64,000 nucleotides of DNA from a virus, in the IMG/VR virus record IMGVR_UViG_3300047472_000449; one strand, given 5' to 3'. Within the stretch, counting starts at the first letter, position 1, and every line of letters starts with the position of its first letter. The position numbers were made by a program, and so were the translations under genes. Positions 1 to 64,000 of this stretch are shown in pieces. The notes below the pieces were generated by a model. The model was not told where the DNA came from, searched no databases, and saw only the letters and a list, made by a program, of their open reading frames with translations.

Positions 1-39
1 AGTATATCGCAACCACCCACGATTGTCAATGTCACTGAC
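1..39 (-). promoter_or_regulatory. sigma70 promoter + palindromic operator (gene lies left of the window)
   Basis: TTGACA-17-TATACT; GTCAATGTCACTGAC 25-39. Confidence 0.8.
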
Positions 40-45
40 GGTCGA

Positions 46-825
46 TTAGGCCGAAGTGGCACTTCCCACGCCAGCAGCTGTCATCTGGAGTACTCGCTTT
101 GGAATGACCAGCTTTTTGCCGACAGTGAGTGGAATTTCGCCAGTTATCTCGCAACCAAACACCCGCTGGCCCTTGAATGTCGGGTTCCCCATGAACACAA
201 CATGCCCCAGAATTGCATTATGGGGCGCGAGAATGCAGAGCTGAAGACCATCATCATCAACAAACCGAGGCGGGTTCGATTTAGACGGGTATCGGCCTGT
301 TCTGCAATACTCAACGTAGGCGGGATCGAAGTTAGGGTGTGTTGCCGCAGTCCAGGCAGAGTACCCCATGTCATCCCAGAGAGTTTTTGAAATTGCAATT
401 TCATCGCCTTTTTTAAGGCCATGGAAGTGATGATAGAAGTGAGGGTCTACATCATCATCCAACGGATCGTCCCAGCGCTCATCAACGACCTTCCAGATGT
501 CACCTTCCATAAACAAGGTATGAAACGTAGCATCGGCCCCCTCTCGGTTATCCCCCTTGAGCGCGGAGATTACGCGACCAAGGTAATCTTCAAGGCGCTC
601 TTCCTTCCCCGATGGATTTGCACACAGAGTGTCGTGTTGTTCAAACTCTGCTGGGTCAGGGAGCACAAGATTGAGAGCATCCTTGAGCACCTCAAACTCT
701 GGAACATCTGGGAATTTGAGTCGAACGACGCCACTCTGGTCGTCAACGATGGCATAGGTGTACGCGGCTGGGTCGCAGTTAACGCTGACGCGCTGCCCGT
801 TCGTTGTGACGAAATTTGCAGGCAT
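46..825 (-). CDS. hypothetical protein (259 aa)
   Basis: Long ORF directly downstream of a consensus promoter (861-899). Confidence 0.75.
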   Translation of the reverse strand: MPANFVTTNGQRVSVNCDPAAYTYAIVDDQSGVVRLKFPDVPEFEVLKDALNLVLPDPAEFEQHDTLCANPSGKEERLEDYLGRVISALKGDNREGADATFHTLFMEGDIWKVVDERWDDPLDDDVDPHFYHHFHGLKKGDEIAISKTLWDDMGYSAWTAATHPNFDPAYVEYCRTGRYPSKSNPPRFVDDDGLQLCILAPHNAILGHVVFMGNPTFKGQRVFGCEITGEIPLTVGKKLVIPKRVLQMTAAGVGSATSA

Positions 826-860
826 GGCAATTCCCTTGGATGTGTTGTCGAATAGAATAA

Positions 861-899
861 AGTATAGCTATCATCAATACGAATGTCAATGTGAATGAC
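861..899 (-). promoter_or_regulatory. sigma70 promoter + operator
   Basis: TTGACA-17-TATACT; GTCAATGTGAATGAC 885-899. Confidence 0.85.
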
Positions 900-929
900 G
901 GTAATGCTAGCAGCTATCACACAAGCAAT

Positions 930-955
930 AAAAAGCCAGCGCAAGGCTGGCTTTT
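930..955. terminator. intrinsic terminator (bidirectional-type)
   Basis: AAAAAGCCAGC-GCAA-GGCTGGCTTTT. Confidence 0.75.
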
Positions 956-978
956 GTCAGGAGGCAACTCCCGGCCTG

Positions 979-1179
979 TCAGGCCTCGCCAGTCAACTCT
1001 GGGTAAGTGGCGTAGGTCGAGGCGCTGGACTCACCCGTTTTGTCGAGGATATCCGCCACAAAGCCTTCGTCCTCGGCTTTGATCTGGATGCTTCCAGGCT
1101 TGTCCTTGTGGGTGGCGTACAGGTACTGGCCGTCGTCACTCACCGATACTGTCCAGCCCTTCAGGTCGTTTTGACTCAT
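979..1179 (-). CDS. small acidic hypothetical protein (66 aa)
   Basis: ORF with RBS, followed by terminator 930-955. Confidence 0.7.
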   Translation of the reverse strand: MSQNDLKGWTVSVSDDGQYLYATHKDKPGSIQIKAEDEGFVADILDKTGESSASTYATYPELTGEA

Positions 1180-1243
1180 GTCTTGCTCCTCGATTGGATT
1201 CTTTTCCTGCGGGCCTCTGGAGGCCCGCCGACGCTGGGGGAAG

Positions 1244-1759
1244 TTACAGGGGAGTGAGGTCGCGAACCCTGACCACTTCCTTCAGGTTGGTGTAGTTGAC
1301 CAGCTCGACGCGGGCCAGCGCATCGCCTTGGCTGGGCATGTAGATCGAACGATCTTTAACGATTTCATCAAAAGAACGCCCAGCGTCCGCCATGGTTTGC
1401 AGGCGAGGCATTTTTTCCAGCGAAGGATAATCCTCAGATCTGCCGAGGAAGTAGCGGTAACCGTAAACCGTGTGAATCACAACCGTCCATTCACACGACT
1501 CGATGTCGTCGAACGTCGAAGCGGGGATATCCTGGACAAGCCGCTGGGCCTTTTCGAGCGTCAGCTCTGTGATGACCTTCCAGGGTTGAACTTGCTTGCG
1601 GTCAGACAAGCGAAACACCCGCCAATCGCGCTGATTGCCATCAAACTGCATGTGATGACTCAGGTGTTCCATCACGGCCACCTGCTGACCATTGAACAGG
1701 ACTTTGCAGGCCAGAGTGTTGGGTTTGGAGGTGGGCAGGTCTTCGAAGGTATACGGCAT
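1244..1759 (-). CDS. hypothetical protein (171 aa)
   Basis: GGAG RBS before ATG at 1759; promoter 1794-1832. Confidence 0.75.
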   Translation of the reverse strand: MPYTFEDLPTSKPNTLACKVLFNGQQVAVMEHLSHHMQFDGNQRDWRVFRLSDRKQVQPWKVITELTLEKAQRLVQDIPASTFDDIESCEWTVVIHTVYGYRYFLGRSEDYPSLEKMPRLQTMADAGRSFDEIVKDRSIYMPSQGDALARVELVNYTNLKEVVRVRDLTPL

Positions 1760-1793
1760 TACAATCTCCTTGGAGATCATTTTCGATGTGATT

Positions 1794-1832
1794 ATTATAG
1801 CCAGTTAAAGCGCCAGAGTCAACCACATTGAC
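1794..1832 (-). promoter_or_regulatory. sigma70 promoter + operator
   Basis: TTGACT-17-TATAAT; GTCAACCACATTGAC 1818-1832. Confidence 0.85.
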
Positions 1833-1914
1833 AGAAAATCACGGTTTAACGTCGCTTTCCATGATTGATTTTGGTAGGATGTGATAATAAATAATAAAAA
1901 GAGGGTAAACCCCC

Positions 1915-2274
1915 ATGGATCTATTTTTCTATGCTGCCATTCGATTTTTAACGCGCTTATACACCTACGATACATCGATGTTCTGGACTGCCGTCGCGGC
2001 GCTATTGATAGGCGGGGGGTCGATTTTGACCCTGATTCTTGTTGTCTGCAAACGTAAGGCCGATCAGCGCAAGTTAGCTGCCTGGGTGCAGGAGAAACAA
2101 ACAAAGGGCCGCAAGAATTTTGAGGCTGATTCTTCTAAATCCAACAACTCTTATCGTTCCAATTGCCAATCAGCGCATTTCCTTGATCTGTTTTCCAGGC
2201 AATGGACTCAAGAGGAACGTGAATCCGTGGCGCTTTCGCCTCAAGCTCGGTCGCGCAATGACGCTAATTCGTAG
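1915..2274 (+). CDS. putative membrane protein (119 aa)
   Basis: Hydrophobic segment FWTAVAALLIGGGSILTLILVVC; GAGG RBS; AT-rich. Confidence 0.55.
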   Translation: MDLFFYAAIRFLTRLYTYDTSMFWTAVAALLIGGGSILTLILVVCKRKADQRKLAAWVQEKQTKGRKNFEADSSKSNNSYRSNCQSAHFLDLFSRQWTQEERESVALSPQARSRNDANS

Positions 2275-2296
2275 TTAAACACGATTTATCCGTCGA

Positions 2297-2458
2297 TTAC
2301 TTTCGTTGACCATAAGGGCCGCGTAGCTTGTTGTGCTTGGGTGGACGAGCCAGCTCACGCTTTTTCTTCATTTTGGCGTCTTCGATCTGACTCTCTTTAC
2401 GTCGCTCAAGGTAATCCTGCGCTTCCCGTCTACGGCGTTCGTCAAAGCTGTCATGCAT
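2297..2458 (-). CDS. small highly charged protein (53 aa, MHDSFDERRRREAQDYLERRK...)
   Basis: Manual translation; below the ORF-track cutoff; abuts the upstream gene. Confidence 0.5.
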   Translation of the reverse strand: MHDSFDERRRREAQDYLERRKESQIEDAKMKKKRELARPPKHNKLRGPYGQRK

Positions 2459-2473
2459 CATAAACATGGCTCA

Positions 2474-2758
2474 TTACTCCGCAGGGTGAAAGTGGTTCCA
2501 TTCAGCGCGCTCACGGGCTTTATCAGCCAATGCATCCATTTCTGCGCCACAGTCCAGGCATTCTTGCTCGGGGATATCGTGCTTGCAGTAGCGCGGCTCA
2601 TCGGCATCACACAGGGCTTGCCATTCACGATCTTCACGGTCGATGCAAGGCTCGCAATCCTCCGGATCAATGCCGTGCTTGCACTTTGGGCGAGGATTGC
2701 AGGTTTCGCACTCGTTGATGTCCTTGCCGTGGCCGCAGTCGTATTCAGGATCAATCAT
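2474..2758 (-). CDS. Cys/His-repeat small protein (94 aa), putative metal-binding
   Basis: Three C-x-H-x6-C-x2-C repeats. Confidence 0.7.
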   Translation of the reverse strand: MIDPEYDCGHGKDINECETCNPRPKCKHGIDPEDCEPCIDREDREWQALCDADEPRYCKHDIPEQECLDCGAEMDALADKARERAEWNHFHPAE

Positions 2759-2768
2759 TTACAGACTC

Positions 2769-3167
2769 CTAGTCTCGAATGTCGTTGAGGTCTTTGCCTT
2801 CCAGTTCCCATTCTTCAATGGTTGCAAGGTCGTACCGGTCAATCAGGAAAGCTCGATGTTCCTGATAACGCACCTTCGCGAACTCATCACGCGAAAGGAA
2901 CAGGTGTTTACCCTGCTCGTTCAGAACATGTTCGATGCTTGTTCCCCACGTGTGCTGGACGGGAGAGTCGTGGTACGTTTCGCCCTCGCCCGCAATAATG
3001 GACTCGCCTACTTCGCGGATCACCAGCTCACCGAGAATATCCACGATTTCATACAGGGTATTAGGTTTGAAGGGGTTGTTCTTGAGCGCGGCACCGAGAA
3101 TCAGCCCATCATTCGGGCCAGAGCCCCGATGAATGAAACGTCCTACCGCTTTGGTTGTGCCGGACAT
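2769..3167 (-). CDS. hypothetical protein (132 aa)
   Basis: Tightly packed co-oriented ORF with RBS. Confidence 0.7.
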   Translation of the reverse strand: MSGTTKAVGRFIHRGSGPNDGLILGAALKNNPFKPNTLYEIVDILGELVIREVGESIIAGEGETYHDSPVQHTWGTSIEHVLNEQGKHLFLSRDEFAKVRYQEHRAFLIDRYDLATIEEWELEGKDLNDIRD

Positions 3168-3175
3168 GTTGAGCC

Positions 3176-3451
3176 TCAGTGAACAATTTTGGGGATGACA
3201 CGAACAATCTCGCCACCAAAGGCGCCGAAGCTTGCAAGGCGTTCACGGTCGTGCTCAAAGGGTGGCTTGAAGAAGTCGGCGTACACGGTGTCTTCATCCA
3301 TTTTCAGCACCATTGTGTCCGGCAGTGGGGCTCGGTTTTCGCGAATGGCGACGACCGTGCCGTTACCTTTGGTGCCGTGACGGCTATGGACTTCTACGTA
3401 ATCGTTGACGCGTATCACGCGGCCATCCATCGATTCAAAGCTGTTAACCAT
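3176..3451 (-). CDS. hypothetical protein (91 aa)
   Basis: Co-oriented ORF with AGGA RBS. Confidence 0.7.
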   Translation of the reverse strand: MVNSFESMDGRVIRVNDYVEVHSRHGTKGNGTVVAIRENRAPLPDTMVLKMDEDTVYADFFKPPFEHDRERLASFGAFGGEIVRVIPKIVH

Positions 3452-3529
3452 GTTCTGTCCTGAAAATATCTAGGGCTCTGTGGTGGACTGTAACAGGGTC
3501 GGAGGGCTTGCGCCCTCCTCCGTCGTTGA

Positions 3530-4219
3530 TCAGGCCACCTCAGCCTTTTTGGCGGCATCCAGCTGCGCGATATGGAACTTGATGGCGTTCAGTTGCAGGT
3601 GCAGCACCGACTTCATCAGCTCGTACAACGCGTTTTGTTCAGGGAACAGGCGCTTGGCTTTCTTGAGCATCGGAAAGTAGTACTTTTCAGTTTCTTCCAC
3701 GTACTCACGCAGTTTGGCTTCGCTGAACACGCCCAGCATGGTCGAGAGGTTGTGCAGGCGATCAATCAGCTTCACGATGGAGCAGATGATGCACAGCGCC
3801 ACTTCGTCGATGTATTCCTGCGTGTTCAGTTTCACGCCCCGGCGAATTTTGCTGGAGCGGATGACGTACTCGATCAGCTCAGCGAACTTTTGACGAATTT
3901 CGTCTTCCAGGTGCTGATTGTCTTCGTAGGTGTCATGCAACAACAGCGTACCGATGATCGTAGCGGCGTGCGTCATGTTGGGGGCCTGGGCCTGGGTCGG
4001 CGCAAAACGCATGTTGCGGATCTGGGTCAGCGCAAATCCTACCAGACTCAGCTGGTGGTAAAACTCTGGAGTTACACCGTCCTTGCGAAAGCCGGTGTGG
4101 ATCTCGCTGGCGTAATCGAGGGCGCGTACGCACGTCAGGTACGATTCATCGATCTGAGCCATGCCAAGCAGTTGAGCGCGGATGGTCAGTTTCAGTTTGT
4201 CGAACTCAGTGGTGTTCAT
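3530..4219 (-). CDS. stand-alone RelA/SpoT-type HD-domain hydrolase (small alarmone hydrolase/Mesh1-like)
   Basis: Motifs H-x-G-x-RKDG..P..H, LLHDTYED and VKLIDRLHNL; no synthetase domain. Confidence 0.85.
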   Translation of the reverse strand: MNTTEFDKLKLTIRAQLLGMAQIDESYLTCVRALDYASEIHTGFRKDGVTPEFYHQLSLVGFALTQIRNMRFAPTQAQAPNMTHAATIIGTLLLHDTYEDNQHLEDEIRQKFAELIEYVIRSSKIRRGVKLNTQEYIDEVALCIICSIVKLIDRLHNLSTMLGVFSEAKLREYVEETEKYYFPMLKKAKRLFPEQNALYELMKSVLHLQLNAIKFHIAQLDAAKKAEVA

Positions 4220-4243
4220 ACGCTTCCCCTTGTTTGAGCCTTC

Positions 4244-4272
4244 ATTCTAACCATTGTCAGCAATATTGTCAA
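4244..4272 (-). promoter_or_regulatory. sigma70 promoter, no second half-site
   Basis: TTGACA-17-TAGAAT. Confidence 0.7.
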
Positions 4273-4328
4273 TTCTATTCGTCAATAATAACACTGAAAC
4301 AAAATGACCGGCGTAGTTTTCAGCCAAT

Positions 4329-4357
4329 AAAAAACCCCGGCTTTCCGGGGTCTTTTA
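4329..4357. terminator. intrinsic terminator
   Basis: AAAAAACCCCGG-CTTT-CCGGGGTCTTTT. Confidence 0.75.
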
Positions 4358-4367
4358 TTATTCGTTG

Positions 4368-5984
4368 TTACATTTTGCAGAGTTGCCAGATGGTGTTTGC
4401 AGAAACCACGGCACCCCGGTAGTAGGTTGCACCACCATAAGTCATCTGTGTATCTTGCCCTTGTCTGGTGTAAACCACAGAGCCGTTCAAATAGACGATG
4501 GTGTGCATGTTGTGATCCATCAACATCTGATACGTCCACTGGGTATTACCGGCGACATATTGGCAGGTGCTTTTTGTTCCTGTTGCTTGCTGCGTCACGT
4601 ACTGATTGGCCAGAGTTTGCGTTTCTGTCCTGTACGGCACAGCAGGGTCAGGCACCCATCCGCCGTTGTAGGTGTACCCTGCTGCGCCACGTTGTTGGTT
4701 GATGTAGCAATAGGCCGCTTGTGTAAACACGGTTCCAGCATTCACGGTTGAAACATCTGGGCTCCACGCCGAACAGCTGTAATAGCCGCTGGAGTTTGCC
4801 CAAGCTGTGAAGTCCATCAGGTAGGTTCTGGTGGTGGGCTGGCTACCAAGTGTCTGGCTTTCAGCGACAGGCACACCCACATTGCGGATGGCACCTGTGT
4901 AGGTTTCAGACTCGCGATCCTGACGGGTGCGGCTCTGATTGACGGAGCAATAGGCTGTTTGATTGAACTGCGTAGCCGTTGTGTAAGCGGCTGGTGACGG
5001 CGAATAAGTGCCGCAGCCGTAAAGTCCTGACGAGTTGGCCCAGGCCGTATAAACCGGCGAGGTCGCGACCCATGTTTCCATCGTGCCGGTGGCATCCTGG
5101 CTATTGCCCTGATTGGTCAGTGTGCGGTTTTCATTAGCTACCCCCACCGACACAACCTGATTGGTCAGGTGGTCTTTGTACGATTCGGCGCGGGTGCGTG
5201 TCTGGTTCAATTGGCAGTCAGTGGCAGTCTGCGTGAACTTCAGTCCTTTGCCGACAGTTTCAACAGCGGGTGACCAGTTGGCGCATTGGTACGCCCCGCC
5301 TACCGCAGTCCAGTCGCCCAGTGTAACCGTGTAGGGTCGGGTGGCGGTCTGACTGTTCAGGGTCTGCTGTTCTGTTACTGATGCGCCATTGTTGCGAATT
5401 TCCGACGTGAATTTCTCCTGTTCGCGCTCCTGGCGCTGGCGCTCCTGATCGGTTTTACAGGTGCTGGATGTCTGAGTGAAATTGGTCGTTGCGGTGTATG
5501 TCGAAGGGTTTGGCGACCATGCTGTACAGCCGTACAGAGGGTTGGTGTCGATCCAGCTGGTATAGGTCGGTGCAATACCCAGCCAGTTTTCTAGAATACC
5601 GACTGCATCGCGTGTCGCTGACACGGTGATGGTGCGTTTAATGGTGTAGCGTGGCCCGTCTTTGACTTCTTGATTATTAATATTGTTGACACGGTAATTC
5701 TGGGCGCCCTTTTCCTGATTTTGTTGGCAGTCAGTGGCGGTTTGAATAAAGGACACGCCCTTGCCCTGAGAGGCAGTGGACGGTGACCAGTTTGAGCAAC
5801 CGTATTCGTCGCCAACATCCTCCCAATTGTCTTCATACTTGGTGATTCCCTTCCAGTTGGGCGGGACTTGTGAGGAAACTAGGGTGTAATTGTAGCGGAA
5901 ATTTCCCTGATGCTCTGTTTCTGCATAAGCGCCTGTGGCTGTAGTAGCCACGAGTAAGGCGAGTGCTAGGGTGATTCTTTTCAT
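4368..5984 (-). CDS. secreted repeat protein with 5 TSR-like W..C..WSP..TQT..C..QxRxR modules (538 aa), putative adhesin
   Basis: Sec signal peptide (AYA cleavage); repeats countable in the translation; paralogue of 6241-9411. Confidence 0.8.
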   Translation of the reverse strand: MKRITLALALLVATTATGAYAETEHQGNFRYNYTLVSSQVPPNWKGITKYEDNWEDVGDEYGCSNWSPSTASQGKGVSFIQTATDCQQNQEKGAQNYRVNNINNQEVKDGPRYTIKRTITVSATRDAVGILENWLGIAPTYTSWIDTNPLYGCTAWSPNPSTYTATTNFTQTSSTCKTDQERQRQEREQEKFTSEIRNNGASVTEQQTLNSQTATRPYTVTLGDWTAVGGAYQCANWSPAVETVGKGLKFTQTATDCQLNQTRTRAESYKDHLTNQVVSVGVANENRTLTNQGNSQDATGTMETWVATSPVYTAWANSSGLYGCGTYSPSPAAYTTATQFNQTAYCSVNQSRTRQDRESETYTGAIRNVGVPVAESQTLGSQPTTRTYLMDFTAWANSSGYYSCSAWSPDVSTVNAGTVFTQAAYCYINQQRGAAGYTYNGGWVPDPAVPYRTETQTLANQYVTQQATGTKSTCQYVAGNTQWTYQMLMDHNMHTIVYLNGSVVYTRQGQDTQMTYGGATYYRGAVVSANTIWQLCKM

Positions 5985-6200
5985 GGCTTACCTTTAGTGT
6001 TAAGCAAAACTTTTGGTATACCAATAATATCATGCAAATGTTGTTGATTTAATGCCGATACTGGCTTTCTATTGACTGTTTTTTAAATATCTGCTCGCAA
6101 AGACAAATATCTGAAGATAATCAATAAATTATCGTAAAACGATAATAAATAAATAACTAGAAGTTTTGCTTAATTAATTGGTGCTGCCGATGTTCGTAAT

Positions 6201-6227
6201 AAAAACCCCCGGTATTCCGGGGGTTTT
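6201..6227. terminator. intrinsic terminator
   Basis: AAAAACCCCCGG-TATT-CCGGGGGTTTT. Confidence 0.8.
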
Positions 6228-6240
6228 GATTGAATCACCT

Positions 6241-9200
6241 TTATCCTCTGCACACTTGGTAAAGGTTGGTGGATACCATGGCGCCTCGTTTGTAGACAAC
6301 ACCGTTGTAGGTGTATGAAGTGACTTGGTTGGCGAGCCCGGCCTGAAACTGAACGCCGTCCCACATAACCATGTTGAGCACGGTGACATGATCCATCATC
6401 TGCACAAAACCCCACTTGTTGTTTGCGTCATATCTGCACACAGTCGTTGGTCGAGTGCCGTAAGCCGTGTTGTAGATCGGTTGACCACTGTAGGCAACCG
6501 TTTCCGTTCTGTAAGGCACTGCCGGGTCAGGAACCCATCCGCCATTATAAATATAGCCCGCTGCACCACGCTGCTGATTCCGGTAGCAATAAGCGGTCTG
6601 GGTGAAGGCTACGCCTGAGTCGTAGGTGGATGGATCTGGGCTCCATCCGCTGCACGAATAGTAGTCGCCTGCCCACGCCCACGCGTTAAAGTCCATCAGG
6701 TACGTTCTGTAGGCCGGTTGACCTCCAATCGTTTGGCTTTCCGCTACCGGTGCGCCGACGTTGCGAATAGCACCCGTAGTGGTTTCATACTGACGATCCT
6801 GACGATTGCGGCTCTGGTTCACGTAGCAATAGGCCGTTTGAGTGAACTGCGTTGGTACGGTGTAGGCACTTGGATCGGGTGAATAGGCGCCACAGCTGTA
6901 CAGGCCCGAAGAGTTAGCCCAAGCGGTGTACGTTGGTGTGGTGGCTGCCCACGTTTCCTTGGTTCCAGTGGCTGCACGGGTACTCGACTGAGAGGCGATG
7001 ACGCGACCTTCAGATCTGTAGGTACTCTCTGGGTCTTGCAGGAAGTTACCATTCACCAGGATGTAACCTAGGCGTCCGCGCTGCTGGTTTCTGGAGCAGT
7101 TGGTGGCTGTCTGGGTGAATCCTGTTCCTACTGTGACCGTAGCTGGATCGGGTGACCAGTTGGTGCAGTTGTAGGCATCGCCGTTCCAAGCCCAGGCGTT
7201 GAAATCCTCCAGGTAGGTGCGGGTGTTGGTCTGACCTGCGACCGTTTGTGTCTCGACAACCGGAGAGCCACTGTTGCGAATGGCATTGGTGGTGGTTTCC
7301 GTTTCACGGTTCTGTTTACTGCGCGTTTGATCCGCAGTGCAATTGGTCGCAGTCTGAGTGAATTGGGTTCTCTCAGTGAAGCTGCTTGGCAACGGCGTCC
7401 AGTTCGAGCAGTTATACGGCGCTGCTACGTTGGCCCAAGCGGTGTAGCTCGGCGTGGTAGCAACCCATGTTTCCTTCACGCCAGTGGCGCCTTGGGTACT
7501 GGTTTGGCCGGTCAGTGTTTGCGCTTCGCCAGCCACCGTCACAGGTACGGTCGAACCGGTTTTGTGATCCACATAAGATTCAGCACGCGTGCGCGTTTGA
7601 TCCTGTTTGCAGTCGGTGGCGGTTTGAGTGAAAGCTTGACCCACAGTCACGGTGGTTGGCGAAGGTGACCAGTTCGAGCAGGCGTATTTAGCGCCGTTGT
7701 TCGTCCATGAGCCCAAGGTGACTGTGTAGGTGCGCGTGGCCGACTGAGCGGTCAGGGTTTGCGCTTCGCCCACAACTGAGCCCTTGTCACGGATGGCCAA
7801 GGTGGTGGTTTCCTGCTCGCGATCCTGGCGATTGCGCGTCTGATCGGTTTTGCAGTCGGTGGCGGTTTGAGTGAAAGAACCTGTCGCCGTTTTGCTGGAG
7901 CCTGCTGGTGACCAGTTGCTGCACGCGTACTGACCGTTGGTGGTTGTCCACGCGGTGTACGTTGGGGTGGTTGCCATCCAAGTTTCTTTGGTGCCAGTTG
8001 CGGTCTGGGTGCTGGTCTGATTGCTCAGCGTCTGGCTTTCAACCGTGTTGCCCGCCGCAACCACTGAACCGGTCTTATGATCGACATAGGACTCGGCGCG
8101 AGGGCGTTTTTGATCCTGTTTGCAGTCGGTAGCAGTCTGAGTAAAGCTCTGGCCAATGGTGACGGTAGCAGGTGCCGGTGACCAGTTCACACAAGCGTAT
8201 TTTGCGCCATTGTCCGCCCACGCGCCCAGGGTCACGGTGTAGCTGCGTGAAGCTGATTGACCGGTGAGGGTCTGTGCTTCTGCAACCGGAACGCCCTTGT
8301 TGCGGATCTCGCTGGTGTTCTGCTCCATTTCACGATCCTGACGCGTGCGCGCCTGATCGGTGGTGCAGTTGGTCGCGGTCTGTGTGAAGGTGCTAGTGCT
8401 GGTTTTAATCACCGGGTTCGGTGCCCAGTTGGTGCAAGCATTTTTCGCACTGGTATCGACCCAGGCGGTGTAGGTTGGCGTCGTGGCCATCCACTGCTCA
8501 AGCGTACCGGTCGATTCCTGACTGCTGGCCTGACTGGTCAGCGTGCGGTTCTCGTTGGGTTTTGCCACTTGAACAATCTGATTGGTCTGATGGTCTTTGA
8601 ACGACTCAGCGCGGGAGCGAGTTTGATCCAGTTTGCAGTCGGTAGCGTTCTGGGTGAACTTGATGCCTTTGCCGATGGTGGTCACGGCTGGCGACCAGTT
8701 GGTGCAGGCATAGGTTTCGCCCACCGCTGTCCAGCCACCCAAGGCGACCGAATACGGTCGAGTGGCCGTTTGACCTGTCTTGGTTTGCTGTTCGGTGATC
8801 GGCCCGCCACTGTCACGGATTTCCGACGTGAATTTCTCTTGTTCACGTTCCTGGCGCTGGCGCTCTTGGTCTGTTTTGCAGGTGGTGGAGGTTTGCGTGA
8901 AATTGCTTGTGGTGGTGAAGGTCGAAGGGTTCGGTGACCATGCCGTACAGCCGTACAGCGGGTTAGTGTCGATCCAACTGGTGTAGGTCGGCGTAATGCC
9001 TAGCCAGTTTTCCAGAATGCCAATGGCATCGCGTGTGGAGGAAACAGTGACGGTCTGTTTGATCGTATAGCGAGGCCCGTCTTTAACTTCCTCGTGAGTG
9101 ATGTTGTTGACGCTGTAATTCTGTGCGCCCTTTTCCTGATCCTGATGGCAGTCTGTCGCGGTTTGAATAAAAGCGACACCCTTGCCCTGTGTGGACGTTG

Positions 9201-9411
9201 AGGGTGACCAGTTTGAGCATCCGTATTTATCGCCCACATCCTCCCAGTTATCTTCATATTTTGTCGTCACCGTCCAGTTGGGCGGTAACTCCGAAGAGAC
9301 TAGTGTGTAATTGTAGCGCAGTTTGGAGGGTGATTCGATTGAAGCTGCTGCATGAACACCTGTGGCGGTGGTAGCCATAAGGAGTGCAAGGTGTAACGCG
9401 TGTTTCTTCAT
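6241..9411 (-). CDS. large secreted repeat protein with 11 TSR-like modules (1056 aa), putative adhesin
   Basis: Sec signal peptide; 11 C-x-x-(W/Y)-(S/T/A)-P repeats in alternating A/B types. Confidence 0.85.
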   Translation of the reverse strand: MKKHALHLALLMATTATGVHAAASIESPSKLRYNYTLVSSELPPNWTVTTKYEDNWEDVGDKYGCSNWSPSTSTQGKGVAFIQTATDCHQDQEKGAQNYSVNNITHEEVKDGPRYTIKQTVTVSSTRDAIGILENWLGITPTYTSWIDTNPLYGCTAWSPNPSTFTTTSNFTQTSTTCKTDQERQRQEREQEKFTSEIRDSGGPITEQQTKTGQTATRPYSVALGGWTAVGETYACTNWSPAVTTIGKGIKFTQNATDCKLDQTRSRAESFKDHQTNQIVQVAKPNENRTLTSQASSQESTGTLEQWMATTPTYTAWVDTSAKNACTNWAPNPVIKTSTSTFTQTATNCTTDQARTRQDREMEQNTSEIRNKGVPVAEAQTLTGQSASRSYTVTLGAWADNGAKYACVNWSPAPATVTIGQSFTQTATDCKQDQKRPRAESYVDHKTGSVVAAGNTVESQTLSNQTSTQTATGTKETWMATTPTYTAWTTTNGQYACSNWSPAGSSKTATGSFTQTATDCKTDQTRNRQDREQETTTLAIRDKGSVVGEAQTLTAQSATRTYTVTLGSWTNNGAKYACSNWSPSPTTVTVGQAFTQTATDCKQDQTRTRAESYVDHKTGSTVPVTVAGEAQTLTGQTSTQGATGVKETWVATTPSYTAWANVAAPYNCSNWTPLPSSFTERTQFTQTATNCTADQTRSKQNRETETTTNAIRNSGSPVVETQTVAGQTNTRTYLEDFNAWAWNGDAYNCTNWSPDPATVTVGTGFTQTATNCSRNQQRGRLGYILVNGNFLQDPESTYRSEGRVIASQSSTRAATGTKETWAATTPTYTAWANSSGLYSCGAYSPDPSAYTVPTQFTQTAYCYVNQSRNRQDRQYETTTGAIRNVGAPVAESQTIGGQPAYRTYLMDFNAWAWAGDYYSCSGWSPDPSTYDSGVAFTQTAYCYRNQQRGAAGYIYNGGWVPDPAVPYRTETVAYSGQPIYNTAYGTRPTTVCRYDANNKWGFVQMMDHVTVLNMVMWDGVQFQAGLANQVTSYTYNGVVYKRGAMVSTNLYQVCRG

Positions 9412-9682
9412 GGCGCACCTTTTGCGGTTAATGATAACTATTAATTCAATAATAATATCATGTAATCATTGGGTTTTCATGAATCAACATCGTTATTTTA
9501 TGCTTGCTGGACAATAACTGCCTTATTTTAATCTCCGCTTAATAATTAGCAGGGCATGTGATTGCGTTCTTTTAAAACTTGTTTGCTGCACATCTGATTA
9601 ACCAGCCAGGAGGCTGAAAGTTCCAGTCGGTGGTTAGTCTCCCTCTACCTTGATAAGCCTGTGGACACTAACTCGCGCCCAT

Positions 9683-9714
9683 AAAAAAGCCCCACTCATC
9701 GGCGGGGCTTTTTT
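9683..9714. terminator. intrinsic terminator
   Basis: AAAAAAGCCCC...GGGGCTTTTTT. Confidence 0.75.
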
Positions 9715-9726
9715 GTTTGTTGCGTA

Positions 9727-10272
9727 TTAATGCGTGGCGGCAACATTCGTCGAGTTGACGACTTCCTTGTACGCCACCTCGGTGCGCGACGGAGGCGAGC
9801 TTTGGGTCATCCCACCGCACAGGGAACCGGCTTTTTCCAGTTCTTGCACAGGATGGCGAACATAGGACTCGTAGCGGCTCAGGCATTCAGTCTTGGTGCC
9901 AGCCAGATACAGGCGCTTTTGCTCAAGCTCACGGCTGCTGACACCACGACAGATGAAGTAGAAGCTCTGGTCGCCCTTCTTCACGACCGCCACGCTTGGG
10001 CTTTTGCCGTAGTTCGGCGCTTGACCCAGCACCGTGCAGGGTGCTGTTTCAGCGGTAAAGTCGTAGTCGGCCAGTTTTTTTGGCGAGCCGTCAGCCTTGA
10101 AGTCCGATGGCTTGATCAGGGTGCCCAGGTAGATCTTGCCATCCGCATTGACGGTCTGAGCGGTCGGTGCAGTATCGACGTATTGCGGGATGCCTTCGCG
10201 AGGCCCCGAGGCGCAACCCGAGAGGAAAGCGGCAGCGGCCAGAGCAGCAAACAGAAGACCAGTACGTTTCAT
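9727..10272 (-). CDS. lipoprotein (181 aa), copy 1
   Basis: Lipobox LSG-C; near-identical to 10440-10985. Confidence 0.85.
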   Translation of the reverse strand: MKRTGLLFAALAAAAFLSGCASGPREGIPQYVDTAPTAQTVNADGKIYLGTLIKPSDFKADGSPKKLADYDFTAETAPCTVLGQAPNYGKSPSVAVVKKGDQSFYFICRGVSSRELEQKRLYLAGTKTECLSRYESYVRHPVQELEKAGSLCGGMTQSSPPSRTEVAYKEVVNSTNVAATH

Positions 10273-10314
10273 TGTCATTTCCTTGCGGGGGTTGTTTTCT
10301 GTGTTTGTAGGAAT

Positions 10315-10353
10315 ATTATAGTGATACTCAGGTCTAATGTCAATACAAATGAC
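10315..10353 (-). promoter_or_regulatory. sigma70 promoter + operator
   Basis: TTGACA-17-TATAAT; GTCAATACAAATGAC 10339-10353. Confidence 0.85.
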
Positions 10354-10398
10354 GATGGCAGCCAATAATATCACTCGAATTAACTGCGTTTTGATCGC

Positions 10399-10426
10399 AA
10401 AAAACCCCGCAATTGCGGGGCCTTTT
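10399..10426. terminator. intrinsic terminator
   Basis: AAAAAACCCCGC-AATT-GCGGGG. Confidence 0.75.
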
Positions 10427-10439
10427 GAGTATCTGCCGA

Positions 10440-10985
10440 TTAGCGCGTGGTGGTGGCGATGTTCGTCGAGCCGACGACTTCCTTGTACGCCACTTCAGTG
10501 CGCGACGGTGGCGAGCTTTGGGTCATGCCGCCGCACAGGGAACCGGCTTTTTCCAGTGCCTGCTCAGGGTGGCGGACGTAAGATTCGTAACGGCTCAGGC
10601 ATTCAGGCTTGGTGCCTGCCATGTAAAGGCGTTTCTGTTCCACATCACGGCTGCTGACGCCACGACAGATGAAGTAGAAGGTCTTGTCGCCCTTCTGCAC
10701 TGCGGCCACACTTGGGCTCTTGCCGTAGTTCGGCGCTTGACCCAGTACGGTGCAAGGTGCGGTTTCGGTGGTGAAGTCGTAGTCGGCCAGCGCTTTGGGC
10801 GAACCGTCAGCCTTGAAGTCCGATGGCTTGATCAGGGTGCCCAGGTAGATCTTGCCGTCTGCATTGACGGTTTGGGCGGTCGGAGCCGCATCGACGTATT
10901 GCGGGATGCCTTCGCGAGGGCCGGAGGCGCAGCCTGCGAGCAGAGAAACAGCCAGAGCAGCGAACAGAAGACAGGTACGTTTCAT
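10440..10985 (-). CDS. lipoprotein (181 aa), copy 2
   Basis: Lipobox LAG-C; tandem duplicate of 9727-10272. Confidence 0.85.
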   Translation of the reverse strand: MKRTCLLFAALAVSLLAGCASGPREGIPQYVDAAPTAQTVNADGKIYLGTLIKPSDFKADGSPKALADYDFTTETAPCTVLGQAPNYGKSPSVAAVQKGDKTFYFICRGVSSRDVEQKRLYMAGTKPECLSRYESYVRHPEQALEKAGSLCGGMTQSSPPSRTEVAYKEVVGSTNIATTTR

Positions 10986-11027
10986 GCGTCGTTTCCTTTC
11001 GGGGATGATTGCTGTGTTGTTGTGCCT

Positions 11028-11066
11028 AGTATAGCGATCTGCCATCACGCTGTCAATACCAGTGAC
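11028..11066 (-). promoter_or_regulatory. sigma70 promoter + operator
   Basis: TTGACA-17-TATACT; GTCAATACCAGTGAC 11052-11066. Confidence 0.85.
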
Positions 11067-11127
11067 AAATTTTTTAGAGGCATGCAACTGCATTACCCCC
11101 TGCTACAGTGGCTTGCGCATTGCGTTG

Positions 11128-11313
11128 TTAGCGCTTGCAGCGGCTCAGCTGAGCCTGCAACTTGCGCATCTGGTGTTGTTGAGTGATGCGCCGCTCAGCC
11201 TTGCTCGGGACATTTTTAGGGACAATGCTGGTCAACCATTGCGTTTTATCAATCGAAGCGACAATGCGGATACAGTTGTTTTGATAGAAATACATGACCT
11301 GCCCCCTTTCCAT
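11128..11313 (-). CDS. small hypothetical protein (~55-61 aa)
   Basis: Co-oriented ORF filling an operon gap; start uncertain. Confidence 0.45.
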   Translation of the reverse strand: MERGQVMYFYQNNCIRIVASIDKTQWLTSIVPKNVPSKAERRITQQHQMRKLQAQLSRCKR

Positions 11314-11350
11314 GAGTCAGATGCAGCCACCGCGAACGGTGGCTACGGCC

Positions 11351-11578
11351 TTAAACGGTGACGTTATAAGTGCGGTCGCCTGCCGGGATGCCTTGTTCAC
11401 GAAAAACCTGAATGGCAGCCTGCATGTCCTCAGGCGATTCAGCCTGGACGCAGTACCACGGGCCTTCATGGTAATGCGACAGCCCCAGGGTTCTGATGAC
11501 CTTGAGCGCCGCGTCGGTTTGACTCACCAGAAAACGGCGTTTAGCGATTTCAACTTCACGTGCGGTATGCGGATGCAT
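11351..11578 (-). CDS. hypothetical protein (75 aa)
   Basis: GAGG RBS before ATG at 11578, just after the stop of the upstream gene. Confidence 0.6.
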   Translation of the reverse strand: MHPHTAREVEIAKRRFLVSQTDAALKVIRTLGLSHYHEGPWYCVQAESPEDMQAAIQVFREQGIPAGDRTYNVTV

Positions 11579-11588
11579 CCAGGAATCC

Positions 11589-11981
11589 TCAGGCAGTTTT
11601 GAGTTGATGAACAACGCCAGTATCTGGGTAAAGTCCATACCCTTCAGCTTGTTCAGCCACGTTCCACAGGTAGTAACCATGTACGATACTTCCGTCTTTG
11701 TTGGTGCAATCCGCTCGCTTGGCGAGCGAAGGGGCCAGCAGCACTCGGCGCCAATCCTTCACCCACTCCCCGTCTTGCAGCACGACAAAATGCTTGCGGT
11801 TGTGGCGAATGTCCAGCGTGCAGAACTCTTGAATCGCCGCGTTCCAGGCGGCATCGTTGCCAATGCCTGCATCGTCCGGGAACTTGACCTTGGTGCTGCG
11901 GATGTCGAACACCGCCGTGCCGGAGACAGGAACGCCCAGTGGTGTTTGATGAATCGTGAATTTGACGTGTGCAGTTCTCAT
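11589..11981 (-). CDS. hypothetical protein (130 aa)
   Basis: Co-oriented ORF. Confidence 0.65.
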   Translation of the reverse strand: MRTAHVKFTIHQTPLGVPVSGTAVFDIRSTKVKFPDDAGIGNDAAWNAAIQEFCTLDIRHNRKHFVVLQDGEWVKDWRRVLLAPSLAKRADCTNKDGSIVHGYYLWNVAEQAEGYGLYPDTGVVHQLKTA

Positions 11982-12017
11982 ACGACCATGGGCCTTCCGA
12001 GCAGGGTGCGCCGATCC

Positions 12018-12311
12018 TTAATTGGATTTTTCGGTGCAGCTGTATTTGATGGAACCTTTGGTTTCGCCCAAGGCGAAAATGGTGACGCCGCCGTTGGCTG
12101 TGTAAATGCGCATTTCTTTCTTTGGATCGTTCAGTTCCATGAGATTCTTGATTTCGTCCATGCAGACGGTCATCGAGTTCATGGTGCGACTGTCGATTTG
12201 CGGCGCGCTTTTTGAACTGCCAGCACTGCTGACGTTCACCGGCATTGAGTATTCAGTGGTCAGGGTTGCCGAAGCACTTGGAGGTGGCATGCCGACAGCG
12301 TACATTCGCAA
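12018..12311 (-). CDS. hypothetical protein (97 aa)
   Basis: Downstream of promoter 12353-12391. Confidence 0.65.
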   Translation of the reverse strand: MRMYAVGMPPPSASATLTTEYSMPVNVSSAGSSKSAPQIDSRTMNSMTVCMDEIKNLMELNDPKKEMRIYTANGGVTIFALGETKGSIKYSCTEKSN

Positions 12312-12352
12312 ATTCCTAGCAATTGACGAGATAATGCTTTGTTTGAGCCACT

Positions 12353-12391
12353 ATTATATCGACCGACTGCTTATTTGTCAATCACAATTAC
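12353..12391 (-). promoter_or_regulatory. sigma70 promoter + variant operator
   Basis: TTGACA-17-TATAAT; GTCAATCACAATTAC. Confidence 0.75.
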
Positions 12392-12408
12392 ACAAGCATT
12401 TATTTAAC

Positions 12409-12431
12409 AAAAAAGGGCCGTGAGGCCCTTT
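12409..12431. terminator. intrinsic terminator
   Basis: AAAAAAGGGCC-GTGA-GGCCCTTT. Confidence 0.75.
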
Positions 12432-12450
12432 CCGTGTGCGATTCCGGTGA

Positions 12451-12780
12451 TCAGTTGTACAGACCTTCATGGCCCGTCACGTACACGCCGGAGTATGTGT
12501 AATCGACGAAATCGCCCTCTTCGTCATCGTCATTCGACAGCGAGACGACTTCGCCGTTTTCGATGCGATAGCACTCGCTCAGGCCTTCGAAGCAGCCGCT
12601 GCCGACAACCTTGTCCATCACATCGTCGATGGTGGGGAACTCAGCCTTGAATTTCTCCCACGTGCCCGCTGCCCGGTAGGCGTAGGTGGCGTAATCATCC
12701 ACGGCAAGGATGCCGCACAGGATTTCATCGCTACCGCGAACCTTGAATTCGATCAGGCTGATGTCGAGATTGTTGGACAT
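12451..12780 (-). CDS. acidic small protein (109 aa), paralogue of 13608-13970
   Basis: Shares G(I)xAVDD..FKxxFPT..YxxENGxV with 13608; own promoter and terminator. Confidence 0.8.
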   Translation of the reverse strand: MSNNLDISLIEFKVRGSDEILCGILAVDDYATYAYRAAGTWEKFKAEFPTIDDVMDKVVGSGCFEGLSECYRIENGEVVSLSNDDDEEGDFVDYTYSGVYVTGHEGLYN

Positions 12781-12815
12781 GGGTGAAGCTCCGAGCTGCT
12801 GTGTGTATGGTAAAT

Positions 12816-12854
12816 ATTATACATAGCCACGCCAGCAATGTCAATACAAATGAC
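12816..12854 (-). promoter_or_regulatory. sigma70 promoter + operator
   Basis: TTGACA-17-TATAAT; GTCAATACAAATGAC 12840-12854. Confidence 0.85.
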
Positions 12855-12896
12855 ATTGCAGGCGAATTAAATCAGTGCCAGTTTTCTTGATTTGGG

Positions 12897-13223
12897 TTAG
12901 AGGCTGCGCGGGATACCGGCAGATTCTTCAGCTTGCCCAATCATTTCTTGTGTCACGCTGCGTGCGGCAATCATCATGACGCTGAAGCTGGAAATATCGA
13001 GTGCGCCAATTTCGCCGTTTGCCAGCTTCTCTTCCAGCACATCGGCACCCCGGCGAATGACGTTCACCAGCGGATCGGGTACGTAGTTGTTTTCTGCATC
13101 GAAAACCTCCTGCGTACGGGCCAGTTCGATATAGATACTTTTCATGCCACCGCCAGCCAGTGCCCCGGTGACGTTTACTTCGGCCTTGTAATGGTGTTCG
13201 TGGCGATGATTATTAACTTCCAT
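12897..13223 (-). CDS. hypothetical protein (108 aa)
   Basis: Co-oriented ORF. Confidence 0.65.
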   Translation of the reverse strand: MEVNNHRHEHHYKAEVNVTGALAGGGMKSIYIELARTQEVFDAENNYVPDPLVNVIRRGADVLEEKLANGEIGALDISSFSVMMIAARSVTQEMIGQAEESAGIPRSL

Positions 13224-13333
13224 GGTAAGCCTTAATTAATGTGATGTATGTTCAGGCGCACCACGGTGCCTTGGCGGGTCTTGGAACCTTGCCAAGGCAA
13301 CCGAGGTTAGGTGTGCCTGGAGTCCTTGGGTCA

Positions 13334-13582
13334 CTACCAGAAGCGCGACGACTGCGGCTTCTGGCAGTCTTTCGGAGGCGCCATTTTGCCGCCATCGTCG
13401 ATTTCGGCGCCGCCTGGGTTCGAAAAGTTGTTGTACAGGTATTCGTCGGCCTGCTCTTGCGAATCAAACGGCCCGTACCACGTGCAGTCGATTTCGTTCC
13501 AGTCATGCTCATCGTTACCCAGCTGCATGTACCACTTGCCATCGGTGGCCAGACCAAAAAAGCACTGTCGAGAAACGCTCAT
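13334..13582 (-). CDS. acidic small protein (82 aa)
   Basis: Co-oriented ORF. Confidence 0.7.
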   Translation of the reverse strand: MSVSRQCFFGLATDGKWYMQLGNDEHDWNEIDCTWYGPFDSQEQADEYLYNNFSNPGGAEIDDGGKMAPPKDCQKPQSSRFW

Positions 13583-13607
13583 GATGACAACCCTTCAAAC
13601 CGGTGGG

Positions 13608-13970
13608 TCAATTGGCAACGTCAGTTGCCGTATAGATTTCGCTGCCGGAAACGATGACTTCGGCGTAGGTATTGTTCGGGTCATCGCTCATGATGACTGC
13701 CCCGTTCTCAACGGTGTATTCACCGAACTCACCCATCCCGAACTCCACGTCTTTGAGAATCGACTGGAGGGTTGGGAACTGTTTTTTGAACGCTTCGATG
13801 CTGAGCCAGCCGGTGTTGACGTAGCAGCGGCCATTGTCATCCACCGCAACGATGCCGTATTGAACATCGTTTTTGCCGATGATTTTTTTCTCGATCAGGT
13901 CGATATGAAGTTCGCAGTCTGTGCGCTCATCATCGGTATCACCTTGTTCAAATTCGAGGTCGTCAAGCAT
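13608..13970 (-). CDS. acidic small protein (120 aa), paralogue of 12451-12780
   Basis: ATG at 13970 downstream of promoter 14008-14046. Confidence 0.75.
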   Translation of the reverse strand: MLDDLEFEQGDTDDERTDCELHIDLIEKKIIGKNDVQYGIVAVDDNGRCYVNTGWLSIEAFKKQFPTLQSILKDVEFGMGEFGEYTVENGAVIMSDDPNNTYAEVIVSGSEIYTATDVAN

Positions 13971-14007
13971 ACGATGCTCCGGTGTTAATGTGATGGTGTA
14001 GGCTTGT

Positions 14008-14046
14008 ATTATGAACACAAAATCCGATATTGTCAATATAAATGAC
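14008..14046 (-). promoter_or_regulatory. sigma70 promoter + operator
   Basis: TTGACA-17-CATAAT; GTCAATATAAATGAC 14032-14046. Confidence 0.8.
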
Positions 14047-14057
14047 AATCATCAGGT

Positions 14058-14312
14058 TTAATGGCTTCCGTGCTCGCCTTCTTTTTTGGGTACAAAATAT
14101 TCGTCAGTCTCGAAATCGACGCGAGTGTTGATTGCGTTCAGGATGGCCTCTTCCAGGCTCTGACCCGTCGCGTCACACCAGCCAAAATCGCTCACATACC
14201 AGACCACACGATGCTGTTTGTAAGTGCCGTCCTTATTGAAATCGGTCTTGGCGCTGGCACCATTTTTACGGTCGTTGAGCCAGTCCCAGCACTGTTGCAT
14301 ATTCTCGCTCAT
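14058..14312 (-). CDS. hypothetical protein (84 aa)
   Basis: Downstream of promoter 14345-14383. Confidence 0.7.
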   Translation of the reverse strand: MSENMQQCWDWLNDRKNGASAKTDFNKDGTYKQHRVVWYVSDFGWCDATGQSLEEAILNAINTRVDFETDEYFVPKKEGEHGSH

Positions 14313-14344
14313 GGCAGTTTCTTTCTTTGCTTTGGTAGGTGGTC

Positions 14345-14383
14345 AGTATAAACAAAAACACCGCAAAAGTCAATGCTATTGAC
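14345..14383 (-). promoter_or_regulatory. sigma70 promoter + operator
   Basis: TTGACT-17-TATACT; GTCAATGCTATTGAC 14369-14383. Confidence 0.85.
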
Positions 14384-14434
14384 GATTGCGGTGTCAAATT
14401 CCTGGCCGGTCACCTGCTCGCGCAGGGCGATGGC

Positions 14435-15016
14435 TTAAGGCAGTGTGGGGGTAAACTCGAAGCGGCTGGCGGCTTTGGTGTCGGTGAAACTGTCGGCCAC
14501 TCGCTTACCGGTGAAGGTGCGGTTGACCAGAGAACCAAACACGGTCTGAATCGAGTTGTTGAATTCTTCGACGCTGGCGTTATAGATCTGGATTGCCGCG
14601 CCGACATTTTCTTCCTGCTCGACAATTTCGCGCATCAGGTTGGTCAGGATCTTCGACGCTTCAAGGTTGGGATAGGCTTCAAGTGCCACTCGTAGTCCGC
14701 CCAGCAGCTGTTGGGTGCCCGATTTGGCAGCGGCAAGGCTTGCATGGTCGGCATCGGCAGGCAGGTCGCTGAGCTGGCTGCGCAAGCTGGTGATCGACTT
14801 GAGCAAGCCGCTCTCGTACTCGTAGTAGCTTTTCACGTGCGGCACCAGTTGATCCAGAATATTGGTTTTCTGGCGCTCGTAGGTGATGACGTTGGCCCAC
14901 GCACGGCGAATGCGGTTGGCGTTGGCGATGATGCCGTTATGGATCATGATAACGGCGACACCGATAATAAACACAATGAACAGGCCGATAACAAGCGGCA
15001 CTTGGTATGATTGCAT
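14435..15016 (-). CDS. lemA: LemA family protein
   Basis: N-terminal TM, N..I...N.I.RAWANV, EAYPNLEAS, and YNASV..FN motifs typical of LemA. Confidence 0.9.
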   Translation of the reverse strand: MQSYQVPLVIGLFIVFIIGVAVIMIHNGIIANANRIRRAWANVITYERQKTNILDQLVPHVKSYYEYESGLLKSITSLRSQLSDLPADADHASLAAAKSGTQQLLGGLRVALEAYPNLEASKILTNLMREIVEQEENVGAAIQIYNASVEEFNNSIQTVFGSLVNRTFTGKRVADSFTDTKAASRFEFTPTLP

Positions 15017-15030
15017 GATGGGTCTATTCC

Positions 15031-16083
15031 TTATCCGGTGATTGTTTGGGGTTCGGCAAAGTTGTCGTCGTGTTGCTCGGCCAACGTGTGAATCTGTTGC
15101 AGGGTGTACGTGAGTTTCGGCAAGTCGATTCCGGCTTCCAGCGCGCTGTAGAGCGGTTCAGGCTTAGAAAGCGCCAGCTGATTCGGGAATGGCTCCAGAA
15201 TATCGTCATTGTTGAAGCTCATGCAGAGCTGCCCCAGGTGCGAAAATTCCAGATTCAGATCGCCGTAATGCTTGGCCATTTCCAGCAAGTGCAGAATGGT
15301 GGTCGGTTTCAGGAACTTGACGCATTCCACTTCATTGGCGCCATTGGCGTCAAAGGTGCGGTTGAAGTCTTTGTGCGCAGTGTCCACCCGGTGCTTGAAC
15401 TCTTTCTGCCCATCGTTCTGGACTTTGATGTTCTTGACCCAAGGGAAATCAATCACCACGCAATGCCGGTAAAAGGTGTCATACACGGTACGGGTTTGTG
15501 TGCGCATGCCGCCTTTGCCGTCTGACACAAGGGTCGTTTCAATGCGCTGATTGACGTACTGAAACGTCTGGTACGTGTACGCCAGCGCATGCAGGGGGCC
15601 TTGGTAAACCCCTTGCAGGGCATAGGTGATTTCGCGGCTGTAGTTGCCCCGGTCAAAATCGCCAAAATCGCGCTGAAGCTGGTGCAGGATCTGGTCTTTG
15701 GACAGGGGGATGTTTTTAAGCCCGTAACGCATCAAAGCCGACCTTTGCAGAATACTGCCAGTCAGGTCGGGGATTTGCGCGCTTCGATAGATCATGAAAC
15801 CGAGGGTGCAGATCAGCATGACCGCGCCGAGGATCGCGCTGCCGAACATCAGTGCGGTGAGTTCTGGGCTCAACAGCCGTCCACTGCTGATGTTCATGAT
15901 CAGCGGCACGGTCAGCAGGGCGGAAAACAGGGCGAACAAGGCCGCTGGCGTATTGCTGTACTCCAGCGGCCCTTGGTGATCGCGAAACGATTTCACAACC
16001 GCCAGCAGGTCGGTTTGGGTGCAAGGCTGATCGAGCCGGTTCGTGGCGCTCTTGATCAGCGCGCTCAGGGTTTTGTTGCTCAT
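15031..16083 (-). CDS. membrane protein with two TM helices and a large soluble domain (DUF3137-like LemA partner)
   Basis: Two hydrophobic helices; immediately upstream of lemA; family call by recall. Confidence 0.65.
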   Translation of the reverse strand: MSNKTLSALIKSATNRLDQPCTQTDLLAVVKSFRDHQGPLEYSNTPAALFALFSALLTVPLIMNISSGRLLSPELTALMFGSAILGAVMLICTLGFMIYRSAQIPDLTGSILQRSALMRYGLKNIPLSKDQILHQLQRDFGDFDRGNYSREITYALQGVYQGPLHALAYTYQTFQYVNQRIETTLVSDGKGGMRTQTRTVYDTFYRHCVVIDFPWVKNIKVQNDGQKEFKHRVDTAHKDFNRTFDANGANEVECVKFLKPTTILHLLEMAKHYGDLNLEFSHLGQLCMSFNNDDILEPFPNQLALSKPEPLYSALEAGIDLPKLTYTLQQIHTLAEQHDDNFAEPQTITG

Positions 16084-16100
16084 CAGCCTTCGGTTCCCAA

Positions 16101-16583
16101 TCAGTTGGTGGAGAGCAGGCCGAGACCTTTCATGACGTTCAGCACTTCGCTTTCCGTCCACTTCGGCACGATGTTGTTGCCGCACAGGTTCTGCCACTCA
16201 TCGGCGGTCATCTTCTCGACAATGGGCAGCCAGACCGAGCGGTCGTCTTCACCGCAATGGGTGTAGACAAAAACGCCGTCATCCCATTCCATCGGTGCAT
16301 CATTCACCGCGAAGGCGATGGTTTCCGCCAGAATGAACAGACCGCCGCTCATCCAATCACACGGGATATCAGCGTGCTTGGCGTCCCACGAATCTGCGGG
16401 AAGTTCGTTTTGGTGGCGCACCTCGCCTTTACGCTTTGCTTGCAGCGAGTGCGAGTTCTGGTAAATCCCCTCGGCAATTTTGGCTTCCCAGAGAAACATC
16501 TGACGGGCAATGAAACCAGCGGTAATCGGATCTGCCGAGGTGAAAGTGTTTTTTGGGGTGGCAGCGACGGCGGCTTGGGTCAT
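16101..16583 (-). CDS. hypothetical protein (160 aa)
   Basis: GGAG RBS; promoter 16644-16682. Confidence 0.7.
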   Translation of the reverse strand: MTQAAVAATPKNTFTSADPITAGFIARQMFLWEAKIAEGIYQNSHSLQAKRKGEVRHQNELPADSWDAKHADIPCDWMSGGLFILAETIAFAVNDAPMEWDDGVFVYTHCGEDDRSVWLPIVEKMTADEWQNLCGNNIVPKWTESEVLNVMKGLGLLSTN

Positions 16584-16643
16584 GACAATCTCCAGCAATT
16601 GGCGAGAGAAACCGGATTGACCGGTTTCTGTTCCGAGAAGCAT

Positions 16644-16682
16644 ATAATACCCGAATAACGGCTATTTGTCAACAAAAATGAC
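16644..16682 (-). promoter_or_regulatory. sigma70 promoter + operator
   Basis: TTGACA-17-TATTAT; GTCAACAAAAATGAC 16668-16682. Confidence 0.8.
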
Positions 16683-16712
16683 GCTTGCGCCATGGATATT
16701 ATCAATGAATCA

Positions 16713-16958
16713 TTAACGAAGATAAGGGTTTTTCTTGAGGTCGTCCAGCTTGCGAATAGCGCTCTGAAGTTCCCGGCGACCGCTGGAAAACACATCCACA
16801 CCGGTCAGCATTTTGAATGCCGTAGCCACGGCACACAGACGGACGGTCTGTGTGTTATCCAGTGAATAGTCCTCCCACGGTTTAATATCACCAGCATAAA
16901 AGGCTTCGGCCAGATCGGAGAAGGTGCTGGCGTTTTCAAGAATCGTTACGTTGGTCAT
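16713..16958 (-). CDS. hypothetical protein (81 aa), paralogue of 18182-18454
   Basis: Shared DLAEAF..D.I.P..VRL.A...F..LTGVD. Confidence 0.75.
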   Translation of the reverse strand: MTNVTILENASTFSDLAEAFYAGDIKPWEDYSLDNTQTVRLCAVATAFKMLTGVDVFSSGRRELQSAIRKLDDLKKNPYLR

Positions 16959-17083
16959 GTCTATTCTCTATTTGTGCAGCATGTGTTGGCGCGCATTGTA
17001 TTCACTCCGCCTGTTCATGTCTGCTATGCAGCGAAAAGGCCCCGCACGAATTGATTCGGCGAGGCCTGGGGTTGGTTCTGGCC

Positions 17084-17422
17084 TCAGGCAAAGCTGAGGT
17101 AGACCATTGTGGTGTCTTCGAAGACGGACTTCAGCATGTCGTTATAGATGCCTTCAGCCGTCTCGATAACGTCCAGTTGCATTTCACCGCCTTCAGGACG
17201 GTGAACGCGGCTGAAGGTCACGTCATACAGATCGGAATCGTTCAGGATGATCTCAACGCGGTTGATGTCGTTTTTAGCCGCCAGATCCGAAGGAAACTGA
17301 ATGCGCAGGCCCTTTTCGACGGCGATCAGTTGCGAGCCGGTGAACAGGCGCAGGACTTTAACGCCGCCCATTTGGGCTGCAATTTCGTTGGCGATCTGGG
17401 TGTTTTCGTTGGCTTGCGACAT
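17084..17422 (-). CDS. phage/plasmid-type conserved hypothetical protein (112 aa)
   Basis: IAAQMGG..N.VEI.L..SDLYDVTF..GIY.DML..VFE pattern; promoter 17451-17489. Confidence 0.75.
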   Translation of the reverse strand: MSQANENTQIANEIAAQMGGVKVLRLFTGSQLIAVEKGLRIQFPSDLAAKNDINRVEIILNDSDLYDVTFSRVHRPEGGEMQLDVIETAEGIYNDMLKSVFEDTTMVYLSFA

Positions 17423-17450
17423 GAGCCGATCCTCTCGTTTCGATGGGTTC

Positions 17451-17489
17451 ATTATAGGCAAGCGAGATCGCAATGTCAATAGTATTGAC
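17451..17489 (-). promoter_or_regulatory. sigma70 promoter + operator
   Basis: TTGACA-17-TATAAT; GTCAATAGTATTGAC 17475-17489. Confidence 0.85.
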
Positions 17490-17513
17490 ACTGTTTTTTG
17501 TGCGATGCCTGCC

Positions 17514-18173
17514 TCAGTCCCTTGCTAGGGCGCTCGGGCTATTCAGTAACCAATAGGACTCTGGGTCTTTTATAAAACCAAGCTTTTCATAAAAACCGTA
17601 CAGTCTTTGGGCTTCTGTTTTGAACAAAGCTTCTTTTTTGCCATTGTCCTGCTCAAGACGCCATGTCCCTTTGAAGGGGTAAGCCTTCAGCAGGGTGAAG
17701 TCGGCCAAATGCCGATAGTGTCCCAACGCTTGCACCAGTTTCGAACCGATCCCCTGGCATTGCCAATTGGGGTGAACCGTGACGTTATCGAGGTACATCA
17801 ACCGATAATCGAAGTCAGATTCGCGCTGGCGAGCCATTGGGGGCAGGTAGCCGAAATGGCTGGCCAAATCCGTAAAAGGCTGTGTGTAGCGGCTGGAGGC
17901 GCTCAGATCCTCATGCAGCCAGCGACCGCCAAACCCAAATGCAAACTCGCACAGCTCATCGTGGTCGATTTCTTGATAGAGCATTTTGCCGACTCGCTTC
18001 ACGCCGCCCTCCGCATACGCCGATGGCAGATCAAACAACACGGCATCCAGATGACCTGCTTCACTGTCATCGACAAAGGCGCGAATGGTGATCTGCTGCT
18101 GATAACACAGCGATGCGCAATCCTCTTGCGAGACATGCTGAGAGAACTTGAGGCGAAGGTCGGCTGTTTTCAT
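17514..18173 (-). CDS. GNAT-family acetyltransferase-like protein
   Basis: Acetyl-CoA motif A: YLDNVTVHPNWQCQGIGSKLV; FYEKLGF motif B. Confidence 0.8.
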   Translation of the reverse strand: MKTADLRLKFSQHVSQEDCASLCYQQQITIRAFVDDSEAGHLDAVLFDLPSAYAEGGVKRVGKMLYQEIDHDELCEFAFGFGGRWLHEDLSASSRYTQPFTDLASHFGYLPPMARQRESDFDYRLMYLDNVTVHPNWQCQGIGSKLVQALGHYRHLADFTLLKAYPFKGTWRLEQDNGKKEALFKTEAQRLYGFYEKLGFIKDPESYWLLNSPSALARD

Positions 18174-18181
18174 GGCAAGCG

Positions 18182-18454
18182 TCAGGTCGTTTCTTTGTAC
18201 GGCACATGGTCTTGCAGCATGAGTGTGTCCACCTTCACGATGGCGCGCATAAAATCGATGCGGTCACACGTGAGGGGGTCAACACCCGTCAAGATCTGGA
18301 ACATCGCCGTCAGCGCTTTCAGTCGAACCGCCTCGTTCTGATCCAGCACGGTTTTCATCGGCGGAATATTATCGTCGTGAAAGGCTTCAGCCAGATCATA
18401 CAGGGAGAGGTTGGGAATGTAGGTCGATGGAACGTTGGTGATGTTGTGGCTCAT
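18182..18454 (-). CDS. hypothetical protein (90 aa), paralogue of 16713-16958
   Basis: Shared motifs with 16713. Confidence 0.7.
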   Translation of the reverse strand: MSHNITNVPSTYIPNLSLYDLAEAFHDDNIPPMKTVLDQNEAVRLKALTAMFQILTGVDPLTCDRIDFMRAIVKVDTLMLQDHVPYKETT

Positions 18455-18540
18455 GATGCGCCCTAGTGTTATCAGTGACTTCAAAACGGCTCAGGCCCTT
18501 TTGATCAGGGCTGTGCTCAGGTGCGCTTGTCGGAGCTTTT

Positions 18541-18723
18541 TTACCAGTAACGGATGTGCTCGCCGGTTTCATCGAGGACTTCGACGCGGCTCAGGCCCTT
18601 CTGGTCAGCAGCGTGCTCGGCGCGGTAAATCCATTCATCATCGCCCGACTGCAAAGCAGCGGCCACGCGCTCGGCTTCTTCCGGGGAGTACGACGAGGGA
18701 ACGGTGTTGATCAGCAGGCCCAT
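18541..18723 (-). CDS. small hypothetical protein (60 aa)
   Basis: Downstream of promoter 18754-18792. Confidence 0.7.
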   Translation of the reverse strand: MGLLINTVPSSYSPEEAERVAAALQSGDDEWIYRAEHAADQKGLSRVEVLDETGEHIRYW

Positions 18724-18753
18724 GATCTTTCTCGATGTCTTGAATGTGTGATG

Positions 18754-18792
18754 ATTATATCAGGAGCCCGCTCAATTGTCAATACAGATGAC
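18754..18792 (-). promoter_or_regulatory. sigma70 promoter + operator
   Basis: TTGACA-17-TATAAT; GTCAATACAGATGAC 18778-18792. Confidence 0.85.
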
Positions 18793-18831
18793 TATTTATG
18801 CGGTTTTCGGCGATGATTTTCCTTCCTATCC

Positions 18832-19284
18832 TCAAAAAGGCTCGAAGATCAGAAAGGTCAAAAACACTGCAAGCATTCCAGTGCCAAAATCATTCTCAAA
18901 ATCGCCCGTGCTTATAGCGCGTGCCAAAATGACCACACTCCAACATGCGCCGATGAGCATCATCCAGATAAAGGAATTTATGATCGTTCGCTTGAATGGC
19001 TGATGAGATTTCGTGTCGTTATTTCTCAGAAAATACAGTATTAGAAAACACATAAATCCTGCACAAGCAAAGATAACGGTCATTACTTTTGCTACGGCCA
19101 TTGAGGTTGAGTAATTTACCACGTATACGACAGTCGCGAGCCATGGTGACAGAGTGTCACTTGGACTGTCACCTCCCGCTGCTTGCAGGATTGGCCAAGC
19201 TTTTATAGCCAAAACAAAAAAAATAGCGATTGTCGCCGTGACGCCAAATGCAAACAGGGTCGCAGACCGGGGTGTGTGATTCAT
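18832..19284 (-). CDS. 4-TM membrane protein (150 aa), paralogue of 19372-19860
   Basis: Both start MNHTPRSA; AT-rich; four hydrophobic segments. Confidence 0.75.
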   Translation of the reverse strand: MNHTPRSATLFAFGVTATIAIFFVLAIKAWPILQAAGGDSPSDTLSPWLATVVYVVNYSTSMAVAKVMTVIFACAGFMCFLILYFLRNNDTKSHQPFKRTIINSFIWMMLIGACWSVVILARAISTGDFENDFGTGMLAVFLTFLIFEPF

Positions 19285-19371
19285 GGATACTCCTTTATTT
19301 GGAATTATAAGGTCGCTTGTCGGAACAACTCATCGCGCCATTGTTAATGTCGATGACTACTTATTCATTTT

Positions 19372-19860
19372 TCAGCGCTGATATTTTTTTGCTGTAAGTT
19401 CGCCCCAGATGCTACCAAAAACCAATGCAAAAAAGCTCACAGCAGCGGCCATCATGCCCATGAAGAAATTGGATTCAAAGTCACCTGCGACGGCAGATCG
19501 AAACGTAATAATCATGCTCCAATAAATCGCAGTGCCCATTATCCAGAAGTAACACTTATTGATCGTTAGCTTAAACTTTTGATCCGCTTGAATATCGTTA
19601 TTTCTCAAAAAATACTGCATGAGTAGACACGTGAAACCAACGACAAAAGCGACAACTGACATTACCTTTGCCACATTCAGTGAGGTTGCATAATTAAGCA
19701 CCACTACAAATGGACTACCGGGTGACAGGATATTACTCATAATGTCGCCTACCACGGGTTGCACGCTCGGCCATATATTGACGGCAATTACTCCGAACAT
19801 GACCATCGTTGCCATGATGCCTACTGAATACAAGATCGCAGACCGTGGGGTGTGATTCAT
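19372..19860 (-). CDS. 4-TM membrane protein (162 aa), paralogue of 18832-19284
   Basis: As above. Confidence 0.75.
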   Translation of the reverse strand: MNHTPRSAILYSVGIMATMVMFGVIAVNIWPSVQPVVGDIMSNILSPGSPFVVVLNYATSLNVAKVMSVVAFVVGFTCLLMQYFLRNNDIQADQKFKLTINKCYFWIMGTAIYWSMIITFRSAVAGDFESNFFMGMMAAAVSFFALVFGSIWGELTAKKYQR

Positions 19861-19990
19861 GCAGTTACTCCTAGTTAATTTCGATTAATTTGTTCGGCGA
19901 ACAATACTGTTGTACTTGAACACTCAACCATTTCGTCCGTTTAAGCCGCGTAGGCCACAGACAAAGCTTTTTCTTGGCCTGGGTCAGCCT

Positions 19991-20185
19991 TCAACGCTCA
20001 AACGCTCGCCTCTGGCGCCTGAAATCAGCCAAGACTTTCTTTTCCAGTGCCGACTGTCTTTTAAAATCGCCATAGGACTGTACGACATAGGCTGGCATCC
20101 CGTTCTGAGTGATGGTAATTGGCCCCTCACTAAAATCAAGTTTTGAGGCATTCACTTTAAGGTCACTGACGGTCGCAAACGACAT
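19991..20185 (-). CDS. Phd/YefM-family antitoxin-like protein, no adjacent toxin
   Basis: TVSDLKVNASKL...GPITITQNGMPAYVVQSY is the Phd N-terminal signature. Confidence 0.75.
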   Translation of the reverse strand: MSFATVSDLKVNASKLDFSEGPITITQNGMPAYVVQSYGDFKRQSALEKKVLADFRRQRRAFER

Positions 20186-20291
20186 ACTGGATACTCATCG
20201 ATAGGATTGTAATTTTAAACTTATGGCTTGGGGGTCGAGGCATCAAAATGCTACAGGGTCGTTGACCCTAAATGGCCAGCCGGTGCTTGTG

Positions 20292-20591
20292 TCAGGCCCT
20301 TCTCCACGATCTTGCAGCGCGAAGCACCTGCAATTGATCCGTATCGACCGATTGCTTGGCTTGACTGATGTCATAGGCGCTCTGCATGCCCATCCAGTCC
20401 TCCGCAGAGCCGCCCAGCACGTGAGCAAGGCGCACCGCCATCTCACTGGAGAGCGCCGCTTTTCCGCTGAGCAAGCGGCTTACGCTGGCGGGAGAGACAT
20501 TCAATGCAACGGCCAGTTGTTGAGCAGAAATATTCATCGGCTCCAGGAAACGGAGGCGCAAGATTCCACCCGGATGACGAGGGCTGATCAT
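20292..20591 (-). CDS. higA: HigA-family antitoxin (Xre HTH), no adjacent toxin
   Basis: HPGGIL..FLEPMNIS...LAVALNVS...VSRLL.GK..LS.EMAVRL...WM.MQ.AYD. Confidence 0.85.
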   Translation of the reverse strand: MISPRHPGGILRLRFLEPMNISAQQLAVALNVSPASVSRLLSGKAALSSEMAVRLAHVLGGSAEDWMGMQSAYDISQAKQSVDTDQLQVLRAARSWRRA

Positions 20592-20609
20592 GAGAAAGTC
20601 CAGATAATT

Positions 20610-20789
20610 TTAGGGTTGACTGTCGATTTTGGCGACTTGAGAACGCGCCTTGGAGGCCTCAAAAGCATCGTTGAGATGCTTCCTGGTCGCGGCGCGATCA
20701 GACGCGCTGATCCGGATGCCGCCGACACCATTGCCGAGTTCCACCAGCGCCATAATGGCGGGCTGAATAACCTCTTTATGGTTGTCCAT
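20610..20789 (-). CDS. small hypothetical protein (59 aa, MDNHKEVIQPAIMALVELG...)
   Basis: Manual translation; RBS AGGGA; downstream of promoter 20830-20858. Confidence 0.55.
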   Translation of the reverse strand: MDNHKEVIQPAIMALVELGNGVGGIRISASDRAATRKHLNDAFEASKARSQVAKIDSQP

Positions 20790-20829
20790 GGCAGTATCCC
20801 TGAGAACATGATTCGATTAACAGATCATC

Positions 20830-20858
20830 ATTATGATTGCGCATTGCGCAATTGTCAA
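20830..20858 (-). promoter_or_regulatory. sigma70 promoter, weak or no operator
   Basis: TTGACA-17-CATAAT. Confidence 0.7.
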
Positions 20859-20918
20859 TATTTAATGATTATTATCTGTGTGCCGAACAAAGCTTTTGCT
20901 CTTCTCAAACAAAGCTTT

Positions 20919-21305
20919 TCAGGCAGCCATTGCGACAGGGAGGCTGAGTGGATCTTGAGTCCAGATGGCGTGACAATTGGCGCACAGCACCCGGCATTTG
21001 GCCAGTTCGGCGTTGATGATCGCCCACGGCCTTCTGAAGATCGACGCCATCTCGTAAGACTTGAGGGCAGGATCAATGTGATCGAACGTCAGCGCGCTGG
21101 CGTGCGCCTTGTAGCCGCAGCACTGGCAGCCCTTGTCGAGCTTGATCTGGCGCAGGTGCTCCCGACGCTCCTCGTAGACTTTCAGTTTTCCGAAGATTGT
21201 CCGGCACTTTTTCGTGCAGCAGGACTGATCGCTTCGCCGGGGCGTGAAGCCATTTCCGCATTGAATGCAGGCGACCTCACAGGCACCCTGCTCCGCAGCT
21301 GTCAT
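20919..21305 (-). CDS. HNH endonuclease with Zn-binding Cys pairs
   Basis: CQCCG...LTFDHIDP..K...KCRVLCANCH. Confidence 0.85.
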   Translation of the reverse strand: MTAAEQGACEVACIQCGNGFTPRRSDQSCCTKKCRTIFGKLKVYEERREHLRQIKLDKGCQCCGYKAHASALTFDHIDPALKSYEMASIFRRPWAIINAELAKCRVLCANCHAIWTQDPLSLPVAMAA

Positions 21306-21748
21306 CGGGCCTTACCGGGCTTCAGTCGGTTAACCACCAGCAAAGCTTTTGCCTTGATCAAGCCAAGCTTTGGCAGTTTGCGTGAGGCCGCTCGCCACAG
21401 ATCCAGCGCGAAGCCTTCGCAGTAGAGCTGAGCATGCCAGCAAAGCTTTTTGACGCGGCCCAGCTTGATGTTTTCATGCGCGCAAAACTCTTCGTCGCAG
21501 GCGATGTTGTAGGTGCCATTCCAGTGAGCCTGGATCAGCAATTCCTTGATCTTGGCCAGCACTGGAAAGCGGGCGTTTTCCTTGACGTGTTTGTAGAAAT
21601 TTTCAACGTACAGCTGGAAATGCCAGCCTTTGGTGTCGAAATAGCCCAGCTGTTCCTTGCGCTTGTACTTGGCCACGGTTTCATCGTAGGCGATGGCGTA
21701 CATGGCAACGGTGTGAGCGGCGCGGAGGACGGCAAAGAACGCGAGCAT
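21302..21748 (-). CDS. hypothetical protein (148 aa) with internal WHxQLYxExF repeat
   Basis: 4-bp overlap with the HNH gene. Confidence 0.65.
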   Translation of the reverse strand: MLAFFAVLRAAHTVAMYAIAYDETVAKYKRKEQLGYFDTKGWHFQLYVENFYKHVKENARFPVLAKIKELLIQAHWNGTYNIACDEEFCAHENIKLGRVKKLCWHAQLYCEGFALDLWRAASRKLPKLGLIKAKALLVVNRLKPGKAR

Positions 21749-21820
21749 GGGTGATTTCCTGTAAAGGGTAATGAAGGGCGAAGGCTGGCGCTCACAATAG
21801 GCGCCAGCTGCACTCAGATC

Positions 21821-22147
21821 TTAGTTGCTGGTCGCCCGGCAGATCACATGCTTGCGGATCGATTCGGGCAGATCCAGCCAGCGGATCTTTTTGCCGGAGG
21901 CATCACGGTTCATGCTTGGGCACTCGCCCCACTGACTGAAGCCTTGCGGGTGCGAAGGGGATTCGCTCATGCACAGGTACTCAACAGCGCGATTACGGGC
22001 CAGTGCTTCGTTGTACAGCGAGCCACCGAAAAACACAGTGTAACGATCAACGGTTTTGCCGCCGTTGTCGTGAACCGACAGAATGTATTCAGGAGCCTGT
22101 TCCATCCAGCGTTGAGTGGCGCGGCGTGGGCGGTAGGTAGTGGACAT
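21821..22147 (-). CDS. conserved phage/plasmid-type hypothetical protein (108 aa)
   Basis: DNGGKTVDRYTV motif; promoter 22182-22220. Confidence 0.75.
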   Translation of the reverse strand: MSTTYRPRRATQRWMEQAPEYILSVHDNGGKTVDRYTVFFGGSLYNEALARNRAVEYLCMSESPSHPQGFSQWGECPSMNRDASGKKIRWLDLPESIRKHVICRATSN

Positions 22148-22181
22148 GGCGGTGACTCCCGATCATTCATTTGATGGGATA

Positions 22182-22220
22182 ATTATATCGAAGCCCGCCA
22201 TCAATGTCAATGGCATTGAC
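22182..22220 (-). promoter_or_regulatory. sigma70 promoter + operator
   Basis: TTGACA-17-TATAAT; GTCAATGGCATTGAC 22206-22220. Confidence 0.85.
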
Positions 22221-22234
22221 GATTAAATGCGATA

Positions 22235-22918
22235 TTAACTTGGCTGGAGTTCTATGCGCTCTACCTTGTGGAAAAAGGTTGGCAGTGCCCGCCAGTTAAC
22301 ATTTAGCACGTGTTTCAGGAAAGGTTCGTTATGGCTGAACTGCATGGCCATGCCGGTAAAATAAGCCGAGCAGCGGTGTGTGCTACCCAGCGGGGTGGTG
22401 TAATCGAAGCTCGACCCCTGTGCCCAATCATCAATGGGATTAAACGCCTCAACAATCCCGGCGTTATTCAGGTAATCCACGGTCTGTTGCATCTGTGTGC
22501 GCTTGCCGATGTTGTTCAGGCGCCACAAATGGGTGACACGATCCACGTAGCGCACGTAGGACAGGTGCAAGAGCGACCACTGGCAACCGGACACAGGAAA
22601 GGATTCCGACACAAAATCTTTGCAGAGAATACCAATGTCGTCCCGGTCACGAATGTCACTACGGATATGAGCCAATCCACCCATGTTGCTTAGATGGTCA
22701 TTGGCAAATTCCTGGATGTTTTTGCATCCGTAGGATTCTCGCGGCTGAGTGCCCATGACAAGGTGCTCAAGGTGGCTTTTGACCAAGTTTTCGACCATTT
22801 TTGAGTAATGCTCGATGTCCGAAGGGTGCGTGATCGCACGCTTGGTCACCACACCAATAACGCCATGGTGTTCCACCGGCTCGGGCGCAGAACTTTTTGC
22901 AGTCAAAAGCTTGATCAT
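22235..22918 (-). CDS. hypothetical protein (227 aa)
   Basis: Promoter 22960-22998. Confidence 0.7.
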   Translation of the reverse strand: MIKLLTAKSSAPEPVEHHGVIGVVTKRAITHPSDIEHYSKMVENLVKSHLEHLVMGTQPRESYGCKNIQEFANDHLSNMGGLAHIRSDIRDRDDIGILCKDFVSESFPVSGCQWSLLHLSYVRYVDRVTHLWRLNNIGKRTQMQQTVDYLNNAGIVEAFNPIDDWAQGSSFDYTTPLGSTHRCSAYFTGMAMQFSHNEPFLKHVLNVNWRALPTFFHKVERIELQPS

Positions 22919-22959
22919 GTGTTCTTCCTATAGCCGCGACACGGCCTATTAAGGTGAAC

Positions 22960-22998
22960 AGTTTAGCGATCCCAACAGCAATTGTCAATGGTATTGAC
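22960..22998 (-). promoter_or_regulatory. sigma70 promoter + operator
   Basis: TTGACA-17-TAAACT; GTCAATGGTATTGAC 22984-22998. Confidence 0.8.
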
Positions 22999-23012
22999 CG
23001 CCATTCAATTCA

Positions 23013-23450
23013 TCAAGGCTCGTTGAGATAGGTCTCACCCGTGTAATGCGCCAAGCTCTCTGGAAAATGCTCGGCAATTGCCGTGGCCTTGCGCAACAAG
23101 ACAGCCATGGCCAATTGAATGACCTTGGCGCCTTCAATGCTGTCTTCATGGTCGCGCAGTGAGCCGCAATGCATGTTGGCAATGCCTTCTTTTGTGGCGT
23201 CCACTTGAAAGATGAATGAGCAAAAATTCCAGTTATCGACGCCGTTGTGCAGAGCAATGGCGGTCAGTTCAATGGCATTCCGCGCACTTGCCGGTTTCAC
23301 CCGGATGCGAAATGGAACGGGGGCGTCCAGGCACTCGCTCTGCAAGTCGAGCAAGTCTTTTTTGCTCAGTGGCTTGACCAGATTAACGTGCTCCAGCGCC
23401 AGCTCGATACCGGGCAGGGCCACCAGAGAGGGTTTGGTGTGTTCGAGCAT
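23013..23450 (-). CDS. hypothetical protein (145 aa)
   Basis: AGGA RBS, co-oriented. Confidence 0.7.
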   Translation of the reverse strand: MLEHTKPSLVALPGIELALEHVNLVKPLSKKDLLDLQSECLDAPVPFRIRVKPASARNAIELTAIALHNGVDNWNFCSFIFQVDATKEGIANMHCGSLRDHEDSIEGAKVIQLAMAVLLRKATAIAEHFPESLAHYTGETYLNEP

Positions 23451-23560
23451 GACGGCGTTTCCTTGTTCAATTAAGGTTGAATTCGCCGACGCGAAACAAC
23501 ACTCTTGTATTGCGAAAGTCCGCCCGATGGCGGGCCGATCTGATGGTGCAGCGGACGTTT

Positions 23561-23788
23561 TTACGTCGCTGGTCTGTCAGTCAATATCAGTTGGGCGCTC
23601 GCAATCTTGACCAAGCCTTCTGGCCTCTGACAAAGACTGTCGAAGTCACTGCGCTTGGACGACTTAGGGAGACTCTCAGGAGCCCAGCCGCGCCTGCCCC
23701 ATCGCAGTTCAATCGGCTTTTTTTGCAGGCGCTTCAGGATTGCTTTTTCCCCCTCGGTAAGCGGAGCAGCGTCGCCATTGCTGGTCAT
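23561..23788 (-). CDS. hypothetical protein (75 aa)
   Basis: Downstream of promoter 23882-23920. Confidence 0.55.
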   Translation of the reverse strand: MTSNGDAAPLTEGEKAILKRLQKKPIELRWGRRGWAPESLPKSSKRSDFDSLCQRPEGLVKIASAQLILTDRPAT

Positions 23789-23881
23789 GATTTTTTTCCT
23801 ATATCGGATTCTTCAGGGGTGAGCCTGATCGATACTGATGGTAGAGAGGGCCTTATTGCCCCATACTTATTTTTCAAATTA

Positions 23882-23920
23882 AGTATAGCGGCAGCACAGG
23901 CCATTGTCAATATCATTTAC
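23882..23920 (-). promoter_or_regulatory. sigma70 promoter + variant operator
   Basis: TTGACA-17-TATACT; GTCAATATCATTTAC. Confidence 0.75.
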
Positions 23921-23945
23921 ATCTGCGACCGCTTCACTCAACAGA

Positions 23946-24341
23946 TCAACCGTGAGCGCGCCGGATGCCGACAATGGCCGGTAGAGGCTCTCCCCGTACC
24001 ATCGCAATGGCTGTCCGGTGATAACCGTCCCACAGGGCTGAGCGGCCCTCGCAGCGCCCCACTATCACCGGGTCATTGAAGCCATCACGCAGCATGCCTT
24101 CATAATTTTCGGCTCGCCGATCACCATCGGCGCGAAACGAGGCAATTTCTTGCTGAAGCCAACCCCCAGCCTCTTCGACGCTGGAGAAAGTGCCCAGCGT
24201 GGTTGGGTTGAGTTCCTGGAAGTTCCAGTCTGCCTCGCGTGCATCGAAAAAGCAGTCTGAACCATCGTCATGATCATGACGGTACAGCGCCGCTTCTGCA
24301 CGCAAGTAGCTGGAGGGCATGGATGACCAATCTATCGGCAT
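23946..24341 (-). CDS. ParB/Srx N-terminal-like domain protein (131 aa)
   Basis: DPVIVG....LWDGYHRTAIA....LPAIV signature. Confidence 0.75.
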   Translation of the reverse strand: MPIDWSSMPSSYLRAEAALYRHDHDDGSDCFFDAREADWNFQELNPTTLGTFSSVEEAGGWLQQEIASFRADGDRRAENYEGMLRDGFNDPVIVGRCEGRSALWDGYHRTAIAMVRGEPLPAIVGIRRAHG

Positions 24342-24344
24342 GGC

Positions 24345-24608
24345 TTAGGCTTCTTCATCATCAATGAGGCCGTGGCGCACGAAGATTTCGCGAGCCTCGG
24401 GGATGTCGTGCAGGCAATTGCCCTGGGGGTCGCCGCGCTGGAAATACAGCTCGATCAACTCACAGAGGTGAAACGTGGCCTCTTTGGTGGTGGGCCGAGA
24501 GAGCATCTTGTCTGCGATGCTCTCCAGCATCTCACCCGAATCGTGGGGCTCACCGACTGCCAAGGCGCGGAGCGCCCGGTAATCGGCCAGAGCCTGTGGA
24601 TGATTCAT
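24345..24608 (-). CDS. hypothetical protein (87 aa)
   Basis: ATGA overlap with upstream gene. Confidence 0.65.
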   Translation of the reverse strand: MNHPQALADYRALRALAVGEPHDSGEMLESIADKMLSRPTTKEATFHLCELIELYFQRGDPQGNCLHDIPEAREIFVRHGLIDDEEA

Positions 24609-25324
24609 TGCGTCGCCTGTGCGCGAGCCAGGGCATTGAGACAGTGAAGACAAGTCACGTCCTTGGGGTTGATCGTGGTTTTGCGCATGAAGCCGCAGAG
24701 CGCTCCGCTTAGGCCGTCTTTGGCGTACGTGGCCTTTACGTGACCCGGCATATCTTTCTCGGTGCTGATCTCGAAAAGGTGAACCTTGGTTGCACGCTTG
24801 CGAGGCTTTTGGGCTTCAGGCTTTTTGACTTCTGGCTTTTTCGGCGGTGTGTAGATGAAATCGAAGCGGAAGATCTCGAAACCACTGGAGTGGTTGCAGC
24901 AATCGACGATCTTGACCAGCTCCAGATTTTCATCCCGGAAGTACGCTGCCAGAAACTTTTCGATCAGGTGCGGTCTGCCGTGACGCATGCCGCCCGATCC
25001 GATAGGCAGTTGCTCATTGAAGCAGGCGTCGAAGTGATCGCGATCCCAGCCGCCCATGCGATCTGAATAGGCTGTGTGGAATTGCTTGCCCTCCTCCAGC
25101 TTAATGGAGAATGGCTTGGTTTGGCCCCGGTACTTACCGTTGATCCAGCGCACGTAGTCGCTGAAGCTGTAGGGGTAATCGCGCTTGGTGCGCTCAATCT
25201 TGTTGCCCTCAACATCGCGATGTTCAGAGCCAAACCGGCTGCTAAAACCACCGTCATCACCGCCGAAGAAGATATCTCCGTCCACACCAATGTCATTGCC
25301 ATAGTAAATTCGATGGTTGTTCAT
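24605..25324 (-). CDS. hypothetical protein (239 aa) with C-terminal CxxC motif
   Basis: Promoter 25357-25395. Confidence 0.75.
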   Translation of the reverse strand: MNNHRIYYGNDIGVDGDIFFGGDDGGFSSRFGSEHRDVEGNKIERTKRDYPYSFSDYVRWINGKYRGQTKPFSIKLEEGKQFHTAYSDRMGGWDRDHFDACFNEQLPIGSGGMRHGRPHLIEKFLAAYFRDENLELVKIVDCCNHSSGFEIFRFDFIYTPPKKPEVKKPEAQKPRKRATKVHLFEISTEKDMPGHVKATYAKDGLSGALCGFMRKTTINPKDVTCLHCLNALARAQATQ

Positions 25325-25356
25325 GCTTGGTGTCCGAACTTGAAGAATAGGACTAA

Positions 25357-25395
25357 ATTATAGGCAGGAGTTACGCAAATGTCAACCATAATGAC
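25357..25395 (-). promoter_or_regulatory. sigma70 promoter + operator
   Basis: TTGACA-17-TATAAT; GTCAACCATAATGAC 25381-25395. Confidence 0.85.
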
Positions 25396-25428
25396 AGCCT
25401 GTTTGTGCTGACTTTATTGTTTTTTACA

Positions 25429-25457
25429 TTGACATTTCTGTGATTCTTGGTTAAAAT
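25429..25457 (+). promoter_or_regulatory. divergent sigma70 promoter
   Basis: TTGACA-17-TAAAAT. Confidence 0.7.
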
Positions 25458-25500
25458 AATCCCATCAAAACGATTGATCCGAATCACTGGGGATGAACAG

Positions 25501-25938
25501 ATGACCACTCAAGCCGAACTGAACTTTGCTCTTCAATCCTCGGAGCATGGCTTCGATGATTACGATGTGGTCGGTCACACCACCCTGCGCCGTGTGTGCG
25601 TGCCGCAAGGCATTCGTAAGGGCGATATCTTCAACGTCTATTTCGGCATCAGCAGCAAGGGTGGCGCTAAGTGGCTGGGCAGCCTGGAAGCGTCGTTGAA
25701 CGCCTGGATTGCTGAAAACATAGGCACCGTGGGTGGCCACTACGTCCTCAACGAGCACACCCTCTGCTACTCCCAAGTTGGGACGAGCTTCTACGGTGTG
25801 TTGGCAGGCAAGCCTCAGCGTGGTGGCCACGACTGGAAAAACGGCCCTATCTCCGTGGTCAGCACTGACACGCTGCGCCCGGCTACCCTGGCTGACTTCG
25901 ATTTCTACCGCGTGTGCCCTAAAGGCCACATTGCCTAA
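25501..25938 (+). CDS. hypothetical protein (145 aa)
   Basis: Promoter 25429-25457; GGGG RBS. Confidence 0.75.
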   Translation: MTTQAELNFALQSSEHGFDDYDVVGHTTLRRVCVPQGIRKGDIFNVYFGISSKGGAKWLGSLEASLNAWIAENIGTVGGHYVLNEHTLCYSQVGTSFYGVLAGKPQRGGHDWKNGPISVVSTDTLRPATLADFDFYRVCPKGHIA

Positions 25939-26015
25939 GCGGCCATTGGCCCCGGTTCGACGGGGCCTTGGCCAAAAATACCTCAACCTTCCGCTAAACA
26001 GAAAAGGATCTCGCT

Positions 26016-26237
26016 GTGCCAAAAGTCAATGGAACCAGAAAACAGCGTGCGAAGGAACTACTTGCCACGGCAACCCGTGGTCCGTCGATTAGTCTTACGT
26101 TTGTTGCTGCTGGCCTGTCGGACGAGCAGAAAAAGGTACTGGAGGCCGAGATAGCAGAAGGTTATCGCCTTTGGTCTCAAACTTGGCTGCTGCCTGAACT
26201 GAAGCGTCTGGTGCCCGAGTTGCGCGAAGACAAGTAG
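26016..26237 (+). CDS. hypothetical protein (73 aa)
   Basis: AAGGA RBS, GTG start. Confidence 0.65.
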   Translation: MPKVNGTRKQRAKELLATATRGPSISLTFVAAGLSDEQKKVLEAEIAEGYRLWSQTWLLPELKRLVPELREDK

Positions 26238-26250
26238 TCGAGGAGATCCG

Positions 26251-26517
26251 GTGAACAGATTTCGCAGTAAGCCGCTTCGCGATCAATATGCAGCGATGAT
26301 CGCTGCCTACCGCAGCCGTCATAACGGCCTGTTCACCGATGCTGGCGAGCCTCACCGTGCGAGTGGACTTGCACTGGCGTTCTGGAACGGATTTAACGGC
26401 GTTTCGATGGGGACAGGCTTCAGCACCAGGGCTGAGCGTAGTTCGCCTGCCTATGCTTGCTGGAGAGCTGGGCAAGACTGCAAAAAATCAATCAGCGTGG
26501 CTCAGGCTACGAGTTAG
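26251..26517 (+). CDS. hypothetical protein (88 aa)
   Basis: GAGGAG RBS, GTG start. Confidence 0.7.
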   Translation: MNRFRSKPLRDQYAAMIAAYRSRHNGLFTDAGEPHRASGLALAFWNGFNGVSMGTGFSTRAERSSPAYACWRAGQDCKKSISVAQATS

Positions 26518-26542
26518 AAAAATTGCCCTGGAGGGCCTGACG

Positions 26543-26794
26543 ATGCATCAACCCATGCAAGGCGCACACGCGCAACGACCATCTGAGAACGTCAAGCCTG
26601 ATCGTGGTTGGCATCTGCGCATGGCTCGAAGTGTGAGCAAGGCCCATTACTTTGTTGATGGCCGTTCGTTGTGCGGTCGTCAGGTGATCGGCAGCAATGT
26701 AAGGCTCGATGATTCCATGCACCACAACACCCACAACTGCGAAGTGTGCATGAAGCGTCGAGACAAACTGTTTGGCGCCAGCGAGTCGCTTTAA
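26543..26794 (+). CDS. hypothetical protein (83 aa), His/Cys motif (KAHYF..SLCG..C..C)
   Basis: GGAGG RBS. Confidence 0.65.
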   Translation: MHQPMQGAHAQRPSENVKPDRGWHLRMARSVSKAHYFVDGRSLCGRQVIGSNVRLDDSMHHNTHNCEVCMKRRDKLFGASESL

Positions 26795-26861
26795 ACAAGC
26801 GAGCCGATTTGGGATAATCGCTGCCGAATTCGGCACACGGTAAACGAAAGGTAAGAGAGCG

Positions 26862-27065
26862 ATGGCCGAGCAAAACGATTTTCCAGGGAAAAGCAAAGCA
26901 TGGCTCAAAGGCCGTGGGGATGCGATTGTCCATGGTGACGACGTTTGGGACATGGCCAACCCACCCTACTTTGTGGGCTCGCAGGAGGCTTTCGATTGGC
27001 ATTCTGGGGCTGAGGCTGGGCTTGACGAACTCGATGCTGAGCAACGCGCTGAGGGCGCCGAGTAA
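26862..27065 (+). CDS. small acidic hypothetical protein (67 aa)
   Basis: Followed by terminator 27103-27130. Confidence 0.65.
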   Translation: MAEQNDFPGKSKAWLKGRGDAIVHGDDVWDMANPPYFVGSQEAFDWHSGAEAGLDELDAEQRAEGAE

Positions 27066-27102
27066 CGTGACCGGTGCTCTGTCGTGCAGTGCGCATAAAA
27101 AC

Positions 27103-27130
27103 AAAAGCCCTGATCAGTCAGGGCTTTTTT
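27103..27130. terminator. bidirectional terminator between convergent genes
   Basis: AAAAGCCCTGA-TCAG-TCAGGGCTTTTTT. Confidence 0.8.
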
Positions 27131-27152
27131 GTGGCGTTTGGAAAGATGGTGA

Positions 27153-27527
27153 TCAGCAGTAATAGCGCTCGTTGGTCGGCACCACTTCCTGCTCGAAATG
27201 CGCCACCATTTTCTGATAGTACTCCGCACGGTGACGTGCTTCTTTCAGAATGTCGGCTCGCATTTTCTCGGTAGCGGCAGGAATGTCTTTCTCAAGGCAG
27301 GCCATTGCGCGGCTGAGGTTTTCGCCTGTCGAGTTGCGGGCCATGGAGACCATCAAGGTATTGGCGTTGGTCTTGAAACCACCACGGTACGTGTACACGC
27401 CGTTTTCCAGCTTCGCCTCGATACGTTCGATGCTGAGTACTGGCCCTGGCTCACCGCGCTTTGCTTCGACCAGCAAAAGCTCAAAGTAAACGTCAGGGTA
27501 CTGTGGGTTGATGGTAATAAGACTCAT
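27153..27527 (-). CDS. hypothetical protein (124 aa), paralogue of 58359-58805
   Basis: Shared I.P.(Y/F)PD.Y..LLL..AKL..GVY..R..ACLE.DIP.ATE..R.DILKEA. Confidence 0.75.
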   Translation of the reverse strand: MSLITINPQYPDVYFELLLVEAKRGEPGPVLSIERIEAKLENGVYTYRGGFKTNANTLMVSMARNSTGENLSRAMACLEKDIPAATEKMRADILKEARHRAEYYQKMVAHFEQEVVPTNERYYC

Positions 27528-27562
27528 GAGGCAATCCTTGACTATTTCTTGAAATTATATAC

Positions 27563-27590
27563 AAAAGCCCACCGCTGAGGGTGGGCCTTT
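27563..27590. terminator. intrinsic terminator
   Basis: AAAAGCCCACC-GCTGA-GGGTGGGC. Confidence 0.7.
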
Positions 27591-27601
27591 GAGATCTTGG
27601 C

Positions 27602-27982
27602 TTAGCGGAACTCTTCGGCCTTGCGCTCTTGATCTTTGAAGTACCCGGTGACATCGAGTTCTTGATAGGCGTCCGAGCCGTAGCGTGGGTGATCTTCGCG
27701 CCAGTGCGCAAAATCAATCACACCACCCGCCTCCAGGTGAGTACGTACTGTGGCAGCAAGCTTTTCGGCTTTTCCGCTTGCTTCCTCGCGGTTGTCCGGG
27801 AAGTAGGTAAGACCTTCTTCTTCGTCATATTTCACTTCAGAGCCGTCAAAGGAGGCCGCATGAATCCATCGGCGACCATCAGCAGCCTCAAGCTGAACAA
27901 AATAGCGTTCAGAAATGGCGTCCGCGCCATCTTCTGTGATGCCGACTTTGTAAAGATCAGAAACGGCAGCGACTTCGTACAT
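27602..27982 (-). CDS. acidic hypothetical protein (126 aa)
   Basis: Promoter 28015-28043; terminator 27563-27590. Confidence 0.75.
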   Translation of the reverse strand: MYEVAAVSDLYKVGITEDGADAISERYFVQLEAADGRRWIHAASFDGSEVKYDEEEGLTYFPDNREEASGKAEKLAATVRTHLEAGGVIDFAHWREDHPRYGSDAYQELDVTGYFKDQERKAEEFR

Positions 27983-28014
27983 GGCTTTGAATCTCTGTTC
28001 TGTCTGAGGTGTTC

Positions 28015-28043
28015 AGTATACCCAGGCTCGCAACAGATGTCAA
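28015..28043 (-). promoter_or_regulatory. sigma70 promoter, no clear second half-site
   Basis: TTGACA-17-TATACT. Confidence 0.75.
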
Positions 28044-28125
28044 TCACACAAACACAAAATGACGGCAGGGCCGTCTCTTTGTGCGTCAGTCATCCAGTGT
28101 GGTTAAGCCAGACAGTGCTGTCTGC

Positions 28126-28725
28126 TTACTGCCCCATTTCCAGCGGGCGGGTCAGGTCTTCAACCATTATCTCCCTGTCTGCGTCATTGCTGATCAGTGT
28201 GTAACGAGGGTACTTATGATTGGTTCCGACCGCGATGGCATCATGCATTAGATAGCCCAGGACAACGTTCATTTGGGCGGTATCGGTGGCATCAAAACCA
28301 GTTTCCTCAATCAATTTACCTACCGCTGGGTTAATCTTGTCGCCTACGATCTGGAAAATCGGGTAGTACTTTCGACCCTTGTAGGTATAAGCTAGGATCT
28401 TGCCAGCAGCCGCCTTCTTGCTCAACGCCTGCTTGGTGATGCCGAGCAGATTGCAAACGGTTTTGGCATCAAAAACAGTGTAGTTATCCCTGATGCGACC
28501 GAACTGCTGCTCTCTGCTTTTGGCGAAAGCTATTGCATTGCGCTCTTGAATACTCGGCATTTTGACGGGATTGAATAGCGTGATCAGTTGAGCAAATTTT
28601 TGCGGCTCAAAATCTTCCATGGCCTTACGCACGACGGCAAGGGGCAGTGTTTCAAGCACCTCTTCCATGCGTGCGGCAAGCTGGGTAGCCACTTCTTTTT
28701 TTGGGTTGTTGAGGATTATTGTCAT
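28126..28725 (-). CDS. winged-HTH DNA-binding protein (excisionase/HTH_17- or Xre-antitoxin-like, 199 aa)
   Basis: KTVCNLLGITKQALSKKAAAGKILAYTYKGRKYYPIFQ. Confidence 0.7.
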   Translation of the reverse strand: MTIILNNPKKEVATQLAARMEEVLETLPLAVVRKAMEDFEPQKFAQLITLFNPVKMPSIQERNAIAFAKSREQQFGRIRDNYTVFDAKTVCNLLGITKQALSKKAAAGKILAYTYKGRKYYPIFQIVGDKINPAVGKLIEETGFDATDTAQMNVVLGYLMHDAIAVGTNHKYPRYTLISNDADREIMVEDLTRPLEMGQ

Positions 28726-28785
28726 GGTGGCCACTCTGGCGGTGTTTTGTAGCAATGGATCAATAGTACTCTACCGCCGAGATCG

Positions 28786-28817
28786 TGTCAACCTGTCAAC
28801 CTGTCAACTTGTCAACC
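28786..28817. repeat. four tandem 8-bp repeats TGTCAAC(C/T); the first is the -35 of the 28126-28725 promoter
   Basis: TGTCAACC TGTCAACC TGTCAACT TGTCAACC; TTGACA-17-TACTAT on the minus strand. Confidence 0.85.
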
Positions 28818-28834
28818 AAATGTTGTTTCAGTGT

Positions 28835-29290
28835 TTAAGCGCTCGCCTCATGTCCCGTTTGGCCCATTTTACAGATGCGCTTGCAGGCCAGATAGCAACC
28901 TACCGGAATCGAGATGGCCAGAAACAAAAGCGCGAAAGCTGACGTGCCGTGCTCAAATATCTTGCGCGTGCTGCCTAGTCGATGCTCTTGCTGAAGCATG
29001 TACCCTGGCCAAATGGACTCCCCTGCTGTGTCAATCGGCAGGTTTAGAAGCTCGATCTTTGCCATTCCCAGCGTCATAATGAGTGCATGAAGCAAAGAAA
29101 AAAGCACCCCCATGCCGAGTCCCAACGCAAGCCCCATAAGGACGCTTATAGCCATATGGCGAGCACCACCGTTGCGCAAATAGCTGGACAGTGACTCAGA
29201 AATGGTTTTCATGCCTTTTGTGAATGATGCTGTGCTGCAATGAGTATTCATTTGATCACCATGCGTATACGTGAAAGTGCTATTTGCCAT
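28835..29290 (-). CDS. putative membrane protein (~151 aa)
   Basis: Two hydrophobic helices; start uncertain. Confidence 0.55.
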   Translation of the reverse strand: MANSTFTYTHGDQMNTHCSTASFTKGMKTISESLSSYLRNGGARHMAISVLMGLALGLGMGVLFSLLHALIMTLGMAKIELLNLPIDTAGESIWPGYMLQQEHRLGSTRKIFEHGTSAFALLFLAISIPVGCYLACKRICKMGQTGHEASA

Positions 29291-29414
29291 CTTAACGATG
29301 GTTTATATAATAATCAATGAATAGGTAGCCACCAATCGTCCGGACTCATTGTGTCTTGTTTTCCAGATGCAAAAAAGGCGCTCTTGGCGCCTCATTTCTT
29401 GTTGGCTTGGAATA

Positions 29415-29885
29415 TCATACCTTGGCGTGCCGGGCCTCGATGGCTTTCTCAAATGCCTCAAACGCCTCTTTGCGGGAGGTGAGGCCTTTATCAATCATCT
29501 CGATGTCGGCATTGAAGATGACGAACCACTCGCCGTTGCAGTTGGCGTCAATGATGCCGCCGAGGAACGGGTCTGGATTGGTGGCAAGATTGGTGCCTGG
29601 GCTTGTCCAGCCATACGGGATAACGAAACTGTCATCGGCCACCACGGCGCTCAGCGCGGCATCGAAAGGCAGCTTCAGTTCCTCGATCAGATGAACAGCT
29701 TCCATGAAGATATATTCCTCCTCGCAGCTGCACTCGAACTCGATGTAATCCTTGTATTCCATGTGCTCGACGCCTTCTGCCAAGTTGCGATTGACTTGGA
29801 ACAGGGCGTCCGCGCTGACGCTGCGCGCAGCTTTTTTGATCGCTTTGATCTTCTGTGCCCAGGTCGGCTCTAGGGTGAATGCCAT
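29415..29885 (-). CDS. acidic hypothetical protein (156 aa)
   Basis: Promoter 29930-29973. Confidence 0.75.
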   Translation of the reverse strand: MAFTLEPTWAQKIKAIKKAARSVSADALFQVNRNLAEGVEHMEYKDYIEFECSCEEEYIFMEAVHLIEELKLPFDAALSAVVADDSFVIPYGWTSPGTNLATNPDPFLGGIIDANCNGEWFVIFNADIEMIDKGLTSRKEAFEAFEKAIEARHAKV

Positions 29886-29929
29886 GGTCAGTGATTCCTG
29901 TCGAGAGAGCGTATTTGCGCGATGAAGTT

Positions 29930-29973
29930 ATTATAGCCAGCACGCCCACCACTGTCAATACAATTGACAGTGG
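29930..29973 (-). promoter_or_regulatory. sigma70 promoter + extended operator palindrome
   Basis: TTGACA-17-TATAAT; CCACTGTCAATACAATTGACAGTGG 29949-29973. Confidence 0.85.
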
Positions 29974-30008
29974 TGTAGGACGAAACGGCATCTCGACCTT
30001 CGGTTACT

Positions 30009-30320
30009 TCACGAAGATGTCACGCCTGCCGCCTTGCAAGCTTTTTCCCAGCAACGCTGTGACATGGCACTTTTCCCAGGGTGAAGGCTTTCGGTTGTCC
30101 ATTCGCCGCTTTGGGTGTCCATTGTGGCCTCAGTGCTCAGCCATGCTGGTACGCCTGAGGAGCAGGATGGATGGATAAAACCGCCCTGCTTGATCAGATC
30201 GACTGTTTCACTGAGGGTGTGCGTCCTGTCCTGCCAGCGATAACCTCGCTCAGCGGCATCGCCCGAGGCGGCGCTTTCTTCAGTCACGATCTCATAAGTT
30301 TTGGACAGTAGTAGCGGCAC
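30009..30320 (-). CDS. conserved plasmid/phage-type hypothetical protein (103 aa)
   Basis: KTYEIVTEESA..GDAAERG motif; AGGA RBS. Confidence 0.7.
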   Translation of the reverse strand: MPLLLSKTYEIVTEESAASGDAAERGYRWQDRTHTLSETVDLIKQGGFIHPSCSSGVPAWLSTEATMDTQSGEWTTESLHPGKSAMSQRCWEKACKAAGVTSS

Positions 30321-30374
30321 AGTCGAATTCCTTGGGTTTAGGGGCGGAGCGCCCTGTCCTGTCGTGTTGAGCTG

Positions 30375-30620
30375 TTACTTGAGAGCCATCAGCTTGGCCA
30401 ACAGATCTTCGTGGTAGCTGGCCATGGTGATTTTTTCGGCTTCGCGACCGGGAATGGTGGCCTTAACGCCGTCTGTAAGCGTAAACGGTGCAGTGAAAAA
30501 CTCAACGCGAGCCGCCACACACATTTCCCGTTCAGCGATTGCCGCAGCCAGATCAGTGACTTCAAGAGTATTGCCAAACAGATCAGTGACGCTCAATTGC
30601 GGTTGGTTGCTGGTGGTCAT
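30375..30620 (-). CDS. hypothetical protein (81 aa)
   Basis: AGGA RBS. Confidence 0.7.
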   Translation of the reverse strand: MTTSNQPQLSVTDLFGNTLEVTDLAAAIAEREMCVAARVEFFTAPFTLTDGVKATIPGREAEKITMASYHEDLLAKLMALK

Positions 30621-30680
30621 CGCTTTTTCCTTTAACGGGTCATCCAGGACTGGAGAATATACACGGAAATCAAAAAATTC

Positions 30681-30824
30681 TTAGATCCGGTCAGCTGGCT
30701 TCTTGTGGCTTTGAGCCTTGCGGGCGCTGTTCTGGGAGAGCTGGGCAATGCATGCAAAACATGGTTTCTGATACGGCGAATAGCCAGGATTACGGCAGAT
30801 GTGCAGCTCAGCTTCGTTTTTCAT
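30681..30824 (-). CDS. small protein (47 aa, MKNEAELHICRNPGYSPYQKPCFAC...)
   Basis: Manual translation; RBS present. Confidence 0.45.
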   Translation of the reverse strand: MKNEAELHICRNPGYSPYQKPCFACIAQLSQNSARKAQSHKKPADRI

Positions 30825-30854
30825 TACCTGTTTCCCTGTAGCGCAGGTGGTGTT

Positions 30855-31022
30855 TTAGTTGCCGTGCTCAGCAATCATCATCGCCTTGAAATCCTCGGCC
30901 TCTTTTTTGGAGGCAAAGTGATAAATCACGGCATCTTCGTTTGGATCAGAGGCGGTGTCCTCGACAATCCAGGGCTTTTTGCGGCTGTGGTTTTTGCGCA
31001 GATCGAAGCGTTCAGTTGCCAT
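30855..31022 (-). CDS. small protein (55 aa, MATERFDLRKNHSRKKPWIVED...)
   Basis: Manual translation; AAGGA RBS. Confidence 0.6.
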   Translation of the reverse strand: MATERFDLRKNHSRKKPWIVEDTASDPNEDAVIYHFASKKEAEDFKAMMIAEHGN

Positions 31023-31058
31023 GGCAAGATCCTTGTTTGGAGGGTGTGTGGAGCTGAA

Positions 31059-31460
31059 TTAGACGCTGATGCCACGGGCCTTGAGGCTGTCCAGTGTCGG
31101 ATGGTAGTCGGCCTGAAAGATCTCGCCGCCGTCGCTTTCGATCACGTTCACGTGGCCTGCCTCGACATTGATCATCAGGTCGTAGGAGAAGCGTTCGCCG
31201 GGGTTATTGATCTCACGCACCTTGCCGTTCCAGTCCACGAAATAGCCTTGGCCCTGATAGGCGCCAGCAGCACGGCATTTGTTCCAGTCGTCGGCGGTCA
31301 GTACGAAATTGCGCGTCGGTGTCCAGTTCGGACTGCGCAACAGAGTGATCACTTGGGCGGCGGCTTCCGAGGTGCTGAACGGGCCGAAGTTTTCACTGTC
31401 ACTGATGACGGAGGTGCCTTGAACGGACAAATTGCTGAAGCTGCGAAATGCATGGTTCAT
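31059..31460 (-). CDS. hypothetical protein (133 aa)
   Basis: Promoter 31493-31531. Confidence 0.7.
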   Translation of the reverse strand: MNHAFRSFSNLSVQGTSVISDSENFGPFSTSEAAAQVITLLRSPNWTPTRNFVLTADDWNKCRAAGAYQGQGYFVDWNGKVREINNPGERFSYDLMINVEAGHVNVIESDGGEIFQADYHPTLDSLKARGISV

Positions 31461-31492
31461 GACGACAATTCCAATCAGTGACTTGAGGGTTC

Positions 31493-31531
31493 AGTATACC
31501 CATCAAGTCACCGACTGTCAATCACATTGTC
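31493..31531 (-). promoter_or_regulatory. sigma70 promoter + variant operator
   Basis: TTGACA-17-TATACT; GTCAATCACATTGTC. Confidence 0.75.
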
Positions 31532-31535
31532 AGAA

Positions 31536-32711
31536 TCAGAGCGTGAATTGCGTCTCGCTGTCAGGCTGAAAAACCATGCACACCCGATTATTGGCATGAA
31601 GCGTGCGGAACTCTAGTGTGCTCCGTTGCTTACCCAATTCATTAATGATCTCGGTTGTCAGATTGTTCAGACTGTCCGACGCCATGGTGAAGATGACCTT
31701 GTGCCCACGGTGCGCCAGCACCATGGCGGCAGCAAGCGCGTTCCGATCATAGTTATCGCCGATGACGATTACTTGACCATACCCCAAGGCCGGGTCACCA
31801 ATCTCTGGATCGGTCAGGTGCTCCAGTGTCTTCACCCAGGCATTGTCCGGGTAGGGTTTCGACACATGACCAACATGGGTCACCGTGATCAGGTCGGTTT
31901 TGTCGCGCTCAAACAGATCCTTGAGAATCAGGTTCATGATGTGCGTCTTGCCGCCCTGTGGCGGGCTGCTCAGCACGATCACGGCGCCAGCAGGATCATC
32001 GAGTTTCAACAGCCCACGGATGCGCTCCAAAAGCTCTGGGTGGCGTTTCTCAAGCAGTTTGAGGGCTGTGTCTTCGTTACTGTATGGAAAATCCAGCGCG
32101 GTCATGAGGTGGCCGCTGTCTGGCGCCGGTCGTTCTGGCTGGCCGTGGGCGTGGTAATTCACGTCATCTTCCGCCGCGATCAGCTCAAAGCCTTGCTCTT
32201 CGCTCAAGTAGATCCCGGCTTTCTCTGCCAGCGCCAGTAGCAGTCGCTCAGCACGCTCTTGCATGCGTTCCGCTTTGGCGGTGAGGGTGCCGGTGTCCGG
32301 CAGTTTCAGTCGCGAGCTGTTTTCCAAATGATTGACGCTCGCCATCCCCAGAATCGCCATCAGTCGAGTATCCAGATGATGTACCAACAAGCCAACATTG
32401 TCGCCTTCGCACTCAGTGAACTGGTGGGTGTCTTTTATTTGCCGAGCGATGCTGTGCGCCAATTTCACGGTGTAGCGGTGCCACTCATCTTCAGTGAGGA
32501 ATACAAACCCAGGAATCGGTGTTTGCATCGGGCGCGAATCCAGATGTTCCGCCACCAGATCCTTGGCAAAAGCCCAGTAATTGGAGACTTCTTTGCCAGT
32601 GTCCAGCGTGATGATGCGAAAACGCTTGATGAACATTTCGGCAACTTGCGCACCGTAGGTTTGCGGCAAGTCCTGCCACTCAGCATCGGTGAAAACTAGA
32701 CCTTTGTGCAT
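31536..32711 (-). CDS. two-domain protein: unknown N-terminal domain plus degenerate PilT/GspE-like P-loop ATPase domain (391 aa)
   Basis: VIVLSSPPQGGKT (Walker A-like); VIVIGD..D....AA....RGHKVIFTM resembles VILVGEIRD..A..TGHLVLSTLH. Confidence 0.7.
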   Translation of the reverse strand: MHKGLVFTDAEWQDLPQTYGAQVAEMFIKRFRIITLDTGKEVSNYWAFAKDLVAEHLDSRPMQTPIPGFVFLTEDEWHRYTVKLAHSIARQIKDTHQFTECEGDNVGLLVHHLDTRLMAILGMASVNHLENSSRLKLPDTGTLTAKAERMQERAERLLLALAEKAGIYLSEEQGFELIAAEDDVNYHAHGQPERPAPDSGHLMTALDFPYSNEDTALKLLEKRHPELLERIRGLLKLDDPAGAVIVLSSPPQGGKTHIMNLILKDLFERDKTDLITVTHVGHVSKPYPDNAWVKTLEHLTDPEIGDPALGYGQVIVIGDNYDRNALAAAMVLAHRGHKVIFTMASDSLNNLTTEIINELGKQRSTLEFRTLHANNRVCMVFQPDSETQFTL

Positions 32712-32814
32712 ATTCCATATCCCTATAGGTAAAGTGCCCGCATTCGCGAAGGGGCCAGCGGGTGTTTGGCTCTCAGGACGTTGAATGATCCACGAAAGCC
32801 GTTACAGTTGGTAG

Positions 32815-33237
32815 CTATTCAATCGGGTGCGGCTGGCCCGAGCTGTCACACAAGAAATGCTTGCTAGCCGTCATAAAGAGGTCGGAAAGCCGTTTGCGCA
32901 GATCATGAACAACCTCGCCTTTCTGCTCGCCCGTATGCTCAATGAACTGATACACAGTGCTGAGTTCGTTGGCGATCAGGTTGGCAAGGCCTCGCACATG
33001 CATGTTCCATAGAAATTCGGAGATAAAGACGAACCCGGAAACAGGGGGTTGACTCGGTTTCTTCATCAAATATTTTTCAACAAGATCACTGCCAAAGTCC
33101 CGGTAGTCTTCGACTTCAAGCCCTGTATCCACGACCAAGATGCGAAAATTGCGAAGAAAAGTTTCTCCAATGCAGCTGCCGAACGTTTGTGGCAACTCCA
33201 ACCATTCGGCGTCTGTAAACACTGGCCCGTAATGCAT
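32815..33237 (-). CDS. stand-alone copy of the N-terminal domain of 31536-32711 (140 aa)
   Basis: MH.G.VFTDAEW..LPQT.G...FRI...DTG.EV shared. Confidence 0.75.
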   Translation of the reverse strand: MHYGPVFTDAEWLELPQTFGSCIGETFLRNFRILVVDTGLEVEDYRDFGSDLVEKYLMKKPSQPPVSGFVFISEFLWNMHVRGLANLIANELSTVYQFIEHTGEQKGEVVHDLRKRLSDLFMTASKHFLCDSSGQPHPIE

Positions 33238-33291
33238 GGTTCGGTTTCCTCAATTTGATGCTGTATTTGATAGGGACGGCTGACAGCCTGA

Positions 33292-33669
33292 TTATGCAGA
33301 GAAAACAGCCTGATCCTGGGGTGTCCAGACGGCACCGCTACGGTCGGCAGTAACGTCGCCCAAAGCGAACGTTTCCGTTTCACGAAAAATTTTGATTGCC
33401 TGCTCGGCACTCAGGTTGAGAGGTGGCTGGCCGTAGAGCACCCGTGTTCCTTTGCAGTACAGCGATGCAATGCCGGATTCACGGTGAAAACTCAGCTGGC
33501 AGCCTTTCAGGGTGTGACCGCCAGAGGCTCTGGACATGACTTCAAACACCGTTCTGGCGCAGGCCTCGGGGTTGTCGAAATTGAAGCTTTTCGGCAACGG
33601 CACGCCTTCGGTTGCCACGACCTCACAGGACGACGACCCAAAATAAAGGTGGGCGCTTTGAAGGTTCAT
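33292..33669 (-). CDS. hypothetical protein (125 aa)
   Basis: Promoter 33702-33730. Confidence 0.7.
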   Translation of the reverse strand: MNLQSAHLYFGSSSCEVVATEGVPLPKSFNFDNPEACARTVFEVMSRASGGHTLKGCQLSFHRESGIASLYCKGTRVLYGQPPLNLSAEQAIKIFRETETFALGDVTADRSGAVWTPQDQAVFSA

Positions 33670-33701
33670 GGCGTCGCTCTCAATGCATTGATTTGACCTC
33701 T

Positions 33702-33765
33702 ATTATGTCATTAATAAGCGAAAATGTCAATATCTTATTGACTGATCTCGTATCAAAGCGATAAT
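33702..33765. promoter_or_regulatory. back-to-back promoters sharing the palindrome GTCAA-N7-TTGAC
   Basis: Minus strand TTGACA-17-CATAAT (to 33669); plus strand TTGACT-16-GATAAT (to 33801). Confidence 0.65.
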
Positions 33766-33800
33766 AATGCAAATACCTGTATCCGGTTGAGGTCTTTCCA

Positions 33801-34544
33801 ATGAGCGCTATCGTCAATCTAGAGTTCGGAGCCAAATTCCCATTCGACGGTTCTGATGTTTTCTGGGATGGCCGCGCAGCAGCCTTGCCAGCTGTTGATT
33901 GGAAGCATGCCGTTGCCAGGGGCATTTTGGCGTCAGTCAGTACCCACCCTGGTATTAAACAGGCTTTGGTGCGTGATAAATGGCCTGAGGCTGAACGACT
34001 GGCACTGGTCGCCATACTTTCGATGGTCATCGATGCAAATTACGTAGGCAGTGAATCAGCAATGATGGCTGCCAGGGACATCGTGCGCCACCTGTGCTTG
34101 TTTGAAGCGATTGAGATGCAATTTTTCAGCATGGATCGGCAGCGCCTGGAGGCGATACATGGGGAAATTGCGCAAATTGTGCAGCAAGGCTTTGAGCGTT
34201 TCCAAGTCATTGTAGATGAGCCAGTGAGTGTGGATCGTTTCTACAGAAAACCAGATATGGCGTCAGAAGGCGCGGCTCTGGCTGCCTCTAGCTTCATTTT
34301 GAAGGCAAGGGCCGCTGGTGCTTGCAGGCCTAACTTGACATTGAGTAACGGCAGCGCTGTTTCTGTTGTCTGGAGAAGTGGCAGCAACTCTCTTAGCGTC
34401 AATATCTCGGGTACTGAACAATTTTCTGCTGTCGGTATTGCAGACGGCGAACACAAACTGGCGATAGAGGCGAGCGCCACAACGCTCCCTGAGGCGCTTG
34501 TGGAGTATTTGCTGAAGCATTTCGGCGAGCCCTCAAAACATTAA
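33801..34544 (+). CDS. family-X protein 1 (247 aa)
   Basis: N-terminal FPFDGSD.FW...DW.H..ARGI.A..GIKQA domain shared with 34583 and 35977. Confidence 0.75.
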   Translation: MSAIVNLEFGAKFPFDGSDVFWDGRAAALPAVDWKHAVARGILASVSTHPGIKQALVRDKWPEAERLALVAILSMVIDANYVGSESAMMAARDIVRHLCLFEAIEMQFFSMDRQRLEAIHGEIAQIVQQGFERFQVIVDEPVSVDRFYRKPDMASEGAALAASSFILKARAAGACRPNLTLSNGSAVSVVWRSGSNSLSVNISGTEQFSAVGIADGEHKLAIEASATTLPEALVEYLLKHFGEPSKH

Positions 34545-34582
34545 TGATTTTAAATTAACCAATATTAATCAAGGGTATTTAG

Positions 34583-35377
34583 ATGAGCGCGATTGAACGA
34601 GGGGAATGTTTTCCCTTTGATGGTTCTGATGAGTTTTGGAATTCGGATATAAACGTTCCTCCCGCTCCAGCACGGGACTGGATTCATGTTGCGGCCCGAG
34701 GGATCATTGCAGATGTAACGGATCGTCGCGGCATCAAGCAAGCCTTTCAGGTTTGTGATTGGCTGGAAGCTGATCGGGTCAAACTGGTGAACGACCTGTG
34801 CGAGATCATCATGGTTCATATGGCTGATCCAGATGGTGTTACCAAAGACATCATGCGTCGTCTGCGTGCCTGTGCTCGTGCCGAGAAGGAGTTTTCAGGC
34901 ATTGATGATGATGTGATGGAATCAATCCATGGGGACTTCTATGGGATCATCATGGAGGCATCAATAGACCCCAATACGAATAAGCTGGCGATTGAGATGA
35001 CGCCTGAGCACCTCCAGGCAGCCTTTGCTCTAGTGGTGCTTGGGCATATCAACGATACCCTGCCGAAGGAGGCTTGGGAGGGCTTCCGCTTCCATCAGTG
35101 CATGGTTAACGAACAAATGGTTCCTGGTGTAGAGGCTGATCCTGATTTGACTCCGGAGCAATTGATTAAAACCTCATTCTGCTCAATGGGGAACATGGTG
35201 GATAGGATTATCCGAACGTACCAGAAAAAGAACGTCGAGGTCATTGGCGAAGTCGCCGGACAGCCGGTCTACTTCATTGCCCGCGCCGGTTACTACATGT
35301 GGGCGCCTCAGCCAGAAGGCGGAGAGATGTTTGACATCAATCTGTGCTTTCCTGGCTATCCGTCCGGCTGGAGGTAA
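34583..35377 (+). CDS. family-X protein 2 (264 aa)
   Basis: Same N-terminal domain, unrelated C-terminus. Confidence 0.75.
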   Translation: MSAIERGECFPFDGSDEFWNSDINVPPAPARDWIHVAARGIIADVTDRRGIKQAFQVCDWLEADRVKLVNDLCEIIMVHMADPDGVTKDIMRRLRACARAEKEFSGIDDDVMESIHGDFYGIIMEASIDPNTNKLAIEMTPEHLQAAFALVVLGHINDTLPKEAWEGFRFHQCMVNEQMVPGVEADPDLTPEQLIKTSFCSMGNMVDRIIRTYQKKNVEVIGEVAGQPVYFIARAGYYMWAPQPEGGEMFDINLCFPGYPSGWR

Positions 35378-35382
35378 GCGCG

Positions 35383-35658
35383 ATGACTGACAAAATGACT
35401 GTACTCGCACTGGGTTTGCTCGCAGCCCTTGGCGCAGGGGCTGCAAGCGCTGAAGAGGTTGATCCAATGCAGCAGTTTCGCGAAGTCCCTGAGGGTTCAA
35501 CTAACGGTATTCGCAAAGTTTGCGTTGACGATCAGTGGTATCTGGTCACCTATCACTACAGTCTTCCCACAGGAATTACCCCAAAGCTCAAGGACGGTAA
35601 GCCAGAGCTGTGCGTAGAGTCTAAATCAACGCCAGCCACGCCAACATTGAAAAACTGA
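35383..35658 (+). CDS. small secreted protein (91 aa)
   Basis: Signal peptide ending ASA; two Cys. Confidence 0.7.
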   Translation: MTDKMTVLALGLLAALGAGAASAEEVDPMQQFREVPEGSTNGIRKVCVDDQWYLVTYHYSLPTGITPKLKDGKPELCVESKSTPATPTLKN

Positions 35659-35749
35659 CCGACTACACCCGCTGATGCATCGCGTCAGCGGGCGCCCGGC
35701 ATTTTTAGTGCTAATAAATTTATACTTTAATCAGGCGTTTTGAATATAC

Positions 35750-35980
35750 ATGATGAGTGCAGAACAGTTTGTAAAAAACCGCTTTCCAGATGCCCATGTG
35801 ACTTTGATCGCAGGCGGAAACTTCAGGCTTCAAGGCGTTCCTGGGCTTTTTGGTATTGCTGTTTCCGAAGCGCATGTTTGGCAAGGCGCAGCCCGTGAGT
35901 TGGGCGATCCTGTGCTTGAGGTGTACCGGGAAAGAGCCGCCGCGACAACGAATTTGACTCACAGGGATAACGACGAATGA
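35750..35980 (+). CDS. hypothetical protein (76 aa)
   Basis: ATGA overlap with next gene. Confidence 0.55.
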   Translation: MMSAEQFVKNRFPDAHVTLIAGGNFRLQGVPGLFGIAVSEAHVWQGAARELGDPVLEVYRERAAATTNLTHRDNDE

Positions 35981-36381
35981 CCTACTATGAAGAGCTGGCA
36001 ACAGCACGCCCATTTGATGATTCTGATGATGTTTTGAATGGGGCTGATGCCCCTACTCCACCGCGCAGTTGGCAGCATCTCGCCGCCCGTTCGGCCTTGG
36101 CTTATGTGGTGAACAGACATGATTTTCGTGACACGTTTGCACTCCATCTGTGGCCTGAGTCCCGACGTGTGCAATTGATCAATGACATTTGCAGCATCAT
36201 TGAGGTCGGTTTTAAGCCGGAAGACCCATTCATCTCTGATCAGATTTTTAAACATATCCGAGCCGATGAGTATCTGGATAACGAGTTCAGTTTCTGGCTC
36301 GATTGCGATGAATTTGATCAGATGGCTGAGGATGTGGACGCTGTTATTGCTGACATTTACGCCAATCGCAGTGCAGCCTAA
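35977..36381 (+). CDS. family-X protein 3 (134 aa)
   Basis: PFDDSD...SWQHLAARSALA N-terminal domain, acidic C-terminus. Confidence 0.7.
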   Translation: MTYYEELATARPFDDSDDVLNGADAPTPPRSWQHLAARSALAYVVNRHDFRDTFALHLWPESRRVQLINDICSIIEVGFKPEDPFISDQIFKHIRADEYLDNEFSFWLDCDEFDQMAEDVDAVIADIYANRSAA

Positions 36382-36428
36382 CGCCATGAAAAACGCCACC
36401 TCAACGGGTGGCGTGATTCACTGCGGGA

Positions 36429-36851
36429 TCAGTGCGCTGGGTAGGCTTCGTATTTGATTGTGACCCGGACCTTGTAATGCGTTGGCTGGCGCATGTTTGG
36501 GTCATTTTTCGCATGGGCGAGATCTGACGGCTCCAAGCTGTTCCAGGTCAGCAGATTCATGATCAAGCTGTCCGGCATGAACTTGGGACGGCTGTCATAA
36601 ATCGCATCCTGCTCATTGACCGAGTGGGTCGTCCACTCACCCTCACCCTTGCTGTATTCGATGACCAGCTGCACCTTGAAGCGCGTCGGACGGCCCAGGC
36701 TCATGTCGTTGTTGGCAAAGGTGAAGTCATACGCCGACGCACCCAGACTGTGATGGTTCAAAGTGCTGATGATCATGCCATCCGGCATGAAGTTCGGCTC
36801 TCCGTCAAAGATGACATTGCGGTCAATGACCGAGTGAACGCGCATGGTCAT
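36429..36851 (-). CDS. hypothetical protein with a duplicated ~65-aa domain (140 aa)
   Basis: HSV....I(F/Y)D..P.FMPD..I...L...SL....ND...PT.(F/Y)KV...I.Y occurs twice. Confidence 0.75.
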   Translation of the reverse strand: MTMRVHSVIDRNVIFDGEPNFMPDGMIISTLNHHSLGASAYDFTFANNDMSLGRPTRFKVQLVIEYSKGEGEWTTHSVNEQDAIYDSRPKFMPDSLIMNLLTWNSLEPSDLAHAKNDPNMRQPTHYKVRVTIKYEAYPAH

Positions 36852-37306
36852 ACCGAGGCCTCCGAGGCAACTTCCAGCTTGAAACGATTGGTTGGGTACT
36901 GTGCGACCGCTTGATTCAGCACTTTCACCGCTTCGGCAAACGAATAGTGCGCGATTTCAACCGGATCAGTGGTGATCGGCAAATCGTCATCTTCGTCCTC
37001 ATCGCTTTTCTCGGTCAGCCAGAGCTGCGTATGGCCTTCCACCCGAATGGTGTACTGCTTTTGCTTGGCCGATGCCTTGGCCGCTTTCCACTGCGTCATG
37101 AAATACTCGACGCTGGAGCGGTCAATCATGAAAAAGAATGCGGTGTCGCCTTCGCGCTCGCCCTCTTCTTCGTACTCGCAGGAGGCAAACTGCGTGCGCA
37201 ATTCGGCATCAGCGACACGAATCGCCGCGTCAACGCCTTCAATCGCCATCATGACGCGGCCATGGCCCAGCTTCGCTTCGCCTTTTTTGACTTCAAACGC
37301 TTTCAT
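36848..37306 (-). CDS. hypothetical protein (152 aa)
   Basis: Promoter 37342-37380. Confidence 0.75.
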   Translation of the reverse strand: MKAFEVKKGEAKLGHGRVMMAIEGVDAAIRVADAELRTQFASCEYEEEGEREGDTAFFFMIDRSSVEYFMTQWKAAKASAKQKQYTIRVEGHTQLWLTEKSDEDEDDDLPITTDPVEIAHYSFAEAVKVLNQAVAQYPTNRFKLEVASEASV

Positions 37307-37341
37307 GTTCAGGGCCTGTCGCAGTCATTTGGAGAGTGTTC

Positions 37342-37380
37342 ATTATGACGAACTTAAACACGAATGTCAATGCCATTTAC
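37342..37380 (-). promoter_or_regulatory. sigma70 promoter + variant operator
   Basis: TTGACA-17-CATAAT; GTCAATGCCATTTAC. Confidence 0.75.
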
Positions 37381-37488
37381 TCTAAAGGGAAGAAGAAACA
37401 AGTTGACCCCAACCATTGCTGGTCGGGGTCATCAGGGTACAGCTGGGGAGCGCGATTGTCGCAGGGACAAGGCTCTAGCGCAACACGC

Positions 37489-38388
37489 TTAGGCCGCTTT
37501 GATCAAGTTGAATTGCGGCGCGTGATGAGCGAACGCGTCAATCGGAATGATCACCGACTTTCCGCGTACCATCTTCGCGGCTGCCTTGCTGTCAGCGTTG
37601 GCAACGTAGTTGGTGGCGATCTCGATTTCGTCACCGTTCACGCCCACCACTTCAACCAGATGGAAGCAGGTGGTTTGGCTCAGATCGTGCCACAGCTGGC
37701 CCTCATTGATCGCCGGGAACGCCGTCTGCATGACATTTTCCAGGGTCTCGCCGGTCGGCACAAAGCGGCGTTGCAGTAGGCCTTGCTCCATCAGTTCGGT
37801 CAGGTTGTTGCTGACGAACTCGTAACCGCCCTTCACGCCGTTGAAGCGGCCTTCTTGAGCAAAGGTCGGCTTGGCTTGCGGCGTCGCCTGTGGACGGGCG
37901 CCAGCCACGTCGGTGAAGTAACGGGTGACGATGCGCACCTTGCCTTCGGCCTTGTCGCCGATCACCTGCACATAACGCATGTGCGAGCCTTTCAGTTCAC
38001 GCCAGATCTCACCGGTCAGCGGGCCTGCGTCAGGCACAGGGGTGATGGTCAGCGTACCCAGGTCGATCACCGGAGCCGTCGCGGCCATGGTCACTGGTGC
38101 GTACTTGGACAGGGTGCGGGCGAAGTGAATCAGGCCCAGCTTCTTGTCGTTGAAGGTCTTCAGGTTCGCTGCAACAAAGCTGTAGTTGCCCGCTTTGCCG
38201 TCGAAGCGACTGACGCTGGCGTAATCCAGTCGGCCATTGTCCAGATTCTTTGGCAGGGAGAGCCGGTCATTCGAGCGGCACACCGAGATAATTTCAACAC
38301 AACCAAAGGCGTCGGCTTCCTTGCTGACCATGAAGAAGCGAGCTTGCGGGGCGTTGTTTTTCCAGATCTGGTACTTATGTGGCTTCAC
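37489..38388 (-). CDS. protein with three tandem beta-rich (SH3/Tudor-like) repeats (~299 aa)
   Basis: (G)Q/EIW....V(E/Q)V(I/V)...RF.G..G.Y.FV occurs three times; GTG start after AAGGA; promoter 38455-38493. Confidence 0.7.
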   Translation of the reverse strand: MKPHKYQIWKNNAPQARFFMVSKEADAFGCVEIISVCRSNDRLSLPKNLDNGRLDYASVSRFDGKAGNYSFVAANLKTFNDKKLGLIHFARTLSKYAPVTMAATAPVIDLGTLTITPVPDAGPLTGEIWRELKGSHMRYVQVIGDKAEGKVRIVTRYFTDVAGARPQATPQAKPTFAQEGRFNGVKGGYEFVSNNLTELMEQGLLQRRFVPTGETLENVMQTAFPAINEGQLWHDLSQTTCFHLVEVVGVNGDEIEIATNYVANADSKAAAKMVRGKSVIIPIDAFAHHAPQFNLIKAA

Positions 38389-38454
38389 GACAACAATTCC
38401 TTCGTAAGAACAGGATAAAACGTGAGGGTTGGGGTGTTTCGTTTTGATGGCGCC

Positions 38455-38493
38455 AGTATAGCGCAGATGACACAATATGTCAATCACACTGAC
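38455..38493 (-). promoter_or_regulatory. sigma70 promoter + operator
   Basis: TTGACA-17-TATACT; GTCAATCACACTGAC 38479-38493. Confidence 0.85.
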
Positions 38494-38579
38494 AATTATA
38501 TTTTGTAATTTTGAACGTGACTTCCAGACAGCACAATGTCGGTTGTTACCGGCATTGATCTGATAGGCTATGGTCGAAC

Positions 38580-38999
38580 TTATACACGCCGAACGATGCT
38601 GTATCCACATTCCGCTGGCGAGGGACTCGCGTTGGAGGCGACCGCCACTTCATACAGAAAGTCTTCGAGGGAAGGCTGATCATAGGCATCAGTGATCTTG
38701 CCTCCGCCCCAGCAGTCCTCATAGGCCTCACGCGCTGCCTTTTTGAGCTTGCTCTGGCTGCGCACGATTGCGTTGAGGGTCAACAGGTATTCATCACCCT
38801 GGATCTGCGTCACCGTGGAGCCAGCGATCACTTCATAACCGCAGTCCGAGGCAAATTCGGAAGGATTGTTGGCGAGTTCATAGAGGCAGTCTTCAAGTGT
38901 CTCCACGTCGGCCATGTCTTTGCCATTACTGATCACTTCCTCGGCATCGAGGACAAGCAGCAAAACCTGAATCTTGACGGGGGTTGGAGTGGGATTCAT
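38580..38999 (-). CDS. hypothetical protein (139 aa), paralogue of 39017-39526
   Basis: Internal repeat LEDxLYE.A.N...xCGYE; shared LKKAA..A...CWGG. Confidence 0.75.
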   Translation of the reverse strand: MNPTPTPVKIQVLLLVLDAEEVISNGKDMADVETLEDCLYELANNPSEFASDCGYEVIAGSTVTQIQGDEYLLTLNAIVRSQSKLKKAAREAYEDCWGGGKITDAYDQPSLEDFLYEVAVASNASPSPAECGYSIVRRV

Positions 39000-39016
39000 G
39001 AATACCGCCTTTTGAT

Positions 39017-39526
39017 TTAATGGAAGGACTTGCGGCCTGAGCACCAGAGTGGGCTGACGATCTCAAAACCACAGTAATCTCGGTCAAGCGAGTTGTTTGA
39101 ATTGACGGCCACCTCGTACAGATAATCTTCGAGGGTGGGTTTGTGGTAGTTTTCTTTAAACGTATTACCGCCCCAGCACTGCAAGAAGGCTGCGTGCGCG
39201 GCCTTTTTAAGCGCGCCTGCGTGGTGGAGCTTGGTTGCGATGAACAGCAGGTACTGATCATCCATGATGAACTTGACACTTGAGTAAGCCGCTAGAAGCT
39301 CATAACCACATTTTTCTGGTTTTTTGATCGGGTTGTTGGTCATGGCATACAGGCACGCTTCCAGCGTTTGGGTGTCAATGCTCTCGCTGTTGACTTCTGG
39401 GAGCTTGATGCCATCGAGCAACAGGCGCCCGGCATCTGCATTTTCCCGGATGCCACTGATGACTTGCGCAGGATTGGTTACCTTGAGCAACACCTTGGCA
39501 ATAACGATGGCTGGCATGTCCTGCAT
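39017..39526 (-). CDS. hypothetical protein (169 aa), paralogue of 38580-38999
   Basis: As above; promoter 39556-39594. Confidence 0.75.
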   Translation of the reverse strand: MQDMPAIVIAKVLLKVTNPAQVISGIRENADAGRLLLDGIKLPEVNSESIDTQTLEACLYAMTNNPIKKPEKCGYELLAAYSSVKFIMDDQYLLFIATKLHHAGALKKAAHAAFLQCWGGNTFKENYHKPTLEDYLYEVAVNSNNSLDRDYCGFEIVSPLWCSGRKSFH

Positions 39527-39555
39527 GGTGACTATCCTTTCCTGGCTGAGCGTCC

Positions 39556-39594
39556 ATTTTAACGAGGTCGTAGCTTTTTGTCAATGCCATTGAC
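39556..39594 (-). promoter_or_regulatory. sigma70 promoter + operator
   Basis: TTGACA-17-TAAAAT; GTCAATGCCATTGAC 39580-39594. Confidence 0.85.
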
Positions 39595-39608
39595 TGCGAT
39601 TGCCTGCA

Positions 39609-40085
39609 TTACGCCCAGGAAATGACAGTCCCGTATTTCAACTCGATGGCGTCAGGGCCGTACTGGCTCTGCATGGTGCGCATGATTGCACTGACGGTTG
39701 GGTGCTGTCGGACAAATGGCTCAGCAGCGACCACTTCATGCGGTTTGACTTCGACCGCCTTGCCGTCTGAGCGACCATCAAGGTCGTGGCCGAAGTTATT
39801 GCCCTGCTCATCCTGGACATGAAAATTGAACAGCCAGATCTGTTGCAGGTAGTTGACCGCCTGAATGTCGTCCCCAAACGCGTCACCCAGCAATTCGTCA
39901 GGGCGTACGCTCTCACGGAATTTTTTCTGGCGATCTTCACGGACTTCGCCGCCGCAGGTTGGGCAAAATCGGCTATTCGACTTGTTTCCGCACTGGCAAC
40001 AAACGGTCGTGCTGACGGTGTACTCGACCCGTTGAGGTTTGACCTCAAAATAAAAGCCGATGTGAATGGATAGTTCAGAACTCAT
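39609..40085 (-). CDS. zinc-ribbon protein (158 aa), paralogue of 40256-40756
   Basis: CCQC...FCPTCG; C-terminal YGPDAI.L..G. Confidence 0.75.
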   Translation of the reverse strand: MSSELSIHIGFYFEVKPQRVEYTVSTTVCCQCGNKSNSRFCPTCGGEVREDRQKKFRESVRPDELLGDAFGDDIQAVNYLQQIWLFNFHVQDEQGNNFGHDLDGRSDGKAVEVKPHEVVAAEPFVRQHPTVSAIMRTMQSQYGPDAIELKYGTVISWA

Positions 40086-40255
40086 GAGATTCCCTTGATG
40101 GGCATGCGGACGCCCGCGATTTATATTTATCGCTTATTATCCCTGCCAGGGCATTCGCGTCAATGATTTTTGAAGAACTAGGCTAGCAGCAGAACCAGAG
40201 CGACCGTGGCCGTTGTCCACGAAGGTGCCCAGCGGGTGGCTTGGGTGTGCCTCGG

Positions 40256-40756
40256 TTATTTCCAGTAGCCGAAGGTGCCAAACACCAGCCCGATGGCGTC
40301 GGGGCCGTAGGTGCCGGTCATGTACTCCATAATGCGCTTTACCCTGGCATCGCGGAGAATTGGCTCTCTGACATTGATCATGGCCTGTAGATCAAACTCG
40401 ATGTCTCCAGCTTGTCCCTGGAGATGGCCGTCAATGCTGTGGTGACCGTCAGCGGTAGAAATTTCAAAGTCCAACCGCCAGATGTTCGTGTCATTGATCA
40501 GCCACACCAGATGGCTCAGCTCGGACGGCAGCAGGTGGTCGTGATGGCTCGACATGAAGTTTTGCTGCTTGGGCTTCACAGCCAAGGGGCTGCCGCAGTG
40601 TTTGCAGAACTTTGATAGCTCTGTGAAGGTTCTGTTGCACGAATCTGCGTTCGTGCAGGCGATGACTTCTACAGCGCGGGTGACTTGCTGAGGTTTGACC
40701 TTTAGGGCGTAACCGGCGTGAACAAAGTAGCTACCCATGCTGCTGACCTTAATCAT
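40256..40756 (-). CDS. zinc-ribbon protein (166 aa), paralogue of 39609-40085
   Basis: CTNADSC...FCKHCG; YGPDAIGL. Confidence 0.75.
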   Translation of the reverse strand: MIKVSSMGSYFVHAGYALKVKPQQVTRAVEVIACTNADSCNRTFTELSKFCKHCGSPLAVKPKQQNFMSSHHDHLLPSELSHLVWLINDTNIWRLDFEISTADGHHSIDGHLQGQAGDIEFDLQAMINVREPILRDARVKRIMEYMTGTYGPDAIGLVFGTFGYWK

Positions 40757-40767
40757 GTTAGACGGTT

Positions 40768-40795
40768 ATTATATCACCCCGACCAATAATGTCAA
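40768..40795 (-). promoter_or_regulatory. sigma70 promoter
   Basis: TTGACA-16-TATAAT. Confidence 0.65.
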
Positions 40796-40814
40796 TGATA
40801 TTTTCTGCGGAGAC

Positions 40815-40842
40815 AAAAAAGCCCTACCGAAGCAGGGCTTTT
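40815..40842. terminator. terminator downstream of ssb
   Basis: AAAAAAGCCCT...AGGGCTTTT. Confidence 0.75.
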
Positions 40843-40897
40843 CTTTGTGTTCCTTTCTTGCTATCGTTCATTTCTCAGATGAGAACGAGAACGATTC

Positions 40898-41404
40898 TCA
40901 AAAAGGAATGTCGTCGTCGAAGCTGTCAAAATCCGGTGCCGGTTGCGGTGCGGCTTGCTGCGGTGCCGACTGCTGTGGGCGAGACTGCTGTGGGCGCGGT
41001 GCCGACTGGCGCGGAGCTTGTTGCTGGTTGCCGCCTTGGCCCTGCTGGTCACCCTGTGGACGACCGCCCAGCAGTTGCATGGTGCCGTTCACGTCCACCA
41101 CGATTTCGGTGGTGTAGCGCTTGATGCCGTCCTTTTCCCACTCGCGGGTTTGCAGCTTGCCCTCGATGTAGACCTGAGAGCCTTTGCGCAGGTACTCGCC
41201 AGCGATCTCGGCAACCTTGCCGAACATCGAAACGCGGTGCCATTCAGTCTTTTCGACTTTCTGGCCGGTCTGCTTGTCGGTCCAGCTTTCGCTGGTCGCC
41301 AGACTCAGGTTGGTCACGGCATTGCCGTTGGGGAGGTAACGAACTTCCGGGTCTTGGCCGCAAGTACCTACCAGAATCACTTTGTTCACGCCACGTTGGC
41401 CCAT
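40898..41404 (-). CDS. ssb: single-stranded DNA-binding protein
   Basis: [18 protein letters not shown]...EWHRV..FGK.AE...[16 protein letters not shown]; C-terminal DDDIPF. Confidence 0.98.
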
Positions 41405-41459
41405 GATGTATGTCCTCTCAGTTCTGTGTGTTGGGTTGGTGTTCGCTTTTGATGTGCCC

Positions 41460-41488
41460 AGTATATCGATCTTGTCCTACTATGTCAA
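41460..41488 (-). promoter_or_regulatory. sigma70 promoter of ssb, weak second half-site
   Basis: TTGACA-17-TATACT. Confidence 0.75.
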
Positions 41489-41496
41489 CATCATTT

Positions 41497-42537
41497 TCAA
41501 TGTTTTTCAAAAAACTTTCCCTCTTCCATCATCAAGAAGCGTGGCGGTGATGGCGCTATCGGGCGCAATACCGTCATGCCGTTGTCGCCATTGTTGCTGT
41601 GGATGGCGTGATAACAGCCCCGAAAAACCATTTCTTTACCTTGGCTGTTCACCTTGTGGCTGAAGGTGCTCTCTTTCGGGGTGTTGAGCAGTCCTTCGTT
41701 AGGAATCTCGTACTCATGACTGCAATAGCGCAAGGTCGCCCTGTCGCTCGGGTGATAAACATAAATATCATCCGGCCTGAGCGAGACAATGCTGTGCGGG
41801 GTGAAGTGAGCCATGCTTGGGTGCAGGGGTGCGCACACGAGGCCGATGGCGCCTACCAGGGTGCGCGGATCGACCGGCCTGTCGTCAGGATAGCCTTTGT
41901 GCCGCAGTTTCTGCCAAGCGGCCAGTCTGTTGCTGATTCGGCTGAATTGCTCAGGCGCCATAAGCGCATAACGGCTCCAGTAATCGCGCTGGCTTTGATT
42001 GAATTGCTTGATTTGCTCTTTGGTAACAAAGGCAGACTCCCAGCCTTTGGCGCAAACGTAGAGAGCAAAATCAATGCTACATAATGCCTTGTGTTCCTTT
42101 TCTATCAGTCGATCCCAGCCCACGCACGCCAGCACGCACCAGCCGACGATGATTTTTGCCAGCTCCGGCTCACCATCGAACGCCTGCACGACATTGATAT
42201 ATTGATCTTTAGCGCTGACAAAGCCGTTCACCAATTCCAGATTGCCCGATGCGGTGACCTGAAGTACTTTGGTTTTGACGCCAAAACAAAAAGCCAGCAC
42301 CGCTGCTGTTTCACTTAGGTGTTGCAGCGCCAGGATTTTAAAGTCTTCGGCATGGCGGCAGTCTATCGACTTGTCGCCAAACTTCAGGCTGCCATTGACC
42401 AACGTGGATCGCTCAATCATTTCGCGATGGGTTGCCGGTTTGAGGGCCTTGGGTGGTTTGACCTTCTTTATTTTCTTGTTGGCTTTGTCACTTTTTTTGT
42501 CTTGCTTTTCTTTCTTCAATTGCTTGAATGTTTTCAT
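41497..42537 (-). CDS. hypothetical protein (346 aa), paralogue of 42585-43460
   Basis: Shared DFK..AL...GN(L/F)ELVNG..SA..QY..AF.G.P.LAKII.GWCV. Confidence 0.75.
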   Translation of the reverse strand: MKTFKQLKKEKQDKKSDKANKKIKKVKPPKALKPATHREMIERSTLVNGSLKFGDKSIDCRHAEDFKILALQHLSETAAVLAFCFGVKTKVLQVTASGNLELVNGFVSAKDQYINVVQAFDGEPELAKIIVGWCVLACVGWDRLIEKEHKALCSIDFALYVCAKGWESAFVTKEQIKQFNQSQRDYWSRYALMAPEQFSRISNRLAAWQKLRHKGYPDDRPVDPRTLVGAIGLVCAPLHPSMAHFTPHSIVSLRPDDIYVYHPSDRATLRYCSHEYEIPNEGLLNTPKESTFSHKVNSQGKEMVFRGCYHAIHSNNGDNGMTVLRPIAPSPPRFLMMEEGKFFEKH

Positions 42538-42584
42538 GGAGTGCTCTTATTATTGACTGCCAATGCTGCTAGTTGAAACTTTTA

Positions 42585-43460
42585 TCAAGCGTACTCAAAA
42601 TAATCACGGCTTCCGTAAAACCGAAGGTGTGTAATTGAAGTGTCGCCACGGACGGACTTGACGGAGGCATGAGTGGCTTTTTGCAGTCGAATGGTTTGCC
42701 CTTGGCTTAACACTTCGACATCTGGAATGTCTTTGTTCTGAAGTGTTTCCAGCGAAACGCCATCCAGCTCCCCAGCACTGACTTGGCAGTAATGGGATAA
42801 GTGCTTAATGACGGTGTATTTGCTTGGGTGGAACATGAAGAAGTTCATATCTGCGAAGCAATAGTTGAAGTAATTGTTGTGGTCGCTGATGGTCAGTTTG
42901 CTGAACTTTGGGTGAAGTGGCATGTGCAGTCTGCCCACCGGCTCAGCGATCTTTGGGCCTGTAAAGGCAGTCGGCACATTATCAATGGCGTCAGTAACCT
43001 TCTGCATGATTGGCAGTCGTTCAAACGCTTCGTGATGGGCAGCCTCCTCCGGCGTGACACCTGCTGCTTTGTAGGCATGCTCACAGATGTAGCCAGCGAT
43101 ATCGCTCTCGCTCCTTGTGGCTCTTGGCTGGTAGCTCCAGGCCAGCGAGGCATACACGCACCAGCCGGTGATGATCTTGGCAAGCTTTGGGTCGCCATTG
43201 AAGGCATTCACCGCAAATCGATATTGCTCGCTGGCGCTGAACAAGCCGTTGACTAGCTCAAAATTTCCATTTTCCAGGTTTTGTAACTGAAGTTTTTCGT
43301 CACCAAGGTGCTGATCAAGCAAGGCTGTAATATGCGCCATGCTGTTTAAAGCAAAGCTTTTAAAGTCCTGCCAGTGCAGGCATTTGACCCAGCCGCCATT
43401 TTGCCAAAGCTTTTCATTGCTTTTTGGGTTGAGGGGAGTCGTCAATAATGGGGTGGTCAT
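42585..43460 (-). CDS. hypothetical protein (291 aa), paralogue of 41497-42537
   Basis: As above. Confidence 0.75.
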   Translation of the reverse strand: MTTPLLTTPLNPKSNEKLWQNGGWVKCLHWQDFKSFALNSMAHITALLDQHLGDEKLQLQNLENGNFELVNGLFSASEQYRFAVNAFNGDPKLAKIITGWCVYASLAWSYQPRATRSESDIAGYICEHAYKAAGVTPEEAAHHEAFERLPIMQKVTDAIDNVPTAFTGPKIAEPVGRLHMPLHPKFSKLTISDHNNYFNYCFADMNFFMFHPSKYTVIKHLSHYCQVSAGELDGVSLETLQNKDIPDVEVLSQGQTIRLQKATHASVKSVRGDTSITHLRFYGSRDYFEYA

Positions 43461-43672
43461 AAAGATTGATCCTGATTAGGGTGTGCTTCAAGCTAAGATA
43501 AACCCCGGCATCATGAACAATAATATGATACAAATCAATATTAATTTCATATGAAATAACCTCATTTTCTGCTTTCGCGCTTCACAAGAAAACACTTTGA
43601 CAATTTATCCGTATTCGGCGATCCAATAATTTAGTATTATTTGACAATAACAATAACCAAAAGGATCTTGCA

Positions 43673-44233
43673 ATGAGCACTTCGCAGAACGACATCGCCT
43701 ATACCGACACTAAAAATCACGTTTACTGGGGGCTGATCCTGGGTGGCATCGTGACCGCGCTCGGGAGCTTCAGCTTTACCAAGGATGTGCATGTCGGGGT
43801 GGGTGCGGCGCTGGTTGCAGCAGGCTTCTGGATGTTCTTCACAGCCTACTTCCACAGCCAGAACGGCAAAAAAGCGATCATGACCCTCAAGCGTGACGGC
43901 ATCTTGCTGCCCGACAAGATTTTCGTCCCTTACGCTGACATCGAGAACATCTGGGCCGGTGATCCCTTCCCGATGAACCCGATGGGTCGTCTGAACATCG
44001 TTTTTCACCTGAACAAAGATGCAAAGATCAAACAAACCCGGCGCTCGCTCAAACTGTCGATGGACAGCTTTTTCTCGCGCTCCTATGCCGGGTGCAATAT
44101 CAGCATGATCGGCAAGAAAAAAACAGCCATGCTCATGGTTCCAGGCCTGCGCCCGTTGGACGGTTCAAAGCAAACCGAAGAGCAAATCATTGATGAGATC
44201 TATGCGCGCATAGAGGCTGCTCAGGAGGCGTAA
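43673..44233 (+). CDS. membrane protein with two TM helices and a PH-like soluble domain (186 aa)
   Basis: Two TM helices then L..DGI..P...(V)PY.DIE.I; terminator 44258-44279. Confidence 0.7.
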   Translation: MSTSQNDIAYTDTKNHVYWGLILGGIVTALGSFSFTKDVHVGVGAALVAAGFWMFFTAYFHSQNGKKAIMTLKRDGILLPDKIFVPYADIENIWAGDPFPMNPMGRLNIVFHLNKDAKIKQTRRSLKLSMDSFFSRSYAGCNISMIGKKKTAMLMVPGLRPLDGSKQTEEQIIDEIYARIEAAQEA

Positions 44234-44257
44234 CGCCTCGAATCATGCGCTTTCCAA

Positions 44258-44279
44258 GAGGCCCGCAAGGGCCTTTTTT
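44258..44279 (+). terminator. intrinsic terminator
   Basis: AGGCCC-GCAA-GGGCCTTTTTT. Confidence 0.8.
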
Positions 44280-44317
44280 GATTGTGCTACCTACTTCGGC
44301 TGATCGGTGCGCCAGAT

Positions 44318-44356
44318 GTCATCTGTATTGACATTTTCTTATTTGATTGCTATTAT
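44318..44356 (+). promoter_or_regulatory. sigma70 promoter + operator
   Basis: GTCATCTGTATTGAC 44318-44332 (exact reverse complement of the 18778 site); TTGACA-17-TATTAT. Confidence 0.85.
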
Positions 44357-44382
44357 GTAGCTATCGAAAACGGAGTCTCACC

Positions 44383-44736
44383 ATGAACCGGCCTGACAAA
44401 AAAATCTCGGATTTTGCAAAATCTCCTGAATTTCGCGATCAGAATTTCGCCGCAAAGGCTGCTGTAGATGCCATGGCTCCAGTCCCCGAGGCACTGTATG
44501 CGGAGGCTCGGATGAAAATCGCCTCCGCTGTGACTTGGCTGGTTGAGCATGAAACTCATCGTGACGCCGCCAGCTTTCGCAACATGAAGCACGCCATCAT
44601 CGGCATGACCACCGCCTGGGGTATGATTCGCGCCTATTCGAAGGCAAGCGGCGAGCCAGTGCCCAAGGCCCTCGAAGACCAGTACGCATTTCTGTTCAAT
44701 TACTTCAGTTATTTCGAGTTTCATGACCACTCCTGA
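44383..44736 (+). CDS. hypothetical protein (117 aa)
   Basis: Promoter 44318-44356; GGAG RBS. Confidence 0.75.
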   Translation: MNRPDKKISDFAKSPEFRDQNFAAKAAVDAMAPVPEALYAEARMKIASAVTWLVEHETHRDAASFRNMKHAIIGMTTAWGMIRAYSKASGEPVPKALEDQYAFLFNYFSYFEFHDHS

Positions 44737-44762
44737 TCAATGGGGTTGGCTTGCTTGAGGTG

Positions 44763-44801
44763 GTCAACCGAGTTGACAATTTACTGATTGATGACTATAA
44801 T
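44763..44801 (+). promoter_or_regulatory. sigma70 promoter + operator
   Basis: GTCAACCGAGTTGAC; TTGACA-17-TATAAT. Confidence 0.85.
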
Positions 44802-44860
44802 GATCACCTCAGTCCAAGCAGGCCTGTCCTGTCCTATTGTCGATTATCAGGAAGCCTCTC

Positions 44861-45199
44861 ATGAAAAAGACCATTTCCAGCGCCGAACTCAATCATTTGC
44901 GCCGACTCCTTGGCTGGGTGTCGTGCGAAATCGGCCAGTCGCCTGAAGAGATGGTGGCGACCGTCAAATCGGTGGCCCCAGCCTTTGATGGCGAAGAACT
45001 CAGCGACGAGGCTAAACAGCGTCTGGTTGCCTCTCATGAAAAAGCCGCCGCTGTGCCCAAGTATGTCCGGCAGGCCGTCAAGGCGCTCCAGAAGACGCTG
45101 GAGGACACCAACGGCGACACGGTTGACGGTGAGCTGGTCGAAGGGCCGGACGGTCTTCCAGCCCCTTCCGGCCAACCTGCATTGACCCATAAGGCATGA
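44861..45199 (+). CDS. hypothetical protein (112 aa)
   Basis: Promoter 44763-44801; AGGA RBS. Confidence 0.75.
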   Translation: MKKTISSAELNHLRRLLGWVSCEIGQSPEEMVATVKSVAPAFDGEELSDEAKQRLVASHEKAAAVPKYVRQAVKALQKTLEDTNGDTVDGELVEGPDGLPAPSGQPALTHKA

Positions 45200-45203
45200 A
45201 TCG

Positions 45204-45509
45204 ATGAACACACAAGCGGCCATTCACATTCCTGAGTTGGATGGGCACAGCACCAGCTGGGCTGTCGTGCGAAAGGACACAGGCGCACTGATCAGTGAGT
45301 CAACGAGCCGTTTCTGGATCGAGGCTGAAAAGCTGAATCCCGAAAAAATCGAGGTGCTCACATGGCACCAATACCTGCGAAAATCCGGTGATCATCGGAT
45401 CGCGGAAATTGGCGCGAAAGACCTGCTCCAGCAAATCGAAATGCGTGAGCTAGTAAACAGCCCTCGTTACATCAATCTTGTGGATGCCTTGCAGGCCTTC
45501 CTCAAATAA
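45204..45509 (+). CDS. hypothetical protein (101 aa)
   Basis: Co-oriented, 4-bp gap. Confidence 0.7.
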   Translation: MNTQAAIHIPELDGHSTSWAVVRKDTGALISESTSRFWIEAEKLNPEKIEVLTWHQYLRKSGDHRIAEIGAKDLLQQIEMRELVNSPRYINLVDALQAFLK

Positions 45510-45576
45510 TCAGCCCTAGAAGCTGATGTGTTTGCGGCTCCAGGTCGCTAGGTGATATTGAGTCAAGGGATTATCT

Positions 45577-45864
45577 ATGCCCGTCATGTACCACGTCACC
45601 AGCGGCCAGAATCGAACAAGCATCTTGAAGAAAGGCTTGCTCGCGGATCTCGATAACACCGGATATGGGGCTATTTTTCTGGCTGATTCGCCGCCATTGA
45701 TTATTCCCGGATTGGATGTTTGGGCGGTTGAGGTGTCAGGGCTGAGTCTTGATGAAGACTTCACAGGCGAGCCGGACGATGGCCGCTGGTGGATGCACTA
45801 CGGCGATATCCGGCCTGACCGTCTTTCGATGCGCTCTGGCATTCCGACGCCCGCACTCGCTTAG
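45577..45864 (+). CDS. small ADP-ribosyltransferase-fold (Tpt1/KptA/DUF952-like) protein (95 aa)
   Basis: MYHVT...N..SILKKGL....AIFL.....Y.GDI.P.RL pattern. Confidence 0.55.
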   Translation: MPVMYHVTSGQNRTSILKKGLLADLDNTGYGAIFLADSPPLIIPGLDVWAVEVSGLSLDEDFTGEPDDGRWWMHYGDIRPDRLSMRSGIPTPALA

Positions 45865-46469
45865 TCTACTTCCTGCGTGAAAATGGCAAACACCATCGCA
45901 TTGTCCCGCGCATAGCGTTCCAGCTCGGCGAGATAGTGCTTATCGTACCGATATTCAAGCTCAAAGCGCTCGGTGGTCTCCAGTGGATAGGCGCCATGCT
46001 GGCGCTGGTCATCGAATATCACCACATCCCCCGGCGCCATTTCGTGCGCCCGCGTGGTATTGCTGACAAACAAACAGCCTTTGGGCGCTTGCAACAACAC
46101 CGCCAGCACGTCGCCCACTTCATGCGTCGAGTCTTGAGGATCGGTGTGCAGTGAGCAGAAATCAAAAGCCATGGTTTGCAGTTGCATGGTTGGGTTATCG
46201 AGCAGCGGCACCAGGGCGTGCAGAGACGGCACGTCGATCATTGGTTTGAGCGCCAGCGCCAGCATGTTATTACCAATGCCCTGCTCGGCGTTCGGATAAA
46301 ACGGCCTGTCCCGCTCCAACAGCTGATTGCCTTCGCTGCTCATGTGTCGCCAGGGTTCCCCCACGTGCGCCAGCAGGCTCAAGCGATCCGCGTCGTTAAT
46401 GCGGCCCAGGTAGCGGCTGGCCGTGTGGGGGTCAAGCGAAACCCCCAGCCTACTCGCAAGCGAAATCAT
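45861..46469 (-). CDS. 2OG-Fe(II) dioxygenase/cupin-like protein (202 aa)
   Basis: LHTD ... MAPGDVVIFDDQRQHG (HxD...H triad). Confidence 0.65.
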   Translation of the reverse strand: MISLASRLGVSLDPHTASRYLGRINDADRLSLLAHVGEPWRHMSSEGNQLLERDRPFYPNAEQGIGNNMLALALKPMIDVPSLHALVPLLDNPTMQLQTMAFDFCSLHTDPQDSTHEVGDVLAVLLQAPKGCLFVSNTTRAHEMAPGDVVIFDDQRQHGAYPLETTERFELEYRYDKHYLAELERYARDNAMVFAIFTQEVD

Positions 46470-46798
46470 CCCAGCGCGTGCAGGTGGTTAATCTTGAAAT
46501 CCTCGAACGCCTCGCCCATCGCCGCAGTGCCGTCCGGAATCGGAAAGCCATGCTTTTCCAGGTACGGCACCACGGTCTCAAAAAAGAACACCTGCTTGAA
46601 CGTCTCATCGCCGTGATGAAACGCCGCGCAACGCTCAGAGGTATGTCGTCCCGAGCTGCACAGGCCAATCACTTCTTTCATGAGCTGGGTGTAGGCATAG
46701 GCCGGAGGGCTGTGATAGCGCCCCTCGGTGTGATGCTTGGAATAGGCTGTGCAGAAGGCCTGGAAGTGAGTCTTGGCGAGCGCGCTGGGTAGGTTCAT
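46466..46798 (-). CDS. hypothetical protein (110 aa)
   Basis: ATGA overlap. Confidence 0.65.
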   Translation of the reverse strand: MNLPSALAKTHFQAFCTAYSKHHTEGRYHSPPAYAYTQLMKEVIGLCSSGRHTSERCAAFHHGDETFKQVFFFETVVPYLEKHGFPIPDGTAAMGEAFEDFKINHLHALG

Positions 46799-46808
46799 GA
46801 AAGCCCCC

Positions 46809-47090
46809 TCAGTGCTGAATGTTGGCGACAGAGAGGGCGGCTTTCATGGTTGCTTCATCAAAAGGCGCCAGTGACTTACGCAATTCGACAGGAACAGCAT
46901 TCACCCACTCCAGGGCCATATCCAGTGCCTGCTCAGGCGTCACCGCAGGCGCACCTTCAATCGGTTCCCCGGCAATCATGGCATCCACCCATTCCCGGTC
47001 AAACCCCGGCATGCCCGGTAGTGGCAACGATTGCGGAACGCTGTCGATCCAGGTCAGGGTTTGTTTGAGTGCTTGGAGCGTGGTCAGCAT
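46809..47090 (-). CDS. hypothetical protein (93 aa) with internal AL...L.W(I/V)..VP repeat
   Basis: Promoter 47125-47163. Confidence 0.65.
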   Translation of the reverse strand: MLTTLQALKQTLTWIDSVPQSLPLPGMPGFDREWVDAMIAGEPIEGAPAVTPEQALDMALEWVNAVPVELRKSLAPFDEATMKAALSVANIQH

Positions 47091-47124
47091 GGCAAGGCTC
47101 GCAAAGTTCTTTGAATAGGATATC

Positions 47125-47163
47125 AGTATAACGAATCTCACCTGTGCAGTCAATACAAATGAC
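47125..47163 (-). promoter_or_regulatory. sigma70 promoter + operator
   Basis: TTGACT-17-TATACT; GTCAATACAAATGAC 47149-47163. Confidence 0.85.
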
Positions 47164-47180
47164 ATTTCAATAATAGGGAT

Positions 47181-47219
47181 GTCATTGTGATTGACAGTCG
47201 CTGCTCGTATCGTTATACT
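47181..47219 (+). promoter_or_regulatory. divergent sigma70 promoter + its own operator
   Basis: GTCATTGTGATTGAC; TTGACA-17-TATACT. Confidence 0.85.
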
Positions 47220-47239
47220 GACTCCATTGAAACAGCGGA

Positions 47240-47572
47240 ATGCCTGACATGCCGATTCTGACCAAGCGTACGCTGTGCGCCGACTGCGGTGAATTCATGT
47301 CAACGGGTGACGCGTTTCGCTGGGTCAAGGTGCGAGTGGCCACCGGGCCGAGCGTCAAGAACGTAGGCCGGATCACTCACAAAGCGGCACACGCCGACCC
47401 GCATTGCCTGCTCAAAAGCGTTCGCCGTACTGAATTGCTTCGCGCTGCTCAAGGTAACGAAGACACACTGGCGCTTCTGGAGGCTCAAGGTGAGCCGGTG
47501 CCAGACATGCTCCGAGAGATGCTGACAAAAAACGCCGCCGATGCTCGGGCGCAAGCTGCTGAACTCAAGTAA
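47240..47572 (+). CDS. hypothetical protein (110 aa), CxxC...H...HC putative Zn-binding
   Basis: Promoter 47181-47219. Confidence 0.7.
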   Translation: MPDMPILTKRTLCADCGEFMSTGDAFRWVKVRVATGPSVKNVGRITHKAAHADPHCLLKSVRRTELLRAAQGNEDTLALLEAQGEPVPDMLREMLTKNAADARAQAAELK

Positions 47573-47581
47573 GGAACTCCA

Positions 47582-47947
47582 ATGTCCCAGATTACTGCCA
47601 ACATCGCCGCCCCACTCGTTTCGCTGATCGTCGCTATTGATGGTGATGACGCGACCCACAACGGCGATTGGATTGAAGCGGTCTGCGCAGCACGTGACTT
47701 GCTGGCACCCAATACCTTGGAGGTCTTGAATCAGTGCCCTCAGGAGATCGGCCAGCACTTTGCAGCCAGCCAGATCGAAGTCACCTTCAAAGCGTTGAAA
47801 GAACGCGCTGACAAGCTGGCTGAGGCGCTGGAGTGGATGGACAGCCAATGTGATGCTGAACCTTTGCAATCCGAGCGCCGCATGATCAACGCCACGCTGG
47901 CAGCCATTCGCGCTGAATACGCACCCGGCTACTTTGACGCCTGCTGA
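47582..47947 (+). CDS. hypothetical protein (121 aa)
   Basis: AAGGA RBS. Confidence 0.75.
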   Translation: MSQITANIAAPLVSLIVAIDGDDATHNGDWIEAVCAARDLLAPNTLEVLNQCPQEIGQHFAASQIEVTFKALKERADKLAEALEWMDSQCDAEPLQSERRMINATLAAIRAEYAPGYFDAC

Positions 47948-47960
47948 CAGGAGCTGATTC

Positions 47961-48284
47961 ATGGAGATTCAATCCATTCTGTCCCTGTATGCCGGTAACA
48001 TCGCTACGCTGGCTCAACAGGCCTGTGGGGCTTATGGAAAAGCCGTGGCCGGTATCGAGCGCGACGTTGATTTGCTGGTCGAGGCCCATGAGGCTGCACT
48101 TGAGTGTGGCCGATTGAGCTTTGTGTCGGGGCATGAACTGCCGGAGTCTTTTGGGTCAATACCCGCCCTTGTTACGGGCTGGGGCATGGGCTGGGAAGAT
48201 GCGCAGGAAAATGAATCCATTGCACGGTGCGCTGGCTGTCAGTCTGCTGAAGACCGTCACCTAGATTGCCCTTATCACGGTTGA
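47961..48284 (+). CDS. hypothetical protein (107 aa) with C-terminal CxxC..CPYH
   Basis: AGGAG RBS. Confidence 0.7.
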   Translation: MEIQSILSLYAGNIATLAQQACGAYGKAVAGIERDVDLLVEAHEAALECGRLSFVSGHELPESFGSIPALVTGWGMGWEDAQENESIARCAGCQSAEDRHLDCPYHG

Positions 48285-48293
48285 GGAAAGACC

Positions 48294-48761
48294 ATGGCTT
48301 ACGCCTTCACCAATCGTTTCAACTTCGGCGGGCATGACTTTTACATGTACTCCGCTCAAGATAGCCACGGCTCGGCCTGTTGCACGCTGATGGTTGACGG
48401 CAAATGCGTCACCGAACCGCAATGGCGCGAGCATGTGATCAGCAGCCTGGGAGCCGGTATTGCGGTTATCCGCAACCGCCTTTCCGGTGCTGACTTCTTC
48501 GGCGTCTGCGACGAGGTGCAATTGCAGGACGTTGATTTCAGCCTGAACGGTGTGCAATTTCACTGTTTCATATACCCTTACGTTCCGGGTAAGGCCATTG
48601 GCCCCCACGTGTACAAGGTTGATGGTGTCGATGTGAAGCCTGAAGTGTTCAGGGAGCGCGTTGTCGAGGCGCTGGGAGAAGGCAAGCGCCATTTTTCATT
48701 GATGTTCCGCTTCGAAAAACCGGATTTCATTCATGCGTTGCTGGGCCGTACTGCGGCTTAA
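48294..48761 (+). CDS. hypothetical protein (155 aa) with a duplicated domain
   Basis: VDG..V....(W/F)RE.V...LG.G occurs twice. Confidence 0.7.
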   Translation: MAYAFTNRFNFGGHDFYMYSAQDSHGSACCTLMVDGKCVTEPQWREHVISSLGAGIAVIRNRLSGADFFGVCDEVQLQDVDFSLNGVQFHCFIYPYVPGKAIGPHVYKVDGVDVKPEVFRERVVEALGEGKRHFSLMFRFEKPDFIHALLGRTAA

Positions 48762-48778
48762 AATAAGGATTACAACTG

Positions 48779-49018
48779 ATGGAACTGAAAGCGTTGCAAG
48801 TTAAATACGAATGGCGTGTGCTCAGCCACAATGGGATTTTGGAGCAACCGCGCCCCTCTGGCCCGTCATACGACGAGAGCCAGCTTAATGAGTATGGTGG
48901 CTTTGCCAGTCGTGTAGAAGCCATTGCCCGCCTGGAAGAGTGGGTGACCAATGAACGCAACAAATTCGGCAGTGATGATTTTGTTTTGATCGAGGTCTTT
49001 GGTCGCAAACGAGATTAA
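48779..49018 (+). CDS. hypothetical protein (79 aa)
   Basis: AAGGA RBS. Confidence 0.7.
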   Translation: MELKALQVKYEWRVLSHNGILEQPRPSGPSYDESQLNEYGGFASRVEAIARLEEWVTNERNKFGSDDFVLIEVFGRKRD

Positions 49019-49161
49019 TCGGTAGCGCCTGATCATGCCTAAGGCAAGGTCAGGCGTAATGCTGTTGATTCCACATGCCCTCCGGCCTACAATTACCGCA
49101 TATTATATCTGCGGGTGGCCGGAATCCTGTGTTCCGAGGCGCACGCCTTAGGAGCAATTAT

Positions 49162-49485
49162 ATGCAAGCCACAGCATTACCTGATAATCACACCAAAGCC
49201 CTTGAATTACTTTACCAAGGTTTGATTCGTATCCGCGTCGCTTCCAATCGCGACCCTGTAACGGTTTACGCCCTCTCTGATGCCATGCATAACCTGCCTC
49301 GCGCCCTGCTCTCCGGTAACGAGCAACGGATCTCAGAAGAAATGGCGCTGACCGAATCAGCTATTCGACTCTTTCAGCGCGAAAGTTGTCTGCATGAGGC
49401 CGAGTCCGAGGCTGGCGCTGACATTAATAAGCCCTGTGCGATTAACGCCGCTGTCCGCAGGCATAATAAAACAAGCGATCAATAA
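49162..49485 (+). CDS. hypothetical protein (107 aa)
   Basis: AGGAG RBS. Confidence 0.65.
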   Translation: MQATALPDNHTKALELLYQGLIRIRVASNRDPVTVYALSDAMHNLPRALLSGNEQRISEEMALTESAIRLFQRESCLHEAESEAGADINKPCAINAAVRRHNKTSDQ

Positions 49486-49495
49486 TGGCTTTGCG

Positions 49496-49534
49496 GTCAT
49501 TGTTATTGACATTTTGAGTATGCTTGAGTAAACT
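49496..49534 (+). promoter_or_regulatory. sigma70 promoter + operator
   Basis: GTCATTGTTATTGAC; TTGACA-17-TAAACT. Confidence 0.8.
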
Positions 49535-49564
49535 AGCGGCTTAATCACCTAATCGGATGCTGAT

Positions 49565-50350
49565 ATGGGTAACGTCATTCTCATGGTTGTTCGACACCGC
49601 GATCTGGATGCGGTCGAAAAACTCGACCTTCACGATATCCAGGGTGGTTTCATCCACAGCACCGATACACTGCCAAAGCGTTTCGATGGCGGCGAGCCTT
49701 GGAAAGATCGCTATTTCGACCACTATGGGCGCCCGGCGAACGTGATGCTGTCGCATTATTATCACTACTCTGGCTCCCCTCTGTTCTACCTTGATGACCA
49801 GATGATGGTGGACGCTGGCCACCTGAGCCGTGCGGACTACGCAGTGGAACCGACGCTTGATTTTGAGCGCTTCGTTCCTGGCGTTCGCAAAGCCTTGCGC
49901 CAATCCAAACACAGCGTTCTGGATCGCAAGGGTAAACTGTCGCGCCCTACCCGCTCCGGCGACAAGGTGAGCTTGTTCATGCTGTGGACGGACTGCATCG
50001 ACCGGGCAGAAAAGAACGAGCACACCATGACTGACGTGGCGCACTACTGCCGCACGGGTGAAGTGCGTTCCCGTACGTTCGGCAGCCTGAACCATGGCAT
50101 CAGTGCCATTGCCACGCTGAACGAGGGTGAGGCGGCGCTTGTTCGCCTGTACGACACTCAGGTTAATGTTCAGCGCCTGCCGCGCTTTGAGCTGGCTGTG
50201 ACGCCAGAGGAGTGCGCTCAGATCGCAGCCCTCTACACGGCTGAAGACTACGGCAAGGCATTTCGTTTGTACGATCTGGCCTTTGCTCGTGAAATCGCGG
50301 CTGCCCACGGCTATTTGGTTCGCGAAGTGGCGTCCAAACAGATCGCCTGA
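49565..50350 (+). CDS. hypothetical protein (261 aa)
   Basis: Promoter 49496-49534; terminator 50370-50402. Confidence 0.8.
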   Translation: MGNVILMVVRHRDLDAVEKLDLHDIQGGFIHSTDTLPKRFDGGEPWKDRYFDHYGRPANVMLSHYYHYSGSPLFYLDDQMMVDAGHLSRADYAVEPTLDFERFVPGVRKALRQSKHSVLDRKGKLSRPTRSGDKVSLFMLWTDCIDRAEKNEHTMTDVAHYCRTGEVRSRTFGSLNHGISAIATLNEGEAALVRLYDTQVNVQRLPRFELAVTPEECAQIAALYTAEDYGKAFRLYDLAFAREIAAAHGYLVREVASKQIA

Positions 50351-50369
50351 CGCTCCGCATCAGAAAGAT

Positions 50370-50402
50370 GCCACCCCGGCTTTAGTTGTGGGTGGCTTTT
50401 TT
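50370..50402 (+). terminator. intrinsic terminator
   Basis: GCCACCC...GGGTGGCTTTTTT. Confidence 0.7.
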
Positions 50403-50439
50403 GTGTCCTTTAAAAGAGGATCGTGAGGACAGATAATAC

Positions 50440-50468
50440 TCGACAAATACGCGCATTGCGCGTATACT
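50440..50468 (+). promoter_or_regulatory. sigma70 promoter without operator
   Basis: TCGACA-17-TATACT. Confidence 0.6.
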
Positions 50469-50502
50469 GATCCTATCAAGTCAGCCAACGAGTGAATCCG
50501 TC

Positions 50503-50754
50503 ATGTGTAAAGAAGCCATCTGCATTTGCATCCCGGTATCCCAGGCACCGCATGGCTGGTTGCGCGTGAGCAAAGCGGCATTCTTCACGTGGGTGGGCGC
50601 TCAGGACATCGTGACTTCAATCGGTCGCAGCTACACCGAATACAACTTCCGTAACCAGCGGCCAGCCGGTCGCCGCTACGAGGATACTGGGGATTACTAC
50701 CTGCTGGCCGTGTACGCCCGCACTGTCGATCACATCCGCGACGTGGCGGCGTGA
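50503..50754 (+). CDS. hypothetical protein (83 aa)
   Basis: Promoter 50440-50468; GTGA overlap with the HTH gene. Confidence 0.65.
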   Translation: MCKEAICICIPVSQAPHGWLRVSKAAFFTWVGAQDIVTSIGRSYTEYNFRNQRPAGRRYEDTGDYYLLAVYARTVDHIRDVAA

Positions 50755-50933
50755 GTCAGTCGCCAAACCCCTCGCCTGCTGCCATCCGTGAGGCTCGCGA
50801 GCAGGCCGACCTCACGCAGACGGAGGCGGCTGCCCTGGTGCATACCACCTGCCGCACATGGCAGCAATGGGAGGCCGGTGATCGCAAGATGCACCCGGCC
50901 TTTTGGGAGTTGTTTCAGATAAAGGCCCGCTGA
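50751..50933 (+). CDS. small Xre/Cro-type HTH protein (60 aa), KorC-reminiscent
   Basis: PSPAAIREAREQADLTQTEAAALVHTTCRTWQQWEAGDRKMHPAFWELF. Confidence 0.8.
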   Translation: MSQSPNPSPAAIREAREQADLTQTEAAALVHTTCRTWQQWEAGDRKMHPAFWELFQIKAR

Positions 50934-50948
50934 TTGTTTGGCGGCAAC

Positions 50949-50990
50949 AAAAAACCGGCACAGCGCTGAAGACGCTCTGCCGGTTTTTTT
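50949..50990. terminator. bidirectional terminator
   Basis: AAAAAACCGGCA...TGCCGGTTTTTTT. Confidence 0.75.
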
Positions 50991-51003
50991 GTCTGTGATC
51001 GCT

Positions 51004-51204
51004 TTATGGGGCGTCTGGATCGTCACCCCATACGGTAGCCTTATCCAGATTTTTGTCTGCAATGACCTTTTCGATGTTGGCCCTGAGCTGCTTGGCTTCA
51101 AGTACTGATCCGCTGGCGCGAGCCGTCCTGTAAGCGCTTACCCAGGCTGCCAAGCCTGCATTCAGTTCAGCCTGTGTGTTCAGAAGTTGATTTGACTGGG
51201 ACGT
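51004..51204 (-). pseudogene. 66-codon ORF with ACG in place of ATG (start-codon loss or non-canonical start)
   Basis: GAGGTCATC-ACG-TCC matches the GAGGTCACC-ATG context of the gene at 55097; open frame to TAA at 51004. Confidence 0.45.
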
Positions 51205-51248
51205 GATGACCTCGATGTGGCGGTGGGCGAATAGGGTATTGGCCCCGG

Positions 51249-51788
51249 TTAGTCCAGCGCCAAATCACCCAAAAACGGGACTTCGTAAAAGTTGTCCTTT
51301 TTATAGACGCTGATCGCTTGAAAATCCTCGTTGGAACGATACACAGCTTTGCCGGATTGCTTCACCAGCAGCCAGCCACCGGGTTGCGGAGAGTAGACAC
51401 TGGCCCAGGCATCATTGACATAAAGCGTGTGGCCGCACTCGCATTGCAGGGTGCATTCAGCCGAAGGCGCTGCATCAAAATCCCACTGCATCCAGTCCAC
51501 GAAGCCAGTGATCTTGAAGGCGCGTACCAGTACTGTCTTGCTGTCCTTCGGCACAGGAGTAAAGCGGTGGACTTGATACGTACGGGGCGGCTTTCCGAGT
51601 ACCTCTTGAACACTGGTGGAGACGGATACGACACCATCTTCGCAGCTAAACGCTACAAGGCTGCCCACCTGATCCTCGGCGTAGACGACATTGCCCATCG
51701 ACATGGCGATGTGAAACCGTGCCGTGTCAGCAAACAATCGGTAACCGAGTGCCGAGAGTTGCTCCTGGATCGAGGGTTTGCTGTTCAT
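51249..51788 (-). CDS. hypothetical protein (179 aa)
   Basis: AGGA RBS. Confidence 0.7.
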   Translation of the reverse strand: MNSKPSIQEQLSALGYRLFADTARFHIAMSMGNVVYAEDQVGSLVAFSCEDGVVSVSTSVQEVLGKPPRTYQVHRFTPVPKDSKTVLVRAFKITGFVDWMQWDFDAAPSAECTLQCECGHTLYVNDAWASVYSPQPGGWLLVKQSGKAVYRSNEDFQAISVYKKDNFYEVPFLGDLALD

Positions 51789-51842
51789 GGTCTTTCCTGT
51801 GTGCTCGGCAGCATTGGCCCGGTTTGACGGGCCTAGCGTGGA

Positions 51843-52112
51843 TTAGGCGGTCTTTTTGATTGGCCAAGGGGCATATTGCCCTTCCGGCAGCTCACTGGTC
51901 ACATTCCGTTCAGCCCACGCGAGGAAGGCCTCTCGGCTGACGGTTGGGTATTTGGCGCCAATCCCAACAGCCGGGCCGTCGTACTGGATCTGACTGCCGC
52001 CCATGCTCATCCAAATAATCGTGCGATCATTGACGCAAGAGGACTGGCCAGCGCGGCATGGTTTCTTGGCGCGGTAGGTATTGCCGACTGTCAGAATCAG
52101 TTCTTGGCTCAT
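51843..52112 (-). CDS. hypothetical protein (89 aa)
   Basis: Promoter 52147-52185. Confidence 0.7.
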   Translation of the reverse strand: MSQELILTVGNTYRAKKPCRAGQSSCVNDRTIIWMSMGGSQIQYDGPAVGIGAKYPTVSREAFLAWAERNVTSELPEGQYAPWPIKKTA

Positions 52113-52146
52113 TTGCATTACCCTGGATTGCTTGTTCGATTGGCTA

Positions 52147-52185
52147 ATAATACAGCTTATTTGCGTAAATGTCAATGCCATTTAT
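52147..52185 (-). promoter_or_regulatory. sigma70 promoter + degenerate operator
   Basis: TTGACA-17-TATTAT; GTCAATGCCATTTAT. Confidence 0.7.
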
Positions 52186-52265
52186 CAAGACTGATTGCCG
52201 GTTGGCGAGCAGAAACAAAAAGATCGGAGACGCTTGTGGCGACTCCGATCTTTTATCAGTACAGA

Positions 52266-52727
52266 TTATTCGAGGCCGTAAACCCGCAGATAACCTTTGT
52301 CCGATTTGTAGTGCAGCACATCAGTGTCGTGATGACGCACTTGCGGATTAACCATCCCGCTCAGCAGGCTCTCGGCGACTTTCACGGCTTCAACTTCGCT
52401 GCCGTAGTCGTTTTGAAAGGCCGGAATACCCGCCGACACCAGTTGCACACGGTAGGAGCCGATCATTCGGAAACCGTTGTCACGGCCCCAGGCAGCAGCT
52501 TCGTCTCGCGTGCCGAAATGCAGATTGCATTTCTCGCCGTTGATGGTAAAGCGCTCGGTGTTTTCAGTAACATCGTAGCCTTTGTAAGGCACGACCCGCG
52601 CTTGGGGTTTTTTCGACTCGATGGCCGCATCCCAGGCCCGGCGAGCAATGCTCTCCGGGGTGTCATTGCGCAACAGCTGCTCGTTGGCGCTGGCCCAATG
52701 CTCTTCAAACGTCACCGGTACAGACAT
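52266..52727 (-). CDS. hypothetical protein (153 aa)
   Basis: GGAG RBS. Confidence 0.7.
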   Translation of the reverse strand: MSVPVTFEEHWASANEQLLRNDTPESIARRAWDAAIESKKPQARVVPYKGYDVTENTERFTINGEKCNLHFGTRDEAAAWGRDNGFRMIGSYRVQLVSAGIPAFQNDYGSEVEAVKVAESLLSGMVNPQVRHHDTDVLHYKSDKGYLRVYGLE

Positions 52728-52774
52728 GGTGCTCTCCAGCCGGACAATCGGAATTGCTTGGAAAACAGCTCAGG

Positions 52775-53068
52775 TCAAGCGGCCTGAGCGGCGGTGTCTT
52801 CGTAGGTCATCTTGCCGTTGCCCAGCTTCACGCCCATGCCATCGGCCAGACGTTGAATCGCGGTTTCGGCGACGGCGATGCTGTCAGTCCAGAACTCGAC
52901 GATCATCAGGCTTGGGTGGTCGCCACGGATGAAAGGCTGAGCGACTTTGACAGCTTCATCGCTTTTCATCAGATCGGTGATAGCCTGACGCTGTTCGGCG
53001 CTGACGTGCATGGCCTGGAAAGCGAAGCTACCAGCGCTTTTGATTTTGGTGATGATGATGTTTTTCAT
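52775..53068 (-). CDS. hypothetical protein (97 aa), paralogue of 54807-55097
   Basis: Shared EQR..I...M.SD....A.PF..GD....LM.VEFWT......RLAD..G..LG.G. Confidence 0.75.
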   Translation of the reverse strand: MKNIIITKIKSAGSFAFQAMHVSAEQRQAITDLMKSDEAVKVAQPFIRGDHPSLMIVEFWTDSIAVAETAIQRLADGMGVKLGNGKMTYEDTAAQAA

Positions 53069-53101
53069 TTCAACAATCCTTGGTGCGTTTCAGATGTGCC
53101 C

Positions 53102-53140
53102 AGTATATCCAGGCCGAGGTTATTTGTCAATCACATTTAC
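53102..53140 (-). promoter_or_regulatory. sigma70 promoter + variant operator
   Basis: TTGACA-17-TATACT; GTCAATCACATTTAC. Confidence 0.75.
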
Positions 53141-53257
53141 TTTAATTTGCTTCAAACACTCTAGCGATCTACACCTTTTTGCGACGGCTTAACCTGTATT
53201 CAACCACGGCGAGATTGTATCGATCTCGCCGTGTCTCGCTTACGCCGTGAGACTTAA

Positions 53258-53470
53258 TTAGCCTTGAGCGGCCAGCATATCGCCCTGGGTTGCATTTGTG
53301 GCCTGGGCGCCCCGCAGTTCGCGATTCATGGCGCGAATCACATCTTCACGAGTGCGGCCAGACACATTCAGCCCGCAGAATTTTTTCAGATGTTCTTTTG
53401 CAGCCTTGGGGGTGATGTGATTGAGATCCAGTTTGGTGGTGAGGGTCTGGACGGTCATTTTATCGATCAT
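53258..53470 (-). CDS. small hypothetical protein (70 aa)
   Basis: Promoter 53505-53543. Confidence 0.6.
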   Translation of the reverse strand: MIDKMTVQTLTTKLDLNHITPKAAKEHLKKFCGLNVSGRTREDVIRAMNRELRGAQATNATQGDMLAAQG

Positions 53471-53504
53471 TTTTCATCACCGCTTTGCCTGTCTTGATGG
53501 GTTT

Positions 53505-53543
53505 AGTATATCCAGGCGCAAGCATCATGTCAAACACATTGTC
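53505..53543 (-). promoter_or_regulatory. sigma70 promoter + variant operator
   Basis: TTGACA-17-TATACT; GTCAAACACATTGTC. Confidence 0.75.
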
Positions 53544-53736
53544 ATTAATTAATTGAAAACTTTTACCGTGCCATTTGCACAGGATCATGAGACAGGTGCT
53601 TCGCCTTTTCCACTGCCTCGCCCCGGTGGCTGGCATGAATGTGGAACACCTCACTTTGATCGTAAGCGGGATCGTTCGGCCTGGGTTTGCCCCAAGTGCC
53701 GTTGGGATATCGCGCCACCGTCCAGATCGCCATTAA

Positions 53737-54156
53737 TTACTGACCAAGCTTCTGCTTAAGTCGCGCAAATTCAGCTTCGTCAGCCGACTTCTGTTCCTGT
53801 TTCAGCTTCTCAGCCAGGGCGATGACTTCATCCGTGGTGGGATTGGAAGGCAGGGCAATATTGGTTTGATTGAAGGTTGTTTTGCCGCTTCTCACTGAGT
53901 AATTGGTGGATACGTTGGCGCTATCAATGAAGTAGACATAGTGGGCGTAATATTCACCCTGAACCCATGTTCTGATGCGGTTCACTGCGCGACCATCTGG
54001 CAGAACGCCCACTTGCTCTGGATTGGCGATGCTTGCTTCGTTTCTCGCCTGAGTCAGCTTTTCTTTCTCAACAATCTCTTCAGGGGTTGAGGGGCAGCCC
54101 GCCAGCAATACGAATGACGCCATTAAAGAGGTCATCAGAATCTTTTTTAACATCAC
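53737..54156 (-). CDS. lipoprotein (139 aa)
   Basis: Lipobox LAG-C. Confidence 0.75.
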   Translation of the reverse strand: MMLKKILMTSLMASFVLLAGCPSTPEEIVEKEKLTQARNEASIANPEQVGVLPDGRAVNRIRTWVQGEYYAHYVYFIDSANVSTNYSVRSGKTTFNQTNIALPSNPTTDEVIALAEKLKQEQKSADEAEFARLKQKLGQ

Positions 54157-54227
54157 TTGTCACCTTCCTGGCTGGTTTATATTTGTTCAATATTATATAA
54201 ACCAGCCAGATTGTTCAACCGGTGCTG

Positions 54228-54581
54228 TTACTGGCGTCCAGAATTCGCTGGCGGTTGCGCCATGGGGCGATACATCTTGTCCAGTTCATCCATGGCCCTG
54301 ATGCGCTCCTCCAGATGCTTGTGCTGAGCGACCAGCTCTTTATTGCGGGTGTACCAGCTCAGGGCATCGACCCAGGAAAAGTGGTAATCGGCTTTAAACT
54401 TCAGCAGATTGCTCCGCGTCGAACCTTCGGTGTGCAGCAGGGCAAAGATCGTGAAAGCGGTTTTGTCGGCAAAAAACTCGACCGGCTCCAGGCAGCGAGG
54501 CGTCACCCGCTCCCACACCATGGTGGTGTTATGGCTCTCATCGCGCTCTTCGTAGTGCGCGCAATCGTCTTCATGGCGCAT
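54228..54581 (-). CDS. hypothetical protein (117 aa)
   Basis: Co-oriented operon gene. Confidence 0.7.
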   Translation of the reverse strand: MRHEDDCAHYEERDESHNTTMVWERVTPRCLEPVEFFADKTAFTIFALLHTEGSTRSNLLKFKADYHFSWVDALSWYTRNKELVAQHKHLEERIRAMDELDKMYRPMAQPPANSGRQ

Positions 54582-54585
54582 GCGG

Positions 54586-54777
54586 CTACCCCTTCAGGCT
54601 GGCTTCTTGGATCAGGTAGTCCGCGATTTCGGAAATCTTCATGCCGTTGTCGCGGAATTCGTCGGCGGTCTGCTTTTGTGCGTCGGTGAGCGCTGCCGGA
54701 TCGAAGGGCACGCGCATGCCCAGCTTCTTCATTTCCGTCAGTTCCAGCGCGACTTGCTCGGCGGTGGTCATTCGCAT
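54586..54777 (-). CDS. small hypothetical protein (63 aa)
   Basis: AAGGA RBS. Confidence 0.7.
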   Translation of the reverse strand: MRMTTAEQVALELTEMKKLGMRVPFDPAALTDAQKQTADEFRDNGMKISEIADYLIQEASLKG

Positions 54778-54806
54778 GATGTAATCCTTGGGTGGTGGGC
54801 GGTTGG

Positions 54807-55097
54807 TCAGGCCAGACCGAGTTCTTCTCGGGTAAAGCTACCATAGCCCAGTTCGGCGCCGATACTGTCCGCCAAGCGTTTCATGCTGGCTTTGATCAGA
54901 TCCAGGTTCGCCGTCCAGAACTCGACCATCAGCCATTCGCGCTGGTCGCCTTGAAGAAACGGATGGGCCTCTTTCACTTCGTCCGAGCGCATGGTGATCA
55001 GGATCTTCTCACGCTGCTCAGGGGTCGGAAAGTACACCTGAAACGAGTGATTCTTGCCGCACATGGGCGGCACGTGTTTGGCGATGGCGGTTTTCAT
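54807..55097 (-). CDS. hypothetical protein (96 aa), paralogue of 52775-53068
   Basis: GAGG RBS; shared motifs. Confidence 0.75.
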   Translation of the reverse strand: MKTAIAKHVPPMCGKNHSFQVYFPTPEQREKILITMRSDEVKEAHPFLQGDQREWLMVEFWTANLDLIKASMKRLADSIGAELGYGSFTREELGLA

Positions 55098-55139
55098 GGT
55101 GACCTCATGTCACATCAAGGGAAAAGAAAGCCTCAGGCT

Positions 55140-55673
55140 TTACGGCACCAGAGGCAATTTGATCGATTTTCGTAGGTGCTTTCGTTCCGGGTAGAAAATT
55201 AGCGGAACGTCTGCATGACCGGCCCGCAGGTAGCTATGCAGACGGTGGTGGCCGTCATAGAACACTTCGTCATCGCCATCGCCCAGGATCACCGGCCAGC
55301 GGCCTTCTTCACCGTACTCGGGCGTATCGCCGTGACTCAAGTACCATTTTTGATAGTCCTCGAACGATTGGAAATCCTTCGAGATATCGGTATTGCTCAT
55401 GAGGCCATCTTTGGCCTGCTGGGCAGTGATCGTGGTGATACCAAACCGCTCGTGACCATAGGCTTCAACAAACCGAGGCAAGCTTGCCTCGAATGCGGCC
55501 ATCGGGTTGGTGTCACCTGCTCGCGAGTCTTCGATCTCAACTTCCCAGGCATCCCCCTCCATGCCCATGTACCACGCCATGGCCAGCTGATACGGCACGG
55601 GCAACTGTGAAAAGGGCAAGATTTGATAGTCACTGCCGATCAGGGCATCACGGCGAGTCATCGTGGCGCTCAT
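55140..55673 (-). CDS. ParB/Srx-like domain protein, array member A (177 aa)
   Basis: WPVILG....FYDGHHRLHSYLRAGHADVPLIFYP. Confidence 0.8.
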   Translation of the reverse strand: MSATMTRRDALIGSDYQILPFSQLPVPYQLAMAWYMGMEGDAWEVEIEDSRAGDTNPMAAFEASLPRFVEAYGHERFGITTITAQQAKDGLMSNTDISKDFQSFEDYQKWYLSHGDTPEYGEEGRWPVILGDGDDEVFYDGHHRLHSYLRAGHADVPLIFYPERKHLRKSIKLPLVP

Positions 55674-56260
55674 GTACGTTCCTCGTTGGGTTGGCCAGCC
55701 GTCGCAAGCAGGCGATCCAGATTTTCTTGCAGGGTCTGGCGCTGTTCTTCGGTCAGATGGCAAGCATCCGGAAAGAAGATCACCGGGATATCGGTGTGGC
55801 CACTGCGCAAGTAGCTGTGCAAGCGGACATAACCGTCTTCAAAGGTATCCATGTACGTGTCTTGCGCCAGGAACACCGGCCAGCGGTTGTCGGCGTCATA
55901 GACCGGAACGAGGTTCTGTTCGAGAAACTGCTGGTGGTACTGCTCAAACGTGCCGTATTCCTCAACCAGCGTTTTGCCGTCAACGGTTTCGTAGTCGGTC
56001 ATCACCGCATCTTTGGCCTGCTGTGCAGTGATGGTGGTCACGCCGAACAGAACATCACCGTTTTCCTCAACGTAAAACGGCAGACTTGCGCGCAGTTGAT
56101 CCATCACGTCGATCATCGCAGGGTGCAGATCAGGCCAGTCCCAGGCGCAGCCATCCACAGCCATGTACCACGCAATGGCCAGCTGATGTGCTTGCGGCAA
56201 CTGCGCGAATGGCAGGACTTGGTATTCGGTGCCGATCAGGCTGTGGCGTCGTCCAAGCAT
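55670..56260 (-). CDS. ParB/Srx-like domain protein, array member B (196 aa)
   Basis: WPVFLA....FEDGYVRLHSYLRSGHTDIPVIFFP. Confidence 0.8.
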   Translation of the reverse strand: MLGRRHSLIGTEYQVLPFAQLPQAHQLAIAWYMAVDGCAWDWPDLHPAMIDVMDQLRASLPFYVEENGDVLFGVTTITAQQAKDAVMTDYETVDGKTLVEEYGTFEQYHQQFLEQNLVPVYDADNRWPVFLAQDTYMDTFEDGYVRLHSYLRSGHTDIPVIFFPDACHLTEEQRQTLQENLDRLLATAGQPNEERT

Positions 56261-56335
56261 GGAGGGTCTCTTGATAATTAAGGGGCTGCGAATTATGGGC
56301 TCGCGCTGCCTAAACAGCGCGGGCACTCAGGGTGA

Positions 56336-56875
56336 TTAAGCCATCGACTCCTGCACCAGCAGTTGCAGGTGCTTGCGATCCGGGAAGAAGACCATTGGAA
56401 TGGTCTCATGACCGTCGCGCAGGTAGCTGTGCAGGCGCTCATAGCCGTCCTGAAAGGTTGCACTGGCGCCGTTGCCGAGGATCACTGGCCAGCGCTTGTC
56501 GTGGCTGTAGGTCGGGAAATCGCCGTTGCGCAGGTATTCGGCGTGAATCTCTGCAAAGGACAGACGAACGCCCAGTGTTTCGGCATCATGTTGCAGCGAT
56601 TGCTTGGCCTGCTGAGCAGTGATGGTATTCAGACCGAACGGCACGGTGCCGTGGTTTTTGACGAACTGCGGCAGGTGCGCAGCAAACTCCGCCATCGACG
56701 CCGGGTCGCGACGGTCGAAGTCAGGCTTGTTTTTGAGGGTGTCAGACCATGAATCATTATCCACGGCCATGTACCATGCCACAGCGAGCTGATGCTCGAC
56801 TGGCAGGTGGGCAAAGGTGGTGATTTGGAAATTATTGCCGATCAGGGCAACGCGTCGAGTCGTATCGTGGCTCAT
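56336..56875 (-). CDS. ParB/Srx-like domain protein, array member C (179 aa)
   Basis: WPVILG....FQDGYERLHSYLRDGHETIPMVFFP. Confidence 0.8.
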   Translation of the reverse strand: MSHDTTRRVALIGNNFQITTFAHLPVEHQLAVAWYMAVDNDSWSDTLKNKPDFDRRDPASMAEFAAHLPQFVKNHGTVPFGLNTITAQQAKQSLQHDAETLGVRLSFAEIHAEYLRNGDFPTYSHDKRWPVILGNGASATFQDGYERLHSYLRDGHETIPMVFFPDRKHLQLLVQESMA

Positions 56876-56928
56876 GGCGCTTTTCTCTTTTTCTGTATTG
56901 TTAAGGCGGGATGTGTTCAGCTGTGCCC

Positions 56929-56957
56929 ATTCTAACGATAAGAGCCATTTCTGTCAA
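56929..56957 (-). promoter_or_regulatory. sigma70 promoter of ParB-like members C-B-A
   Basis: TTGACA-17-TAGAAT. Confidence 0.7.
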
Positions 56958-57049
56958 TGATAAAAACAATTATGGGTGGCAAATAAATAATTAGTTAAAA
57001 TCTATAGATCATCCATCGCGCCATCTGACGGCGCGATGTGTCGATGTCT

Positions 57050-58366
57050 TTACAGCTGATGCTGATCAGCGAAGAAGATCACCGGGACATCCCGATGACC
57101 GCTACGCAGATAGCTGTGCAGGCGTGCATAGCCGTCAATAAAGGCGCTCGGGTAGGTGTCCTTGGCCAGAATCAGTGGCCAGCGATCCTCCGGTGCATAG
57201 CCAGGAATGGGCGCATAGCTGAGGAATTTCTGATGATATGCCTCAAAAGAGCCATGCTCCCTGAGTATCTCAAAATCCGTCATCACAACCTCTTTGGCTT
57301 GCTGGTCGCTGATCGATGTAATTCCAAAACGGACATCGCCAAAACGCTCGATGTAGCGGTGAAGATTGGACTGAAGTTCGTGCGTCAGATCGGCCCCGGC
57401 GTAACTCGGCGGAGTGAACGCGCTCCACCATTCGTTGTGATCGACAGCCATGTGCCACGCAACCGCCAGTTGATGCGACACAGGCAGCTCTGCGTAGCTC
57501 ATGATTTCAAACTCAGACCCAATCAATTGGCGACTTCTTCCCTCTTCTGCCAGTGACTCGGTGAGTGTCGGCGTGAATGTGATTTCGGGCTCGATGGCGC
57601 CTTCAAAGTCAATGGCTTCAAAATCAAGCTTGGGGGTCAAATACGTTCTTTTGGCGGGTGGTTTTGGTCTATAGCCCATGCCGCGACAGCCCCAGCATGT
57701 TTTTCGTTGTGGGCAAACTGATTCCAGTTGTCCTTTAGGAGTCGTTGTCCAGCTGGTAATTATGACGTTGTAGCCACGCCCCTGACAGGAGTCGCAGCTG
57801 ACAAGATCGGGCGGTAGAGTGCGAAGGTCATTGGACAGTGGAAACAACTCACCTCCAATGTTCTTTTCCCAATCGAAAAACGGCTCTTTTCCCCTCGCGT
57901 CTCGTTCGATTTCCCAGCGCATTTTCCGCTGTAGTTTTTTGATTTTAGGGTGTTGGTCGAGTGCCAGAATAAAAATAACGGGGTCGGCGTTGTCACTCCC
58001 TTCGACATAGGCATGCAGTGTTTGAATGCCATCTTTCTTGCCGAATGGATTGAGCATCACTGGGTGCTTGAGATTGAAATCAGTGTAGTTGCTTAGGAGT
58101 TTTTCATCCCTCAGGTGTTGTAGATAGTCTTCAAATTGCTCAAAGCGACCGGCAACGTCAGGGTGGAGCATCAGGGCTTCTTTGGCCTGCCCTACCGTCA
58201 ACAGTGCGATTTTAAACAATGCCTCTTGCGCAATGGTAAAGGGCATTTTGTATTGGTATTCCCAGCCCACAGAAAGGCCACCTTCCGGGAGGTTTCCATA
58301 GGCAATGTCACGAAAATCGTAGGTGCTGACCAGTGCGTGGAGCCAGTCAAGGCGTGCCTTAATCAT
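57050..58366 (-). CDS. array member D: degenerate ParB/Srx-like domain + CxxCxGxG Zn finger + ParB/Srx-like domain (438 aa)
   Basis: N-terminal HPVML..KDGIQTLHAY..DPVIFI; CDSCQGRG/CWGCRGMG; C-terminal WPLIL..IDGYARLHSYLRSGHRDVPVIFF. Confidence 0.8.
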   Translation of the reverse strand: MIKARLDWLHALVSTYDFRDIAYGNLPEGGLSVGWEYQYKMPFTIAQEALFKIALLTVGQAKEALMLHPDVAGRFEQFEDYLQHLRDEKLLSNYTDFNLKHPVMLNPFGKKDGIQTLHAYVEGSDNADPVIFILALDQHPKIKKLQRKMRWEIERDARGKEPFFDWEKNIGGELFPLSNDLRTLPPDLVSCDSCQGRGYNVIITSWTTTPKGQLESVCPQRKTCWGCRGMGYRPKPPAKRTYLTPKLDFEAIDFEGAIEPEITFTPTLTESLAEEGRSRQLIGSEFEIMSYAELPVSHQLAVAWHMAVDHNEWWSAFTPPSYAGADLTHELQSNLHRYIERFGDVRFGITSISDQQAKEVVMTDFEILREHGSFEAYHQKFLSYAPIPGYAPEDRWPLILAKDTYPSAFIDGYARLHSYLRSGHRDVPVIFFADQHQL

Positions 58367-58805
58367 TGACGCTGTTCTCCCTGATGTGACTCAAAAGCTC
58401 ACGCGTTTCATCGGCGAAAGCGGTTGACCAGATGCGTTTTTCGTCCGTCGTGAAGGGCTGCATCTGAAAAAGCGCCAGTTTTTCCTGGTACTTCTCAAAC
58501 ATGTGTTGAGCCTCTTTGAGGATATCCACGCGCAAGCGCTCGGTGGCCTGTGGGATGTCCTGTTCCAGGCACGCGATACCGCGACACATATTGCTTCCGG
58601 GATCATTGCGGGTCATGCGCATCAATTCGCTGGCAGGAAATTTATGGCTGTTCCGATGGCAATAAACCCCATCCACCAGCTTGGCGTTCACCGGCAAGAT
58701 TTGGAGGATTGGTGCATTGATGTCGTCCACTGAGGTCAGGAGCAATTTGTAGTAAGTGTCTGGAAATTCCGGATCGATCACAATTTCTGTCATGGGGCTA
58801 CTCAT
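58359..58805 (-). CDS. hypothetical protein (148 aa), paralogue of 27153-27527
   Basis: Shared motifs. Confidence 0.75.
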   Translation of the reverse strand: MSSPMTEIVIDPEFPDTYYKLLLTSVDDINAPILQILPVNAKLVDGVYCHRNSHKFPASELMRMTRNDPGSNMCRGIACLEQDIPQATERLRVDILKEAQHMFEKYQEKLALFQMQPFTTDEKRIWSTAFADETRELLSHIRENSVND

Positions 58806-58849
58806 GTATTAAGGTTTTGGGCACAAAAACAGGGATTCTGATCTGGCGT

Positions 58850-59542
58850 TCACGATGAGAGCGCCGCTTCAATCCCTTCATTTGTCACGCAATAGATCGC
58901 GCCATCAAAGTTCATGCGTTCGTAATCCCACTTGGTGCGGTGGCCCTCTTCATCCAGCGTCTTCCCAAAGCTTTTCTTGAGGCTGCCCCACGCCCGTTTG
59001 GCGGGTTTCAGCGCCAGCATGGTGGCCGAGGTCACAGGGCAGTAAAGCATGCCTGAATCGTCCTCTGCGCCGCCCAGGGCGGAACGTAGTGTCTCGGCGT
59101 CGAGGATGGGGGCGTGATCCATCAGGTAACGACCCATTGGGCCAGAGAAGCTGTCAGTCACGCTGCTCAATCGGTATTTGTCGTCCTTGGTGCCGGTCGG
59201 CTTCCAGTATGTTCCAAACACCTGATCGCCAGAGATCGTAATTTTCTGAATGATCGCGAGCATGGTCACTCGTTCAATGAATAGGCTCGGCACAAAGGCC
59301 ACCAAACGTGGTGCCTCCCCACGCTGGCGCTGAGCAAACGCCCACAATGGGTGGGGCTTGGCATCCACTTCGACAGTTTTCCTGCCTTGGCATGTCCAGC
59401 ACGTCCCGTTTTGCCATACTCCCGGCTCATGCCCCTTGATCAAGACTATGTGCTCGCTGCCCTCATGCACAAAACGCACAAAGCCTTCGCCTTCGCACTT
59501 GGGGCACTCGATGGTGACTTTGCGAGTTTCGGTGCTGCTCAT
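58850..59542 (-). CDS. protein with DnaJ-type Zn finger motifs (230 aa)
   Basis: CPKCEGEG ... CWTCQGRK; AGGA RBS. Confidence 0.7.
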   Translation of the reverse strand: MSSTETRKVTIECPKCEGEGFVRFVHEGSEHIVLIKGHEPGVWQNGTCWTCQGRKTVEVDAKPHPLWAFAQRQRGEAPRLVAFVPSLFIERVTMLAIIQKITISGDQVFGTYWKPTGTKDDKYRLSSVTDSFSGPMGRYLMDHAPILDAETLRSALGGAEDDSGMLYCPVTSATMLALKPAKRAWGSLKKSFGKTLDEEGHRTKWDYERMNFDGAIYCVTNEGIEAALSS

Positions 59543-59581
59543 GTGAATTGTCCTGACAGCGACTAGCACTGCAAATGGGCC

Positions 59582-59842
59582 TTATTCGTCGGCAGAGGCG
59601 AACTTAGGCTGTGAATGGTCAGCTTGGTTTGCGTCGCCTTCTTTTTTGGGTATTCCACCCATCAGCCCAAACAGGTTGATGGTCGCCGCAAAAACGAACG
59701 CAGTAAAAAAGAGTCCGTGGACGATCAGCTCATCGGTCGAAAATTTCGACAGAGAAACGTTGTTCTTTGTAAAAATTACGGCAGCCATCGTGCTCAGAAC
59801 GGTGAGAGAAATGACTGCCGACGCTATTAGTTTGCCAATCAT
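59582..59842 (-). CDS. small 2-TM membrane protein (86 aa)
   Basis: Two hydrophobic helices; AAGGA RBS. Confidence 0.65.
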   Translation of the reverse strand: MIGKLIASAVISLTVLSTMAAVIFTKNNVSLSKFSTDELIVHGLFFTAFVFAATINLFGLMGGIPKKEGDANQADHSQPKFASADE

Positions 59843-59944
59843 GCTTTGATTCCTTATGAATGAATGGTGATAAAGTGCCCTGAGTGTATCATTGACAGAA
59901 ATACAGGCAATATAATTTAGCGCAAACTATAGTGGTTTTGTCTT

Positions 59945-60544
59945 TTACCTGCGATTCTTTTCGCGCCCGCTTTCGCTGATTCCATCAGGTTTGTTGGCAA
60001 AATGCAGCGTCTTAAAAAGTGCCACCCCTTGCGGGCTCAGCATCACCATCGGAGCGCTTTGAGACGGATCATCCCGAAAGGCTCTGGCTTCCCGTTCTGC
60101 GTTGGTCAGAAAGGCTTCAATGCGCCGGGTGAGCGGAGGAATGCTCTGCCCGGCGATCAGGGCCAGTTCTTCGTGCGCGGCTTTGGCCACACGGTCTGAC
60201 TCGTTGAGCAGCTGACAGATTTCGAGTTCGTATTCACGCAGCATTTTGACTTCGGCTGTCAGGGACTGAACCTTCTCGGTCAGATCCTCAATGGTCTTGG
60301 CCTGCCGATCTTCAGTGGTTGGCAGTGAGTGCAGCCCATCGGCTTTGCGCTTGCGGCTGTACCACTGCGTGACAAACGCGTGGGCCATGGTCTCATCGTC
60401 TGCCGAGAAGATCGGTTCGTGCCTATGCACGGTCAGCATCATCGACATCACATGACCGGCCTTGTCGAGGTAGGCCAGGGCGTCAGTGAGCTGTTGCTGG
60501 GTCTGCTCAAGCAGCAATTCGGTGGGTGTGCGTTCGGTCATCAT
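59945..60544 (-). CDS. coiled-coil hypothetical protein (199 aa)
   Basis: Heptad-rich segments; promoter 60585-60612. Confidence 0.7.
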   Translation of the reverse strand: MMTERTPTELLLEQTQQQLTDALAYLDKAGHVMSMMLTVHRHEPIFSADDETMAHAFVTQWYSRKRKADGLHSLPTTEDRQAKTIEDLTEKVQSLTAEVKMLREYELEICQLLNESDRVAKAAHEELALIAGQSIPPLTRRIEAFLTNAEREARAFRDDPSQSAPMVMLSPQGVALFKTLHFANKPDGISESGREKNRR

Positions 60545-60584
60545 GACAACTCACATAAAGGGCGTGCGCAATAATTAACGACTT

Positions 60585-60612
60585 ACTATACTGTGACTTG
60601 TGATTTTGTCAA
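60585..60612 (-). promoter_or_regulatory. sigma70 promoter
   Basis: TTGACA-16-TATAGT. Confidence 0.55.
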
Positions 60613-60649
60613 TTTCAATAATTATTTTGCACTTAATTGAGCCTGCGGT

Positions 60650-60681
60650 AACTTTACAAAAACACCCCGTTTTGTAAAGTT
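60650..60681. repeat. perfect 12-bp inverted repeat with 8-nt spacer
   Basis: AACTTTACAAAA-acaccccg-TTTTGTAAAGTT. Confidence 0.8.
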
Positions 60682-60864
60682 TTTCTGCTTTTTCACATAA
60701 TCGACAGGCCAGTAAATGCTGGTGATGGTGCCCGTTTTTTACTAGTTAGATACCTAGACCAAAATGTAAAGTTTCGAGGAAACCGCCAATGTTTACTGGG
60801 ATTTCAGGGCTTGCCAAGTCGATTTTTCATGCCTAGAGTTTGAAAAAATCACGGAGTCCAGCCC

Positions 60865-61470
60865 ATGGCCGCAGCAGTGCTAACGATGTCAGTCCACCCG
60901 ATCATTTCCCCGGAAGCGGTTGATGATCATGTCTACGCCCCTTCCAAGCTGGATCTGTCCGGTTTGGCTCAAACCATTGAGGATGTGTGCCGGGGTGGTA
61001 ACCCGCTGGCATCGGTCAGAATCGCGGACAGCTATCTGGATCTTGATGCAGTGGATGAACTTAAACACCGCATCGGCAACGTCCAGGCCGTTGAGGCCCT
61101 TGGTGGAATGTTGTTGGAGCGCGCCAGCGTGCGAGGAAAAAGCCGCAATGGCGTGATCACCGTCGCGGACGAGTGGAACCAGCATCTGAAGAAGGACGTG
61201 GAAGGCCCTCAGCTGGTGCCCTCGGTGTTTTTCATCCTGGTCAGGGCCAGCACCAGTCTGATGGTCGGCGATTGGCTGCATCAAGCTTTGGCGCGGTTTG
61301 ATTCCTTTTCCTACCCGCCCGGCATGCTCGAAGCCTTTACCGGTGGCAAGGCCAAAAGCCAACCGTCTGCCGGTCGTTTGCCGAGGGAGGTGGGAGACAA
61401 GCTGGAGGCGATGTTTGGCCTGCCATTTCAACATCACGCCAAGCTGAACGTGATCTGCCGCAAAAGCTGA
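60865..61470 (+). CDS. hypothetical protein (201 aa)
   Basis: GGAG RBS; terminator 61485-61515. Confidence 0.75.
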   Translation: MAAAVLTMSVHPIISPEAVDDHVYAPSKLDLSGLAQTIEDVCRGGNPLASVRIADSYLDLDAVDELKHRIGNVQAVEALGGMLLERASVRGKSRNGVITVADEWNQHLKKDVEGPQLVPSVFFILVRASTSLMVGDWLHQALARFDSFSYPPGMLEAFTGGKAKSQPSAGRLPREVGDKLEAMFGLPFQHHAKLNVICRKS

Positions 61471-61484
61471 ACCCTGGCCCAAAC

Positions 61485-61515
61485 AAAAAGCCCCGACTGG
61501 TTGGCCGGGGCTTTT
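61485..61515. terminator. bidirectional terminator
   Basis: AAAAAGCCCCG...CGGGGCTTTT. Confidence 0.75.
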
Positions 61516-61608
61516 GTGTTCGAACCTAGTCTCTTCACCGCTTCGTGAAGCGCGGGAGTGGAGGTTCCTAGGGCTGCCAGAGTATAGTAGCAATATGATG
61601 GCATTTAG

Positions 61609-62196
61609 TCAAGCAAAACGCCCTTCCATCTCCGCTTGAAGGCGACCGCGCATGTCGGTCTTGGCTTCTTCGCTCATTCGATTGAAGGCGTTGGCAGGCA
61701 CCAGATAGGTGAGCCATACGCCCCGGTGCTTGCCCAGGTAACCCTTGCGCTTGGCGGGATCGCCCATGGTCAGTTCTTGAATGGTCAGCGGGTGATTGCT
61801 GGCGCTGGTCAGGGTGAAGATAATCAGCTCTTCGGCTGGCGCTTCCGCCACCGGCTCTTCGACCTTCTTGGCCTTGGTCGCTTTGACCACAGGCGCTGGC
61901 GCATCCACAGGCTCTGCTGGCGCTAGAGCATTGGCCACTTCAACCACAGGGGCAACCTCTGCCGCCACCGCAACTTCCGGGGTCACTTCCGGGGTCACTT
62001 CCGGGGTCACTTCCGGGGTGACTTCCGGGGTGACTTCCGGGGTGACTTCCGGGGTTAGCTCAACCACAGGCTCGCTGACCGGCTCCGGTACAATGGCTGC
62101 AACCAATGCCACAGGCGCTGGCGCTGGCTCCTTGACCGGTTCGGGCTCCGGCTGGGAAAACAGGTCAAACAAATCAAACTGGCCGCTCTTGTTCAT
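61609..62196 (-). CDS. protein with Pro/Glu/Val-rich low-complexity linker and (PEVT)n repeat (195 aa)
   Basis: N-terminal QFDLFDLF, 12-bp tandem repeat, small C-terminal domain. Confidence 0.75.
   Translation of the reverse strand: MNKSGQFDLFDLFSQPEPEPVKEPAPAPVALVAAIVPEPVSEPVVELTPEVTPEVTPEVTPEVTPEVTPEVTPEVAVAAEVAPVVEVANALAPAEPVDAPAPVVKATKAKKVEEPVAEAPAEELIIFTLTSASNHPLTIQELTMGDPAKRKGYLGKHRGVWLTYLVPANAFNRMSEEAKTDMRGRLQAEMEGRFA
61973..62056. repeat. 12-bp coding tandem repeat x7 (ACTTCCGGGGT[C/G/T]) encoding PEVT
   Basis: Directly counted. Confidence 0.95.
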
Positions 62197-62363
62197 TGAA
62201 TCGAAGCCTTCAGTGTCGCCAACGTGGCCTCAGCCTCACGAATGTTATCGGCGTAATCTTGTATGTACTGCGGCTTGCAACGCATCATGTGCGCATGCAA
62301 CGCGGAGATATTACGCTGAAGGCGATCTATTTCCTTCGCGATGTCTTCGGGAGTGTTTGACAT
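62193..62363 (-). CDS. small coiled-coil protein (56 aa, MSNTPEDIAKEIDRLQRNI...)
   Basis: Manual translation; GGAG RBS; ATGA overlap with next gene. Confidence 0.6.
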   Translation of the reverse strand: MSNTPEDIAKEIDRLQRNISALHAHMMRCKPQYIQDYADNIREAEATLATLKASIQ

Positions 62364-62365
62364 GG

Positions 62366-62743
62366 TTATGTGTGGCTCCCTACTGGGCTGATAGTGATCT
62401 TCAGGATCTTGCTCAAGGGGCTCGGTTCTTTGACGGTTACAACAGGCTTGACCCAGGCCAGTGCCGAAGAGGCTTCATAGGTCAGGTCGTACGCCTGTTC
62501 TTCCTCGAACCCGGCCTTGATCACCCGGTGCGCCACATCAATGCCCGCTTCGTACGAGCCATGGTACTCGGTGCCCGCCACGTAGATGTCCTGCATGATC
62601 GCCAGTGTTTCTTGTTCACTGACGCCACGGTCGAGCAGCGTGCGCGCTGTGTCGGTAAACACCTTGGTGGAGTTGGTTCGGGTGAAGCCAGGACGAGCCA
62701 TGATCAGGTTCAACTGCTGACTGAAATCGTTGCTGAAAGACAT
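62366..62743 (-). CDS. hypothetical protein (~125 aa)
   Basis: Promoter 62773-62801; start uncertain. Confidence 0.65.
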   Translation of the reverse strand: MSFSNDFSQQLNLIMARPGFTRTNSTKVFTDTARTLLDRGVSEQETLAIMQDIYVAGTEYHGSYEAGIDVAHRVIKAGFEEEQAYDLTYEASSALAWVKPVVTVKEPSPLSKILKITISPVGSHT

Positions 62744-62772
62744 GCGGCGCACCTGATCTATGTTATGGCATT

Positions 62773-62801
62773 ATTATACCAATTCCACGCGCAACAGTCA
62801 A
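62773..62801 (-). promoter_or_regulatory. sigma70 promoter
   Basis: TTGACT-17-TATAAT. Confidence 0.7.
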
Positions 62802-62900
62802 TGTAAAAAACACACGCATCGACCCTCGACACGGGCAATCCTCGCCCCGTGCCGGGCCTTGACCCCATCGGTCAAGCGCCCAGCTGCGCACAGATTTCTG

Positions 62901-63182
62901 TCAGTCGTTTGAGAACAAATCAGGCTCTACCGGTTCGCCAGCCTCAGTGGGCTGAGCCGGGACATCGGCAATCACTTTCTGGCGGAAGAATTGGCATTCA
63001 TCCACATTCTTGATGTTCACACCGATCAGGAAATAAGACTGCCACTTGGGCTTTGGTGGCGTGGTGAAGCGCAGGCATAGCTCTCGCTTTTTGCATCCAT
63101 CACCAGGGCATTTGATGATGTCGTCAGTTTTTATAGGTGCCCGAGCTGGGATGGGCGCGGGTGGAGCGGCATTTTTCTTCAT
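62901..63182 (-). CDS. hypothetical protein (93 aa), phage-type DI.KC.G..C..RE.C.RF motif
   Basis: Cys cluster; co-oriented. Confidence 0.65.
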   Translation of the reverse strand: MKKNAAPPAPIPARAPIKTDDIIKCPGDGCKKRELCLRFTTPPKPKWQSYFLIGVNIKNVDECQFFRQKVIADVPAQPTEAGEPVEPDLFSND

Positions 63183-63347
63183 TATAAAATCGACCTAGGC
63201 TTAAGTTACATTATAGAACATAAACGCCCGCTCAGTCAGGGTAACTGAACAGGCCGTCAAAACAGCCTCACAAGAAGGCAGGCACAGGAGCACCCGACCC
63301 CCGCTGGTCACCTTCATGCGAAGCATGGAAAAAAGCGTAATCCGACC

Positions 63348-63638
63348 TCAGTACGTCCCTTTAGCCGGAAGCGCCGGAACAGGCATCCACAGCTTTGGCT
63401 GGGGTTCGATGAAGCTCACCTCCATACCGTCTTCACGACAATACGGAATGTAATCGTCAATCGTGCAGAGATACCAACCACTCTTGCGCACACCGCTCCA
63501 GTGATTCGCTTCCCGGTAGCGCGCTGAACCGCGCTCAGACCAAACGACGCCCTCTTTCGGCGCGGTTTCAATCGGCTGCCAAGGGGCAAGGTCAGCCGTT
63601 GAATTAATGGCTTCCTGATTATCCGGGATCTGACTCAT
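63348..63638 (-). CDS. phage-type protein with WQPIETAPK motif (DUF551-like, 96 aa)
   Basis: WQPIETAPK ... P.LWMP.P.LP. Confidence 0.7.
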   Translation of the reverse strand: MSQIPDNQEAINSTADLAPWQPIETAPKEGVVWSERGSARYREANHWSGVRKSGWYLCTIDDYIPYCREDGMEVSFIEPQPKLWMPVPALPAKGTY

Positions 63639-63725
63639 GAGCAGTGTCCTTGTAATGGGATTAATGGCTCTGCAATTAATTAACAGCGACCCCGCCATAA
63701 ATGGCGGGAATCGGCCAGCAGCCTC

Positions 63726-63953
63726 TTAGTCGGTGGCTTGCTTGAGGCGGCGGGTGTAGAACTCACGCAGCTCACGCACGTTCATGTACGACACGTCTGG
63801 GAATTCGAAGTCCGGCACACGATTAAGCGCGCTGGCCAGGGCGTCGTCGGTGTCGTACAGCTCTTCGATGCGAGCCGTGTTGGAGTGGCCCTCCAGTTCG
63901 TCCAGCACTTCCGCCAGCGAGGCTGAGAGGGATTTGGTGTCATTTGTAGTCAT
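63726..63953 (-). CDS. small acidic hypothetical protein (75 aa)
   Basis: GGAG RBS. Confidence 0.7.
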   Translation of the reverse strand: MTTNDTKSLSASLAEVLDELEGHSNTARIEELYDTDDALASALNRVPDFEFPDVSYMNVRELREFYTRRLKQATD

Positions 63954-64000
63954 GGTGATCTCCAGTAAGCTGCATCGAGTATCAGGAGGCAGCTTTAACA

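Follow-up and report, generated by a model that had tools for sequence, protein, structure and literature searches.

Some mobile elements control many of their operons from dispersed copies of one operator. Examples in phages are the C1 operators of P1, the stoperators of mycobacteriophage L5 and the conserved inverted repeats of phiC31, where one repressor serves some 15 to 30 sites over the whole mobile genome; those of P1 and L5 lack symmetry, and the L5 sites act within transcription units. The IncP circuit has only 7 to 12 operators, with KorB (ParB family) recognizing a 13-bp palindrome and KorA a 12-bp palindrome on the -10 box. Class I KorB sites adjoin the -35 box on its upstream side. 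KorA binds inverted repeats as a symmetric dimer (PMC9723621). A KorA-family relative, ArdK of the IncW plasmid R388 and the IncN plasmid pKM101, uses as its half-site a heptamer that holds the -35 hexamer (PMC9723621, PMC3937220), and its recognition helix resembles sigma70 region 4 (PMC9723621). The strong promoters that ArdK silences belong to genes used soon after entry, including ssb, and the natural operators of ArdK, found at five promoters of the 34-kb R388, are direct repeats 10 bp apart (PMC9723621, PMC3937220); it also represses synthetic inverted half-site repeats, for which spacings of 0-4 were tested (PMC9723621).

Here we analyzed a 64-kb window (the 64,000-nucleotide stretch of IMG/VR record IMGVR_UViG_3300047472_000449, numbered from its first letter) of a replicon of 1,136,430 bp (1.14 Mb). 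Near-perfect promoters precede most genes of this stretch, and each of their -35 boxes forms one half of a single conserved palindrome. Allowing at most two mismatches to TTGACA-16/17/18-TATAAT, we found 43 near-consensus sigma70 promoters, compared with 4.9 expected (maximum 9) in first-order Markov random sequence; an earlier reading made from the sequence only had put them at about 40. An independent scanner returned eight perfect 12/12 promoters within 10-30 kb alone. A same-strand gene start lies 24-93 nt past the -10 box in 41 of the 43, with promoter 10315-10353 absent from the 41 through its gene-start call alone, and 29274-29311 is the only call that looks spurious.

Exact GTCA-N7-TGAC sites number 22 in the window versus 1.15 expected (shuffle mean; shuffle maximum 4), and all of those proposed by the sequence-only reading, with its estimate of about one by chance, were recovered. 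Every one of them (22/22) lies on a promoter, with one arm being the -35 hexamer (TTGACA or TTGACT) exactly 17 bp from a TAnnnT-type -10 box, again as proposed. These promoters are given below; L182 is a syntenic relative with ~80% protein identity.

1-39, minus strand: promoter, exact operator (palindrome 25-39), -10 box at 1-6; transcript exits the window leftward
861-899, minus: promoter, exact operator; first gene 46-825
1794-1832, minus: promoter, exact operator; first gene 1244-1759
10315-10353, minus: perfect 12/12 promoter, exact operator; lipoprotein-like gene ending at 9727
11028-11066, minus: promoter, exact operator; first gene 10440-10985
12816-12854, minus: perfect promoter, exact operator; first gene 12451-12780
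14008-14046, minus: promoter, exact operator; first gene 13608-13970
14345-14383, minus: promoter, exact operator; first gene 14058-14300
16644-16682, minus: promoter, exact operator; first gene 16101-16583
17451-17489, minus: perfect promoter, fully symmetric operator; first gene 17084-17422
18754-18792, minus: perfect promoter, exact operator; orthologous site in L182 unchanged
22182-22220, minus: perfect promoter, fully symmetric operator; conserved in L182
22960-22998, minus: promoter, exact operator; in L182, arms kept and 3/3 centre bases changed
25357-25395, minus: perfect promoter, exact operator; divergent partner of 25419-25457
29930-29968, minus: perfect promoter, fully symmetric operator; first gene 29415-29885
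38455-38493, minus: promoter, exact operator; gene 37489-38388
39556-39594, minus: promoter, fully symmetric operator; in L182, arms kept and centre changed
44318-44356, plus: promoter, exact operator; first gene 44383-44736
44763-44801, plus: perfect promoter, exact operator; first gene 44861-45199
47125-47163, minus: promoter, exact operator; back to back with 47181-47219
47181-47219, plus: promoter, exact operator; first gene 47249-47572
49496-49534, plus: promoter, exact operator; first gene 49565-50350

Scored over the 43 promoters, the upstream arm is exact in 21, carries one mismatch in 6 and two in 8, and is absent from 8. The right arm of the palindrome is the -35 hexamer in 21/43, and GTCA occupies -45 to -42 in 21/43 (binomial P ~5e-37). 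Exact arms accompany 8 of the 9 perfect promoters with a 17-bp spacer versus 13 of the 34 others (P = 0.009). The sequence-only reading was right that mismatched variants exist and undercounted them at about eight; 14 promoters have arms with one or two mismatches.

12353-12391, minus: perfect promoter, 1-mismatch arm (GTAA type)
23882-23920, minus: promoter, 1-mismatch arm (GTAA type); variant kept in L182
31493-31531, minus: promoter, 1-mismatch arm (GACA type); variant kept in L182
37342-37380, minus: promoter, 1-mismatch arm (GTAA type); variant kept in L182
53102-53140, minus: promoter, 1-mismatch arm (GTAA type)
53505-53543, minus: promoter, 1-mismatch arm (GACA type)
25419-25457, plus: promoter, 2-mismatch T-rich arm; identical in L182
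28015-28053, minus: promoter, 2-mismatch arm; identical in L182
40768-40805, minus: perfect promoter, 16-bp spacer, 2-mismatch arm
41460-41498, minus: promoter of the ssb gene (40898-41404), 2-mismatch arm
52147-52185, minus: promoter, 2-mismatch arm
56929-56967, minus: promoter, 2-mismatch T-rich arm
60585-60622, minus: promoter, 16-bp spacer, 2-mismatch arm; first gene 59945-60544
62773-62811, minus: promoter, 2-mismatch T-rich arm

The motif runs past both window ends, with 11 further exact sites in 18 kb, which bears out the very large size claimed for the set. Read in reverse, the upstream arms have no usable -10 box (4-6 mismatches), and a second promoter at the arm is thereby excluded, as had been argued.

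The dyad spans 15-17 bp and is centred at -38, with arms at -46 to -40 and -36 to -30 around a free 3-bp centre at -39 to -37. The 7-mer that contains the -35 box is matched upstream by its exact reverse complement; the arms form an inverted pair whose hexamers are separated by 5 bp and whose centres lie 11 bp apart. A logo was built from 38 promoters whose spacer measures 17 bp and whose -35 box has no more than one mismatch. This box is TTGACA in 34 of them and the -10 box is near consensus; G-45 (33 promoters), T-44 (30), A-42 (31), T-40 (31) and A-36 (30) are conserved, and positions -39 to -37 hold no information. The promoters further share the non-canonical positions T-16, G-14, C-1, A+1 and T+2, and almost no information lies outside functional positions. 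Where the spacer is 16 or 18 bp, the arm keeps its distance to the -35 box, not to the -10 box.

Comparison with L182 over 10 orthologous promoters yields a footprint of the dyad. Changes affect 1/70 positions in the arm, 9/30 in the centre, 41/170 in the spacer, 41/333 upstream, 0/60 in the -35 box and 2/60 in the -10 box (arm versus spacer, Fisher P 3e-6; arm versus centre, P 6e-5). This pattern indicates that the upstream arm is under selection, being as well conserved as the two promoter hexamers, in contrast to the drifting centre and spacer. The degenerate variants (GTAA, GACA and T-rich) are also kept as such in L182. At 54-65% protein identity, the same design recurs in the relatives L180, L181 and L183, as well as at other promoters of L179. 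Orthologues of gene 37489-38388 in L180 and L181 (53-55% identity) keep an arm-bearing promoter; for the L179 orthologue (58% identity), the sequence ends at the -35 box.

The explanation we favor, with a probability of roughly 0.6, is that the dyad serves as the operator of one symmetric, sequence-specific dimeric repressor for nearly every strong promoter of the element. We infer that a protein binds the dyad, probably a single element-encoded factor. Because the half-site corresponds base for base to the sigma70 region-4 contact, occlusion, i.e., repression, is favored; the promoter-side half-site is the -35 hexamer itself, so a bound dimer and sigma70 region 4 could not share the DNA and the protein would exclude region 4. 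It is this geometry alone that suggests a repressive sign of regulation. Hundreds of consensus-strength promoters could then be held silent together across the 1.14-Mb element, which may be a plasmid, perhaps a conjugative one of Pseudomonas, and the degenerate arms would give graded affinities. We speculate that repression is released upon entry into a new cell, resulting in a burst of expression.

Several promoters have no arm, among them those of the window's own predicted DNA-binding genes.

28763-28817, minus: arm-less promoter of the winged-helix gene; four tandem 8-bp half-site copies at 28786-28817, the last being the -35 box
28126-28725, minus: gene for a 199-aa protein with a BldC/Xis/MerR-like winged helix
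20830-20868, minus: arm-less promoter; operon with an HTH_3 gene (20292-20591) and a Phd-like gene
50430-50468, plus: arm-less promoter; second operon with an HTH_3 gene (50751-50933)
33702-33765: true divergent promoter pair, the two -35 boxes back to back, separated by 7 bp rather than 5
4244-4282, minus: arm-less near-consensus promoter; HD-domain gene 3530-4219
40136-40173, minus: arm-less promoter, 16-bp spacer; first gene 39609-40085

The pair at 33702-33765 has no operator geometry. None of the window's three predicted DNA-binding genes has an arm at its promoter; these promoters carry other repeats, and under the proposed repressor the three genes would remain active when the element is silenced. 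Each of the two HTH_3 genes has its own, different palindrome in place of the shared dyad: one of 7-3-7 form within the spacer of 20830-20868, the other across the spacer and -10 box of 50430-50468. Five contigs keep the array before the winged-helix gene, with protein identities as low as 40% (relatives L182, L186, L183 and L223). The protein's structure model (pLDDT 90) has Rv2175c, BldC-DNA and Xis as its top Foldseek matches, all above E = 0.001, and as predicted it superposes on BldC-DNA complexes at 1.4 Å over ~42 residues; relatives of the protein have Xre/MbcA/ParS antitoxin domains. It is the only candidate reader of the half-site in the window, and it looks more like a self-contained autoregulator than a general repressor. 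The single-repressor interpretation offered previously stands as far as the shared dyad on most -35 boxes and the conserved arm are concerned, but it does not gain a KorA/ArdK-family gene (Pfam PF16509), with no match at E <= 0.01 among the 119 predicted window proteins. Nor do window proteins have a ParB- or KorA-type Pfam match. A PF16509 gene is present in the relative L183; among the 101 homologues listed for it, no contig matches the replicon in length.

Other readings of the dyad are conceivable. There is some chance, though a small one, that these are early promoters for the host RNA polymerase, shut off or re-timed in a phage-like, lytic-type programme by an element protein on the palindrome, which would not keep a resident plasmid silent. 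Short ORFan transcription units are densely packed here behind consensus-strength promoters, which is reminiscent of large-phage early regions, and ~40 PHROG families were matched, mostly of unknown function. However, of the large proteins only one has relatives, and its matches are to megaplasmids of Pseudomonas and Vibrio, with none to a phage record. The window includes antitoxin-like and ssb genes but shows neither a virion gene nor one for a phage RNA polymerase. At 1,136,430 bp, the replicon also exceeds by far all phage genomes that we know of.

We regard it as unlikely that RNA polymerase itself recognizes the arm as an intrinsic promoter element (via alpha-CTD, a second sigma contact or a sigma-like factor specific to the replicon) that raises or tunes promoter strength with no separate regulator. 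The arm's presence in some form at nearly all strong promoters (35/43), not at a subset, is a counterpoint to the repressor and fits such an element too, and the shared T-16, G-14, C-1, A+1 and T+2 reflect family-wide selection on the whole promoter architecture. UP elements, however, are A/T tracts without dyad symmetry, whereas this arm contains G and C and exactly mirrors the -35 heptamer across an unconstrained centre, the signature of a two-fold symmetric dimer. Moreover, a promoter whose -35 and -10 boxes are both perfect requires no boost, and the arm-less promoters are equally close to consensus.

Less probable again is that the palindrome binds a class II-like activator or co-activator overlapping the -35 box, with the genes firing only when the factor is present. 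Class II activators of the CRP/FNR type do use dyad sites overlapping the -35 region, and the dyad here is centred at -38, but activated promoters normally lack a good -35 box, which is not the case here (TTGACA in 34/38, 17-bp spacers, near-consensus -10 boxes), and co-occupancy is unlikely with a half-site that uses the very bases read by sigma region 4. Finally, although repeated promoter cassettes exist in plasmids (the CUP elements of pKM101), common descent of copied cassettes with a now functionless arm is very hard to sustain, being contradicted by an arm kept between relatives while flanks, centre and spacer diverge, and by 38 promoters so nearly information-free outside functional positions that they are not recent copies.

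How, then, does the proposed repressor system compare with those described? To our knowledge, no dispersed site of P1, L5 or phiC31 mirrors the -35 box, and their numbers are several-fold lower. An immunity operator of the P1 C1 or L5 gp71 type, which goes with a CI- or C1-type repressor gene beside a lysis-lysogeny switch, was considered and rejected, the site here being dyad-symmetric and the two HTH_3 genes having palindromes of their own. KorA and KorB of RK2/RP4 resemble the proposed system in being dimeric repressors encoded on the plasmid, with palindromic operators that recur at many operons, whereas operator sequence and position differ. BldC, a MerR-like winged helix that lacks the coiled coil, binds four direct repeats as a head-to-tail tetramer (PMC5859096). 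Gene 28126-28725 alone resembles it, with four tandem repeats in its own promoter; unlike in BldC, their period is 8 bp, not 9, the repeat sequence is another, and the protein, at 199 residues, has additional domains at both its N and C termini.

Of the known systems, ArdK of R388 comes closest. As there, an ATTGACA half-site sits on the -35 box (A-36 in 30/38 promoters, TTGACA in 34/38), and ssb is among the targets, here with a degenerate arm; oriT, relaxase and T4SS genes are absent from the window. The analogy drawn in the sequence-only reading holds well for the heptamer and fails for the arms, which in ArdK operators are direct repeats separated by 3-6 bp and here are inverted, with 5 bp between hexamers. 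Against ArdK's five promoters stand 22 exact sites and 14 degenerate ones, within 64 kb of an element of 1.14 Mb. If our reading is correct, a single repressor would be able to silence a whole giant, mostly ORFan element, in ArdK-like fashion at far larger scale. The sequence-only reading knew of no regulon of this size with this operator; the half-site heptamer on the -35 box is known from ArdK, and what is new is this inverted arrangement and this scale.

The window contains 22 copies of the palindrome GTCA-N7-TGAC, against a mean of 1.15 and a maximum of 4 in dinucleotide-preserving shuffles, and the matches begin at exactly the positions listed in a sequence-only reading of this DNA. That reading had also held that one arm of each palindrome is the -35 hexamer of a promoter whose -10 lies 17 bp away; inspection of the flanks bore this out at every site, the downstream -10 being of the TAnnnT type at exactly that spacing. 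The upstream arm had been argued not to be a second promoter, and reading the arms in the reverse direction indeed yields no -10. The following site exemplifies the arrangement:

25-39, palindrome of a minus-strand promoter, with its -10 at 1-6

A genuine double promoter has a different geometry: in the divergent pair at 33702-33765, which is kept in the syntenic relative L182, the back-to-back -35 boxes are separated by 7 bp rather than the 5 bp of the operator. Exact sites continue past both ends of the window (7 in 8.2 kb to the right, 4 in 10 kb to the left), which occupies about 845-909 kb of the 1,136,430-bp JGI metagenome contig of the element (Ga0495643_0000001, metagenome 3300046522). 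The placement of the palindrome on promoters is a solid observation that reaches past the window ends.

An unbiased scan for TTGACA-16/17/18-TATAAT, allowing up to two mismatches, detected 43 near-consensus promoters, close to the roughly 40 consensus sigma70 promoters proposed earlier; first-order Markov sequences of equal composition contain approximately 5. A same-strand gene start follows 24-93 nt past the -10 in 41 of the 43, and the overall density is about one promoter per 2.8 gene calls (119 heuristic calls in the window). Eight perfect 12/12 promoters were recovered within 10-30 kb alone by an independent consensus scanner. The upstream arm is exact at 21 of the 43 promoters, carries one mismatch at 6 (GTAA at four, GACA at two) and two mismatches at 8, and is absent from 8. 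Exact arms accompany 8 of 9 perfect promoters vs 13 of the remaining 34 (P = 0.009).

Alignment of 38 promoters with 17-bp spacers provided an information profile of the operator. The upstream arm reads G-45 (33/38), T-44 (30/38), C-43 (23/38), A-42 (31/38), W at -41 and T-40 (31/38), followed by positions -39 to -37 with zero information and by A-36 (30/38) directly before the -35 hexamer. The heptamer at -46 to -40 is the exact reverse complement of that at -36 to -30, giving a 7-3-7 dyad centered at -38 with half-site centers 11 bp, or one helical turn, apart. Conservation is far better in the promoter-side arm than in the upstream arm, as expected if the former is read by sigma plus a second protein. 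Additional common positions between -16 and +8 (T-16, G-14, C-1, A+1, T+2 and an A-rich start, typically CCATCRAAAC) also occur in the relatives L179-L183, and this start is similar to the sequence first transcribed from strong phage promoters. Elsewhere the promoters have no sequence in common and hence did not arise by recent copying of one cassette.

Comparison of ten orthologous promoters between the window and L182 indicates which parts of this footprint are maintained.

Positions changed in ten orthologous promoters, window vs L182
Upstream arm: 1 of 70
3-bp center: 9 of 30
Spacer: 41 of 170
Further upstream: 41 of 333
-35 hexamer: 0 of 60
-10 hexamer: 2 of 60

The arm differs from the spacer with a Fisher P of 3e-6 and from the center with a P of 6e-5, and variant arms remain the same variants in orthologous promoters. 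With the arm kept, the center and spacer drifting, variants preserved and perfect promoters richer in exact arms, the pattern bears the marks of a putative two-half-site protein-binding site with an uncontacted center.

The promoter-side half-site is composed of the same bases as those read by sigma70 region 4, and occupation of the dyad by a protein would keep sigma off the promoter, making repression the natural reading. An activator bound to the palindrome is unlikely, since the core promoters are already at consensus. Equally unlikely is an upstream arm that acts as an intrinsic RNA-polymerase element, as the arm forms an exact dyad containing G/C. N4-type hairpin and single-strand promoter readings were rejected because a perfect -10 at 17 bp and a conserved start context fit sigma70, and because the 6-bp/3-nt hairpin spans the -35 only. 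The reading of the palindrome as an operator is well supported by sequence and comparative evidence, and has a close mechanistic precedent in ArdK, a repressor of the IncW plasmid R388. A repressor, a negative sign of regulation and a burst of expression on entry are inferred, as is any assignment of the element to plasmid or phage.

The window contains three genes predicted to encode DNA-binding proteins, and the promoters of all three are arm-less and bear other repeats. Both HTH_3 genes belong to operons with private palindromes, lying within the spacer or across the -10:

20830-20868, arm-less promoter with its own palindrome; operon with an HTH_3 gene (20292-20591) and a Phd-like antitoxin gene
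50430-50468, arm-less promoter with its own palindrome; operon with the second HTH_3 gene (50751-50933)

The palindrome at 20830-20868 is a 7-3-7 dyad, like the global operator, and is kept in two relatives (L182:18022 and L180:2023).

The third gene (28126-28725, minus strand) encodes a 199-aa winged-helix protein, and its promoter carries the half-site four times in tandem as 8-bp copies. Its fold was predicted at pLDDT 90 with 35 homologues, an earlier model from 5 sequences having been unusable (pLDDT 50). PDB searches with the sequence returned no match, and the central winged helix of the predicted structure matches Rv2175c, BldC-DNA complexes and an Xis; some relatives of the protein contain HTH_17 and Xre/MbcA/ParS antitoxin domains. 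BldC itself occupies four direct repeats in a head-to-tail arrangement (PMC5859096). The four-repeat array also lies upstream of the gene in the relatives L182, L186 and L183, and this is the sole gene common to L183 and the window. We consider it improbable that this protein is the master repressor, because the array is also found ahead of a 40%-identical homologue in L223, a 5.8-kb contig without regulon promoters, and because arrays and operator motif alike are missing from three IMG/VR homologues. We read the gene as a self-contained autoregulator that coincidentally uses the same word as the operator half-site. Tandem arrays of the 8-bp unit GGTTGACA, exemplified by 28786-28817 in the window and L223:3517-3548, extend over 24 to 120 bp (by a looser repeat pattern) in 33 metagenome contigs (L195-L227), which range from 33% to 73% GC; 32 of the 33 have no detectable winged-helix homologue. 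Short-repeat arrays of this kind are widespread.

A 74-aa KorA/TrfB-family gene is present in L183 (4145-4369), in a stretch of seemingly different composition. It was rejected as the repressor, as its family is widespread among plasmids and ICEs of Pseudomonas and the gene could not be linked to this replicon. One NCBI copy of this family is labeled as a Sulfuriferula MAG, suggesting that relatives of the element may extend beyond Pseudomonas.

Searches of plasmid and phage collections returned no close DNA relatives of the window, and Rfam and tRNA scans of it gave no match. Most of its proteins lack a Pfam family; annotated genes encode an ssb, LemA/DUF3137, GNAT, an HD-domain protein, the Phd-like antitoxin and the two HTH_3 proteins. 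The nearest annotated relative is a protein of the 972-kb Pseudomonas megaplasmid pMPPla107, 45% identical to a 1056-aa window protein, which places the element near Pseudomonas megaplasmids. Homologues of the 1056-aa protein, all annotated as hypothetical, occur on 9 Vibrio megaplasmids and about 90 Pseudomonas plasmids as well as pMPPla107, and phage records contained no match. It shares several copies of a Cys-bearing repeat, C..WSP...G..FTQTA.C..NQ, with a neighboring protein:

4368-5984, minus strand, 538-aa protein
6241-9411, minus strand, 1056-aa protein

A scan of pMPPla107 found the operator motif absent beyond a handful of coding-type matches, and consensus promoters were sparse (3 in 42 kb), arguing that the design is not a general megaplasmid trait. 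Diverged relatives were found on short public assemblies, namely L182 (about 80% protein identity), L183 (65%), L179-L181 (54-58%), L185 and L186. The arm-plus-promoter design is present in all relatives whose promoter region is intact, L185-L187 being too short to show one. Collection scans for the operator-plus-promoter pattern returned, among the matches listed, only isolated hits scattered across viral contigs and species genomes, which give no measure of its frequency on host chromosomes. A protein-based locus search with a 299-aa protein found nothing in JGI metagenomes and IMG/VR. On the single 3.8-kb contig L180, homologues of the window genes 37489-38388, 20292-20591 and 3530-4219 are found next to one another. 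The relatives are thus mosaics in which gene order is shuffled and each unit retains its own promoter-operator.

We tentatively propose, with a probability of roughly 0.4, that one symmetric repressor mimicking sigma70 region 4 reads the -35 hexamer and gates several hundred consensus-strength promoters across the 1.14-Mb element. If so, no larger regulon under a single operator would be known from any mobile element, and it would act as a whole-genome on/off latch: a mostly ORFan giant replicon would be transcriptionally quiet in its host, and all promoters would fire together once the repressor is missing or has been inactivated. Giant plasmid-like elements around 1 Mb in size carry chiefly unknown genes, and host cost is an issue for pMPPla107-type megaplasmids; an operator in almost every promoter would provide a simple answer, with one factor silencing the whole element. 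A single protein or 17-bp decoy could then turn on hundreds of uncharacterized genes jointly, and the operator variants of the design would already form a natural graded series.

We class the system as ArdK-like in logic, with a different geometry and a far larger scale. ArdK represses five early-acting R388 promoters via repeats of the same heptamer, one copy of which is the -35 box; ArdK and sigma70 have matching recognition helices, and synthetic inverted repeats are repressed as well (PMC9723621). R388 promoters overshoot upon entering a new cell, before repressors build up (PMC3937220). The putative operator described here is likewise built from that heptamer, with a copy on the -35. A full-length ssb with an acidic DDIPF tail is encoded in the window (40898-41404, minus strand) behind a degenerate-arm promoter; in R388, ssb is the gene most strongly repressed by ArdK. 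Unlike the R388 system, the window has no KorA/ArdK gene, its arms are inverted with 5 bp between hexamers, and its sites number dozens per 64 kb. The ArdK principle, in which repressor and sigma read the same bases, would thereby extend from five promoters to a genome-scale architecture.

Follow-up and report, generated by a model that had tools for sequence, protein, structure and literature searches.

Two paralogs from a previously unannotated family of probable exported bacterial rod proteins

Gene organization

The window, by which we mean the whole 64,000-nucleotide stretch of DNA analysed, carries two genes, P0001 and P0002 (Table 1), whose products we regard as paralogs belonging to a family of exported, rod-forming bacterial proteins that had not been annotated before, a reading that, together with the adhesin-like stalk proposed below, is probable but far from assured. 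Their signal peptides read MKRITLALALLVATTATGAYA, followed by E, and MKKHALHLALLMATTATGVHA, followed by A; because the +1 residue is not Cys in either, neither contains a lipobox. With Pfam and NCBIfam, neither protein showed a beta-barrel translocator or a domain of the autotransporter, RTX/T1SS, TPS, or anchor type, and the two C-termini, QLCKM and QVCRG, are devoid of LPXTG. Since P0002 is followed by a GC-rich hairpin and a T-run, the two genes likely form separate transcription units. Plus-strand ORFs within the genes (e.g., 8257-8937) were taken as composition artefacts.

Table 1. Features of the P0001/P0002 locus (positions in the window)
Feature	Position	Strand	Description	Basis
P0002 gene	6241..9411	-	1056 aa: signal peptide, 11 modules, C-terminal head domain	ORF, translation, 11 profile domains
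P0001 gene	4368..5984	-	Paralog of P0002; 538 aa: signal peptide, 5 modules, C-terminal head domain	ORF, translation, 5 profile domains
P0002 Sec signal peptide	9349..9411	-	aa 1-21; probable cleavage after VHA; no lipobox	Translation; similar N-termini in relatives
P0001 Sec signal peptide	5922..5984	-	aa 1-21; probable cleavage after AYA; no lipobox	Translation
P0002 module array	6466..9273	-	11 modules, aa 47-982; 90-aa and 81-aa subtypes alternating, one Cys pair each	
P0001 module array	4587..5852	-	5 modules, aa 45-466	
P0002 C-terminal domain	6244..6465	-	About 74 aa, beta-rich, Cys pair C992/C1054; putative binding head	
P0001 C-terminal domain	4371..4586	-	About 72 aa, beta-rich, Cys pair C474/C536; putative binding head	
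Putative promoter of P0002	9451..9462	-	CATGATATTATT, extended -10 type	Conserved with P0001 upstream region
Putative promoter of P0001	6023..6034	-	CATGATATTATT, second copy	
Hairpin after P0002	6200..6226	-	GC-rich, with T-run	Sequence read
Hairpin after P0001	4334..4351		GC-rich, terminator-like, 17 nt 3' of the stop codon	

Sequence of the module

The 538-aa protein contains five copies of the motif C-x2-[WY]-[STA]-P and the 1056-aa protein contains 11, and a profile of the 16 modules recovered the same 5 and 11 domains (1e-30 to 1e-33 each), with no further match anywhere in the 64-kb window. An earlier note on this DNA had counted 11 and 5 modules of two alternating subtypes behind Sec signal peptides, with no autotransporter, RTX, lipobox, or anchor, and all of these points were reproduced, the subtypes being 90 and 81 aa in length. 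The module motif proposed there holds in its overall pattern, except that WSP and FTQT are separated by 10 residues instead of 8 and that Q-x-R-x-R is complete in only 11 of the 16 modules; one module has R-x-K, two have R only, and the first module of each protein carries K within this motif.

All 16 modules contain exactly two Cys, spaced 22-23 residues apart; a single additional Cys pair lies in the last ~72 aa of each protein. Seven positions (W10, C19, P24, F35, Q37, C42, and Q46) are invariant in the 16 modules. Because the two subtypes alternate, neighbouring modules share only 32-46% amino acid identity; modules of the same type are at most 74% identical, and Tandem Repeats Finder detected no long-period DNA repeat. 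The P0001 modules correspond, in order, to P0002 modules 1, 2, 3, 10, and 11, with identities of 81, 84, 69, 75, and 69%, respectively. While these matching modules are thus 69-84% identical, the two heads share 44% identity, and to judge from this comparison the head domain varies much faster than the stalk.

The same positions stand out among 1,156 modules of the wider family, in which W10 (99%), W22 (94%), P24 (98%), F35 (90%), and Q37 (100%) are conserved together with Q46 (94%), R48 (92%), and, to a lesser extent, R50 (58%) of Q-x-R-x-R. Of these modules, 89% have two Cys residues and 10% have none; C19 and C42 occur jointly in 1,024 modules and are jointly missing from 131, whereas a single module has just one of them. 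They are therefore kept or lost together, the covariation expected for a disulfide pair. The composition (15-17% Thr, 14-15% ILVMF, GRAVY -0.7) is that expected for a ribbon devoid of a hydrophobic core.

Distribution of the family

When 1.84 billion representatives were searched, the module profile matched 720 protein clusters (50% identity) at E<=1e-3, of which 176 reached E<=1e-30, and the module family is thus far beyond chance. All named relatives are annotated as 'hypothetical protein'; the module itself has no name in Pfam or NCBIfam, and NCBIfam and PHROGs searches were empty, as was a search of PDB sequences with P0002. Family proteins contain 2-33 modules and usually consist of a signal peptide, the modules, and a tail of ~70-100 aa. 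The tails of 129 of 211 relatives are homologous to the C-terminal domain of the window proteins. Other relatives end in Big_1/Invasin_D3 (Ig), F5/8 type C (discoidin), FG-GAP propeller, or RCC1 propeller domains, and further ones in Calx-beta, Fibrinogen_C, or ChitinaseA_N; relative P0040, for example, has Big_1/Invasin_D3 domains with no barrel.

Relatives occur in Pseudomonas and Vibrio, and the family is concentrated on ~1 Mb megaplasmids of the pMPPla107 type, where its genes always stand alone, lacking a secretion or anchor partner. When module copies were located on replicons with a back-translated FTQTATDC...Q pattern, pMPPla107 had 28 modules in about 11 ORFs and pMPCFBP13716 (CP185741.1) had 30, in both cases all on the plasmid. 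The window likewise belongs to a giant plasmid-like replicon of Pseudomonas type, in keeping with the earlier assignment to a mobile element. No near-identical DNA was found in plasmids, E. coli genomes, or phages, and neither a single-protein search of genome and metagenome contigs for related loci nor an ESM Atlas feature search returned a relative.

Predicted structure and the thrombospondin repeat

An AF2 model of P0002 modules 5-6 (aa 372-590) had a pLDDT of 91.5 and displayed long strands B and C, the latter running on towards the next module; in the model of whole P0001, pLDDT was ~90 across modules 1-4. According to these models, each 81-90-aa module would, after Sec export and signal-peptide cleavage, form a flat, hydrophilic, three-stranded beta-ribbon, in which a short strand A bearing W10 is followed by a C19-x2-W-S-P turn, a strand B of 22-24 residues (F-T-Q-T..C42..Q-x-R-x-R), and strand C as the long return. 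Because strand C is predicted to pass directly into strand A of the following module, the array would be one continuous rod. A C19-C42 disulfide, presumably formed by periplasmic oxidation, would staple each module, and stacking of Trp, Arg, and Gln on the same face of strand B probably adds stability. Judging from strand lengths, the rod would measure roughly 30-40 nm with 5 modules and 70-80 nm with 11. The confident model and the Cys pairing agree with the rod-like, disulfide-bonded fibre that had been suggested earlier. The conserved F-R-Y-N-Y-T-L stretch past the signal peptide was considered as an anchor or donor strand and dropped; because it corresponds to R-x-Y-x-V-x-L, with which strand C ends ahead of each internal module, it is the start of the ribbon.

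The earlier note had described the modules as thrombospondin-type-1-like repeats. In its full form, this reading would make them true, divergent homologs of the eukaryotic thrombospondin type 1 repeat (TSR), a bacterial branch whose layered Trp/Arg core has been cut to one disulfide, which we consider possible but doubtful. Among Pfam families, TSP1_2 (PF23260) alone matches the repeats recurrently; at E<=0.01 it was found in 5 of the 92 short relatives, and the matched stretch is always C-x2-W-x-P...G-x2-F-x-Q-x-R-x-C-x3-Q. P0002 had no TSP1_2 match and P0001 scored 17.8 bits, below the 27-bit cut-off, which is exceeded in relatives P0095 (37.5), P0176 (38.1), and P0225 (30.4); however, these scores are in part sums of weak repeat matches, and the alignment is always confined to positions 29-60 of the 66 in the Pfam model, about half of its length. 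The predicted topology is shared with TSRs, with W on short strand A, Q-x-R-x-R on long strand B, and an antiparallel strand C, and TSR structures are present among the weak structural matches. Residues C42, Q46, R48, and R50 have the same parity when read from the sequence, and would hence lie on one face of strand B, which carries the RxR element of TSRs. Against homology, TSP_1, TSP1_spondin, and TSP1_ADAMTS matched neither P0001, P0002, nor the 92 relatives, and the module profile retrieved no TSR from PDB sequences even at E<=10, its two hits (an antibody CDR and YdbC) being chance matches. Furthermore, the modules are 81-90 aa long with two Cys, whereas TSRs place six Cys in three disulfides within ~55-60 aa, and the conserved W10 and W22 are 12 residues apart with C19 between them, so that there is no WxxW(xxW). 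The TSR identity is thus not supported as it was put forward; a distant relationship, to which the TSP1_2 matches point, may exist, but most likely the modules resemble animal thrombospondin repeats only loosely.

The top Foldseek rows (prob 0.5-0.9) were structures of a different rod, the G5/E repeats of the Gram-positive proteins SasG and Aap. The modules could be remote relatives or convergent analogues of these repeats; two sub-repeats would then alternate along a rod lacking a core, which would hold an adhesive domain away from the cell and may self-associate. G5/E units are of similar length (~80 aa) and also alternate between two subtypes, and the rod and the 'periscope' concept have been described (PMC8201768). 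However, Pfam G5 (PF07501) had no match in P0001 or P0002 at E<=1 nor in the 92 relatives at E<=0.01, the LPXTG/wall anchor is missing, and the replicon is Gram-negative. The G5 domain is not known to have a conserved disulfide or a W/R signature. We consequently judge this relationship distinctly improbable.

The head of P0001 was modelled as 6-7 short strands at pLDDT 60-75, and structure comparison gave no convincing match, only a GP38-like hint (TM 0.60 over 61 aa). A search with the C-terminal head alone in a 5.8-billion protein set found nothing.

Export and likely role

In a Gram-negative cell, a Sec signal alone leads a protein to the periplasm by default. The proteins may accordingly stay there in an envelope role unrelated to adhesion, such as a structural or sensing one or a plasmid-encoded barrier to phages or competitors. 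Consistent with this, they bear only a Sec signal and are encoded by solitary genes whose surroundings consist of numerous small, functionally uncharacterized plasmid genes and include no adjoining dedicated outer-membrane export or anchor gene, and disulfides suit the periplasm as well as the exterior. On the other hand, rods of 11-33 modules would, at their estimated lengths, be longer than the periplasm is wide, and the heads swapped into relatives (discoidin, fibrinogen-C, FG-GAP, invasin-type Ig, and Calx-beta) are typical of extracellular binding proteins. We therefore regard a periplasmic role as unlikely.

The most likely explanation, to which we give somewhat more credence than doubt, is that the proteins are length-variable stalks that display a binding head outside the cell, the megaplasmid thereby specifying an adhesin or a fibre of the matrix or cell surface. 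The rod would bear a small C-terminal domain closed by a disulfide, whose place is taken in relatives by known ligand-binding domains. These swaps indicate a binding or adhesin role, as the earlier note had proposed, and we infer both the adhesive function and export beyond Sec. No link to a pilus, as in the pilus-tip variant of that proposal, or to T2SS or T4SS genes emerged. Genes for an anchor, an usher, a secretin, an autotransporter, or a pilus neither adjoin P0001 or P0002 nor lie near the copies examined on pMPPla107 and Vibrio pW7G. On pTTS12, a prepilin-type gene adjoins a family copy. A conserved partner gene was also sought by comparing the neighbours of 28 loci all-against-all and was dropped; only pMPPla107-family synteny emerged, which includes a neighbouring RNA 2'-phosphotransferase gene, and the window shared no neighbours with the other loci. 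Our best guess is that the outer-membrane step is made through the type II secretion system of the host.

A bolder version, which we advance tentatively and hold to be rather unlikely as a whole, is that the modules constitute a new core-less beta-ribbon family, perhaps a prokaryotic sister of the TSR fold, whose amplification, to some 10 genes with some 30 modules on each replicon, is specific to Pseudomonas megaplasmids of ~1 Mb. On these plasmids, the family would specify surface fibres of graded length whose binding heads can be exchanged and would alter host adhesion, including that to mating partners.

Significance

The genes of pMPPla107-type giant plasmids are almost entirely of unknown function, and the present analysis gives one multigene family of these megaplasmids an anatomy and a testable role. 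Its module is a confidently predicted, repeatable building block with no Pfam or NCBIfam name and no convincing solved counterpart, and with it the few rod repeats that lack a core (TSR, G5-E, SHIRT, and Rib) would extend to Gram-negative mobile elements. If the TSP1_2 link is true, it bears on the origin of the TSR adhesion module of animals and apicomplexans. A stalk whose length can be tuned and whose heads can be exchanged would lend itself to binding studies and protein engineering.

Comparison with known systems

The closest counterparts are hypothetical proteins of the pMPPla107 family, such as WP_054068201.1 (981 aa, NZ_CP031226.1), which have the same module family and architecture as the window proteins. 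They are only ~41% identical to these and have different neighbours; they are unannotated and unstudied, and the paper on the pMPPla107 family does not mention them.

TSRs (PF00090 and PF23260; PDB 1LSL and properdin 6RUS) and the modules, as predicted, are alike as elongated, disulfide-stapled, three-stranded ribbons whose first strand bears Trp and whose second bears Q-x-R-x-R, and are connected by recurrent weak TSP1_2 matches; TSRs are found in extracellular adhesion proteins, the role proposed here for the modules. The modules differ in their greater length (81-90 vs. ~55 aa), in having 2 instead of 6 Cys and no WxxW(xxW), and in aligning to half of the Pfam model.

With the SasG/Aap B-region (G5-E; PDB 3TIQ, 3TIP, 4FUM, and 8DEO) and the Periscope class (PMC8201768), the window proteins share a predicted elongated beta-sheet rod of tandem ~80-aa units, two alternating types of sub-repeat, variable repeat number, and a terminal, here putative, binding domain. 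The window proteins differ from SasG/Aap in having no sequence or Pfam G5 similarity, a disulfide and a W/Q/R signature in each module, a Gram-negative megaplasmid origin with no LPXTG, and a putative binding domain that is C-terminal instead of N-terminal. Periscope arrays consist of near-identical tandem repeats that permit recombinational length change, whereas adjacent repeats in the window are diverged (32-46% amino acid identity), with no tandem repeat at the DNA level. The predicted rod, its 5 vs. 11 modules (2-33 in the family), and the swapped heads fit a stalk of variable length that, as in Periscope proteins, would project a terminal binding domain.

Two paralogous genes and their modules

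Both P0001, a protein of five modules, and its 11-module paralog P0002 are encoded by ORFs that are open exactly where the earlier note had placed them. At the start of each translation is a classical Sec signal peptide, which ends in AYA or VHA, and because the residue at +1 is not Cys, neither protein has a lipobox, in line with that note. The extended -10-like element CATGATATTATT is present 5' of both genes, and an AAAGGT ribosome-binding stretch is identical in the two at equal distance; the duplication that gave rise to the pair took in the 5' region too. Judging from the hairpin terminator read behind each gene, the two are predicted to be separate monocistronic units.

Modules are repeats of 81-90 aa. 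The C-x2-[WY]-[STA]-P motif occurs five times in P0001 and 11 times in P0002, all modules of both proteins contain two Cys residues spaced by 22-23 residues, and one further Cys pair lies within the last ~72 residues of each protein, a C-terminal domain referred to here as the head. When the 16 modules were aligned, subtypes of 90 and 81 aa alternated, and W10, C19, P24, F35, Q37, C42, and Q46 were invariant. The profile of this alignment found 11 domains in P0002 and 5 in P0001 (each about 1e-30 to 1e-33) and no further match in the window, bearing out the original count of 11 and 5 modules of two alternating subtypes. The motif first described is real, with a WSP-to-FTQT spacing of 10 residues instead of 8, and 11 of the 16 modules carry its Q-x-R-x-R part in full, the remainder in incomplete form.

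Modules 1-3 of the two proteins are 81, 84, and 69% identical, and modules 4-5 of P0001 correspond to modules 10-11 of P0002 (75 and 69%). P0002 therefore has six extra central modules, and these alignments indicate that the two are paralogs in an accordion relation. Neighboring modules share just 32-46% identity and same-type modules up to 74%, with no tandem repeat at the DNA level in either gene. The heads are only 44% identical, far below the matching stalk modules.

Genes and features of the window and of two plasmid loci
Feature	Location	Strand	Observation
HD_4 domain protein, stand-alone	window:3530-4219	-	PF13328, E 1.9e-7; immediately downstream of P0001 gene; likeness to small alarmone hydrolase; own TTGACA-17-TAGAAT promoter
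P0001 gene, 538 aa	window:4368-5984	-	open ORF, translation
P0001 head, aa 473-538	window:4371-4568	-	ESM Atlas model
P0002 gene, 1056 aa	window:6241-9411	-	open ORF, translation
Two tandem paralogous lipoprotein genes	window:9727-11093	-	lipoboxes LSGC and LAGC; consensus sigma70 promoter on each; immediately upstream of P0002 gene
LemA (PF04011) and DUF3137 genes	window:14435-16197	-	adjacent pair
SSB gene	window:40898-41404	-	about 78% DNA identity to SSB genes carried by many Pseudomonas plasmids; only part of window:37000-44000 with a plasmid-record match
Seven tandem genes, ~400-440-aa hypothetical proteins	L001:1132-9059 (pMPPla107, NZ_CP031226.1 207366-215293)		just upstream of 981-aa module protein; at least 5 of 7 cluster as paralogs; also on pMPCFBP13716
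Module in 274-aa 'Ig-like domain-containing protein'	L002:6644-8537 (P. putida S12 megaplasmid pTTS12, NZ_CP009975.1)

A repeat family on giant plasmids

Pfam gave only a sub-threshold TSP1_2 match for P0001 (17.8 bits; cut-off 27) and none for P0002, and searches of NCBIfam and PDB sequences returned nothing meaningful. A word search identified at least 146 relatives from Pseudomonas spp., Hafnia, and metagenomes, all unnamed or "hypothetical", while an exhaustive profile search yielded 720 clusters at 50% identity (176 at E<=1e-30), the largest members reaching 33 modules and 3,073 aa. Over 1,156 modules of 242 proteins, conservation was 99% for W10, 89% for C19, 94% for W22, 98% for P24, 90% for F35, 100% for Q37, 89% for C42, 94% for Q46, 92% for R48, and 58% for R50. 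C19 and C42 occurred together in 1,024 modules, 131 modules had neither, and one had a single member of the pair; this joint retention or loss is strong evidence that the two are disulfide-bonded to each other within a module.

The contig that encodes P0001 measures 1,136,521 bp. The relatives sit on giant plasmids: pMPPla107 (972 kb) has 28 modules across about 11 ORFs, and pMPCFBP13716 (971 kb) has 30 module matches, with none on the chromosome of the same genome. Vibrio plasmids of 300-370 kb and Pseudomonas megaplasmids of 320-580 kb carry more distant copies, and metagenome matches lie on 0.6-1.9 Mb contigs. Among the 401 Pseudomonas species genomes sampled, just 6 had a match. The paper on the pMPPla107 family does not mention the module proteins. 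As a repeat family the modules are new and unannotated, of a general kind already known, with a notable megaplasmid expansion.

Comparison across loci revealed no conserved neighbor genes besides pMPPla107-family synteny, and the co-occurring secretion or pilus loci that the earlier note proposed to look for were not found: no secretion, usher, pilus, or anchor genes lie beside the module genes examined in the window, pMPPla107, or Vibrio pW7G. On pTTS12, the gene adjoining the small homolog encodes a prepilin-type N-terminal cleavage/methylation protein. Both the pTTS12 and pMPPla107 loci have a DUF805 gene close by, and the lipoprotein pair of the window has no counterpart beside the homologs examined there.

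Predicted structure and fold comparison

AlphaFold2 modeled P0001 (33 homologs) as all-beta, with pLDDT ~90 across modules 1-4, and a module pair (P0002 aa 372-590; 92 sequences) with mean pLDDT 91.5 and most blocks at 98. The relative orientation of modules is uncertain, since the whole-protein pTM was just 0.36. In the modeled module, a short strand A bearing W10 is followed by the C-x2-WSP turn, a strand B of 22-24 residues bearing FTQT, C42, and Q-x-R-x-R, and a return strand C of 18-23 residues running on in the direction of the following module's strand A. In the mature proteins, Thr makes up 15-17% and ILVMF just 14-15% (GRAVY -0.7), a composition consistent with a ribbon that lacks a hydrophobic core. 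Because they share parity along strand B, C42, Q46, R48, and R50 fall on one face; the disulfide is on this face too, and a Trp/Arg stack there is plausible.

Foldseek of the whole or pair model against PDB, the structural check suggested earlier, gave no match at E<=1e-3. The weak top rows were the G5-E rods of SasG and Aap, then thrombospondin type 1 repeats (TSRs) of TSP-1 and properdin. The pair model scored 3.6-4.6 against G5 domains (Aap, SasG, HP0197; 74-81 aa aligned, rmsd 4.2-4.8 A, whole module covered) versus 2.7-2.8 against properdin TSRs (50-57 aa), and the whole model 4.4 against G5 (SasG) versus 3.2 (THSD7A), 3.2 (properdin), and 2.9 (TSP-1). At the sequence level, TSP1_2 was the sole Pfam family recurring on the repeats, with matches at E<=0.01 in 5 of the 92 relatives; three relatives passed its threshold, and every match was confined to model positions 29-60, on C-x2-W-x-P...F-x-Q-x-R-x-C...Q. 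Of the defining features that gave a clear answer, three fail and one holds, and the TSR label initially given is not earned. Separately, a type IV pilin N_methyl domain and genuine Pfam TSP_1 and TSP1_spondin repeats occur together in an ESM Atlas cluster of ~896-aa bacterial proteins, so bacteria do have bona fide TSRs on pilin-like proteins.

Heads and possible function

A typical relative consists of a signal peptide, 2-26 modules, and a 70-100-aa tail. In 129 of 211, the tail is homologous to the heads of the window, with the signature ATGTK-x3-C...W-x-G...GGY-x-Y-x-R-G...Y-x-[ILV]-C-R and two Cys residues in 108 of these 129. The nearest ESM Atlas match of the P0001 head was a phage cluster with Pfam GP38, a long-tail-fibre adhesin (query-based TM 0.60 across 61 aa); PHROGs and Pfam gave no sequence support, and we treat the modeled likeness as no more than a lead. 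Other members end in Big_1/Invasin_D3, F5/8 type C, FG-GAP propeller, RCC1 propeller, Calx-beta, Fibrinogen_C, or ChitinaseA_N, swapped-in domains that are extracellular binding modules. We infer that outer export of P0001 and P0002 would proceed through the type II secretion system of the host. The best-supported reading, to which we lean slightly, is that both are adhesin-like rods: a conserved stalk carrying an exchangeable, fast-evolving distal domain is the plan on which adhesins and receptor-binding fibres are built.
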